DNA of 64,000 nt from Rhina ancylostomus (GCA_030265395.1 JARFYF010000104.1:79684013-79748012), one strand, 5' to 3'; counted from the stretch's first letter, positions 1 through 64,000 are shown. Notes: generated from the sequence alone by a model not told the origin. Made by a program: numbers and translations.

Positions 1-2442
1 AAATTTTAAGAAGTCATTGCTGCATTTTCTGGAAAATTAATTTGATCACAATAATTGGTTTTCAAATAAGCACATCGTGATTGAGTGCAGGATTATCTTG
101 CCAAATAATGGTTCAATTAGTAGACAAACTGAATTTTACTGCATCAAGCAATACTTCATTTGACTTTGATTAAATGTAGAGCAAATGGTTTAAAGATAAA
201 AACCATGCAGAAGCAGAAGTGAAGCAGATGACATTGTCTGTTGCTTCATTGGGCAAAATTATGGCTGATCCAATTTTGACCTCCTTTCTTGCCAATTCCC
301 TAAGCACTGGATCTGCTACAATCCAAAACTCAACCTTGAATACAATTTCATTACTTAGTATCCACATTTGAGTCAGCAAATTCCAAACAGACAAAAATGC
401 CTCATTTCAATCTTGAAGGTTCAGTTCATTATCTCAAGAAACTGTTTCCTAGTTCTAGCCTCCACCACCGAGAAATATTAGTATCTGAAAAGCAAAAAAC
501 TGCAGATGCTGGAAATCCAAAATAGAAAATGTTGGAAATACTCTGGTCAAACACCAACTGTGGAGGGGGGAAATCTGAGTTTACATTACCATGACCTCAG
601 CTGATCAGTTCTCATGGGTTAAACATTAATTCAATTTTTCCTGGTATCCAAGTTCTAGTAGATTTCTACGTGCCTGCTCTCACATTTCCCCATTTACTTC
701 CCCTCCAGACATATCAGCTGCAATTAAGCCTTCATCACACACTCAGCTGACACCAATACCATCCCATTTAGTCCCCACCTGACAGATGTTCTTTTCATTC
801 TGCATCTCCACTTCTCTGCAACTTGAAACATGCTCAGTATCTACCTTGTTAAGCAACCCATTTCAAGATCACATAAGGGGGCTATTAAGCATCTCCTCAC
901 AACAACCAATCTTGGGAATCAATATGATGAAACTACACTGCCTCCACCCATCATCCCTCAGCAAAACTGGAAACAGTATTCCAGGTATAGTCTCAAATCC
1001 TGTGCAGTACAAAAACCTCTTAAAATAAAGGCCAACATTCGATTTGCTTTCTTAATTAGCTTTACTTGCATGCAACTATTCATATTTTTCTGCTTAAAAT
1101 TTCATGTGCCATATCTGTCCATTCAACCTGCCAGGAATCACCCTCCATTACTGGTCTTTAGCTCAGCAAGCTTCCAGGTCGCATCATCTGCTGATTTAGA
1201 AATTGCACACTGTACATATTACAGTCAATATTAATCTGTAGTCCTCATTCAGACCATGGGAAAATGCCGTGCACTGATCCAGTCCAAAAGAAAAACATTA
1301 CCACCATTCACTGAGCCAATTTTCTATCCATACTGCTACTAACCCTTTTATTTCATAAGCTTCAGTTTTGATGGAAAGATGGACACAGCACTTCAAATCT
1401 CTTTTGAAAGTCCATCTTCAAGAAAAAAAAAACTTCCTAATTAACCCACATCTCAAAGAGCTCCAGTTTAACATTGCTTGCCTTTATTAAATCTGCACTG
1501 GCCTTTCCCTGAATCCATCTATATTTGCTCAAGTGACTGCTAATTTTACCACTGATCATTTCTAAGAGTTTAAGATTTCACTGACTGGCCTGTAGAAGCT
1601 GTGTTTATCCTTTCATCTTTAACAAAGAATGTGACATCCACAACTCTTCAGTTCTCATGCACCACCCCACTCCTACACATTTCAAGAATAGCCAGTACCA
1701 CCAGAATTTCCATTATTGGCTTGCACTCAGCCTAGGGTGTATGCAATCAGAACCAGGTGTTTTATCCACTTACAGCTCAACATTTCTTTATCATTTACAA
1801 ACCATACTTCCAATTTGCTTTGTGACCAATGCATCAGCAGCACAATTTGATCTTCATTCAATCAAAAGATGATCAACAAGGCCACAGTGCCAGAAGTTCA
1901 TTTTCAAATTGCCAAGTTCCAATTTGCGATCAGTTTATCACAACCAATGCCTTCACGTTGTGCAGACATCTTTTAGAAACCCTAGTAACAAGACCAGTGG
2001 ATTTGTCAGGCCCAAGTCCCATTTATCTCATACTTCCTCTATAGCTAAAGTTCCACCATGCTTTTTGTCCATTATTTTTTGGCATGTTTTTGGCTTTTAT
2101 TGCAAAGAAAAACCTTAATATCTTTGCAATTTTTATATTCCCATTAATTTGTCAACTGCTGTGGGAACAATGTTTGCTTTGACCATTCTACACACATTTA
2201 TTTTCTTCCCAAACTATACATCCTCCTCTGCAATTTAATTTTGGTTTAAACAAATGGACAGTTAGACAAGAGGCAGACAGATGGAAAAGCATCACTATTT
2301 GATGCTGTGGATTTTTGGTTGCCTGGAAGAGAACAGTCCAAGTTTCAGAAAGTACAAGATTATATTTACAACACAACAGATTTACCTTTTTAAAAAAGAG
2401 CAATATCTTTGCCAAGAATGTCCAGGTAGAGGAAATACTTAC

Positions 2443-2586
2443 TTCTCTTATCTCCTCTTTTGCTTGCTGCATTTTGTCAGGTTTATTTGCATATTGAAGT
2501 TTAGCGTCAGCTTCCCTTTTCTTTTGCAGGGTGGCCTGTGCATCCTGCCATTTCTGCCAGCATTTCATTCGATAATCAAATACACC
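2443..2586 (-). CDS. SNX2: SNX2 exon 12 (BAR)
   Basis: ctgcag|[48 protein letters not shown]|gtaagt; 144 nt. Confidence 0.97.
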
Positions 2587-5500
2587 CTGCAGCAAAACAA
2601 ATCTGCAATGCAACTTCTTGTTCAGCAAGTTGAGATTTGGAAGGCAACTTATAAATCCAGCAATTATACATTAGTCCATCACACTGTGGTTGGGGATCTT
2701 TCCGGAATAATGAGAATGAGGAAAGCAACTGCAACCAAATGATGCCATTTTAAAAGATGTAGGTAGGAACAGTGGACAAATCAGAAGCTGACACAGAAGT
2801 TGAGAAGCTATTAAAGCTGATGGGATAGAACACAAAAATATGTTACGTTAAACCTTACCGGTTAAACCTTAGACATCAGCTCCAGCACTGAACAATTCAG
2901 GGCATGTTTGAGTATGTTACAGGGAAGAGGCAGTTATGTGGCAATACAAAGCTGGGAGCTGTTCTCACATGAAAAGGAAAAGATTTGATGTTTAAATCAG
3001 CACAAATGGATTTGGGATAAAGATTAACCAAAATATATTTAAGGTGATAGGCAAAAGAACAGGAGGAAATCAAGAAAATAACTTTAGTAAAATATTAAGC
3101 CAATTGCCCATACATCAAGCTTAATCAGAACAAGAAAACTAATCTCAATTCTAGTTTAACTGTAAAGATTCCCATTTATTGAATATCTGAACATTTAAAC
3201 TACAATTTCAACTTCTCTCCATCCCAACAGTAGCTGGTACCCTTCCTAGAATGGGCACTTCAATCTGTACACTGTGCATCAAGAGTTGCGCTACACATTA
3301 CTTTATCATACTTATACCATTATTGCCAGGAAGTCCCTCATGGTGGTTTAATTCCACCAAGTTTTATGCATTCTGCAGTGGTTGATGAGGCTACTGTGGA
3401 GCCTGACTTGTGCAACACATGGTGCAGTCAGAATGTGCACAGCTACTTCTATACTTGGGCTTGTAATCCTACAAATGAGCAGACACAGCCAGGAATTTGA
3501 GACTGGTTACAACAGTGAAATGTTTAACTACCAGCATTTCAGCAAACTGTTGTATTTGAATTCATTCACATCCTGCACCTTTCCATACTATTTTGAGCCC
3601 CATCTCAGAATGCATATGCACCTCTCCCATATTACAAATTAAATTAGTACACCTTAGACTCTACAGGGTATGAGATTATGCAACCACTCTGAAATACACA
3701 TTTAAAAATAAATGGAATGCAGCAAAATTGCATCTCACAGAGTAAATCACTTAAGGCCTCTAGAAATCTGAATAATAAACTCATTTCTTGGATTAACCAA
3801 TTTTCTATCCAGATTGTTTCCTCATATCAATTGCCTGAAATGTATTTTGTGAAATTTTATTCAAGTTAGAAGGATGCAAGATATTCTTAAATGGGTCCTC
3901 AGGCCTTAAGTTATTCCAGTTAACAACCACATATTCCAAATTCCTATGCAAGCCAATTCAACATAATATTTGTGGATAGTTTCCCCCCATATAATCAGGA
4001 AGTAAAACTGAATATTTTTTTTTGAAATCATAAGTTGAACACCACCTCCCACATGCAGTGATTAAGATAAAATTAGCACTAACCAATAGAACATTATGCA
4101 AATGTATTTCATAGCATTCAAATTGTTCAGGGAACTTTAGTAAAGACTTAGTCCTTTAGTTCAAGATGGATTTACCACCATCTTTCTGGTGTTAGTGTAG
4201 AGAGATCAACTTCACTGAATATTGTTCATCTCAAGTTAAAAGTGGTATGAAACTACTCATTCACTTTTAACATCTTACAAACTTAACTAATGAAAAATTG
4301 CTAGAATAATTCCAAATCTACTTAACAGTTTACCTTTACAGAGGAGATGAGTCGAACATAATCACTTAGAAGTTCTGCAAATAAGAAAAAGTCAGCATTT
4401 GCTTGTTCTTGGTGAAGCTGGTCTATCTTCTCTTCAACTTCTGCTAACTGTGATAGTGCCCGTGACAGGGCAGTGTGGTCCTCAGAGTTACCCAGCATGG
4501 CTGCACTCTTGGCAAAGGCAGCTGTGTTGACTGAGAGTTCTGGACAAAAAAGGTGATTTGTACATGCCAAACATTAAAACCAATTTAAAATTTGACAAAA
4601 ACTTGCAAAGTAACTGCATCATTCCCCCAGGTGTGGGTCAAACTATTTTACCTCTCCAGAGTACTCTTGATTGTAGGATAGTTTGACATTTTGGATTGCT
4701 TATTATACAATCAGAAAGAGTCAATTAATCAAAAGATCCACACCAGCAGATAGCATGGTATTGAAGTACCTTTTGCATTAGGGTCGCCAAGAGAAGAAAA
4801 AGCTTTGCTAAACACTAGTAAACAAGGTCAAAGACCCGGTACTGGTAGGGCTGGCATTTGGTATCAATTCCTTCTGTCGATGGAATACATTTTAAGTATA
4901 GAAATTGTAGAGTTACTAGCCAAATCTTTACTGAGATGGAGGATTGCAAATGTTACATTAAGGATAAACCAAGTACTACAGGACAACTTGATCAGTGTGA
5001 ACATTTCACGTACCTATTTGGGAGAGGATAAAAGTAATGGCAAGTTTTTAAACATGCCTACAAGTGAAATATGAGTGGGAGTATTTAGCACCTAATGACC
5101 ATGCACTGAGTACAAGGCCAAAAGCCATCCATGAAATACCACATTAAACTTCAAATTAAATCCTCTGGAAAAAAAATAGCGTAGTAAAGGCGCAGGAAGA
5201 ACAGTTGTGTAGAATATACCGTAACACACAAATCAACTAGTTGATTTACACCAGATCAAGCTGGTAGCTGCCTTTTCATTAACCCATCACTATTAAATTC
5301 AGTATAATACTTCAAATCCTTTTCCCCTTACATTCCTATTGGCCACCCTTTAAGCCCCATTTACTTCCGTCAAGATGAATAGCTGTTCACACTGGAGGAT
5401 GGAATAACATTTGACTAGCATTTAATGCTATATTTTAGACCCTTCAAACGTTTTTGCAGAGGGGGGGGAACTACAGAATTGGATATCTGTGTGCACAAAT

Positions 5501-8500
5501 CTGACAAAGTTAACATTACAACAGCTATACAAACCAAATTTAGAAATCCTAATCCAATACAAAACCAGTTCACCTCGAAATGGAAGTGTCACCCACTATA
5601 GACATGAGGGCTTGAAAAGGGAGTGATTACTAGAATGATTTCCATGTCAAATAATTGACAGGAAACACTAATTATAGGAAGAGCTGAAATGAGACTAAAT
5701 GGATCATTTTTCTCTAAAGAGTTCAAATTTGATTGGCAAAACGGCCCACCATTGTACAATTCCATTGAAAGGTTGAACCTTACTTCAAGTGTGATTAATA
5801 GTGATAACACTGGAATAGCAACTAAATACAAAAGAACATGAACTAGGGATCATCTGGACATCAAATCTGACAGGTTACCAGGGTTAACTTGGCTGTCCTG
5901 TAATTATGAACAGTGCAATAAAAGTCCCTCTTTCCAAAATGACTATTTGCATCTCCAGCAATCCTTGAACCAAGGGACTTGTTAAGCTTTTTAAAAGGTG
6001 GTGTTGCTGATTGTAGATCTGGAATCAATTCAAACCAGGTATGGACATTAGATGGGTTGGAGAACAATCCAGTGATTTCACAATCAATCACAAAAACAGA
6101 TGTTAACATTTTATTCCACAATTTAGCAGAATTTAAAATTTCCTAGTTACCATTTTGATACTTCAACTGAACCATTAGTGAAATTTCTATAGCTAACTAC
6201 CATTTGCAAGTGGCTGCAGTAGCCTTGTTCTAATTTCAAGTGAAATTTGTAGAAGATAATCTTAGAAGTCAGATATGCAGGATGGATATGCAAACATTTG
6301 AACTGGGCTATATCCAGCAAGAACAAACCCGAAACTCAAAATATACACACCTTTTCTGTGGCAGACCAGGAGATCAACACTGTTTTGTAGTTTTCTTAAC
6401 TGCTGGTCCAGGTTTTCAAATTGCTGCTGCTTTTCCTCAAACCACTGTCAGATGAAGAATGGAGTTAATTTACCAAGAACAAATCATTACAAATTATGTT
6501 ACCACCAGTAAACCACTTTTCTTTTAAGGGAAAACAAATTAACTGTGGTCATGGTTTACACAATTTGACTGAATCAGGGAGAACATAAGCAAATAGCTAT
6601 CCATCTCATTGTCTTTTTACCCTTAGAAAGGAACTAGAAAATCTCATTAATTCATCTCATTAATCAGGTTCAAATATCAGCTCTTACTGCATCCGATTCA
6701 TTCATCTTGATTGTCATTTTGTTGACAGCATCAGCAGCTTTGTTCACCATCCTCAATATGCCTGCACCACTTAGAGCCTGGGTGCTAACCGCACGAGGCA
6801 GCTAGAATTGAATGACAAATAAGGGTGAGCAATCCTGTTAAAAGCCTTGGAGGTATCTAGTTAAAGTACAAGGACCACACCATTTTCTGCTCTCATGCAT
6901 TTCCATATACAGACTTCAACTCTCATACTACAGCTAACTCAAATGTTCCAACAAAAAGGCATCTTTTATAAAACCCAAATTGAGTATTACTATTTGTAAT
7001 AGACAGGTCCCAGTCCCATTTAAAACAATCAACTCAAAACATCAAGCCTGTTTTCATTGTTAGTTTATTAACTACCATCATATTTGCCTGGAATGAAAGC
7101 AACTTCATGCTTAAATTGATTGCACAGCATGATCTCATTAGATGGGCAAAATTTTGCTGGAGAGGGTGCCATACTGTCAGATTTACAAAACTGGCTGAAG
7201 CTGCTGGATGTGCTGAGCAGCTCTTGTTTTGCTGACATCAAGGAAGAGATGCTTGTCTTGGCACTATGCCACTTGGCTCTCCATCTCCTTCCTGTACCAT
7301 CTCGTCATTGTTTGAGACCTGGCCCACTGCAGTGGTGCCATCTGCAAACTTGTATATGGAGTTCGAGCTTTAGTATTAACACACCAAAGCTCTTCAATCT
7401 GGCTTCCACACAACATGTAGCAGTAGGCAATTCAGCTCCTTGTACCTGCTCCATTCACAACTCAAGATCATGCATCTTAGTGTCACTTTCATGCTCTAAG
7501 CCCACATCCCTCTACTCCTTTGATTTCTAGAAATCTACAGATCTGTCCAAATATACTAAATGATCAAGCCTCCACAACCCTCTTGGGTAGAGAATATGAA
7601 AGATGTACCACACTTAAGCTTATTCACAACTATCCTGACTGGCCATCCACAGAAGTTATGACTCTGGTTCTTGACATTGCAGCCAAGTGAGACATCCTTG
7701 TATTTACACCATATGACAAGAATTTAGTACATTCAGATCCCCTTTCATTCTCATTGTATACAGTAGTATACTCTGGGCCATTGTATTGGCCCAGTCTGCT
7801 TAAATTCCTCTTCTGCAGCAATGGCAAACCTTCACTTTCCTGCCTCTTGCAAGTCTCCTTAGGTTAGGGAAACCAGAAACACTCAAGGCTCTAATTCAAG
7901 CAAAACATCTCTTATATCCTCTTGTAACATACCATTTGCCTTCCTAATTACCAGCTGCATCTGCACATACACTAACCAAAGTCAACATGGATACCCAGGA
8001 CTCAATACTATTCATCCCATCTTTTTCCCACCTATTACCTTCCATCTGCCATTCCTTTAACCCATCTACATCCCAGAAGCCCTTCTGCATTTTCCTTAAA
8101 TCCAATACTACCACCCAGTTTTATCTGCACCCCTGGATATTACACAATCCCATTCCCTCTCCCCCTCAAGCCAATTGACAGATTGAACAGCTGGGGCCCA
8201 GTAACAATATCTGTATCACCCTTCTAGTCATAGCCTGCAGCCTAGACATTACTCAATTCCTACTATTGTATCTGGTTAAAGATTGGTTAACCTGCACCAG
8301 GACATTGCTTCTAAAAAGTGTTCTAATTGTTTAATTATCTTATGCAACATCTTGGCCTTCTGAAAGTTCAAGTACACTACATCTGGTTGGCCATCATCCA
8401 TTCTAGTTTCTCAAAATTAAAGAGATTTTGCACAAACATTTCCCTTTAATGTCAATTCCACCCAATCCTATTGTTTTTGTGTGCCCTGTTCCCACTCAGA

Positions 8501-11500
8501 TTTCAACATTTTCCTTATTACTGATGGCATGGATAACTGGTCTAGGGTTCAACATTCATTTCCTTAAACAGTTGGGTAGCATTTTCTCCCTTCTGATCTG
8601 TGGAAATTGGTCTAGAATATAGAATTTTAGATGAAAACCAGTACATCACCATTTCCATATCTGACGTTTACAAAACCCGAGGTTGCAGATCAGCAGGTCC
8701 TGCGGAATCTGCCAGTCCCCTCCTGTCTAGATTGAACAATTCCACTTCAGTTCACTCTTAGGCCCTTTTTGTAATCTTTAGGCAGTCCCCAATTGACAAT
8801 GCTGGGTTTCCATTGTTCTGAGGATTGAGGTCATCATGGAAATTACAGATGGGGCAAGTGTCTGATGGGATGTGTGGGTGGGTAGTACCAAGGTGGTGTG
8901 CTGATACTGGGCATCCGTGCGTTCCTGACATGGACAAAGTACTTGGTGCTATCCCAAATGCTGCTTCTTCAATGAGAAGCCATAGTCCAGGGATTCCCAG
9001 GAGTTAGTGAGGCCAAAGTACTTTTCCCAAGCAAACTTTAAGCAAGTTTGAGCTTAATTTCTATCTGCCTGATTGTCTATTCTAATCTGTTAAAAGAAAA
9101 TGGTTTCAGGATGTCTGGTGTCATTCATGCCTAATGGAATCGACAGTGCACGTAGGATCCCAATGCTAGAGGACATTGACCTGCAAGAAGGTATCAAAAA
9201 GGATTACAATGAAATGTTGAATTCTATTAACTGACTAAACCTCATTACTTTGACCTAGGTGTCAATTTTTGAGGGAAGATTAATATCTGACAAACAAGTT
9301 AGGTTTTCTATTTGGGACTTTGCCAGTGTCCATGTCACTCAGATAGAGGCAAGGTGTTCTTCGAGGCAAATAGTCAGGCCTGGCCACATAACATGTTCAT
9401 TCCCACTTATCCAAAGACCAGTATGGCTCCTGATGCAGAATCTTGACCTAAAGTGTCTACAATTCCTTCCTCCACACCTCCCCGTGCCCCCCCCNNNNNN
9501 NNNNNNNNNNNNNNNNNNNNNNNNNNNNNNNNNNNNNNNNNNNNNNNNNNNNNNNNNNNNNNNNNNNNNNNNNNNNNNNNNNNNNNNNNNNNNNATAATA
9601 TTGGACAAAACTATCCCCAAGTTGAAAATCATACTATAACAATGGTCTTTAGTCTCTCCTACCCACCACCACCTCCACCAATATCAACTGATTTACTCAA
9701 TTCCAACACTCCACACCTGATTGAGTTCAGATAACAGATCAGAGATCTAAGACCGCTGTGTGACAGTGCAATACTGTACCCACTTACCTAGGGATCACAA
9801 ACAATAGTCATGATAAACTCTCAAGAAACATTGAAATGTTTTGTTTTTAGAACCTACCTCACTACTTTCCAAAAAATGCCTCAAGTCAGGATCTTGCAAC
9901 AGGGTTGGATGCTTTATTGTGCGTTGCAGATATCTGCAATTTAAAATTAGTAACACTTTGTCCAGGGTCTAAAAGTTGTCTAGATATCCATTAGTGCACA
10001 TAATACTAAAGACAGTTTCTACATTTCAGATGTCAATTCTTCATATAAAACAAGGATTAGATTTTCATGCAAGGCATTCTGTTTGATACCAACAATACAC
10101 AGCCATTAATGACTCTGACCTTTTGATACATCAACAGGTTTTAAAAAAAGGGCAGAGAAATGTCAAGACTCCTCTGAAATGGAATTTTTATTCTGTGCAT
10201 CAAGGTGCACAAAATATCATACATCAAAGCCAGTCAAGATAAATACCAGACAGGTCTCATATCTAGACCACAATGTTTTGCAGCTCAATTACCTTGGGCA
10301 TGATTAATTTTGGTCCATGAGTGAAATTTTAATCTAGTTCCATCTGGGGAAAAAAAGCTGTGCGCTATTCTAAATCCCAAAGCTCATTTCCAAACCAGTG
10401 CAAATAGAGTTACCCCATAAAATCTTAAACTTGAGCTTCTAGTTTGGGTTAAGTGAAAATTAAATCTTCACTAACCAGTAATGGTAATTCTGCCTACAAA
10501 TCCGAGTGCCCAAAATGTGGCTGACCCGTGCCCTGTAGGCAAATTCTAATTTAACAAATCAAACCACCACCCCCCCACCCACCAACAGTGATAACCTCTT
10601 GTAAAAAGTGCACCTGCTCCATCGATACTGGCATGCAGCTGCAGCAAGAGGGTGAGAATTTGCTCCAGAGTGAACACACACCTCACCAGTACATTGTGCA
10701 AGATGCCATGCCATTGAATCCAGAAAAGATTTCAGGGTACAGTTTACTACATTGGCTGACTTGGTCATTTTAAATGCCATCAATAAGCATCAGCAAATGG
10801 GAGAAAGTGCAGGAAAGCCAAATACTGTTGTTAAAATGCCAGCTTCTTGTATGAACTTTAATTCCCATTTCATTGACTGTTTCTCTCTGCTATAGCATGT
10901 AATTTTGTAGGCACTGTAACAAATCTTCAGCAGGATTTATTAACACAAGTTTCCTCAAATTTCTCCCAGAACTCAGAAAACATCTGGCAGATTCCACCAA
11001 TAGCGACCATTTCTCAAAGCTAGACTTGGGTGGCTAATCAAAAGAATGATAAATGCTCTTCTCTGATTAAAACACTGGAAGCTTCAAGTTTGAGCACCAA
11101 GTGTATATTTGAAGATTAAAAGTTCACCACAAATACTACAATACCTCTCAGGATCATGAAAACATGCAAATCTCACTTATTCCAGGCCCTTTACAAGTGT
11201 TAAAATTGGTGATAAATGAAGTCACACAAAGTAGCTGAAGGAACAGAACGAAATACATTAAAATTGATGGATAAAAACAACCAAAAATGATCAAAATAAC
11301 AAACTTTTTTGCTACAATAATAGCAACTACAATTCAATTTGCCAGAGACATTTAGAGAAAACAAATATTCAGCAAAAGTCTGTAATATTGAGTTGGGTAT
11401 TTCTTATAATAAAGGCTTCAGGAGATAAAAATCAGTAGTAGTTCAAGTCAATGACCTTTTGCAAACATTAAGTATTTTGCTCTTTACTGATGTGGTCTGA

Positions 11501-14500
11501 CTGGTTGAGTATCACCAGCATTTTCTGTTTCAAGCTTCAAGATTATAGGGAGGGTTTATCAGCCCTGACTTTTTCCATAGGAATCGAGATTGTTTCCTTT
11601 GGGAGATTGCATATTTGAAGGGAGGCCATGTTAGAGCAGAGCATCCAGCAATGGCTAGACAACACTGATGTAGCTGCTAACAAGAAAGTTCACAGTCAAT
11701 GGATAATAATTGCCAACTCATCAACATTCCTGTGTCTGCTGCAAGACCATACAGCAAACTAGAGTCACAAATAGTTAAAGGTCAAAAATTCACCGACTTC
11801 AAAGCTTCTCCCCAATTCAGAAAACAAGTCAGGAATATGATGAAATACTCCCATGAGCAACTCCAAACCATTTACATCTGTCAGACAGCAGCCACCATCT
11901 TAATCCTTACTCCCTCCACATCCAAGTGGATATTATTCATCTAAAGGCATTGCAGCAGTTTGTTCTGACTTCAGATATATGCATCACCTTTAAAAGCTGA
12001 AGGACAGCAAGTACCCAAAGGTAATATCTCAAATTAAGAAAGTATTATTTTAGATACTGGAACTTCATAAAGTACTTTTACCATAGGATCTAACAAGATA
12101 ACAGCTCAAATTTCAAATACTATTATAGATGAACGTTAAAAATGCTGGCCTTGGCAGTATCACAAACACTAAATGCATTAAAAATATTAAGTGGACCATA
12201 ACAATTTTAGTCTGCAAGGGGGATTTCTCTCAAGGGATTATCCCTATCAATTCCAAAATCTATTATTCAAAAGAACATCATCCAGGAATTTACTACCTGC
12301 CCATTGCCCCAAGTAGTTTATCAAAATGACAGCACTAAATTCCCCATAAAATTCAACTGTTAGGTCAAATGTAGACAACCAATATGTTTGTTGGTACAAG
12401 GAGTATGTTCAAAGTTATGGAGGATTCCCTCATTCCATTTAATTGTTGGAAGCAGATAATTTTAAAACAAGTGACAGATCTGATTGTGCACTCCAGTCTA
12501 AGAGTTTGTATTTTTAATTTTATTGACACGTTTCACTTTTCTGGTGTATAGTACTGCCAAATATAGATGGAAACAGCAAATGGTCCCCCAGATTAAAATT
12601 TAATTTGGGGGATCTTGCATTTGTTAATTCACTTTTCTAACTTCAGATATTTCAGTAGATACATCAGATTACACTAAGGATTGATCAAAAAGTTTCATGT
12701 TTCCAGGTTTATTTAGTTGATAAGCTTGTGCAATATTTCCAATTATAAATGACTTAACTGTTTATTTTAAATATCAACAATTCAAAGTGAATGTACCAGA
12801 ATAAGACAATGGTTATGTGATATTGCTAGATTTTTGAAAGCCAGTCAAATTGTTAACTTTTACAGCTTTTGGATTTGTCAGGGCTGATTAAAAGTACTGC
12901 TTCTGCACCTAGTGACATGCAACATCAGTGTGTGCATGGGTTAATTTTCAACATCTTGTCTGTAAATTTAGCTTTGTCTATTTACCAAAAAGGAGACCAT
13001 GTCTTACTTGACAAAATCCCATGCATGCCAGTTAACATCTACTTCCTTGGTAGAATACCTTGTGTGTAAACCAAAGATCAAGCCTTTTAACCATGCTAGC
13101 TAGGGTCAAGTGAGGGTAGAGTGGTGATGATAACTCAAGGGTTGATAATTCATTGCTAATTGTACTTGCTTCCAGAGTCTCAGCCCAAGATTAAAAACCT
13201 TGGTTGAGAAAGTTAATTGTCATCTTGTGACCATATAATTATAGGAAGTCTTCAATGAAGGGGTGCAACTACAAGTCAAAGCACTTCATTTCCCATATGA
13301 AATAACTACAAAGTCAGAATACCAAGCATATGTCAGCCTTCAAATTTGAGCCATTAGCATTCTTTAAAATTTACACATTTATTCTAAAGCGATTTACCTC
13401 TCCAATGATGCCCTCCTTTTTTCCACAAAATCAGCTGATGATGGATCTTCTTTTCCAACTTTGACTTTGGTCATGCCTTTCAGAATGAGAAACATTCTAA
13501 GTTCAAAACTGATGTACCACCAACTGATTTGCCCAATTTAGAGAACCCCAGTCAAGCACAGGAAACAATTCAATTTGTCTAAAGTTACTGTTTACATTAA
13601 AGGATCACGTGTTCTGGTAATCTCCCAGTTAGAAGGATAAAGAACTATTGTAATTGACAAATTCTCTTTGCAAAGTTTAAGGACAACTAGATTTAGAACT
13701 TAAGATCTCCCATTTATTATTTGGTCAGGAACCAGATTCGTAAGGAATTGAGAGGCAGAAACAAGACCAGCTGATGATGAAATACACTGCTCAAAACAGT
13801 GGAACCAATTTTTTTTTATATAAAAAACTTGAAGTGTACCTTTTGAGAGAACAACTAACCAAAACAAAGGTCAAATGGCATCTGGCAAGATATTACAACT
13901 AGATGAGAAGCAAAATCTCAGGTTCTGAAGGATACCAGTCCCAAAACATCAACTGTTTCTTTCCACAGGCATTGCCTGCCCTGCTGTTGTTCCCAATATT
14001 TTGTGTTTTTATTCTGATATTTCCTGAAATCAAAAATATCCTGTAGATTTGTTTTNNNNNNGTTGGCTGAGATTATGCAAACCACCCCCCCCCCCCCCCC
14101 CAGAATCATCACAGCTGACCAAAGATCTGGCAATATGGACTTTGCATTCTCCCCCGTCACCCCCATTGATATTTGCAATCAAATAAAACTCTGCCACACA
14201 GTGAGGTTATCTAGCTGGTTGAACAACTAATCCCACTGAGAACTCTCGGCAACAAACTAAGGCATTATATATTTAAACTAGCATGTTAAACGAGTGAAGA
14301 TCAAGACAAGATTATAGGTGGACATGGAAATATTGTCATGCCGAAAGCTGGTAGGTACCAAAATTTTAATTCAAAATGTATGAAATTTGGACCCTCATTC
14401 CCTCCCATCTCAAATTTTAAAAGATCAGGAAGTGCAGTAATTAGTTTAATAGACAACTCAAAAACCAATTACACTTCATTCAGCATGGTTAACACTGCAA

Positions 14501-17500
14501 ACTACTTGTATACGAAAGTTAAATCTATTTATTGACTTCAGCCAATGTTTGGAAAAGGCCAGAGGGGAAAAAAAAACCCTGGAAAGAAGGAAATTGCCAA
14601 TGTCAGCTTCAGGACTCGCTATTCCACCACATGTATGTTTCACAAGTTGTTAAAAAGATTCTCTTCATTACAGAAAATAGCCTTACAATCTTCCCAAACT
14701 GAGCCAACCTTCTGCCTCACCCATCATCTGCCCCACCCCAAATAAAGGCTTATACTAAGAACTTATTCAGCTTCCTATTCTCAAACCCCTTAAAAGAGAC
14801 ATTCCTTAAAATTAAATTAGGTTCCAGTTAAAAAACCCTCAAGGAACCCTCAAGGCCTTGTTTAGTTGGTAAGATCAAATTACACAAAAGCAATATCAAT
14901 TTTTTTGCAGCCCAAATGACAATTAGATTGTCCTTAATTAAAGCCAAAGCAAATTGCTACGATGATGAATTAATAAAAGGGCTTCAGACCCTCCAATTCC
15001 AGAGACTGAGTACGGCATAACCAAAATAAATCTTAGTCGAACAATAGTCAAACAATAGAAATAGCGCCTCTGGAATGAGCTGTCAAACTAAATGCATGTG
15101 GAAATATGACTCAAGATAAAATAACAGGTAACCATCTTTAGCAAGGGTAAGGGAGTGGACAGTTGCAAAATGGCTGTCAATTTCTCAATTCCCTTTCAAT
15201 TTGTATTGGTTCTTGGTTGATGCTAACGTACAATTTAAGGCTATTTGACAGACTTTTTATGTTTGTTACATTACTGAGGGCCTACAAAAGCAGGATAACT
15301 TCATACTCCAGCTTTGTTATCAACTGTGTGGAAGAACGAAGGGTTTAAACCAAACATATCCACGGAAAACCCAAGACAACTGATTGTATACAACTACAGA
15401 AACAATACAAAGCAGAATTGATTGAACTTAGTATATTGTAGCTTGTATTAGCAAAGTATTGGGAAACAATACCGGTGAGAGAAACATTAAAAAAGTTAGG
15501 AGATACCCCATATAAGTGGCATTTATGTAGTCAAATTGAATAAATGATCTTACCTACAAGGCTCTTTTCTGGTGCAGGAGGTACAATGTAGCCCACATGC
15601 ATATACTTTGAAGCTAATTTGCTATGTAGACCCAGAAAGTCACTAAATCTCCTTTTGACTGTAAATTCTTTGCTGCTGAACATGGATAAAGTAGTCTGCA
15701 TAATGAAAGAATATTCAGAATTACTCCATCCTCCTTTAGTAGACAAATTGGTATTGTTGATGCTATTATGTGTGTGTTTGGAAAAGCTTGTTCTCTACAC
15801 CCACATGGTGCACCCATACCTCACTTTAATAAATTGAATTATTCTGTAGAACATTAATAGGACAAGGTCACATGAGTCTCAATTGCATCATTTGATTTTT
15901 ATGCCTTGGATCCTTCCTATTTTACATTTTAGAAGGCCATCAAGGTTCCATTATAGTCTAAATGTTAACAGGCAACCACCAATGAGTACTGAACCAAAAT
16001 TGGGTGTGGGACCTGGAGGTTCCTCCCCTCCCCCCCTCACCATTTTCTTCTCCCCCCCCTCCCTAAAATTTCTATCCAGATACTGATAAACCATGGCAAA
16101 ACGAGAAATAGCAAAGATCTTGAAATACAAACACAAAATGTACCCATAACCTTAAGCAGCAGTTATTCATGTTGGTTTACAAAGTCTACTAACGAATAGT
16201 CCCAAACACATAACTGGCAACATAATGGGTCAAAATGGCAACTGTCAAACAATTTAGGATGTACATCACATTGGGTCCAGATCATGGAGTACAAAGCTAT
16301 ACAAGGATTTAACATTAATCATCTGACCTACAGTGACCAGTCAATTAAAACCACTGACCCAGGTTTGTTACTCCTACTACTGCAATTAATTTCAATCAAT
16401 ATTACACAAGACCAGTGATCACCTTCAATTGATGCCATGGGTATCCCACATTGTTGCTACAATCAGACAATTGAAGCCACATGTCCCGCAGATAGAGCTC
16501 AAGTTTCATTTTTGCTGACAACCCCAATGACGGTAGGAGAGCCCACTGGTCTTGTATTTACATGTTGATTAAGTTGATTATAAATGGGAGTAATTCAGTA
16601 AAGAAACAATGTAACCCAACCACAGCAAAGTCATTACAGTATTTAACATACTGCCCATTAGTTCCCCCCACAGAACCACCATGCTATTAACTTCATTACC
16701 TTAGTTGACACACTGTAAGCCATGTAGGCATTCATACCATCACCTAAGTGATAAAACACAATTAGATTCACTGCAATGAGAACAGTTCAGAGTAAACTAG
16801 AAATATGGATTACAATTCAATAGTATGGGTTTCAAAGTAAAATTGTGGGAAAATGAGTGGAAAGGACTTGGGACAGAAGAATGTACACTACAAAAATCCA
16901 CTCAAAAAAAGCCAATTTCATTTCTTTCTGAAGTGAGAAAAAGTAGAGCAATATAGTATAAATCAAATGACAGGAACATGCAGAAATATCAGGGGTGGGG
17001 TGGCGGGGAAGAGAAAAGAGGTCAAAAGAGTTGCCACAGAAGGAGGACTGAAAGTTTAAGCATGGAGCTAGTCAAAAATTTCAGGGCAGCATTCAAATCT
17101 ACAAAAGCCCATGCAAAAGGAGACAGCCTCAGCAATAATCAAGATACATTTTCATAATGAAAACTTACCAACTTTTTCAGGGTCAGAAACTAACACATGA
17201 ATGTCAAACACATCTCCGTTTGCCTCTTCCTCAAGCTACAATAAAAGCCACAAAACCAGTAACAACTTAACACAATTTTTTCCAGAACTGTTAAGCACAA
17301 GGTGAGAATTCAATTCAGAATTCTAATTGAAGCTCAAAACTTAAACAATAAGTGTACCAGTGAGATCAGTCAAGTTAAAATGTAATATCTAGTACATATA
17401 CCAAAAGTGTAGATATTACAGGAAAGGACAGCCACAGAGACTACATTTCAAAAACATGGACACCATGTTAAATCATGTCCAATAGACTACAGATGCATTT

Positions 17501-20500
17501 AATGCAGTAAGCATTACTATTTAAAAGGACACCAAGTAAAGAAATGGTCATGGGTTGGTGGTCGAAAGAATCCAATTTGTGAACTTTAGTTCCCAGATAA
17601 CCTTCAGTCTAACTGGATAGTGCAGGTCAAGCCTAGATTCATACTCATTACGTCCTTTTTGATAAAAAAGGAAGAAAATTAGAAGTCATTCATACAAAGT
17701 CATTTGCAGTACCAATTCCAAGTTGCAATAAAATGCAGCTTGAGGCCAAGTTGGGATGCAAAATAAGTTAGCCCAAGAAAGCCATTCCAAAATTACCCCA
17801 ATTAAAAAAAATATCAAACTAAAACTGGGTTTGAGATCCCAGACTGCATTTTCTAATGGGGAAAAGAGAAGAGTTTAACCATTCAGATACAGGAAGCAAA
17901 TCTAGGACTCTTACAATAAACACCTGTACTTGAAAAACTGCTCATCTTGTCAATTACCTTGCCTGGCAGTCCATTCCTAAATATTCAATCCCATTTGTTA
18001 CAACTCAAACAAGGCATTATTGAGCTTGATAAAACTTTTCCAAAGAACTCAAAATGTGAACCAGAAGTAGTTCTCTGAAAACCAGTGCTCTGACCCAAGA
18101 ATGGTTTCACTACTGAAGATTCAGATATTGCATTTTTCAGTCACTTAAAATCAAATCCAATCACTGTTAACAAAAAGTCACCTATATGGATACAAAACAG
18201 GATACAAGTGACACAATGTCAGTAATGAAATGGCTTAATGCCCAACCTTTCATACATCATTTGCAAAAGGCAACCCAATATTAAGAGGGTTAGAATAAAC
18301 ACCCCACAAGAGTTTGAACACATACAAAGCCCCCATTGTTCTCTGGCCAACATTTCATTGTTCAACTTGAAAATGGANNNNNNNNNNNNNNNNNNNNNNN
18401 NNNNNNNNNNNNNNNNNNNNNNNNNNNNNNNNNNNNNNNNNNNNNNNNNNNNNNNNNNNNNNNNNNNNNNNNNNNNNNNNNNNNNNNNNNNNNNNNNNNN
18501 NNNNNNNNNNNNNNNNNNNNNNNNNNNNNNNNNNNNNNNNNNNNNNNNNNNNNNNNNNNNNNNNNNNNNNNNNNNNNNNNNNNNNNNNNNNNNNNNNNNN
18601 NNNNNNNNNNNNNNNNNNNNNNNNNNNNNNNNNNNNNNNNNNNNNNNNNNNNNNNNNNNNNNNNNNNNNNNNNNNNNNNNNNNNNNNNNNNNNNNNNNNN
18701 NNNNAAACAATGCAAGACGAGGCAAAACTTATTGCAAGTATCACTGCCTGTTCATGGATTAAAAATTCCATAGCAAAGTAGCAAGACCCTTTCCTACAGC
18801 ACAGTTTCAATAAAATTAAAAATGTTGAACTTAAATGGAGTTTTAGTTTGTCTGCTCAGACTAAATTGAGTCAATTGTAAAGATTTGTTTTAAGTATATG
18901 TACTATCTTCACAGTGGAGTTGTACACTAATAAAGCATAATGAAAATAGCCACCATCCACCGAGTCTGAGCAATCCAACCACAGTTCAAATAGTTTTACT
19001 AGAGGACCATTTATCAAGTTGCAAACATGGATAAGTCTCTCAAATTAGTGTACAAGAAAGAAAATGCAGATACCCAGCATGCAGAGCTTAACCAACCACA
19101 GTCAACCACGTCATCTAATTCAAGGTGTAATATAAGGAACTAAACATGATATGACTGCACAGCGCCTAAAGCATGCACAAATAAATAGGTAGCTGGGAGA
19201 ATACACTCAATTAAAGTGGCATTTTGTACAACTTTAATTTACTTCTGTGATTGCACCATATCCAAAATGGAAATTTTTGAGCTTGTGAAAGCAAGTTAAC
19301 TTTGATTCTACTATTCTATAACATTCACATTTGTGCTGTCAATCCAAGGATCAAATTCTGTATCAACTACAGCATTAAATATCCACATGCAAGTTCAGTT
19401 TAACACACCTCTTTTCCTTGCTGAGATTTCCCTTTCAATTGTACTCTTTAGCTTACAAATCAAAATAAACAAGCATTCAGAATCCTACCCTGACCACTTT
19501 TTAAAAGCTGTATTTGACAGGACCTTATCACCAAATATTCCTCAAACATTTGCACAGACATTCAAATTGTCCAATTTAAATCAAGCATTAGCAAGTCTAT
19601 AAACCATCCAAATCAGTTCATTGAAACCATGTACAAAACCAGTCTTAAAACCTCAAAGCATCTGGTTTGCAGGAATTTCATTCCTGCATGAGAATGCAAT
19701 GGGCTTCCAAAAATAATCCAAGCCTTAGTTGATAAGCAATATGCCACATGAAAACTCACACCTGTGGGAAAAACCCACAACTGTAAGTAAAATGTGTAAA
19801 TGCACATTGCTTCGCCACACCGCCCCCCCCCCCCCCAAAGCACAGAATGTAACTCAAAGACAATCCTCAAAATCCAATTTACTAGATGAACATATGGAAT
19901 AGCTATTAAATACAAACTTCCAGTGAGTGGCTGTATTAGCTTAGGGTAATTTTAAAAAATGCCCCAAACAAATTTTCTATAAAAACTGAACTGTTCCTTT
20001 CAGAATTTCTGATTGACTGATGCATAAAATAGGAGCTGGAACTAAAGATTCAGGGTCTGATATTTAGGAAGTTGAATCTGGACTGACAAGTTTTATCAAT
20101 GCATACCTCTGAGCAACAAGCTCCTGGACCATCAAAATCATGTTGTTGATATATCCCAGTAAAGCCACTAGATACTTGCTAATAGCACCCAAATGCAAAG
20201 TTGCAAAACTAGTTTAATAATGGTATTTTATTGACAGGCTGAATACATGTGGACAAAACAAGCATCTTGCAAATGTGAAAGCAGATATATGTGGTGTGCA
20301 GGACAAAATTCTCAACAATGGGATTCAGCTCTCAGAACCAAGTCTGAACCTCAGTGCTTTTTCATTACTGAAAAACTTTTATACATACTCATTTCCTCTA
20401 GAAACAGCTCATTCAATAATTACTCTCTCTGTTCAATAATTAAACACTGAATTCTCCCACTTTAAGTAATCCCACCACCCCCCTCTCCCACAACACCCTC

Positions 20501-23500
20501 CCCCCATGNNNNNNNNNNNNNNNNNNNNNNNNNNNNNNNNNNNNNNNNNNNNNNNNNNNNNNNNNNNNNNNNNNNNNNNNNNNNNNNNNNNNNNNNNNNN
20601 NNNNNNNNTTTGACCCATCCCCCTTTGGATCTGCTCTCCCTTCCTTCCCTGCACCTGCCTGTCACTATCTCTTAGCTGCATCAACGTATCAGCACCTTGT
20701 ACCCACTCTGCCTCCCCTCTTTTGTCCACCTATCACTGCTTTGCTTTTCCCGTCCTATATTTGGGCTTCCCCTTTTTCCATCTTCAGTCCTGAAGGGTCC
20801 AGATGCTGCCAGGCCTGCCAAGTTCCTCAGTGCTTTTCATCCAGATTCCAGCATCTGCAGTCCCTTTTTTCTCTACTGACCCATCTTTGGCTCCCAACTA
20901 AGCAACACTTCAAATTCTGCTTTTCAAAATTACACATGGCTCCCATCCTCTCCAGCATTAAGGTTAAATTCTCAACATAACTTCACAATAACTGGCTATG
21001 TAACTTCACTTTTCTCGAAATTTCCCCCTCAAACACAACTCTCCCAATGAGGTGACTTGAATGTGCCTTTTGCCCCAAGCTAAAAGGCACTAAAAGTACA
21101 ATTTCTGTTCCCAATATGATATTTGTGGATACTCATGACAAATCACTCAAATTCTGTGCCTCAGTCCGCCAACTGTANNNNNNNNNNNNNNNNNNNNNNN
21201 NNNNNNNNNNNNNNNNNNNNNNNNNNNNNNNNNNNNNNNNNNNNNNNNNNNNNNNNNNNNNNNAAATTCCAGCAACCTTACCAGCAAAGAGGTCTTCATG
21301 GTCATCATCCAGTAAAACTTCAGACTTGGGACCATTTGACTTTACACTTATATCTTCAGTTGGAAGACTAGCAGGATCAGGTGAAGAAGGACTAGACTGA
21401 AAGAACAGCATATCAGCAAGTTTAGCCTGATGTTAACTAGAGTTGAAGACACAAACAGATCATGTTAATAAAGACTTCAGTAAAACACTTTCACTGGATG
21501 AGTACAAGGGCAATCAGGCTAATCATGACTAGTCTTTCCGAGCATATTATCATCCTTGTGCATAACAAAATGTGAAATATTTGAACATATTTTATAAATT
21601 TTAAACTTGCAATCAAAATTCATTTACATTCTTGCTGAAAAAATTCAATGCACAATAGTCATGTTTGCTTAATGGCTTGTACCATCCAAGAGAAATGATT
21701 CAATTTCACAAGATGTTTTCAAGTACTTTTGCTGTTCCTTAGGATGGAGAACAACTTTCATCCATCACAGCTTTGTAAGTTCCAAGGTGACAAAGCCATC
21801 ATAGGAACTGTAGATTCCATGGGCAGCTTATAAGTTTTTACGTTCCATCTGCTCTTTATGCCAAATTTCTCCATGCTCAACATAGACACAAGTTTCTCAT
21901 CACTCCCTTGGTGCTCATTGGCCAGGGAGCAGCATTGTTCTGAAAAAGTTGCCTCAATGAAGCAGATGTAACATGGCAGCCAAAATTTGAGATGCTACAA
22001 ATTCAGACCCTCCCTGATGAAATGAAAGACTTGGTTTTCATGTCTCTGCCCCTCACCCCACCCCCCTCCCCATATTAACCTGCAGTTACAAATAAACTGT
22101 ATTCAAATTCTTAAAATTATTCAACTTTTAAGTGCTTCACAGGTGTGTTTTAAATTCTGCCTTGCCCTGCCCCCATGAACAAACACTTCACTTAAAATAC
22201 AAGCTCTTATACTTCCTGTTAGCTCAGTTGCTGAAATTTGAATTTTTTCTAACATTAAATCTCAAATGAAATAAATTTAATGATGAAAACTTAGTATAAA
22301 TCTCTAGAATTGACTACAAATCCAATTTGTCCATTTCCCTTTCCACCCTCAACTCTAATGGATCATTTCAGCTGCTCTTTGCACTTAATTTGCCTACTTT
22401 AATTAGTTCCAAGTTCTAACACCAAATATTAGTGACTAACATTTCATTGAGTTCTTTTAACTTTAAATCCATCCTGAAGTAAATACAAAACTCAATGCAA
22501 TACACAAAAGTGAACAGATGGAGGAATAAACAACATTTTATTGCTACATAGCATAAGATAATATAAATTTTGTTCAAGGACAGATATCAGGACTACACAA
22601 GAAAAATGATTCCGTAATTTCATGACAAAGAGAATATAGAAAACACCAGCTTGTAATGTTTCAATTAGTAACAAAATTTTTAAGTCTCACTTGCAACTGC
22701 TGTGTCAATTGATTAACGTTTTAATATTCTGATGGCACTGCTCCAGATGTAATGCTCATTACCAAGTATATTATGTACTGATGGAAAAGAGATAGCACTC
22801 GAAACATCCAGTAGTTAGACAATGCACACAGGTGCTTTTGGGCATCAATATTCTTAATTATCAGACTGGGAGTAGAATTGTGATGTACGAATCGCATCAA
22901 CTACTTTCACATCCAGCACAGTATGGTAACTGACTGCAAAGCTCCCTCTAAAATGATTAGCACACAATTTAGCCTTTGTAGAAACATGTTGCCAGAGTGA
23001 TATTGCCGTAAATAGACTGAGCAAAACACCAGTACCTACACAAGATAGATATGTAAAAGCAGCATTTGCAAGATGAGTTACTGTTCAAAAATCATACATT
23101 ATCAAATTCAAATCNNNNNNNNNNNNNNNNNNNNNNNNNNNNNNNNNNNNNNNNNNNNNNNNNNNNNNNNNNNNNNNNNNNNNNNNNNNNNNNNNNNNNN
23201 NNNNNNNNNNNNNNGCAGCATTTGCAAGATTAGTTACAGTTCAAAAATCATACATTATCAAATTCAAATCGTGAACCAAACTGTACATCTTGTGCCAATG
23301 AAGGGAAATAAATTCAAGTGAACCCAATATACCAACTTTACAAGTTGAATGGCGTAATGCAGCAGTTCTAGCTCAAAGAACCTTTACTACCAGAGGTTTA
23401 AATTCTCCAAGGGCCAAAAACTGCTGAGTACCAACCTCATCCTAGCCACTCAAAGAACTGGGCAAGAACAGGATCAGGAATGCAGAAACAAGCTATTATC

Positions 23501-25410
23501 AAATGATCCATCTCAGCAAGAGAAAGCACAGAGGTAGGATGGAAAACAACTTTCAAAAGGAATCATTTGAACAAATGTGCAATAAATTTAAGGGCCATAT
23601 CTCAAATAGAGTTGGACTACAGGAAGGAGATAGAGAGCTTAATAACATGGTGTCATGACAACAACTTTTCCCTCAATGTCAGCAAAACAAAAGAGGTCAT
23701 TGACTTCAGGAAGGAGGCTAGTGCATGCGCTCCTGTCAATGTCAATGCTGCAGAGGTCGAGAGGATTGAGAGCTTCAAGTTCCTAGGAGTGATCACCACC
23801 AATAGCCTCTCCTGGTCCAACCACGGAAATGTCATTGCCAAGAAAGCTCACCAGTACTTCTACTTCCTCATGAGACCAAAGAAATTTGGCATGTCCCCCT
23901 TGACACTCACCAACTTTTATGGATGCACCACAGAAAGCATCTTATTTAGATGCATCATGGCTTGGTATGACAATGGCCACAAGAAACTGCAGAGAGTTGT
24001 GGACACAGCTCAACTCATCACAGAAACCAGCCACATGGGCTGTCTATACTTCCCACTGTCTCGGTAAAGCAGCCAGCATAATCAAAGACCCCACCCACCC
24101 CAGACATTCTCTCTTCTCCCATCAGGTAGAAGATACAAGAGCCTGAAAGCACACACCACCAGGCTCAAGGACAGCTTCTATCCCACTGATACAAGACTAT
24201 CAAACAGTTCCCTTGTATGATAAGATGGACTCTTGACCTCAATCTTGTTATGACCTTGCACCTTATTGTTTACCTGCACTGCACTCTGTAGCTGTGACAC
24301 TTTGCATTCTGTGTTGTTTTACGTTGTACTACCTGAATGCACTGTAACGAATTGATCTGTATTAACAGTATGCAAATTTTTCACTATACCTCAGTACATA
24401 TAATAACAAACCAATTCCAACATAATGGGATTTTTAGCTGTGTACCAGTAATTACACATCTCAGGGATGATTCCAAAATTCAGTTCTACCCAAAACTTAA
24501 AAACAGCACATGTATAAAAAGTTGATGTTAACATAATTGCTAGTGATGTGACTGCATTAGAAATGAGCCCTGAACAATCAATTCACTAGTTTTGATCAGA
24601 TTGAAAATTCAACTTTGTAACAAATCAAAAAAATAGAAGTTTCCCACTTCCCCTCTGAACATTAAAGTTGCTGAAGTTCACAAATTACTCTTAATACAAT
24701 AATCCTGGAACTTAACAGGATTTCATATCAAATTTCAAAACTGTATTCAGTCAAAAGATATTTTGTTGGACCCCATCCTAATGTATAGTCGATTTAATAA
24801 ATCGCAGGTATACACCAAATGGTTTGTAACCGTATTAAATCAATTAACTCAATTAAAACGCCTTATATATTAGGGTTTGCCTCTATTCTACTAACACTGC
24901 TGAACTTTATGTAAACTGACGCTTTCAGTCAGCAACTATAGATTTCTCTCTCTCTCGTTGGCAGAAAACAGACTCTGGACCAGCCGTCATGCACAATTTA
25001 AATCAGGGTAAGTTCACTTTTTTTTGAAAAAAAAGGAAAAAGGCTTTTTTTTTGTAGATAACCCAACGGAAGCGGCGCGATTAACAACTCGCCTCCACTC
25101 AGCAACGCTGTGCCACCGACCACGTAACATCATCGACAAACACAAGAGGAGCCAAGTCCGGCGAGACTCCGTGAAGGAGAAGCGAAACCCCGAGAGAGAC
25201 AAATGTAAGAAACACACAAGTGGCGCCCCGGGTCGTGCCACGGCCACCTCACCCCTCAACCCGGCCCGTCGCCCCCGCATTCACCTCCAAGGTGCTGGTG
25301 GTGCTGACGAAGAGATCCTCGCTCCCCTCCAGCTCCCGAAACTCCGCGTCCTCTTCCTCTCCCTCCAGATCCCCGTCTCCAAACGGAGGAGGCTCCCTCT
25401 CCGCCGCCAT
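2443..25410 (-). CDS. SNX2: Sorting nexin-2 (PX-BAR), multi-exon and 3'-truncated by the window; visible exons listed separately
   Basis: The spliced translation MAAEREPPP...EDLF...[16 protein letters not shown]...[33 protein letters not shown]...[19 protein letters not shown]...QQAKEEIRE matches vertebrate SNX2 as recalled. All visible introns are GT-AG with compatible phases. Confidence 0.98.
4334..4539 (-). CDS. SNX2: SNX2 exon 11 (BAR)
   Basis: gtccag|(E)[68 protein letters not shown]|gtaaac; 206 nt. Confidence 0.97.
6351..6444 (-). CDS. SNX2: SNX2 exon 10
   Basis: tgacag|[31 protein letters not shown]|gtgtgt; 94 nt. Confidence 0.95.
6688..6801 (-). CDS. SNX2: SNX2 exon 9
   Basis: ttctag|[38 protein letters not shown]|gtaaga; 114 nt. 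Confidence 0.96.
9858..9933 (-). CDS. SNX2: SNX2 exon 8
   Basis: ttgcag|[25 protein letters not shown]|gtaggt; 76 nt. Confidence 0.95.
13398..13476 (-). CDS. SNX2: SNX2 exon 7
   Basis: ctgaaag|(G)[25 protein letters not shown](R)|gtaaat; 79 nt. Confidence 0.95.
15554..15695 (-). CDS. SNX2: SNX2 exon 6 (PX core)
   Basis: atgcag|[47 protein letters not shown]|gtaaga; 142 nt. Confidence 0.97.
16700..16743 (-). CDS. SNX2: SNX2 exon 5
   Basis: cacttag|(G)[14 protein letters not shown]|gtaatg; 44 nt. Confidence 0.95.
17169..17235 (-). CDS. SNX2: SNX2 exon 4
   Basis: ttgtag|[22 protein letters not shown]|gtaagt; 67 nt. Confidence 0.95.
20610..20875 (+). mobile_element. Penelope-derived 3' fragment
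   Basis: Pyrimidine-rich tract, then cagtcctgaagggtc, agatgctgccaggcctg and ccagattccagcatctgcagtc. Confidence 0.7.
21282..21396 (-). CDS. SNX2: SNX2 exon 2
   Basis: ttctttcag|[38 protein letters not shown]|gtaagg; 115 nt, phase 0 to 1. Confidence 0.96.
23059..23270. repeat. 56-bp direct duplication flanking a 100-N gap (likely assembly overlap)
   Basis: 23059-23114 versus 23215-23270, 2 mismatches. Confidence 0.85.
23596..24415 (+). mobile_element. Rex1/Babar-type non-LTR retrotransposon, 5'-truncated (RT C-terminus plus 3' UTR)
   Basis: [32 protein letters not shown]...[12 protein letters not shown]...LSWS...[10 protein letters not shown]...[13 protein letters not shown]. Confidence 0.85.
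25285..25410 (-). CDS. SNX2: SNX2 coding exon 1 (42 aa)
   Basis: AAGATGGCGGCG start; [42 protein letters not shown]; donor GAG|gtgaat, phase 0. Confidence 0.96.
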
Positions 25411-25608
25411 CTTCTCTGTCACGACCGCACCGACGAGTCATATGACCCCGCCCCCCGCTCCCGTGAAAGGTTCTATTCAGAATGCGTTGGGAATAAACAT
25501 CCAGCAGCCGGCGGTCCCGGGTCTGGTCCCCACGTGCCGGATTATCAGAGCTGCGCATGGCCTGCTCCAGGTTCCAGCGCAGGTTCCGGGCAAGGCCCAA
25601 ACACTCAC

Positions 25609-25754
25609 CCACTCTTGCCCGTAGCTGTCCTCCAACGAGTTCAAGCTCTGATCTTCCCAATGTGACCGCAGTCCGATGCAGAGAAGCGGATACCAGCCTT
25701 CCTGTGCCATGGTGGTGAAGTAATCCGTGAATCCGGCAAAGGATTGGATAACCC
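25609..25754 (-). other. ATP4A: Isolated exon of gastric H+/K+-ATPase alpha subunit (end of TM7 plus the M7-M8 loop)
   Basis: ag|(G)[48 protein letters not shown]|gtgagt; 146 nt, phase 1 to 0. Closely matches recalled ATP4[50 protein letters not shown]. No other P-type ATPase exon was seen in the window. Confidence 0.9.
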
Positions 25755-26384
25755 CTNNNNNNNNNNNNNNNNNNNNNNNNNNNNNNNNNNNNNNNNNNNN
25801 NNNNNNNNNNNNNNNNNNNNNNNNNNNNNNNNNNNNNNNNNNNNNNNNNNNNNNNNCTCCGTAGCTCGCCCGGACGTCACGCCGTTCGGTCGTTCGCGCC
25901 GCCGATCCACGTGACGAGTGGATCGTGGTCAGTGAGCAATGCCGGTGGGAGCTTGCAGACCTGCTGTGTGATTGCAACTGCTGTGGTCAGCAATCCAACC
26001 AACAAAACATGTTTGTGCGTAAAGGGAATGTCAACGTGGGTGGATTTTATGTTATTCTTCATTATTCCCAGCAAAGCTGTATTTGCAACGTTTCCAGCGG
26101 GCCAGAGCCAGTCAGACCCCCCATGGGCTGTGGCAAAGTTGGCTTTTCCAGTTGGGTTCGGCTCTGTCTGTAATAATACCACAAGTTTATCTCTAAAACT
26201 ATCCATAGCTCAATAGAGTAACAACCAATGAGAAAGTTATTGACATGAAACGTTAGCTCAACTTTGCACTTTACAAATCCTGCCTGACATGCTGAGTATT
26301 TCCAGCGCATTTTTTAATGTGCATATACAAAGAGCTGCTGATCGCAGCTGTTGCATCCTCTATGTACATATATAAAGAACAAAT

Positions 26385-26840
26385 AAAGACTTGGACCCAA
26401 GGAAATAGAAGTTTTGGAGGGGATGGAGAAGAGGTTCTCCAGGAAGTTGCCTGGGTTGTAGCGTGTGAGCAATAAGAAAAGATTGGACAAACTCAGATTG
26501 CTTTTTTTTTCGGAGCATCAGAAACTGAGGGGTGACCTGATAAATGTATATAAAATTATGAGATTTTTTTCCCAGGATAGAAATGTCAAATACTAGAGGG
26601 CATAAGGTTTAAGGTGAGGGGGCAAGGTTTAAAGAAGATTTCAGAACACAGTGGCAGGTGGTAGAAGCAGATACATTAGCAATGTTTCAGAGGCATTTAG
26701 GCAGACACATAAACAAGCAGGGAATAGAGGGACATGGACCTTATGCAGGCAAATGAGATCAATTTAAACTGACATCATGGACATTGCAGACATGGTGAGC
26801 TAAAAGTCTTGTTCCTGTTCCGTATTTTTCTGTGTTCTAT
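26385..26840 (+). mobile_element. CR1 LINE 3' fragment
   Basis: CR1 3' motifs (ctgaggggtgacctgata, actagagggcataaggtttaaggtgagggg, aggcatttag). Confidence 0.8.
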
Positions 26841-27389
26841 GTTCTCACAAGTTTATTTAACTTTGTTATTATGTTCCCTAAAACGTATAATGTTTCCCAG
26901 TAACATATTCACAGTATCACTAAGGAATGTACCACTAATGCAGAGACTAGATGTTAAAATGTGCATAATCATTAACCAATGCTGCATTATGTACAGAAAA
27001 AGGACATATAGCTTCCTAACTCACCATGTGCCAACAATAAATATAATTCCCAATTCTCACTGAATTCCCAGTCTCAATAAATTATCAGCTTCTCACTCTT
27101 CTCAAATGCAATGTTTATGAAAACTTGGCACAGCCCATCTGTGGAAGGATATGCAGCCACAAAGCCTCCTCTCACCCATTTCATGACACTGAATCTTATA
27201 ACTGGATATCGACGGGCTAAAGGGCACAAGTAACAATGTTGGATCAACCAATAATGACTTTCTTTCAACTGTCAGTCTCTCCTTTGAAGGAAAAGTGATT
27301 AAAAATTACAATTGGGTTTTATTGGTTCTTTGGCATGTATGAATGGTGAGGAAAGTAGCATATCTCTTAGTTTAAATTTTGAGCCAGGA

Positions 27390-27680
27390 GCTATAAGATT
27401 AGGGGGTAGTCTTTTAAAAGGGAGTTGGGTAGGAACAACTTCTTACAGAAAGTGGTGAATCTCTGGAATTTTCTACCCCAAAAGCGTTGTGAAGGCTAAG
27501 TCATTGGGATTATTTAAAGAGTAAGTTGGTATGTGTTTGAAAGATCAGTGACTTGAGGGCTATAGGGAACTGGCACAGTCGAGAAGATAAGGTCGGGGTA
27601 GATTAGTCATGATCATATTGAACGGCAGACAGGCTTGAAGAGTCAAATGGCCTATTCCTGCTACTTTTTTATGTTCTTAT
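27390..27680 (+). mobile_element. CR1 LINE 3' fragment
   Basis: gtggtgaatctctggaattttctacccca ... aaatggcctattcctgctact...ttatgttcttatg tail. Confidence 0.75.
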
Positions 27681-28704
27681 GTAAAGGAGAAACATATTCA
27701 AAGTTGTAAAAAAGGTACAGGTGTTCAAAAGAGAGCTCAATTACATTTGAAGTTTTCTGAAAGGATGCAAACAAAACAAAGGTGTCTACCTTGTACGTAT
27801 CCAATAGAATTAGCATATATTTCAGTGCAGTTAGCTCCCATGGATGCAAGGATGGGTTTGGTTTTCTAAAAGCTAGGCATTCAATATCTCCTCTTCAATT
27901 ATTTTGGGCACTAGGGGCTATCCTTGGCAGCAGATATTACTTGCAATAAATACTTATTAATAATATTCATTATGGGTTGCATTGTGTCACCTGGATTCTA
28001 CTTCATTTTGTGTTCAACAGAGTTACTTTTCATTTTTATCATTTTGTTTCTAGTGCTGGGACAGTCCATAATATAAAACACATAACTTACCCACTACAAA
28101 AAGAAAGCCCCAAAGATCCTTAGCAGTGTAACGGAACTAAGAGGTGAATTTTGGGAAGTGGCGTGCCTTAAGTCTGCTGGAAGTTTGTTGTGAACTTCTG
28201 CTTTTCTTTTTTTTTAATCTCATTATGCTTGGTACCATATCTAACTTTCAACCCACATCTCTTTTCCATTATCAGTGCCTACCTATTTTCACTTCTGTCT
28301 AGAGCTGAAAGTAAGCTGGTGCTGTGTACCAGTAAGAAAGAGGCTAAACCTGTATTTCCAATACTGGCCTACTGCAAAAAAAAATTCACATAATTACACT
28401 AATAAGAAATTGTCAATGAAGTGCATTCTACTTTTCCAATTCTGGTCTCCTGTTTATCACCAATTTCAATTGCTCTATTAGCTTATACAACATCCTGACT
28501 TGGAAATACATCACTATTCCTTCATTGTTGATGGATNNNNNNNNNNNNNNNNNNNNNNNNNNNNNNNNNNNNNNNNNNNNNNNNNNNNNNNNNNNNNNNN
28601 NNNNNNNNNNNNNNNNNNNNNNNNNNNNNNNNNNNNTGATGGATCTAAATACTAAAACTCTCCACACAACAGCACAATAGGAATCCATCTCCAAAGGATG
28701 CAAG

Positions 28705-29750
28705 GCTGAGTGACTGAGAGATTCGGAAATGGCGGGGATGTGGAGGTGGAAATGAACAGACTAAATTAATGTGTATTGGCAGGGCAGATGGAATATAATG
28801 TGGAAAAATGTGACGTTATCTACTTTGGTAGAAGAAAAAGAATATTTTTTTTAAATGGAAGAATATCAAAAGGTGCTTGTGTTCAGAGGGACCTGGATGA
28901 CCTGGGACTGAGACATGTACATGAATCTTTAAAAGTTTACGCACAGGCATAACAAGTAAGTAGGAAGACATTAGATGTGTAGGATTTCGAGTACAAGGGC
29001 ATACTGAAACTCTTATTGATCTCCTTACCTAAATTAAAATAAAGGGAATTCAACAAAAGCTTTACCAGAGTTATTCCTGGGATGAAGCAATTGTCCTGTG
29101 AGTAGATAAACAGATAAAGAATATTTTCGATGTTTTAGGGGAATGAAAGATGATCTAATTGAAACATAAAATTCTTAAAGCGGTTGACAGTGGAATGCTC
29201 AGAACTGGAGGCCACGGTCTAACACCCAGGGTTCAGCTGTTCGTATCAAAGATGAGAAGAAGCTTCATTACCCAGAAGGCAGTGAGTTTTGGGAATGCTC
29301 TAACCATGAGGCCTGTGGAAGTTCAGACACTATATATTTCAAAGCAGAGGTTAACAGAATCAGAATCAGATTTATTATTACTGACAATATGATGTGAACT
29401 TTGTTGTTTTGTGGCAGCAGTACAGTGCAAAGACATAAAAATCTATAAATTACAAAAATAAATAATTAGTGCAATAAAAGGAACAATGAGGTAGTGTTCA
29501 GGGGTTCATGGATTGTTCAGAAATCCGATGGCAAAGGGGAAGAAGCTGTTGCTGAATCATCGAGTGTGGGCCTTCAGGCTCCTGTACATCCTCCCTGATG
29601 GTAGTAATGAGAAGAGTGATGGGAATCAGGAGATATGGAGTTAGTACAGAAAAGTGGTTTGAAATGGAGGATCAGCCATGATCTTATTGAATGGCAGAGC
29701 AAATGCAAAGGGCCAAATAACATACATTTGCTTCCATTTCCTTTGTTCTT
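28705..29750 (+). mobile_element. Degenerate CR1 LINE interrupted by a second element
   Basis: gcagatggaatataatgtggaaaaatgtga, cagagggacctgg, and the CR1 3' end resuming at about 29617. Confidence 0.75.
29355..29616 (-). mobile_element. Rex1/Babar-type 3' end nested in the CR1
   Basis: (agaatc)n tail then atttattatt...gggaagaagctgttgctgaatc...ttcaggctcctgtacatcctccctgatgg, the reverse complement of the 3' region seen near 24110-24150. Confidence 0.7.
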
Positions 29751-32269
29751 AAATATTGCGGCAATTCACAAAGATTTGCACTGTCATTGTCCAAAGGGCA
29801 ATCAGGCATGAATAATCATTTTTGGCCCTTCTGGTGATGCACAAATCCTAAAAATTCCTGATTGTGCCTTCGGCTATATGTAAGTGGTGTAACTTTTGAT
29901 ACGTTGTCCTGACAACCAGTGTCATTGTTTGAAAGTTAACTGCCTTCAATAAAGGTTGTTTTGTTACTGATTCTATCTCTGTTATTTGCTTCAGTAATCA
30001 CTAATACTATAGAGCCTATAGACATTACAATATAGTTGAGGCTGGCTGCAAACCTTCTTGCACCATATACCAGAACTCTGATCTATTCTTTGGAAAGCAC
30101 AAAAATCTACGCAGGTTAAAATGCTTCTCTAAATATTCCCTTGTGTAGAAAATTGGCAGGTCATTGCCATGTACCCACTGTATTGATTGCTCTATTGTTC
30201 CTTTCATTCTTATTATAAACAAAGATAGAGCAGAATTGATAATGATGCGTGGTGGCAGCAGTCTTTCAAAACTTCCATAAGGATGGATGAAAACATTGGT
30301 GAAAACATAGAATGACGTCATACTAAAAGCCAGGCCAGCGCAGGAGAGATGCAAACAAGTGTGTCAAACACCACCCCAAACGTGGGAGATGAATAACTTG
30401 TGCCACTTATTCCAGGGCTGGAATAAGTGTATCAGGTGTAACAAAAAAAATAAAGCTGCTTATAAAGTACAAATTTATATTTCTAACAGATCTGAACTAC
30501 AGAATTTTTTTATCAAATGAGATGGTGGGAACACAAACAAGTTGAATTAGATTTATATACCAAATGTTTAATAAGCAATCTTCATTAACAAATGAGATAG
30601 AAAACACAGAAACAGCTGTGACTCTAACTCCATTGTGCCCATTATGTGTACAATTTACATATATCTAGATAGTTGTCAACCTCCTTCTAAGCACATACAG
30701 TATGTGCTAGTGGATAAATTGCCTTTTAATCTACTAGTCTTCTTTTACTACACAAACATATTTCCAAGGGAATATTTTACTCTAATTTAAGAATGCTGAC
30801 TTATTGGCCTAACAATATTATAATACAATGATATTAAGATCATAGCAAATCACCAGCTGGCTATGCAATGCACAGTTGAGCTGACATTGCATGGAACTAT
30901 GAAATCACCTCATTAACAATTTTTGTTTAGTCCCAATACACAGTTTGTGCCTTGCTGGAAATTTTGTGAGGGATTTAATTAGGAGGCAATGGCATCAAAG
31001 GCTTTAGACTGGACTTCCAAGTGTTAACATTTGAAAACCAGAACCACAATTCCTTCAACAGGTTTCCTTACAAAGCCCAAGCAATATAAGCATTTTATGG
31101 AAGGATGTTCTGTGAAGTCCTGGAAAGAAGTATTTAATTCTTTGAGATATACCAGTTGTGTAATAGAATTTGGGAGGTCTAATTTAAGCAGAAATTAGTG
31201 ATTCAATGAGCTTTGTACATACATTTTGCTCTGGCTCTATATGCCAACTACATCATTTCTATTATGTGGTTTTAAACCCCTTACACATTCAATGGGTTTG
31301 AACACCCAATAATGTCAATGTTGCACTATCACACTACGCTTCTTTATGTCTTTTCAGTTTTTAGTGATTCATTTCCAGACTTAGAGACTTTCAGACATCA
31401 CTACTGATATAACCAAAAATAAGAATTTGTATTGAAGTTTAAAATTATCATCAATAGGAATATTCCTCATACTTAAGTTACAATAACTGTTTATTGTTGA
31501 CTTAATTAAAGCAGTAACGCTCAATAATAAACATATTTTCACATCCATACATTTTGTTCAACTCTCCTGTCTGGGATATGTTCTGGGATATGTTGTCTGT
31601 CTAATTTCAGAGTTGCAGACTGACAATGTTGTTGGGAGGGCAAAAATGCTCAGTGATGAAATGAAGATGTTTTTTGGTCAGAAACAGCTTCAAGTGTCCC
31701 TATAATTAAGGAGAGACATCTCATTATTATAATGTAGGGATCAGATTCAGAAAGTTAGCTGATTGTGAATATGCATATCACGTTCTTTATAAACAATAAA
31801 AATCTATAATAGGCTGATACTAGGTGTTCAAATGGTAGAATTCATCAAACAAAGCCCAAAGAGATTTTTACAATACCCAACAATTCTGGATAAGCAGTCT
31901 CAGATCATTTTGATATCAGGTGAAACCATATGGTGGGGGGTATAAAGGATATATAATTAAAGGTTAAATTTAATATTTATTCAACCAGGAATTTGAATAG
32001 AATTATAAAGAATTAATTGAACTTACAAAGCAGAAAGAGACAATTCAACCCAATTGTTTTATGATCCACCAGCATATCTTTCTATGGCTTCTCACTCATT
32101 TACCTAAGTTCCCATTAATTGTATCTAATTGCCATTAGTACATCGTACATATCTTCAGAATTGGAGAGGTGGAGAATGTTCAGAACAAAAGCAACAATAT
32201 TCATCTATTTATACACAAAAGAAGCTTCAGCAGTTACTACGGAGGAATACCATCTATCAAGAAACATTT

Positions 32270-32730
32270 ATACTGAGCAATATAAGGAAATATTAAGATA
32301 TATGAGTAAAATGTGCCCAGGGAAGTTGGTTATAAGAAGCAACTTAAAGGAAGCAAAGAAGTTTAGTGGTTTAAGGAAGGAATTCATTTTGCTGCAAACA
32401 GTATAGCATCCATGCCAGAGTGATTAAGTGATTTGGGGATGCACAATAGGTCACAATCGGAGGAGTGCAGAAGTCCTGGAGCATTGTAGTCCAAGAGCTG
32501 GACTACAATAAAGAGAGAGGCAGCATTGAGACCATGCAAGGATTTGAAAACAGGGATGATTGTTTTAAAATTGAGGCTTGATTAACCAGGAACCAATGCC
32601 GTTCAGCAAGAATAAGAGTACTAGATGAATGGGACTTGGTGCAAGTTAGTACAGTGGTAGCAGGAAAGTAGAATAAGAGAGGCCAGGCCCGAGTATATTG
32701 AATGGATGAAGTCCAAAGGTAACAAAAGGC
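32270..32730 (-). repeat. Ancient LINE (L2-like) fragment; similar copy at about 45960-46330
   Basis: Shared motifs gtttaaggaaggaattc, gatttgaaaacagggatga..ttttaaaattgaggc..aaccaggaaccaatg. Confidence 0.45.
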
Positions 32731-35700
32731 ACGTACTAATGGGGAGAAGTTGCTATATTGTCCATTTCGTCTCCTTTAAAATGGTTCTGTTTTCTGACTT
32801 TGGCTTTGTTTCTTGTGAGTCATTCTCTACACTGTCCCACCTTCAACTCATTGGTTCATTTGGTGTTAAAAATTAAATTAAGAAAATTCTTGGCTACCTT
32901 TTTATTTTCTTTCCGTTCAGGGATATTTTGAAAAATAGTTCACCAGTTGGTAAAACATCCTAGAAATTGCTTTATTATTTTTATGGCATTAAAACAGTGC
33001 TGTGTATCACCCTAATACTGTAAGTCACATAAACTGCACAATGTTTAATGATTCCTAGTAAAGCATTGTTGGGGTTCCTCATAACAAGATGTATTGTCAG
33101 TTTCAGTTCATTTCAGCTTTTCAGTTCTGTTTTATTGATCTATTTCAAGATCTTGCAGCTGCTGTCACTTAGCCTTGCAGCTGCAACAAAGGAGCCAATC
33201 CTTAAAGAAACATATCATAGGCAACACCTTTCCAGATACTCAGGAGTGATGCTGCTTTAGGAACTGATGGGACAGCGGTTGGTATCAGAGGGAACTGGAC
33301 AGGCTAGAGAAGAATTGTGTCTGCAGGTAGCCGGTTCTTTGAGCAAGAGGCTTACAGAGACCCTTCAGGACTATCGCCAGCCATTTCTGGCAGGAGATTG
33401 GCAGAGAGATATCTGTAAGGAGGTATACTGCAGAAATGCAGTCTGAAAAGGTCTGCACTCTGGGAAAGGTTGCAATTCAAGCAGATCCTGGTCCCAGCTT
33501 CACCTATTATTGTGAGTAAAAGTTATTTTTCAGGTTGGCAAGTTTGAAAATGATGCTGGAGATAACCTTCACCTTTGAACTATTGTTGGTATAAATTAGA
33601 GCAGTTTTACAATGGAAAGAACAATTGAAAAGTCATAGGTTAAATTTCCTAAAATGCTAAAATATACAGAAATGTATATAATCTCACGGTTAAGCCTATT
33701 TTCAACTGTGCATCACTACTTCTTCAGAGTTATGCAAATAAATTTCTAAGCCAATATCTCTTTGGATAATTTGCTGATGTCCCATGCTTTAGTTTGTTGG
33801 CTAAGATTTCAGCAGAGAGATAGAGGTGAGGATTGAGGTTTTCTACAGCAGATAAAAATGAATCTGGAATAGTCTGGCTATGAGGGTGATGTTGTGGAAC
33901 CAAATTCCATCATAACTTTTACATGGGAATGGATAAGTTATTGAAGTGGAAACATTTGCAGGACTGTTGAAAAGGGATGGACCTAGTTGGAATGACAGTT
34001 TCAAAGAATGGGGATGCGAACAATGGGCCAAATTGCAATGCTCTTTGAGCACTCACTCTATGGTTCTGTAAAATAAAGGAACATTTTACAACGTCTGATT
34101 ACAGGAGAGTTTTCAGAATGTACAGCTTCTGCATTTGTGTATCCAAGCTTCTGCCAATTAGAAAGCCAGAAAAATAAAGCACAAGATTAATAGTCTTTAT
34201 GTACAATTTGTAAAGTTTCATGTGCCACCTACCATAAGATTTGTTTAGATTCAACTAATCTTTTAAGAAATATTGATTCAGAACCTGTACGGCACTTGGA
34301 AAGGAATGTTAACATTAAGGAAACCATTTAAAGTTGGATACATCAGGAGGATGAGGGAAGAATCAGACCCCTCTGCAGTGTGCCAGTTAAGGTCAGACCC
34401 CTAACTAGTGCCAAAACAGCCTTCAATCCATCTGATAAGACCTACTTCACTTTATGAGGACCTCATGTGTGCAGAAGAGTTTTGCACAATTAACATCAAA
34501 CATCTTTTTCATTGCTGTAAATTATTGTCCAAATCGGGTGACCTCCTCATATATCCATGCAATATTCATGAAAAGTCAAACATAAATTTCTCAGGGAATG
34601 GATTCTTCCATCATTAAAAATTTCATTGTATGGCACACAAAAATGTTGGACAACACAGGAAAATACCCAGGCCATTTTCTGTTACTTTTGGTGGGTCAAG
34701 TATCATATCAAGCCAGAAGGTAGATAGTCCACTCTGCAGATTTTCCATTAAGACCTGCAAATCTCTCTTGCCACATCAATCACTGTAGGCATTAGATGAA
34801 AGGCATACAGCAATAGTGTACCAACCATAATTTGTGGATTAAACACCAAGCAAATAAAATGTACTCAGCAATTCAGTAACTTACAATCTCATTGCCTTAC
34901 ACTCTTGTAAAGAAATGCCTACAGCAGATATTAGGCCCCTTGTGTCTGGTCATGCAATGCCACTGGCTGCACCATCAGCTTTTTGAAAGATGCAATATGA
35001 CAAACAGGAAATTCATGTATATGGGAAGCAAATTAGGAAAACAAAAGATTCTGTTAGCCTTGTTTTTTTAAGGCCACTGAAGAGCTGTTTTCCAAGTGAT
35101 GATAATTTTTGTGCTGACACCACGATCAACAAATTCACATTTCTAGCCCGGGTCATGTAAATGGCTTTGGGGCTCTTATCTGGCAGGAAAGCTTCCTGTT
35201 TAATTTTCCTTCCTTGCCTGCTAAGATTATTTTAGCTTCCTGACACAATGGCACAGGAAAATTGAAGCCTTCAATTTTATAAATATTCAGCTTTTTTTCC
35301 AATGCATAATGAACATGCCTTTCCTGCTGTATGGTCCAAGGTTAGCTTCGAATGGATGTTGTATATGTGGAAGTCTGTGCATAACTAACTCTAAAAAAAA
35401 ATGTATTGAAATGCATGATGATCATTCCATAATGTGACAAAATTCACAATATATCTTGTACTCATATCAACCAAATATATTGCCACTTATTTTTTTAAAG
35501 ATCCAGGTTTTGGAGATCTTGTTGCAGCACGTTCCACAGTAAACCTGTGCCTAAAGGAGTGTTCCGACATTATATTCAGATTGTACCATTCTGTATTAGT
35601 GCTCGGCTTTATTAAACAAAAAAAAAATCAAATAATCAGGTGGAGAACAGACAGAACTTTCTGCTGGGAATTGCATATTAGATTTCCAAAGAAGCTATTT

Positions 35701-35945
35701 TTCTAGAGTGCCACATTATGTTGCTCAAAGGCAACAAAGACACTCAAATGCAATGGATATTGTTCTGCAGTCAAACAGCCACCTGTCTCAGAAAAATTTC
35801 AGAAGAATTTTCAGAAAAATTCTGAAACAGCAATGAATCAAAAGACCAGTAACTGATTTTTCAGTTGTATTCCTTTGGGATAATTCCCAACTCTTCTGGA
35901 AATAATGTAACAAGATCTGATTAATTAACTGAATGATTCCTTTAC

Positions 35946-36004
35946 TTAATATCTCATGACTGACATGGTTTCTTTTGAGAATTTCCTCCCTTTATTTTGT
36001 TCCC
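35946..36004 (-). CDS. Unnamed gene, candidate last coding exon
   Basis: gtatgtctcag|(G)EQNKGRKFSKETMSVMRY-TAA; phase 1; minus-strand AATAAA at 35608-35613. Confidence 0.45.
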
Positions 36005-39000
36005 CTGAGACATACATCGACATGAATGACGTCAAGGTTGAAGAAAGAAAAACCTGCGCTCTGTCCGCAATGGCCATCCCAAGCTTCCAGTTGCATGCCA
36101 TTTCAACTCCCCTTCCCAATCCCACACTGACCTGACCACCCTCGGCCTTCTCCACTGCTGGAATGAGGCCCAATGCAAACCAGACGAACAACACCTTATA
36201 TTGTGCCTGGGTAGTCTACAACTCAGAGGCAAGAACATTGAATTTTCCAATCTCAGGTAACCCTCACCTCCAGTGTTTCACCCCCCACTTTCTCTCTCTT
36301 CTTCCAATCTTCCTCCACTCCCCCTAGTTTTGTCCTCTTTCTCATAACCCCCCTCCAGCTCCTTATCACCCATTTTTGTCTCCCTCTCCCTCCCGGGTCC
36401 NNNNNNNNNNNNNNNNNNNNNNNNNNNNNNNCTCTCCCCCAACTTCCCTATCTGGTTCTGGTTCTACCTGCCATCCCTCTTCCCCCGTGGTTCTCATTAT
36501 TGCCTCCCTTACTTATCAGGCTCTGGCACTGGAGCCCTTATTTCCTGCTTATCATCCTCCAGCAGCTGTCACCACCTTCACCCTCCCCTCCCCACACCTG
36601 GCTCCATTTGCCTCTTTTTTTGTTTGCCTCCGTCTATCATCCACCTGGCTCTGTCTCCAAACTTGATCCCTCTCCCACCCCTACCTGGCACAATTTGCCT
36701 GTCATCCTTCACCCCTTCTCAGTCCACCAATCACCCCTGGCCCCTGTTTCACCACTCCCCCTCTCCTCTTTACACTGGCTATCTCCCCTCTCCATTCTCA
36801 GTCCTCATGCAGGGTTTTGATCCTTTTCCCCCACAAATGCTGCTCAACCCGTTGAAGTCCTCCACCACATCATTTGTTGCTCCAGATTCCAGCATCTGCA
36901 GTCTCCTGTGTCTCCTTAAATAAAAGAAACTATCTTCACTGTGAATTCCCAATATCAACCCAGCTCAAAGCTTTTGGCCTAGTGGGCAACAGTTCTCATG
37001 TAAGCTTCTGAAGCATGAACTACCTACAGTAGGCACCTCAAAATACTGGAGAGAAACCACCATGCTCTGCGAAATCCTCTAATTTCACTGTCCGGATCAT
37101 CAGACTAATATTAACATCCTGTCACGGGTTTAAAAACCCAGAATGAAATCTTATTTGCAATCATTTCAGCTCTGATGGGCAGGACACATCATTTAATACC
37201 CCTCACTAGACTCCCAAAAGAGACATTTTATCCAAACTTTGATATGGTACAAGATTGCTCTAAGTAGTTGCAATTTGTGTTAAAATCCCATGAAGTATTC
37301 TCTAAAAGGTTGTACATGAATAATAACAGAGTTTGCACTAATGTTATTGGAATAACATTATGAAAATGTTAACTTTGATGTTCTGTTACATAAATTTAAA
37401 ATTATGAATAAAGTATATTTTGAAATTTAAGNNNNNNNNNNNNNNNNNNNNNNNNNNNNNNNNNNNNNNNNNNNNNNNNNNNNNNNNNNNNNNNNNNNNN
37501 NNNNNNNNNNNNNNNNNNNNNNNNNNNNNNNTTTAAGGGAGTTGTTGGGTGATTATTTGGGAAGCAGCAAAACAAACTAATCAGGAAAGAGTTCTCCACA
37601 GCTGCACTTATTTCTCTACTTTGTTTTTAAGGTCAAGAAGCATAGTAGTAAAATCATATACCAATAAAATAATTTTTGCACCATTAAATATAATGCTTAA
37701 TGTTCTGCATGACTTATAATTCACTTTAACAACATTAAGGCAATTTGTTGAAAATCATGGAGAGGTCAACAATTTCGGGGGCGATGGCAGACGCGGGGGT
37801 GGTGGTGACTAATGGAGAAACTATTTGTGGCATTTCATACTGTTAATGAGAATGGTGACATAACGTTATTGGTCTAGTTATCCAGAAAGGTCTAATGATC
37901 AGAAAGCATGAGTTCAAATCTTACCAAAGCAGCTTGGAGGGGAGAGAGGATTAAAATCAGTTTATTAAATAAACATGAAGTTAAAAGCTGGTTCCAGTAT
38001 TAGTGATCATGATGCTTCTGGGTTATTATAAAAACCCATCTGATCCACTAATGTCCATGAGGTAAAGAAACCCGCTGTCTTTATCCAGTCAGCCTTACGT
38101 GTGACTTCAAATCTACAGCAAAGTGATTGAACTTAAGAACATAAGAAATAGAGGCAGGAATAGGGGACTAAGCTCCATGTATCTCCTCTGCCATTCCATA
38201 AAATCTTATATCTCAGTGCCACCTTTCCATACTAACTATCATCTGAAATGGCTTAACAGGCTGCTCAGTAGTATGAAACCACTACAAACTATTTAAAGAG
38301 GCTGCTAGCTGCCAAACGTCTTCTCAGAGTAAACAGGAATGGACTGTAAATCCAGCCTTGCTAGTGAAATGAGCATCCATTAGAGAATTTTGAAAATTCA
38401 CTGTGTGACTCTTCTTTGCCATAAGCTATTGGGCTTTTTATTTGCTGATTACTGCATGGATATTTAATGCCATTATGTTCACAGCAAATTCTGGCCAATA
38501 TCTTTGTGAAATGAGCCCTACACCTTTAAACAAGTTGCTTCAATCCAGAAAAAAATGTGTGAACAAGCTGCTACTTGATGGACTGAATCTAACCTTACAT
38601 TTAGCTCTACTTCTGGCTCATACTTCACGTTAGACACAGGAAAACCATGGAGAACATACCCTCAATTCCCAACATCATATCTTACTGGGGAAAGGTCCAT
38701 GTTAGTGGTATGCATATTTCTTTTGGAATAAAGTTACAAATGAATTATGTTTCTACACTTGCAGAAAATTACTAAATACTTGTTATTTTAATTATAACTC
38801 TTCTAAATGGTTATTTGCAAATTCAGGGATAGAGAATATCATTTTACCAAATTTATTGTAAAACAAAGCTAAGAGTCTGTGGCACTTGCCTGGTTCCTTC
38901 AGTAAAAGGTTTTTACTACCATTGTAGAATTATGTTCAAACATTTGTGCAATAAAATTGCCAACCTTCATTTTCTTCCATGCTCTTTTGTAAAGCTACAT

Positions 39001-42000
39001 GTAGTGATGATGAGTTCTTCTCTGTGAAATGGCTTTGGAGCTTATTACATGCTAAATCCTTCCTTCCGTCATCTCGGAGTGCCAAATGTGGCAACCTACA
39101 ACTAGAATGATAATATAGTATCTGTTTAGTAATTTATTATGTATCTCATATCATTCAGTATCATACTATGAAATAATGGGCTTAGTTATCTAGAGCAAAA
39201 TAGTATTTTGTGGTAGACTTTATCCTGAAAATTTCTGGTTACTTTGACATTCTGTTCTCAAATTTGGCTGACAAGTTAAATAAAAAATGCCATTTCTTTA
39301 TTATCAGAATAAAACAAATAAGTTCAGAGAATGGACCGGTAGTGCTTATGTTACATTAACAACAATCCAATAAACAAGTAAATCTGAAGTCATATAACAC
39401 CATGGCAGTTCAAGAATTTCCATATGGTTTTAAAAAATCTGGAAATTAAAAGTTGTTCTCAGTAAATGTGATCTGGACACTGTTTGAATAATACAACTTC
39501 AAACTGGGAAGGAAATTACGATCTTTAAGGTCTGGTCTAAAAGGGCCTTCAGCCCATGATTGAATTATAACTGCTCATTGAAATGGCTGAAGCAAGCATT
39601 AGTTGCAGAATCTACAAGCCATGATTTATAAAATCTAATTCTGGGATTTTGGGTTCTTTTTCACCAAACAACATTCTCAATTCAGATACAAAATAGCCAG
39701 AGAAAGGACAAATCTGCTTCCACCTTTCTCCAATGTGTCTGAAATACAGATTCAGAAGAATATCCTTCCACAGTATCAATTTCTATTTCTGAACTCAATT
39801 GTAAGAAACATAAACAGAATATTAATTAATTTTCTTTGAAGGTTTTATTATCTTTCATTGGACAAAAGAGCCTGGTTTCTCTCTTTAAATGTATATTGAA
39901 CATAAGACACAATTCTAGTTCTGAAGTGTTTGCAGATTTTCTGGTGATGTCTAACACCATGACACTGGAGAAACTCAGCAGGCCAGGCAGCATCTGTGAA
40001 GAAAAGCAGGCGATCAACGTTTCGGGTCAGGACTTTTCTGCCCCCTCACCGACTCCAACCTTACCCCTTCTGAACACTCTGCTCTCCACTCCCTCCGCCC
40101 CAACCCTGACATTGTCATCAAACCAGCCGACAAAGCTGTTGCCATGGTCATTTGGCGTACTGACGTTGACTGCCTGCTTTTCTCCACAGATGCTGCCTGG
40201 CCTGCTGAGTCCCTCCAGCATCATGGTGTTTTTCATCTGGATTCCAGCATCTGCAGTCCTTTATTTCTTTTGTTTTTCTAGTGATGTCCAGTCTGACAGG
40301 AAGTTGTATCAGGCATGATTCACTCTGATGCAGCTTTTGTTTTCCCAGTGCTATTAGCACTGCAGATGACATTATTAATAGGCACATTTCCATCATTAAT
40401 GGCATGAATTGGACCTCTTATGTGCAATATCAGAGGTCCTTTTCTGGTTTACTACAAGTCCAACAAGGGACATTTGCTGGTTTAGTCTATTTCTGTCTGC
40501 TTAAAGGGGCATTCTGAAGACATCAAAATACTTACATGCTAGTCAGACACCTTCCAGAAACCACAGCGTGCTGCAACTTTCACAAAATTTTACACCAATC
40601 AGCTGCTCACATACTGATTCTGTTATTATTATTGGAGGTAAAGCTGGTTACGCAGGATGGTCAGGAACCTTGTATCAGGACTCACAGGCCTTCCTACAAA
40701 GAAGATTCGATTCCTGCAGGACTTTCAGTCAGACAAGGACCTCTCTGTAGAAGAATGTTTTCACAGGCCCAGTTGTTCCTCTATCGTATTTGCCTGCACC
40801 ACCACCCTTGGCAGCATATTCCAGGCACTCATCACTCTCTGTGGAAAAGATTTGCCCCGCACATCTCCTTTGAACTTGCCCCCTCACCTTTAATGAATGG
40901 CCTCTTGAATTAGACATTTGAACCCTGGGAAAAAGATACCAGCTGTCTACTCTATCTATGCCTCTCATAATCTTATAAATCTCTAGCAGATCTCACCTCA
41001 GCTGCTGCCAGTCCAGAGAAAACAACCCAAGTTTGTCCAACATCTCCTTATACCACATTGCCAGGCAGCATCCTCATAAACCTCTTCTGCACCTTCTCCA
41101 AAGTCTCCACATCCTTCCTATAACGGGGCGATCAGAACTGAATGCGATACTCCAAATGCGGCCTGACTAGAGTTTTATAAAGCTGCAACTTCCCGACTCT
41201 TGAACTCAATGCCTCGACTAATAAAAGCAAGCATGTCCTACGCCTTGTTTACCCTGCTATCAACCTGTGCAGCCACTTTCAGTGAGCTATGGACTTGGAC
41301 CCCAAGATCCCTCTATACATCAACACTGTTAAGGGTTTTGCATTAACAGTGTATTGTCCCTTCACATTAGAGCTCCCAAAGTGCAACNNNNNNNNNNNNN
41401 NNNNNNNNNNNNNNNNNNNNNNNNNNNNNNNNNNNNNNNNNNNNNNNNNNNNNNNNNNNNNNNNNNNNNNNNNNNNNNNNNNNNNNNNNNNNNNNNNNNN
41501 NNNNNNNNNNNNNNNNNNNNNNNNNNNNNNNNNNNNNNNNNNNNNNNNNNNNNNNNNNNNNNNNNNNNNNNNNNNNNNNNNNNNNNNNNNNNNNNNNNNN
41601 NNNNNNNNNNNNNNNNNNNNNNNNNNNNNNNNNNNNNNNNNNNNNNNNNNNNNNNNNNNNNNNNNNNNNNNNNNNNNNNNNNNNNNNNNNNNNNNNNNNN
41701 NNNNNNNNNNNNNNNNNNNNNNNNNNNNNNNNNNNNNNNNNNNNNNNNNNNNNNNNNNNNNNNNNNNNNNNNNNNNNNNNNNNNNNNNNNNNNNNNNNNN
41801 NNNNNNNNNNNNNNNNNNNNNNNNNNNNNNNNNNNNNNNNNNNNNNNNNNNNNNNNNNNNNNNNNNNNNNNNNNNNNNNNNNNNNNNNNNNNNNNNNNNN
41901 NNNNNNNNNNNNNNNNNNNNNNNNNNNNNNNNNNNNNNNNNNNNNNNNNNNNNNNNNNNNNNNNNNNNNNNNNNNNNNNNNNNNNNNNNNNNNNNNNNNA

Positions 42001-45000
42001 TAACTACTTCATAGTCAAGTTTGACAATCTCAGGTCATAATCTTTCTTGCGGTCTTCTCAGGGATCAGGTGCTGACAAGAGTTTTAAGACTATAAGACAT
42101 AGGAGTAGCTTTAGGCCATTCAGCCCATCGACTCTGCTCCACCGTTCGATCAGGGATCATATTTCCCTGTCAACCCCATTCTCCTGCCTTCTCCCTGGAA
42201 CCTTTGACACCCTTATTAATCAAGAACCTATCAACCTCCACTGTAAATATATCCAATGCCTTGGCCTCCACAGCTGTCTGTGGCAATGAATTCCACTGAT
42301 TCATCACCCTCTGGCTAAAGAGATTTCTCCTCATCTCTGTTCTAAAGGGACATCCTTCTATTCTGAAGCTGTGCCCTCTGATTCTAGACTCTCCCTCCAT
42401 TGCAAATATCCTCTCCACTTCTACTCTATCTAGGCCTTTCAATATTCGGTAGGTTTCAATGAGATCCCCCCTCATCCTACTAAACTCCAGCAAGTACAGG
42501 CCAAGCGCCATCAAATGCTCCTCATACGTTAACCCTTTCATCCCTGGGTTCATCCTCATAAACCTCCTCTGGACCCTCTCCAATGCTAGCACATTCTTCC
42601 TTAGATATGGGACCCAGAACTGCTCACAATATTCTAAATGTGGTCTTACCAATGCCTTATTAAGCCTCATCCTTGCTTTTATATTCTAGTCCTCTTGAAA
42701 TTATTGCATTTGCCTTTCTTACTACTGAATTAACCTGCAAGTTAACCTTTAGGGAATCCTGCACTAGGACTCCCAAGTCCTTTTGCACCTCCGATTTCTG
42801 AATCCACTCCCTGTTTAGAAAATAGTCTACGCCTTTATTCTTTCTACGAAAATGCATGACCAGTCACTTCCCTAACGTATTCCATTTGCCACTTCTTTGT
42901 CCATTCTCCCAATCTGTCCAAGTCCTTCTGCAGACTCTCTGCTTCCTCAACACTACCTGCCCCTCCACCTATCTCTGTATCATCTGCAAACTTGGCCACA
43001 AAGCCATCAATTCCATCATCCAGATCATTAACATACAATGCGGAAAGTAGCAAACCCAACACCAACCCCTGCGGAACACCACTAGTCACCAGCAGCCAAC
43101 CAGAAAAGGCCCCCTTTATTCCCACTCTTTGCCTCCTGCCTGTCAGCCAATCTTCTATCAATGCAGTCAATAAACCAAACCTCATGACACCTTATCTTGG
43201 TTAACTTGGTTTGCCTTCAGAAAGGTAATAGTATTTCACATGCTCAGGGCAGATATCTGGACAAGGTTACTAGGGAGTTTCATTATTAGACCTCAAAGTC
43301 CTGCCACCAAGTAATATGATTCATGCTCAAGGGAGTTATCTTCCAGGAAATAGGGGATAACTGTACTTTTTAAAGGGAGTTGCTGAAGCCACAAACCCAA
43401 TTTAATAACCGCAACAGACCCACATTTTGACTGAATCCATTATTTTTGGCCATTCTTCTGAGTTTGAACTTGAATTCAAACCTGAGATCTGAACATTCAT
43501 CCTTCGATCCCATTTATCACACCAAACATTAAAACAGAAAATTCACATTAAAAATAATGGTATGAAAAATAACCTCTTAACAATTGCTAGTTAACTGTTT
43601 ACCTGACATTTCGCTGAGCAACACCATTTCTTTTAAATTCCATTTCCAGAAGTTTTGGTGTGCTGAAGAGTATTGTTCTGCACAATGTTTCAGACTCTGG
43701 GTTATCAATCTGCATTTTCCATAAGCCCTTAATATAGTTCTCAACAGACCCTGGGTTTTTGTTGTAGTGTGGAGTAAGGTCTTGTAATTTTTCATAGTAG
43801 CTCCTAGTAAGACTTACTATTTGCTAGAAATAAAACATACATAATTATTAGAATGTGTGCTACAACATGATGTTAGAGAAATATGGTTTGTATCTACTAT
43901 AATACAAAGAAAATGACTTATTTTGTTGGATATGGAAATTACTGAATTGTGGAGTCAGTCAAAAGCTGGAATTGTGATGACTGAGTCCTCAATTGATTGA
44001 ATTCGTTTTCTCCATTTTGTCCATTAATTTGGCAAATTCCAAGACAAAACTATTTCATAGTTTCAAAGCCAAACTTAACTGAAAGTAAAATAATAAACAC
44101 GTATGTCAAAGTGTTTAGGTACTGCAGCCGTCATGGTTGAATATCTGGAGCAACACACATAGAGCTGGAGGAACTCAGCAAGTCAGGCAGCATCTATGGA
44201 GGGAAATGGACAGTTGGCGTTTAAGGTCAAGACCCTTCATCTGGACTGAAAGGTTAAGGGGAGGTAGCCGGTATAAAAAGGTGGAGGGAAGGGGTGGAGC
44301 AAGAGCGGGCAGGTGATAGGTGGAAGTGACAAATGGCTGAAGCTGATGGAATCTGATAGGAGCGGAAGGTGGAGTATGGAAAAAGGGGGAAGGAGGTGGA
44401 GAGGGGGACCAGTGGGATGTCATTGAAAATTTTTATGAGCTAATGCCCTTGCACTTGAATAATAACAATATCAGACAAAGGCATTAATTCACAACAATTT
44501 TCGATGACTGAATTATAATTTCAATGATATTTCACCCACTCTTTTGAAGTTCATCTGTAATGAGTGTTGCTCTATTTTTCATCTGCTAAGTGCCTAAACC
44601 TTCAGATTAGCCATTAGGAAGCATACATTCATTAAAGGTTGAAACTGTGCCACTTGTCATATTGGTACCAGCAAAGGCACATAGAAGCCAAAGCTTAAGT
44701 AGGGTTGAGGATCTCTGGGTGGTCTCTATGCTGTTTGGTCTCATAAACAAAAACGATTGTCCTGAAAATAGTCAGTGTTGGGCCAGAAGAGTTCTCTGCA
44801 AGCTGTCGTGAAAATATAGGGAAGGGAAGGAATTCACCTCCCGGCTCCACATTAAAACCAAGGTCGGCTCATCTTCACTTTTCATCAACACCTCACTCTC
44901 TGACCCTTGTCCCAACTGCTGCCTTGCACCCTGTCCTATTTGTCAGCTGAATGACTGGAAATANNNNNNNNNNNNNNNNNNNNNNNNNNNNNNNNNNNNN

Positions 45001-48000
45001 NNNNNNNNNNNNNNNNNNNNNNNNNNNNNNNNNNNNNNNNNNNNNNNNNNNNNNNNNNNNNNNCTGGAAATATGCTTCTTTGTCAATAAATCTGTTTATA
45101 TATTAATGTTTAAATAATAAATGTTCTTTCATTTTTCCCAGCTGGCATTAGTTGATTACACTTCAGGGAATTGAACATATACTCTGACACTTTAGCGCAG
45201 TGTTGAGGGAGAGCCATATCTCTGAAGAGAAATCTTTGTGGAGAAATTCATCCCCAAACAGAAGTACAAAGTATGCTGTATTGGCTTCAATGGAATTGAA
45301 TTTCAGAGGCAGAGTAAAACATGTGACTATATAGTGATTTTCATACCATTGACTGGGATATAACTTTCTCATCACTTCTTTCATACATGGATATAAAAAA
45401 TACTATGGCACTATTGAAGGAGGAGCAGGTCAGTTTTCTCAATATCCCAGCAAATGTTTATCATCTAAATCAGTTGAATGGGTTATTTATTTCAGTGCTA
45501 TTTGGGTGATCTTTGTTTCCACAAAATGGCTGCATGTTTCCCTCTCTTAAGTGTGTAAAACAATTTGGAACTTCCAGAAGTCACTGAAAATGCTGTACAA
45601 ATGGAGTTTTTTTCTTATACAACTGTTTATAAATACAATTAAACTGTGCATGGTTTTTAAGATAGAAATGTGTACCGGCATTGAGGAACTGATGTCTGAT
45701 GATGCGACCATTTGTTTAGAAGCTTTGAAGGAAGGTGCAGGTATTTGATGCAGTGGGTCCGTTTTTATTGGCATTCTCTGGTGAACACTTACTTTAGCCT
45801 TATTTTTCTTGGAAGCAGGCCTAAAAGCAGGGTAGTAAAATTATATTTTTAAATTTGTAATTCTAGTGTAGAATATATGATTCCTCAACAAGAACAAAAA
45901 TTATATTCTTACATTTAATTCTTCATTTATCAAAATAAATAAAATTTACACTGAACCACATAAAGTGACATGCAGACAGATGGCTGAAACCTTGGAAGGA
46001 AGGAGAATGAGGCAGAGAGTTTCAGAGAGGTTGAGGATGGGAATTTCAGACCTCCTAAAAGCACAGAAGCCGGTGTTGAAGCAATTAAATTTCAGCATGT
46101 CTGAGAGTTCTGAATTGGAGCAGGAAGATATCTCAGAGGCTGATAAAGATAGAAGAGATTGATGTCTTATGCAGGGTTAAAGATATACAGGAATTTGAGA
46201 ACAAGGTTAAATTTAAATTCAAGGCATTGCTTAACCAGGATCCAATTTCATAAACCAATCATTCAATAGTCTTGGGACTACTAATGGGTGTTTGAAAGTA
46301 AAAGTATGTCAGCCAGGCCTAGAATTGATGGAGGAAGAGTGAGTGAGATCCAGTATTCATAGGCTGTGTTGGGCCAGATGTTGGTAAATGCTAGAAAGGT
46401 GGGGAGGGTGGGTGTTGTCTATGTGGTGGTGTTTGGTGATTAGAATTGTGGCCTGTTGGTATTGAGAATGGTGTGCTAGCAATCAATGATCAGGTAAGTG
46501 GCCAGAAAAGAGGCTCTTAGAGATTGGTGCCTGCACCAACAGTCCTAGGNNNNNNNNNNNNNNNNNNNNNNNNNNNNNNNNNNNNNNNNNNNNNNNNNNN
46601 NNNNNNNNNNNNNNNNNNNNNNNNNNNNNNNNNNNNNNNNNNNNNNNNNAGGTTGATTGATGGGTTAGGAAAATGAAAGTTTGGTGAGAGATGGAGGGTA
46701 GGGATTGTGGCCTGGGCTGGTGGGTGAACAGATTGAATGTTGGGGAGATTGGGGCCTGGGTTTAATGGAAAGACTGGAGTTGGTGACTGAGCAGATTGGA
46801 GGGGATCACCACTGGATTGAGAGAGGGTTGGAACTGAAATCATGGCTGTGCCAGTAGTTGTCCATGACGGTTGCTCCCTGGATAATATAGTCTAATTTCT
46901 AAAGTGGGAGTTGCACAGGGAATGACACAAAATGATTGTTATTACACTTCACTCTGTGGTAAATAAGTTTTCAATCTCACAGTACTGAAAGAAACATGAC
47001 ATGATCTAATTTCTAGGCCAAGTTCGATCACTGCTCCATCCTGTGATATCTGATCACAGCTACAAAAGCTCTTGACAACTGTGGATAAAGAAGCAAAATA
47101 TTCACCAGATTCAATTATTTTGGATCAGTCTCTGCCTGAAACTGTCCAGGTGTGGAAGTTGGCAAAGACTTTGATATTAACTCCCTGTTCTCATACATGA
47201 CAAATGACCATTTGGATGAGATACTGGAAATTTGCCACCATCCATAGAATCGGAATCGAGCATGAGTCAACTGCATTCAGGAAGGAAGGCATCAAAAAGG
47301 GAGAGAAGTAAGATTAATTGAAAAAACGTACATTGGGCCAATGTAAAGAAGAGGGTAGTTATATTATGTTTATGGAATCTGGATAAAGCAGTTGGAGAAA
47401 ATTTAGTTTGGAATATATTGAGATTGATGGCGTCAACATTTGACAGTGTTCAGGGCATGAGCATGATGTGGGAGCAAAATGGGGACATGGATCTTCCTCC
47501 ACTAATAATCATCTAAAAGGTATTTAAAACTTTCAGTTTTGGATTCATGGACAAACGTTTGCCCTGTAACATTAAAGACACATGCCAGCACATGTGCTTC
47601 TGTGTAAAGAAGCTACCTTTTGAATGTTATAGAGTTGGACATGTACCTTGATCTGTTACATTATGATTACCAGTGGTGCTGAGGGTTCAGATTTTATAGC
47701 TGCTTTGGACTAGAACTAGAACAAAGAAAAGGCAGGATGCAGATGATACAGGGAAATCAATGCATCTGATCAATGTTGCCTCAGCAGACAAAAAGCATTG
47801 GCCCAAGAATAGTTCAATGTATAAAATGTGCACTGAATCAGCAATGAGTGGAAAACCTGCAATAGTTTTGTGTAAAGCCACAGGGAAGTGATGTTCTAAT
47901 AACATGACACCCAATGTGTTGTGTGTGTTAGAATCATGGATCCCATGTCTTTGCCATATAATTATGCCTAAAACGTGCCTCACAGCAGAGATGCACAAGA

Positions 48001-51000
48001 AATGGTAATTCTACTGCTGAATCTCCAGCTCTGGTGGGAACTCTCAAGGCAGGAGTTCCCATTCTTGAACCAGTGGAACCATATTAAGGCAGATTGACCA
48101 ATGTAGCAGAAGAGCAATAGGTTTGAGACAAGCTGTTTCCAATGGCTGAAATGTCATCATGATATTGGAGGAGGATATGTGGAACAGAGATCATGGTTAC
48201 CAGAGGAGAAGAGATTCACCAGGATGTTGCTTGAATTGGAGGGCTTTAGTTATGTGGGGAAATTGGATGGGCTGGGCTTGTTTTCCCTGGACTGAAGGAG
48301 ACTGAGGGGTGACCTAACAGAGGTATATAAAAATATGAGGTATGGATAGGGTAGATTGTCAATTTTTATTGCATAGTAGAGATATCAAAAATAAGAGGGC
48401 ATACGTTTAAGGTGAGAGGAAGGAGGTTTAAAGGGGATTTGAGGGAAAAGTTTTTTTAAACACAGAGTGACTGATGTCTGGAACTTACTGCCAGAAAAGG
48501 TGGTAGAATCAAATACAACATTATGATTAAGAGACATTTAGACAGGCACTTGAATAGGCAAGGCATAGAAGAACACAGTCTTAGTGTTGGCAAATGGGAT
48601 TAACATAGATGGGCAAAAAGGTTGGCATGGATGTGGTGGACCGAAGGGCCGATCTCTTTGCTGTACACCTTTATAACTCTCAAAATGCTGGAGGAACTCA
48701 GCAAGTCAGGCAGCATCTATGGAGGGAAATGATCAAAGTCCTTCATGCATATGAGGTATTTGCACACGAATGCTGCTGGGTGCACAGCAGGGATTTTGAG
48801 TGGTTGGTCCAGATATCCAGCATCTGCAGAATCTCCTGTGACTATGATTCTATGACTAGGTACCCCTAGTAATATAGAGGAATTACTTTTCAGAACCATC
48901 TTGCAACTATCCCAGATAAATCAATTTACAACCTTTCTGCTGGAATTAGGTGGAGACAAAACCTTTAATCATTGTAGGAACTTGCTTTCATCCTTCGGCT
49001 AAGGCCAGCTCCAATGTTCAAGGTCTGTGCTGCTTACAAATTGTATATTCAAATGACAGTGTTGCAACAGTGCCATTGATTGTATGTTGCCTACCACTCA
49101 AAATCTCTGCTGTGCACCCAGTAGCATCTGTGTGCAAATACATCATATGCATTAAGGACTTTGATCTATTTCTCAAAAGTATGGTATGCACACACAAGTA
49201 ACATTAGCAATTAATTTTAAAGTAACATTCTATCATGTAGTACACAATAGAATTTTTGGCTCATAAAATCCATAGTACACAAGGCAACAAGGTAGAGTTT
49301 ATGGATTAGATTTTTAGTTGATTCCTCCAAAATTGTCACTGGATACCAGAGACCATATTGAAATAACTCCTTGGAAAGCAAATGTGAATTGATCTACAAT
49401 TACTTAACTGGATTGCTGAAGAAGGTCACATGTTGACACACCCTCTTAGACAAGCAGATGCTTTGCTATGAACAATATATTTCATACCATTGTTTGAAAG
49501 CAAAATTTTCAACAGAGACTATTTTACCTTCCTTTCCATGACTGTGTTGGCTTTATTAAGAGCAAACCAGATTCTTCCTCAATATTTTCTAAGGTATTCG
49601 TCAAAGTATTGGCAAGAGTTTTCCTTTGCTCTGTAAATTTCAAGGCTTCCTCATTCCATCCCTTTTTTTTCTTAAAATATTTTAAACAGAAATGTATAGA
49701 AACATNNNNNNNNNNAAAAATGAATGAACATTGCATGTAAACTAATGGGAGACCATGACATCTTCAGTTATTAACACTGAAATTCAAACACATGTCAACC
49801 ATAATTTATTAAGCAAAATGTGTATTTTCACCCAAATCTGGGGACTATTGCACATAAGTCCACTTTCTCTAGGCTTCTTGCTGATCGTAATCCTTCCCGA
49901 GATTTTCTGTGGAATTGGCAGTGCCCAGTGAATACATTCATCCAAATATAGGTCAAGAATATGAAAATTATGTTGTAATGATGGAGTCATCATTGATGCT
50001 GCATTTTCCATGGCTACTCGCAAAGTAACAACCGGCAATAAGTTTCATTGTCAACATTCATAGATTCCGTCAACACATACATTCATAAGTCAACATTGCT
50101 GTGGTATCGATAGGTCTTTCCAAATAATTTGTCCTTACTTTCCTACTACTTTTTATCTTTGTATAATTTTTTTTTCTCTCTCATTTTGGGTTCTGATGGG
50201 GAAGGCAGCATTACTAATGCAGGCAAACTGGTCTTCAGTTAGAAAGGATATGAAAAAGGGAGAAAGAAAATCACCTGGATAGTGGGGAAATTACTAGCTA
50301 CAACACTTCAGAAGTCATCAGCACACAACTACATATTGCGGTATGGGAAACATGTATGTAACAAACCAGTCAGGAGTGCCTTGCCATGAAGGAAATTAAT
50401 GAACTGTTTTAGGTTTATGAACAACATTTCAGTATAAACTTTAGGTGATTTATTGAATTTAATGTGACACCTTGCCTTCATGGGAATAAATAGGGGTTGC
50501 TGGTCTGGTCTCATGATCTCCAATGGACTAAACTTGTGCAGCATTTTAAACATGCTGTGTCTCATGAGAGCTGGAGGGATTTAGTACATTGGTTGAGCAA
50601 GGCTGCAAATGAGAGTCGGCTAGTCCAGGCAGAAAGGACAGGGAAAGGGGAAAACAGTTATGCAGAGTATCTGGGTGGATGCAACTGGAGGGAGAGGGAG
50701 AAGGTGAGGGAGAGGAAGGAAATACACTTAGAATAGAAATGGCAGAAGGAATGAGAGGGAAAGAGTGAGGGGTAGATTTATTACCATCAGTTTTCTACCT
50801 GACAGGATTGAGGGAATTCTGTCAGCAGATGAACTACAGTGGTTTAAGGAGCCAGCATATCAACACTTTTTGCAAAGGCATTTAGGATGGGGCAATAATG
50901 ATCCTATTAAAACCCATATCATGTAAACCAATAAACATCATTTGAAAAGAATTGTACAGATTGATAAATGAAGAGGAAGGGTGGGAGACAACATAAAGGG

Positions 51001-54000
51001 AATTACAGACCCATTAGTCTGTCATCAGTGGTAGGGAAGATATTAGAATCGATTCTCAAAGATGAGGTTACTGAATATCTAGAGGTGAATGGCAAGATAG
51101 GNNNNNNNNNNNNNNNNNNNNNNNNNNNNNNNNNNNNNNNNNNNNNNNNNNNNNNNNNNNNNNNNNNNNNNNNNNNNNNNNNNNNNNNNNNNNNNNNNNN
51201 NTTTCCATTTCCATGGAGCAGGCTCGATGGGCCGAATGGCCTTCTTCTGCTCCCTTATCTTGTGATCTTGTGAAATGAATGACATAATGAGCAGTCTAAG
51301 GTTGTTGAAGGCTGCATAAATTAAAGCTTTTCCCAATATGGGCAAGCCCTTATAGTTCCTGGACTGTAATTCAAAGCCTGTTCTACAGGGAGTACACTTC
51401 CTTGAAGTGCTCTACCATGAACATGAAGAAACTCATGTTTAAATTTCAAATACTGGAGATTTGAGGATTCAACCTCCAAACTCCCAAAGAGGTCTTCAAT
51501 CAAAACCAGCAAAGAAAGCTTTTTTTAAAATATAACCTGCATTAAGCAAGAAGAGAATGGACAGTTTACATTGGAAATTGCCATTAGAATTGTTTAAGTA
51601 CACAGTTTCTATTATATTTATCTTACTCAAAATTGAAATGAAATGAATTAAAGCTTATGTGCAGAATGCACATATCATGTGCAAAACTTCCACAACATAG
51701 ATTGTAACAGGTGTGAGCAATTAATGTTAAATTGGTTATGATAAATTACCTTTATGTACAGTTCATTCATTTTTTTGAAAACTTCTGAGATAGGCTTTGT
51801 TGTAACAACTTGATCATTGATACATTTTTCTGCCTCTTTTAATGTGACATGCTGAGAGTATTGCTTTACCAACTGGGAGAATCTCACCTTTTGTAAGTCA
51901 ATATATTGTTCCATAGTTCGAACTGCATTCTGCAACACAAGCAAGAACACAATAGACTAATCAACTGAAATCACCTCCAGTTAAAAATAGCCTGAATTTT
52001 AGTGATTTATCTCTTGAAAACTATCATTGTGCCAAAAAAATTGAAGTACTGCAAGACTAAAAGTATTTAATTTAGACTGAGAGTACCATGCATAAATGAC
52101 AAACATCAAATGGGTCACAAAGGGTTACATTTCTCTGGGGAAGCATTTTTGCAGGGAGGATGGAGCCTCCCAAGGGACTAAAATGACAGAAAGGAAACAC
52201 ATTCACAATTCAAACTGTATGTGTGCTGCCTGCCACATTAGGCATGGACAAAAGAGAAAGACTTGCAGATGTCCCAGCTGCAATACTGGCCGGGGTAAGC
52301 CAATGTTAAACAATGCAGAGAATTGGTGCTGCTCTCAGTCTGATGATCTTTAAACTTTTCAGGCAGTAACTCACACTCCACTGTCCCACTCCACCCCTGA
52401 AATACCAATATCTGCTTTGCCGCATCCCCCACTGTCTGTTTCCTAACTCTACAATGTCTGACCTTTTCCCATGTGACGTCAAGCTCCTTTTTCACACAAC
52501 AACTACCTCTCAAACTCCCCAGTGTTTACTTTCTCATTTTTCAACATTTATTTTCTGAAATCTCCGTGTCTCCTTCTGAGCACTAGATTTCTTTTTCTCA
52601 ATACCCCAACTTCTGCCTCCTTGATACCTTGATTTCTGCCTTCTCAACACCCCTGTTTCTGCATCTTCAACCCCTCCCCCCATTTCATACCACCTTATTC
52701 TGTTTTCTGCCCCAACCCCTGATGTCAACCTCCTCAGTCTCCTCAATTTCCACTTTCTTCAGCCCCAGGATCTGCCTTCTTCAAAACTTCCCAGATTTCC
52801 ACTTTCCTACCCTCAAGGATCAGTCCAAACTCCCCAATTTTATCCTCTTTGAGGTCTCAGTGATTGCTTCCCTCTTGTCCAATGTTTGCCATCCCCGATG
52901 TCTTCTTCCCAAAGTACCCAATTACTTTGATTCTCTGATCCTATGAGAGCAATCTTGTCACTTACGTGTATATTGCTCTGCCTATATGTAGCACTGATGA
53001 TCAGCATTTATTGGTCTGTGCCCCTACTGGAACATCATCATGATTATAATAACATCAGAGATCCAATATCTGGGACTCCTGGGACCTCCCCATATGTTTT
53101 CCAGATAATGGGTAGTTTTGAATATTCCCCCCAGTTTAATTATTGTCCAATTAGGTACATGGAACTAACATCCATCAATAGCAGTTAAAGTTGTGTTATT
53201 TATTCGGAGATTGCACTTGAAGGTTATATGAACAGTTTTTTTTACACTTTTTTGCACTGAATGAGCCAAGAAATTGTCATGCCATAAAAAGTGAATGGTC
53301 ATGCATGAATGACTGAATATTTTACAGTTTGCTTAATTACTTCTGCAAAGAGGAAATACTTTGCTTGATGGATCTTCTCAAAATCTATGCTTTCTTAAAG
53401 TCTTGAAATCAAAACATAATGTTTTATCTAATAAGCTGACATAATTATAAAAGTCCACCTCAGCATAACACATGTAGCATGTTAATAATTGCAGGTATCA
53501 ATCATGTGTATGTGATTAATGAACCATAAGCAATGATTTGCCACTGAACCCATCATACAAGAAACAATCTGTAATAATCAAAACGTCATTATGTGATTTA
53601 AGGTCCAGTGCGGTTGGCTTTTCAGTCCAGCAGTAGGTAGTAAAATGAAGCAGAGGATATATTTATCAAGGGTGTATTTAGGTAAAAAAAATGTAACTCA
53701 TAACCATTCCAAATACAACAAATTTAAAATTTATTTATTCCTTCTAAATGCTGCCTTCTTCATTAAACTACACTGCCAACCTGCAGCCACAATCAATGCA
53801 TTTCAGAAGTGAGATTTTCATATCAAAATTTTTGAGGAACTAAGTTATGTTTTAATTTGTGCCTATTCAAGTGACTTAATACACCTCATTTCCCTCAAAG
53901 CGCTCTCAGTAGTCATCCTCAACCTTTTGCACTCTCCCCTTCACAGAAAATGCCTCTTCTCAAANNNNNNNNNNNNNNNNNNNNNNNNNNNNNNNNNNNN

Positions 54001-57000
54001 NNNNNNNNNNNNNNNNNNNNNNNNNNNNNNNNNNNNNNNNNNNNNNNNNNNNNNNNNNNNNNNNNNNNNNNNNNNNNNNNNNNNNNNNNNNNNNNNNNNN
54101 NNNNNNNNNNNNNNNNNNNNNNNNNNNNNNNNNNNNNNNNNNNNNNNNNNNNNNNNNNNNNNNNNNNNNNNNNNNNNNNNNNNNNNNNNNNNNNNNNNNN
54201 NNNNNNNNNNNNNNNNNNNNNNNNNNNNNNNNNNNNNNNNNNNNNNNNNNNNNNNNNNNNNNNNNNNNNNNNNNNNNNNNNNNNNNNNNNNNNNNNNNNN
54301 NNNNNNNNNNNNNNNNNNNNNNNNNNNNNNNNNNNNNNNNNNNNNNNNNNNNNNNNNNNNNNNNNNNNNNNNNNNNNNNNNNNNNNNNNNNNNNNNNNNN
54401 NNNNNNNNNNNNNNNNNNNNNNNNNNNNNNNNNNNNNNNNNNNNNNNNNNNNNNNNNNNNNNNNNNNNNNNNNNNNNNNNNNNNNNNNNNNNNNNNNNNN
54501 NNNNNNNNNNNNNNNNNNNNNNNNNNNNNNNNNNNNNNNNNNNNNNNNNNNNNNNNNNNNNNNNNNNNNNNNNNNNNNNNNNNNNNNNNNNNAATATTTT
54601 TCCCTTAGTTCACCTGCACTTAGCCTTCTTCCCAGTTCACAGACACAGCTTCCACTGGATATTATTAAATTTTTTGCTGTGCACCAAAGATGCATATTAA
54701 TCACTAAACGGTTATAACATGAGGTAGAAGCAGAAGGAGCCTTTTCAACTCCTTGTGCTGGCTCTGCCATTCAGTAAGATCATGGCTAAACTTTTACCTC
54801 AGCATTAGTTTCCTGCCTCTTAATTCCCTTTATATCCAAAAGTTCTATTGACCTATATCTTGAATGTACTCAATGATCAAGCAACCACAATCCTCCTAGA
54901 TGGAGAAATTCAATGATTCACTGTCCTCTGGGTGATGAAATTTCTCACTTTTGCTTGCCTAACCCATTACTTTGAGACTGCAACAGAAAATTTAAAAAAC
55001 AACAGTTGTTGATCTGATCTACATCACCAAAAGTCAAATCTGAAATAAAATCAGAAAGTGCAGGAAATACTCAGGAGGCCAGGCAACCTCTGTGGAGACA
55101 GAAATGGTTTCAGATCATACCTTAACTCTGATCTGACTTGACCTGTTACTCATCTCCATAGAATGCTGCCTGATCTGCCAAGCATTTCCAGTACTTTCTG
55201 TTTTTATTTTCAGTCTGTGACCTCACAGTTCAGGACACTCTGGCCAGGGAATTATCACCCCTGCATCTACTCTGGCCATTCTCCAACGTATATTGTATGT
55301 TCAACATCTGGCATGAATTAGATGTGGCAAAACATTTCATGGTGGGATTCTGAAAAAATGGATGGAATGTGATCAGACTTCTAGCTCCTGGAGTTAATTA
55401 GTGTTTTACTAAATTTGGAAAATGACATTGAATGTACAGTGCAAAAATGGACTGTATGTATGTTGCTTTATTCATTATTATCTGTTTTAATATATTACAT
55501 TTGCAAAATTAGCTTTTCCGATTTCTATTGGATGAAATCATAGCATGCTTACCATGTGTTGAATAGATTGAACTGAATAAATTTACACATAGCATGCTAT
55601 ATCAATATTAACTCCTAATAGGATGGAAGAGGGCTGAATGACTTTTGTCTTTTAAAATACTTTAATCAAACCACCTGCCTTCATTTTAAGAATCACCCTA
55701 CTTTTAAGTAAAATGGACAGATTTCTTAACTATAAGAAAATGGTTAAATCTACTGCAGGAATGTTTTTACACACCTATGTAGAGGTGTAGATGTGTTCCC
55801 TCAAGGCCCAAAAACCTACCAAGTAAACTACCTACGCACAATCCTCACAGTTTGCCCGCANNNNNNNNNNNNNNNNNNNNNNNNNNNNNNNNNNNNNNNN
55901 NNNNNNNNNNNNNNNNNNNNNNNNNNNNNTGTCTAGTATTGGAATTTTTAGAGACATAAGGTTAAGGAAACAGGCCCTTCAGCCCATTTAGTCCATGCTG
56001 ACCATCAAGCACCTATCTACATTAATCCTATTTTATTCTCCCTGAATTCTGATTAACTCACCTCAGATTCTATCACTCACCTACACACTAGAAGCAGTTT
56101 ACAGTGGCCAGTTAACCTACCAACCCATATGTTTATGGCATATGGGAGGAAATTAGATCACTAGGAGGAAACCTATGCGGTCAGAGGGAGAACATGTGAA
56201 GTCAACAGAGTACCTGAGGTTAGGATTGAACCTGTTCCAAGACTGCGAGGCAGCTGCTCTACCAGCTGTACCACTGTCTGGCCCTTCTCACCAATGCAGC
56301 TGAGATTTCCCATGATGGTAACTGGATGCACTTGCCTGAAGCAATCTGCAATTATAATCTCCTCCGCCAGCCTCACACTGTAATCAGGACCCTCTATAGT
56401 CTCTCTCACTCCCAAACACACTTCCTTTGCATTGTAGACTTTGCCTTTGCGAACCAGGCCTAAAGATTGTCAGTCTATCAGGGCCCCATTTAAAAGAATA
56501 CTGTTGTTAACTTCTGCACCACTCTTGGAAACAATAATGTTCCAGGTTTCTGCACCACAAAACAGACACATAAGCCCCTGCTCCCATCAAACTCCAACCT
56601 CTCTGCTTCACCAAACTTCAACACTTTGACCAAACTTGCCTTTTGGTTAAAAATCAAGATAATATTTTTGAATAAAGAGGAATAGTTATTGCAATATTTT
56701 TCATAAATATCGTCTCAGTACTGTGAGGCATGTTTGAATTCAACGAAGCAATGAAGGAACATTCTTTCCACTGCATTTGTGCCTGGCACAAGAGAAGAGC
56801 AGAGACTCACATTTTCCAGGTGTCTGTTCTAATNNNNNNNNNNNNNNNNNNNNNNNNNNNNNNNNNNNNNNNNNNNNNNNNNNNNNNNNNNNNNNNNNNN
56901 NNNNNNNNNNNNNNNNNNNNNNNNNNNAGGGCTTCCTGATCCATTCTCCCACTGGATAACCAGGTGCGGATCCACCTGTAAGGGGTAGGGGCTGGTCACT

Positions 57001-60000
57001 GAAAATAATACCTAATGTAGCATCTATGCTCTGCTGTGGCAGGTCTCCCTTATATTCTGGCAAATCCCACCAAATTTATTGCTGGATTTATGAATCTGCT
57101 AATTGTACACATTTTGCAGGTGTGCTTAAAATACACTATGGGTGCAGTTTTCCACTCATTCNNNNNNNNNNAAAACCAAACAAGCTGTTTTAAAAAGCAA
57201 TGGTAAAACAGTGTTTCTGTGTTTTGATCACTCAAATTGGTCTAGGATTGTACTTTGTATCTCCTACCTTGTAGTTTTCTTTCAAAATTATGTTATTGTT
57301 GACACCTTTTGTTAAAACTCTGGTATTATGATTCACATCTGCTCTTGTGAAAAGGAGAATGGCATCAGGATCCCGGGCTTTAACAAACTTCATATCTCTT
57401 CTTGTGCATTGTGATACATTTGCATGATGGATTGCGTCCAGCTCCTTTGCATTAAGTGTACAAAATAGTGACAAAATTGAGATCAAATGAAGAACATATC
57501 CTATGTTTCTGAGGCTTTCTTGGTGTGTAAATTTGAATTTACCATGTATGAGAAATTCACCTGAATTAAACTTGTTCTAAAATACTGACTAATTTCTGCC
57601 TAAATTAGTTGCTGGTAGAACCTGTATCCTTCACAAAGCAGTAAACATGTGAAAATCATTGGATAATGAGAGCAGAAACTATGTTCCAGGGAATTCAACA
57701 GATGCACCCAATCTGATCATGTAAATAAAGGAGTAAGTGGTCTTCATTGAATCGGTAAATTTCCTGGGATTTCAGCAACACTTTCTGTTCCTCCCCCAGG
57801 CCAACAAATACAATCAGGAACAAGGGGAAGAAATTACAATGCTCCCAATTTCCTTCAGACCAATTCCCTCAATGTATTGTCAGATAGGAACCCATTTGTA
57901 ATGAGTGATGAGCACCAAAAAAAGTCTAATACAGTGACAATGCTTTGCTGTTGCATGCCTCCCTTATATTTTGGGAAGTTCCATCAAATTTAATCCAATG
58001 CTGTCATCAGGCACCAGAGGCTCACTCTATCTGTAACCTTCTCAAGTCTTACAATCACCTCAACATTCATACGCTTCCATTTCTGGTCATATTCTCTTCC
58101 TATTTTAGTTCCTCAACCACTGGTAGTTGTATTTCAGCTACTGGGGTTTTAAACTGTGGAGACAACTCTTAAAACCAATCTCCTTTATTCCTTCCATAAT
58201 CTCATGAGGCTCACTGTCACATTATGTGTGATAACAGTACAGTGAAAAGCCTTGGGGTGCTTAACCATATTGAAAGCTTAATATATATGCAGGATTTTAT
58301 TGGTATTGAAAAATCATAACTCACTGTTTAAAGATAAAAAAAAACAAGGAAAACCAGTAAGATGGTTGAATATAAATTCCTTGATTTATCACACTTACTC
58401 TTTGTAAACAGGAGATATGAATTTTCCTCTTGTCAATTTGTTGTTTGTTTTGGTGTTGCCCTTTGTCATTGCATTGGATCACATCATCACATTGCTGTTG
58501 CCTGTATAACTCAGAATAAATGGAATGTATTTTGGAAACTAAGGATCATTCTTAATTAGAAACATTGTTCCATTAAATGTCATTAACCAAGCACATTGCT
58601 TCAGCAAGCTGATACAGAAATAAATTGTTTGATGCAGACTATTCTCCATAACAGATTGGATTACATGTTGTAAATACTAATTTTTTCATTGAGGAACAGG
58701 GATAATGGGAGCACTGAACACTAAGAAAAACACACTCAGTATAGGTCAACTTGCCAAATCAAATTCAATAGTGGCATTGTCACAGTTGTCTAGGTCATGA
58801 GGAATAAGTGGAGAAGTGAGGTTTTGAAGAAAATAACATACAATAAGCAGGGGAAAATGGCAAGATGCGCTGCCTCAACCTCAGGGAAGAGAAGATAAGT
58901 TTTAACTGCTTAATTTAGAACAGTGATTATATGAAGTGCATTGGCATTGGCAATGGCAATGGTAAGGTGGGGGTAGCAGCTCGTAATACAGGAACAACAG
59001 AGAAATAGCTTGAAATTAGGTAGATAAGGAGAAGGGACAAAAGACTGGATTACAGGAGGGAAAAATAGGACATTATAAAAAATAAATATGATTTTTTTAA
59101 AATCCCTATCTGAAGAAATGATATTGTAATAAATTAACAATCAGCCATGAACAAATACTATGTCATTACTTCCTTAACAGCTTTAACATCCCATGGCAGG
59201 TTTAATGCCCTATTAATGTGTGAATGCAGTAAATTCATGAAACTCATGATGCTGCCTCCTCAATGCCAAAACCAGAGAGGATTATCGTCCTGTAATTTAT
59301 GGTGATTTGCAATTTACAAGTGATTTCTGAAGAGAAGGCTGGGATTTTTATATTAATCCAGCAGAGCCTGGACCCAGACTGTTGAAGATATGGGCTTCAA
59401 ATATAGAAACAAGGGAGCAGGGATGCACAAGCTGTCAGAGTTAGAGCAATGCAGAGCTCTGGGGGAAAAAGGGCTTGTAGAGCTGGAAGAGGTGATAGAT
59501 ATAGGGATATTCTACCATTCTTTCTAATTTTAATGAAACAAGCCATCAATGCACAAAAAAACCTGCAATACGAATCATGTAAAAACGTATATTTTCTGAT
59601 TCATTTAATATCAAACTGGATGAACGACAGTAGCCTGTAATAAAAGTGCTACCAAACAGGATGTACAAATGGTATTAGGCAGAAAACCTGATATTTCTGA
59701 AACTGAGTAAGACTGCCCAATTAGAATGCTGTGGAAAAGATGAATGAATAAGCTTTTGTGTCTGATAGCTGAATGAATCCTGTGTCAGTAGCAGTTATTT
59801 GAATGTAAAGTCTGCCCTCAGATCTAGGAGTTTCAGAAAACACTTACAGCAGCTGAAACTTATTCCAAAATTCAGTCTGTGATGGACCTTTCGCACGATC
59901 CACCAAGATGGTGGAATTTGCATCTTTTCCAAAGTCTTGAAGGAATTTCAAGCTGGCCTTATCACGCACGTCTTCAATGTTGATGGTTGCTTTCTCATGG

Positions 60001-63000
60001 GATAACCAACCAAAGGAAGATTCAGGATATTTCATCCCATCACTACTTAACAAGGCACTGATGACTTTGGGTCAAGAACAAGAATCAAAATAAACACACA
60101 ATCACAAGACACTTTGTCAATCATTCTGGCTATAATTAACTTTAAGCATTTCCACATAACCTAAAAATAAATGTGGGATGCCCTGAAGATCCATATTACT
60201 GTAATACTGGCAATTATACTGGGAAAGCGCACATTGAAAAACCTCTGCTGAAGGCTTTGAGGGGTCATGGTGATGATCCCCTGTATGCATGGAACTGATA
60301 GGCTACTGGAGTCACCACTAGGGTGGCATCAGGACTCTTTCCCTTTGTTGAAAACTCCTGCGCCCCCACCCTTGTATGAAAATTGGCAGGAGTCCTGCTC
60401 TTAGTAATGGCAAACATCTTGTCCATTAGAGGTTCAAACAGCCAGAATAACACCCACGTGCTCTAGATGGGTGTATTGCCGACTCTGGTCAAAGTGGTGA
60501 ACTGTTGGCAGATGAAACAGGAACATAGGGAGTCTTCAGGCCTGGATGCATTTTGCCACAGGCCTTGTTGGAGAAGGCCAATCAATAATTCACCACAAAT
60601 TCCAGCCCTACCAGAGGTCCAACAGGGTGATATCTGAAAGGCCACAGCAAAAAGATACAATATTTATTTCCTAAAGAAAACCTAATGTGAAATAGCTAGG
60701 ATATTGTCCTGTGCTTAGCTTCCTTATTCTCTTAAACTGTAAACTAAAAATAATAATGATTTGGTCCAAGTTGGTATTAAATCATGGACCCATTGTGGCA
60801 AACCCAAATCAATAGATGGCTCCTTGCAGGAAGCAACCATGTCCTAGAAAATCTGATGCCTAACCTCTTATAAGTAATTCACAGGCTGGCCAATTTTCTA
60901 TGAACAATTCAGATGCTGGTACTGAGTCCATCTAACTGCAAATGTGCAAATCATTTTAATGTTTAAATACAAGTATAAATTATCCACTATGAATTATATG
61001 TTCTCAAAGAGGGTCCATACACTGTGAGGTTTCAAAGATAAATATTATCTGTAGAAGAGCTGGGGATCTGCAAAATTAAACAGTCTTCCTAAAGTTGTTT
61101 TTTTATTATGCACTTTATTGGAACTAGATAATGATTCTCTTTCTTTGCTGCAAGTTGCTTGGTTGTTTGATTTTGCTCAGTGGGCTATAGTTTTTGTATT
61201 CCTTTACCAACATTTTTCTTCATCTTCTCTCACAAAGGGAGGATGATGAGTATTCCATCATTCTTGCATAAGGACAAGGAATTTGTGTTTGTGCATGTTG
61301 AGGGTAGCAGTGGAATGAGCATTTAGACATTTGAGGAGCTATGACTACAATCATCACATGTAGAACTTGTGCTTAGAGATCCCTCCACACATGACATATC
61401 GGAAGAAACCTGTCATTGTGGTCTCCATTTCAAAACACTTGCTACTGCATTTGAAGGTGAAAACATCTACAGCATGAAAATCTCTTCATTCCAAACCATC
61501 CTGGGAAATAACTAACATATCAAGTCATCTTCAGTTCTCACATGCATGAATCAACACAATGGAATGAGTTTCCAGCTGTCCAGAACACCCAATTTTCAGG
61601 GCTTCCTAAGTGCAAAGTTACATATTGTAAATGTGCTGCATCAAGACTGTTCGTGTCAACCCAATTATTATCCTGGATATAAAGGTTTACATGCAGTTAT
61701 TTTTCAGGTGATACCTGACCATTGAAACATCATCATGATTCCTTGACACAACTAAGAAATACTTTGGCTTAGACATTTCAGTATCTATTTCTAATATTGT
61801 GTCACCTTCATCATTTTGCCTGGTGGTCTAAAAAATGAATTGCTTCAAACTGTAATCCCAGAAAGATCTGTTCATTTTTCAAAACTTCATTTGTATATCA
61901 AAAACCTTGAATTTACCACAGTGACTGAACATCCCAATTTTAAATTTAAATTTTATTTACAGCGTGGTAACAGGCCCTTCTGGTCCAACGAGTCCACGCC
62001 ACCCATTTTAAACTCATGTGAACCTACCCGTACGTCTTTGGAATGTGGGAGGAAACCGGAGCACCCAGAGGAAACCCATGCAGACACAGGGAGAATGTAC
62101 AAACTCCTTATAGACAGTGGCCAGATTTGAACCCGGGTCACTGGCGCTCTAAAGCGTTAGTGTAGTGGATAGCCTATCTCTACCTCCACCCTCCCCTCAC
62201 TTCATCTGCCTGCATTTTTACTCTTTCCTTAAAATGTCTCTATCACCCACCAGCCACTATCTCCAAACTCCATCCCTCCCCCTTGCTGGCTCCATCTGCC
62301 CATCATCTCCCTCCACTCTGGTTCCACCTATCGCCTGCCAGCCCCTGCCCCCCTTTTACATTGCCTATTTCCTCTCTGCACTCTCAGTCCTCATGCAGGG
62401 TCTTGACCCAAAACATTGACTCTCCCTTTGCCTCCACAGATGCTGCTTGGCCTGCTGAGTTCCTCCAGCAGTTTGTTTTTTACTTGATTCCAGCATCTGC
62501 AATCTTTGAGAGTCCAAGGGCCTTCATCTGGTCTTTAAATGCCTGGTGTCAAGTGTTCAGAAACATATTCTGCAAATGCCTCCAGGTTAGATCAATTTTA
62601 AAAAAAACACAAGGGCTCAGACTGGATTTGCATTGGCTGTGATTGGATCAGATTTGAAATTCATCCAGAGCAGACCTCTAATCCAAGGCAACAGTGTGGA
62701 AGATACACTGATGCAACAAAGAAACTGGGAGAATGGAATGGATTTCATATAAAACAGAATGCAAGGATAGTTAAGTTAGCTGCAGGAGTCAGTGGACCTA
62801 CTAGAGTTTAGAACAACACAGCACAATACAGGCCCTTCAGCCCACCACATTGTGCCGCCAAAGTTTGGTCAGCTTATCGTCAGAAGTGGAAGGAGGTACA
62901 GTTGAGAGGACATTTACCCAAGTAATTAACCCCCACTTCACCCATCATTTGTTGATTGTGAACACTTTCTGTGCACAGATCGGCTGCCACATCACAGTAT

Positions 63001-64000
63001 CAGGCGCAATTTTCAGGAAGTATTCACTGGGGATTTCATAAGGCCACGACAGGACCTTTGAGAACGTTCTCAGACACAGGTAAACACTGCACACGTGGAG
63101 AGAACAGACAACCTCGGGACCCAGTCCGCCCACAGGAACAACCAGGGTCAAACTGCTGACTCTGGATGANNNNNNNNNNNNNNNNNNNNNNNNNNNNNNN
63201 NNNNNNNNNNNNNNNNNNNNNNNNNNNNNNNNNNNNNNNNNNNNNNNNNNNNNNNNNNNNNNNNNNNNNCGTATGTCTTTAGATTGTGGGAGGAAACCGG
63301 AGCACCCGGAGGAAACCCACGCAGACACGGGGAAAACATATAAACTCCTTACAGGAATTGAACTCTGATCGCTGGCACTGTAATAGTGTTGCGCTAACCG
63401 CTACGCTACCTTGCCACCCAACTAAAAGCAATTACCTTCAATGAATAGATATATTGTAGTTTTAGAAATGAATTTAAGATCTTTATTAGTCACATGTACA
63501 TCGAAACACACAGTGAAATGTATCTTTTGCGTAGAGTGTTCTGGAAGCAGTCCACAAGTGTCGCCATGCTTCCAGTGGCAACATAGCATGCCCACAACTT
63601 CCTAACCTATATGTCTTTGGAATGTGGGAGGAAACCGGAGCACCCAGAGGAAACCCACACAAACATGGGCAGAACATACAAACTCCTTACAGACAGTGGC
63701 TGGAATTGAAACCAGGTCGCTGGCGCTGTAATAGTGTCACGCTAACCGCTACACCACCATGCCCGCCCGAGCTTTTTGATCTATTGGAATGTAATGACAC
63801 AGATATAACAAATTGCAAAGCCAAAGCCTTGAGTTTGTATCCGAGTAGCTTTCATTAACAATAAATGATGTGTGATTACAGTAAGCAGCCCTGAGGGAGG
63901 CATCCTTGGCAGATTCTTCCTCTAGGCACTGCTCCTATGGCTTTGTGCCACACTGTACTCCTACCTGTCAAGACTTCACTTAGGATACACTGGCTGCTAC
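35946..64000 (-). CDS. Uncharacterised multi-exon gene with a putative FAM186A/B C-terminal-like domain; 5' end beyond the window
   Basis: Exons 63965-64000, 59848-60064, 58399-58501, 57268-57444, 51750-51929, 49528-49670, 45676(or 45793)-45820, 43603-43823 and 38965-39101, probably with 35946-36004, join through GT-AG introns with matching phases into one stop-free frame of about 470 aa. Confidence 0.8.
36051..36914 (+). mobile_element. Penelope-like element 3' part (GIY-YIG endonuclease C-terminus plus pLTR-like tail)
   Basis: 36051-36260 translates NLRSVRNGHPKLPVACHFNSPSQSHTDLTTLGLLHCWNEAQCKPDEQHLILCLGSLQLRGKNIEFSNLR*, followed by a pyrimidine-rich tract and the ...tccagattccagcatctgcagtc terminus. 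Confidence 0.8.
37855..38380 (+). repeat. Older tRNA-derived chondrichthyan SINE; related copies at about 5830-6200 (-) and 39390-39600 (+)
   Basis: gagttcaaatc B-box-like; aaaacccatctgatccactaatgtcc...ccttacgtgtgact...ctgaaatggc. Confidence 0.55.
38965..39101 (-). CDS. Unnamed gene exon
   Basis: cattctag|(S)CRLPHLALRDDGRKDLACNKLQSHFTEKNSSSLHVALQKSMEENE|gttggc; 137 nt, phase 2 to 1; a second in-frame AG lies 6 nt downstream. Confidence 0.7.
39953..40265. mobile_element. Penelope-derived inverted-repeat (MITE-like) element
   Basis: Arms 39953-40020 and 40163-40230 are near-perfect reverse complements. Confidence 0.75.
40790..41387 (-). mobile_element. CR1 LINE 3' fragment running into a gap
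   Basis: ORF MRGIDRVDSWYLFPRVQMSNSRGHSLKVRG; upstream LVRPHLEY-like motif (tactccaaatgcggcctgactag). Confidence 0.85.
42085..43170 (-). mobile_element. CR1 LINE, RT domain to 3' end, frameshifted
   Basis: WLTGRRQRVGI..VTSGVPQGLVLG..FADDTEIGG..LQKDLDRLGEW; LVRPHLEYCEQFWVPYLRK..LERVQRRF. Confidence 0.92.
43603..43823 (-). CDS. Unnamed gene exon
   Basis: ttttatttctag|QIVSLTRSYYEKLQDLTPHYNKNPGSVENYIKGLWKMQIDNPESETLCRTILFSTPKLLEMEFKRNGVAQRNV|gtaaac; 221 nt, phase 0 to 2. This is a different frame from the ORF track entry. Confidence 0.8.
44150..44420 (-). mobile_element. Penelope-derived 3' fragment
   Basis: gctggaggaactcagcaagtcaggcagcatctatggaggga...gacccttcatctggactga followed by a purine-rich tract. 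Confidence 0.75.
45400..45615 (+). repeat. Ancient DeuSINE-like fragment; related pieces at about 35730-35900 (-) and 62950-63080 (+)
   Basis: atggcactattgaaggaggagcagg...cacaaaatggctgc..gtttcc...tgtaaaacaatttgg resembles the recalled Deu domain. Confidence 0.5.
45676..45820 (-). CDS. Unnamed gene exon with two in-frame donors
   Basis: ctgcttttag|PASKKNKAK[|gtaagt, exon end 45793]VSVHQRMPIKTDPLHQIPAPSFKASKQMVASSDISSSMP|gtacac; phase 2 to 0 with either donor. Confidence 0.7.
48190..48680 (+). mobile_element. CR1 LINE 3' fragment
   Basis: gaagagattcaccaggatgttgc...ctgaggggtgacctaacagaggtatataaaa...gtttaaggtgagagg. Confidence 0.8.
48731..49166. repeat. 74-bp inverted repeat (48731-48804 / 49093-49166)
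   Basis: Manual alignment gives 6 mismatches in 74 nt with a 288-nt spacer. Confidence 0.9.
49528..49670 (-). CDS. Unnamed gene exon
   Basis: attttaag|KKKGWNEEALKFTEQRKTLANTLTNTLENIEEESGLLLIKPTQSWKG(R)|gtaaaa; 143 nt, phase 0 to 2. Confidence 0.85.
50968..51272 (+). mobile_element. CR1 LINE ends flanking a gap
   Basis: KRKGGRQHKGNYRPISLSSVVGKILESILKD before the gap; CR1 3' tail (gatgggccgaatggccttcttctgctcc) after it. Confidence 0.8.
51750..51929 (-). CDS. Unnamed gene exon
   Basis: gtgttgcag|NAVRTMEQYIDLQKVRFSQLVKQYSQHVTLKEAEKCINDQVVTTKPISEVFKKMNELYIK|gtaatt; 180 nt, phase 0 to 0. Confidence 0.85.
55030..55212. mobile_element. Short Penelope-derived inverted-repeat element
   Basis: aaagtgcaggaaatactcagg...ggca ... 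tgctgcctgatctgccaagcatttccagtactttctgtttttatttt. Confidence 0.6.
55955..56280 (-). mobile_element. V-SINE/HE1-like SINE, degenerate
   Basis: aacaggcccttcagccca...ttacagtggccagttaacctacc...tgggaggaaa...aggattgaacct. Confidence 0.7.
57268..57444 (-). CDS. Unnamed gene exon
   Basis: gcaaag|ELDAIHHANVSQCTRRDMKFVKARDPDAILLFTRADVNHNTRVLTKGVNNNIILKENYK|gtagga; 177 nt, phase 0 to 0. Confidence 0.8.
58399..58501 (-). CDS. Unnamed gene exon
   Basis: ttatacag|QQQCDDVIQCNDKGQHQNKQQIDKRKIHISCLQR|gtaagt; 103 nt, phase 2 to 0. Confidence 0.75.
59848..60064 (-). CDS. Unnamed gene exon
   Basis: ttcttgacccaaag|(V)ISALLSSDGMKYPESSFGWLSHEKATINIEDVRDKASLKFLQDFGKDANSTILVDRAKGPSQTEFWNKFQL(L)|gtaagt; 217 nt, phase 1 to 2. 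Confidence 0.75.
61947..62160 (-). mobile_element. V-SINE/HE1-like SINE
   Basis: V-domain core tgtgggaggaaaccggagcacccagaggaaaccca; B-box-like ttgaacccggg. Confidence 0.85.
62165..62510 (+). mobile_element. Penelope-derived 3' fragment
   Basis: cagtcctcatgcagggtcttgacccaaaacattgac...agatgctgcttggcctgctgagttcctccagca. Confidence 0.75.
63270..63420 (-). mobile_element. V-SINE/HE1-like SINE
   Basis: tgtgggaggaaaccggagcacccggaggaaacccacgcagacacggg...gctaaccgctacgctacc. Confidence 0.85.
63474..63770 (-). mobile_element. V-SINE/HE1-like SINE with a LINE-derived tail
   Basis: ctttattagtcacatgtacatcgaaacacacagtgaaatg, then the V-domain core and tRNA-like head. Confidence 0.85.
63965..64000 (-). 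CDS. Unnamed gene, partial exon at the window edge
   Basis: SSQCILSEVLT-G|gtagga; phase 1 matches the next exon. Confidence 0.55.

Follow-up and report, generated by a model that had tools for sequence, protein, structure and literature searches.

An 18-exon gene between SNCAIP and SNX2

We analysed a stretch of 64,000 nucleotides from Rhina ancylostomus (GCA_030265395.1 JARFYF010000104.1:79684013-79748012), henceforth the window, and count positions from its first letter unless a contig is named. It contains SNX2 and most exons of a second gene, which sits between SNCAIP and SNX2 (all three genes lie on one strand) and has SNX2 as its downstream neighbour, as a first-pass annotation of the same DNA had placed it. 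The features are as follows.

63965..64000, minus strand: coding exon, 3' part (the exon starts 93 bases past the window end); conserved middle helical block, 33/43 identical to chimaera
59848..60064, minus strand: coding exon, weakly conserved linker, 28/72 identical to chimaera
58399..58501, minus strand: coding exon, predicted long helix ahead of the core
57268..57444, minus strand: coding exon, start of the FAM186_C-like core, FTR.D...N motif and predicted short helix
51750..51929, minus strand: coding exon, predicted first long helix of the hairpin, 33/60 identical to chimaera
49528..49670, minus strand: coding exon, predicted second long helix and E.SG.(F/L)LIKP motif; the core's most conserved exon, 35/47 to chimaera
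45676..45820, minus strand: coding exon, predicted disordered; homologues use this long form
43603..43823, minus strand: coding exon, W and TP(R/K)(I/L)LE(L/M) tail motif, predicted short helix
38965..39101, minus strand: coding exon, disordered tail, with a homologue match
35287..35390, minus strand: last coding exon, LP.I-like motif and stop, 13-14/27 identical to two sharks
36050..36290, plus strand: high-copy repeat in the last intron, outside the gene, no Pfam match
25001..26000, minus strand: CpG island, likely the SNX2 start
1-26000, minus strand: SNX2, with PX and Vps5 domains in its exons

The ten minus-strand exon pieces in the window, whose boundaries were guided by homologues, run from 64000 to 35287 in a single open frame of ~487 codons including the stop, with every intron GT-AG and all phases in agreement. 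This agrees well with the first-pass annotation, which had proposed nine or ten exons splicing in phase into ~470 aa; all seven of its quoted peptides that we searched for were found on the minus strand (at 57357, 51929, 51869, 51779, 49670, 49571 and 43661). Its range of 35946..64000 proved too short for the gene, which extends beyond the window and whose stop at 35287 lies outside that range. Specifically, 14 exons (674 codons) could be joined using RefSeq guides and GT-AG sites, and 17 consecutive exons are open over 788 codons with GT-AG sites throughout. Together with an ATG exon, joined by phase match only and sharing 81% identity with the beginning of the Hypanus model, the full gene has 18 exons, ~804 aa and a length of ~80 kb, with eight more exons upstream of the window pieces and the ATG ~51 kb past the window end. 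The joint probability that eight random AG..GT intervals of the same lengths would all be open was ~1e-10; this control is post hoc because the exons had been selected, and the stronger evidence is the cross-species match, in which RefSeq proteins align exon by exon in the same order. The exon at 51750..51929 has a single match in the genome, and the last exon matches the Heptranchias tail weakly (E=0.044). On these comparisons the gene at the SNX2 locus is almost certainly real.

Two candidate exons were rejected. An open frame at 39738, considered as the last exon, had no homologue match and was replaced by the exons beginning at 39101 and 35390; a minus frame at 36215-35949, at the lower bound of the first-pass range, is antisense to the high-copy repeat and also had no homologue match. 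The repeat itself, which we take to be Penelope-like, had 39 other copies at 80-86% identity among the 40 scored of 4580 candidates. The intron after exon 43603 contains open minus frames (42173-43191), presumably LINE reverse-transcriptase remnants. Two donors are in frame for the exon at 45676..45820: the site at 45792 is a consensus GTAAGT, and that at 45675 is weaker and is the homologues' choice; use of donor 45792 gives a 28-nt exon and an open short form, meaning that alternative splicing of 39 aa is possible.

Orthologues and an unnamed, animal-wide family

Using a single exon as query, we retrieved RefSeq proteins labelled 'uncharacterized' from sawfish, skate and stingray, and the sawfish protein added two sharks. 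Orthologues carry this label in sawfish, skate, stingrays, sharks and chimaera (e.g., LOC127572922 in Pristis, LOC132394024 in Hypanus, LOC129695805 in Leucoraja and LOC103182381 in Callorhinchus), unnamed and with no function assigned; the earlier description of the gene as 'hidden' is not borne out, because RefSeq already annotates these orthologues. Identity to five ray and shark proteins was 91% for Pristis (over 290 aa), 75% for two stingrays and 63% for two sharks, with the core exons better conserved than the linkers, and the sawfish and stingray orthologues (75-91% identical) match the ray gene exon by exon. In a tree without Pristis and Leucoraja the orthologues formed one clade (support 99/99). 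Their models vary in extent from 209 to 1240 aa, and only an older chimaera model has the whole N-terminal domain. In the sawfish RefSeq model two exons are skipped, half the core with them, and the skate model begins inside the core; these defects stem either from faulty annotation or from erosion of the gene in certain rays.

A family profile built from five shark and ray proteins matched 170 proteins at E<=1e-3, of which 74 reached 1e-10 and 26 reached 1e-30; 150 of the 170 were itemised (four being the profile's own inputs) and 20 were given names. A second family search returned 112 rows from 7999 scored candidates, most of them named. Named members include early branches and protostomes (the coral Acropora, an acoel, the flatworm Macrostomum, molluscs, a brachiopod, an annelid and nemerteans) as well as deuterostomes (echinoderms, a hemichordate, amphioxus, lampreys, chimaera, sturgeons, bowfin, a caecilian, a newt, a frog and a turtle). 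A link to uncharacterised marine-invertebrate proteins, suggested in the first-pass annotation, is supported by relatives in corals, molluscs and echinoderms. We saw no mammal, bird, teleost, arthropod or nematode among the named members, which suggests loss in these groups, and no more than suggests it because most matches of the first search lack names. Full-length members share an architecture of N-terminal helical domain, long coiled coils, middle block, core and tail. A deep clade of P0059, P0115 and ~20 related unnamed proteins, many of 1000-1270 aa, forms a branch separate from the animal members with names. Neither a description of the family nor a mention of six of its locus ids was found in the literature searched (which held few subscription papers). 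The family is unnamed and animal-wide, its RefSeq orthologue entries being known already as uncharacterized.

A second copy and the age of the duplication

The ray genome carries a second member of the family, paralogue B (copy B; the window gene is copy A).

C66:5798655-5833036, plus strand: paralogue B; the donor after the third core exon is GC, not GT

Paralogue B has the same core, the same predicted fold and the same three core intron positions and phases as the window gene. It differs in its weak or absent middle block, in its location on another scaffold near CSNK1G and PCLAF, and in its retention by tetrapods, where it usually still has the N-terminal domain; members include Heptranchias XP_067829323, Chrysemys LOC101936663, Rhinatrema LOC115075358 and Lissotriton LOC144826256. 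In sturgeon, a paralogue B model (P0039) is joined to a PCLAF domain, probably because neighbouring genes were merged during annotation.

In a tree of 35 rows built from concatenated domains, clade A (support 99/99) and clade B (91/91) each held sharks and sturgeon, with tetrapods found only in clade B, and grouping the cartilaginous-fish copies together was rejected (p-AU 0.004; 21 of the 35 rows). This places the duplication before the split between sharks and bony fishes. A CSNK1G gene is 0.6 Mb away from copy A; the one near copy B is ~0.1 Mb away, and PCLAF lies 0.95 Mb from that copy. A cyclophilin exon was found between SNX2 and CSNK1G, there was no cyclophilin match on C66, and an exon of a close SNX2 paralogue (87% identical, likely SNX1) lies on unplaced contig C5904. 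We take the two neighbourhoods to match the paralogous regions of human 5q23 and 15q22; FAM186A/B are located at human 12q13. The copies likely derive from an early vertebrate genome duplication, with SNX1 and PPIB not placed beside copy B.

Remote homology to FAM186A/B

We examined the relationship to FAM186A/B using the Pfam profiles PF20865 (FAM186A-B_C; cut-off 37 bits) and PF20870 (FAM186A-B_N; cut-off 27 bits). PF20865 matched 23/44, 4/57 and 11/20 relatives (at thresholds of E 0.01, 0.003 and 0.003, respectively), and was the sole Pfam family recurring over the core across relatives. The matches started at profile position 6-18, nearly always ~12, with E down to 3e-8. The cut-off was reached by none of the 121 scanned relatives (best 34.1 bits), shark and ray proteins scored just 9.6-11.3 bits, eight window exon stretches had no Pfam match and PF20870 at E<=0.5 matched 0/17 relatives. 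The profile comparison proposed in the first-pass annotation therefore held in part: relatives match in the same register, and the cut-off was never reached. Precomputed Pfam tags put PF20865 on some invertebrate members, and the FAM186 domain link was therefore partly on record.

The ray also has a bona fide FAM186 gene elsewhere in its genome.

C81:2367068-2382500, minus strand: FAM186 gene; five exons match PF20870/PF20865 in order

Two of these exons exceed the FAM186A-B_N cut-off (41.4 and 33.7 bits). Using profiles built only from the unnamed family, we found that the N profile ranked the second N exon (N2) of this gene first of 2588 ORFs (E=0.009), and that exons N1, N2, core and tail scored above 491, 500, 494 and 500 of 500 composition-preserving shuffles, respectively. 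Four of the five FAM186 exons were recognised by the matching profile, N3 being the exception; as a cross pair, the family N profile scored the C exon above 488/500 shuffles. With the first tail profile, the FAM186 tail exon did not stand out among the 2588 ORFs (E=4.3); the 500/500 result was obtained with a wider profile. The C81 core exon, which aligns weakly, seems to span an intron position kept in both paralogues. No FAM186 sequence was retrieved from the PDB sequence set, candidate loci L008 and L010 contained nothing FAM186-like, and L017, considered as a retrocopy, was a chance match with neither DNA nor profile support.

Tested as a remote FAM186 superfamily, the N region, core and tail were homologous in collinear order. 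Two proposals of the first-pass annotation gain from this: the homology between the core and the C-terminal domain of FAM186 (fixed PF20865 register, E to 3e-8, shuffle-tested core profile), and the W...TPKLLE block, which is a conserved motif with a counterpart in the C81 gene. Membership of FAM186A/B proper, which it had also considered, does not hold, given the missed cut-offs and the separate gene on C81. That the gene is related to FAM186 we regard as very probable; it is not an orthologue of FAM186A/B, and that it is an ohnologue, paired with copy B, we regard as probable. Judged by its sequences, the unnamed family is a sister family of FAM186A/B with its own vertebrate paralogue pair, and not an orthologue, because the N, core and tail exons of the separate FAM186 gene were picked out in order.

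Predicted structure and tail motifs

AlphaFold2 was run on the Heterodontus orthologue with an 89-sequence alignment. The predicted core (Heterodontus residues 60-184) consists of a 16-aa helix followed by helices of 45 and 49 aa, which form a hairpin; two short strands, located at the conserved motifs FTR and LIKP, clasp it shut. Core pLDDT was mostly >90 in both paralogues, the newt paralogue being predicted with the same core; the tail was predicted to be disordered save for a helix at the TPRLLE motif. Foldseek searches with the Heterodontus and newt models gave no match at E<=0.001, a VIA wide search returned generic hairpins only (best Z 9.4, among unrelated coils) and an Atlas search yielded no usable link (leads 0.80 or lower). 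The core is predicted with confidence and has no specific fold match in these searches. The core profile had 0 matches in the PDB sequence set, axoneme structures included, and the full-length profile had 67 weak, generic coiled-coil matches.

Most of the nearly invariant positions have a hydrophobic or structural character, and the protein appears to carry no enzyme signature. In a set of 160 tails, which includes isoforms and whose sequences are not independent, LP[PAS][IL] occurred in 141 (12 in shuffles) and TP(R/K)(I/L)LE(L/M)(D/E) in 109 (0 in shuffles); the ray tail has LPHI, and its second motif ends in F. No mention of an LPPI-type motif together with cilia was found in the literature searched, where LPPI-type terms gave unrelated papers.

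Proposed function and alternative explanations

We propose that the locus holds a member of the unnamed family that is sister to FAM186A/B, that this gene is probably half of a duplication pair, and that it likely encodes a non-enzymatic coiled-coil scaffold of sperm-forming or ciliated cells, an explanation that as a whole we would back about half the time. Structural invariant residues, the apparent lack of an enzyme signature and the tail motifs together suggest a scaffold. The protein would begin with long helices, which may span or polymerise, followed by a ~130-aa core (a short helix and two antiparallel helices) and a disordered tail, with the hairpin and tail motifs docking partners. 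Rays would have dropped the helical domain that ancestrally formed the N-terminus and taken a new first exon into use. A role in sperm or cilia, to which we give even weight for and against, is suggested by analogy with distant human and elephant paralogues. Human FAM186B was down 8.5 log2 in testes lacking germ cells and among the 30 most reduced genes (PMC9133692), and FAM186A appears in an elephant seminal plasma list (PMC10548676); a FAM186B-CCDC65 link given in a third paper (PMC7515907) is a computational prediction and was given no weight.

The same gene and ancestry could instead underlie a general cytoplasmic scaffold or tether (at the centrosome, Golgi or cytoskeleton) with no link to sperm or cilia, which we consider unlikely yet the strongest competitor. 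Long coiled coils with linkers would suit such a protein, invertebrate members are automatically named myosin-like, golgin-like or CENP-E-like, and no axonemal structure contains a relative. However, these names track coiled-coil composition (the PDB matches, too, are weak generic coils), and the superfamily's only expression hints come from the male germ line.

A further question is whether the ray copy is decaying, with broken 5' exons and the remaining frame under relaxed selection. At 72-81 kb upstream of the ray ATG are exons that match the N-terminal domain of chimaera, one with E=7e-11 and the others weakly; the open frame of the ray gene is without this domain.

C104 ~79.87-79.88 Mb: relic N-terminal-domain exons (L056-L057), directly downstream of SNCAIP

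One relic exon carries an in-frame TAA, which is also present in the X1 contig (0 differences; the run is possibly from the source sample), and the same exon has a 2-nt insertion in organism B; another candidate relic exon stops after 15 codons. Speaking against full decay, the best-matching relic exon, of 114 nt, is oddly conserved, being free of the 14 listed differences (of 15) in organism B's contig, and the interval in which exons for chimaera residues ~206-400 were not found contains a 5.4-kb gap that could hide exons. The two exons skipped in the sawfish model (one in the core) and the skate start inside the core would also fit decay. Against it stand the run of 17 open exons with GT-AG sites, the greater conservation of core exons over linkers and two stingray models that are open for 732-779 aa with a downstream start region in common (the downstream ATG exon is also where the Hypanus model begins). 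We therefore consider decay of the whole copy improbable; the ray copy likely dropped the N-terminal domain and uses a new first exon.

It is more doubtful still that the likeness to FAM186 is convergent helical composition between unrelated families: every score is under its cut-off, and the fold is a generic hairpin with no usable Atlas link, but E values reach 3e-8 at a fixed register, and three regions match collinearly against composition-preserving shuffles, a non-helical tail motif included. Finally, that the gene is the ray orthologue of FAM186A or FAM186B, as the recurrence of FAM186A-B_C over the core might suggest, is hardly credible beside the C81 gene, with its five exons in FAM186-model order and two over cut-off, and a shark profile that retrieved no protein above the PF20865 cut-off.

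Implications and comparison with known systems

Returning to the sister-family scaffold, a broader and more tentative extension, which we hold with somewhat less than even confidence, is that the family represents a slowly evolving, animal-wide ancestral form of FAM186. Jawed vertebrates would have had at least three copies (SNX2-linked, CSNK1G/PCLAF-linked and FAM186 proper), of which mammals kept only FAM186A/B, a fast-evolving branch of a germ-line or ciliary scaffold. Rays would have caught the SNX2-linked copy mid-remodelling, already using a new start exon with the N-terminal exons still in place and in decay, and the tail motifs would be undescribed docking motifs.

FAM186A/B are poorly understood human genes, mentioned in the literature searched mostly in variant and expression tables; we found no mention of FAM186 in the evolution literature examined, and no match in supplementary files of two ohnologue papers. 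The family is animal-wide and therefore open to study in invertebrates and amphibians, with flatworms, echinoderms, molluscs and amphibians as tractable models, and for mutagenesis it offers a confidently placed domain boundary, invariant residues and the two tail motifs. The analysis also corrects the misleading 'myosin-like' and 'golgin-like' names that numerous invertebrate proteins carry. It further adds a likely ohnologue pair, which catalogues centred on human genes would miss if neither copy is present in mammals. The finding itself reveals no new mechanism, and RefSeq already lists the gene as uncharacterized.

Among known systems, SNX-BAR, PI3K iSH2 and the LSD1 tower have two long antiparallel helices as in the predicted core (Z 8-9), with 5-16% identity to it, which suggests a common arrangement and not kinship; the BAR comparison (Z 9.3) was tied with unrelated coils, and there was no BAR Pfam match. 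The closest named relatives are FAM186A/B (PF20865, PF20870), to which the family is remotely homologous in three regions that follow one another in the same order: N-terminal helical region, core and tail motif. By contrast with FAM186A/B, the family falls under both Pfam cut-offs and is a separate gene in the ray genome, and the ray protein is without the N-terminal domain.
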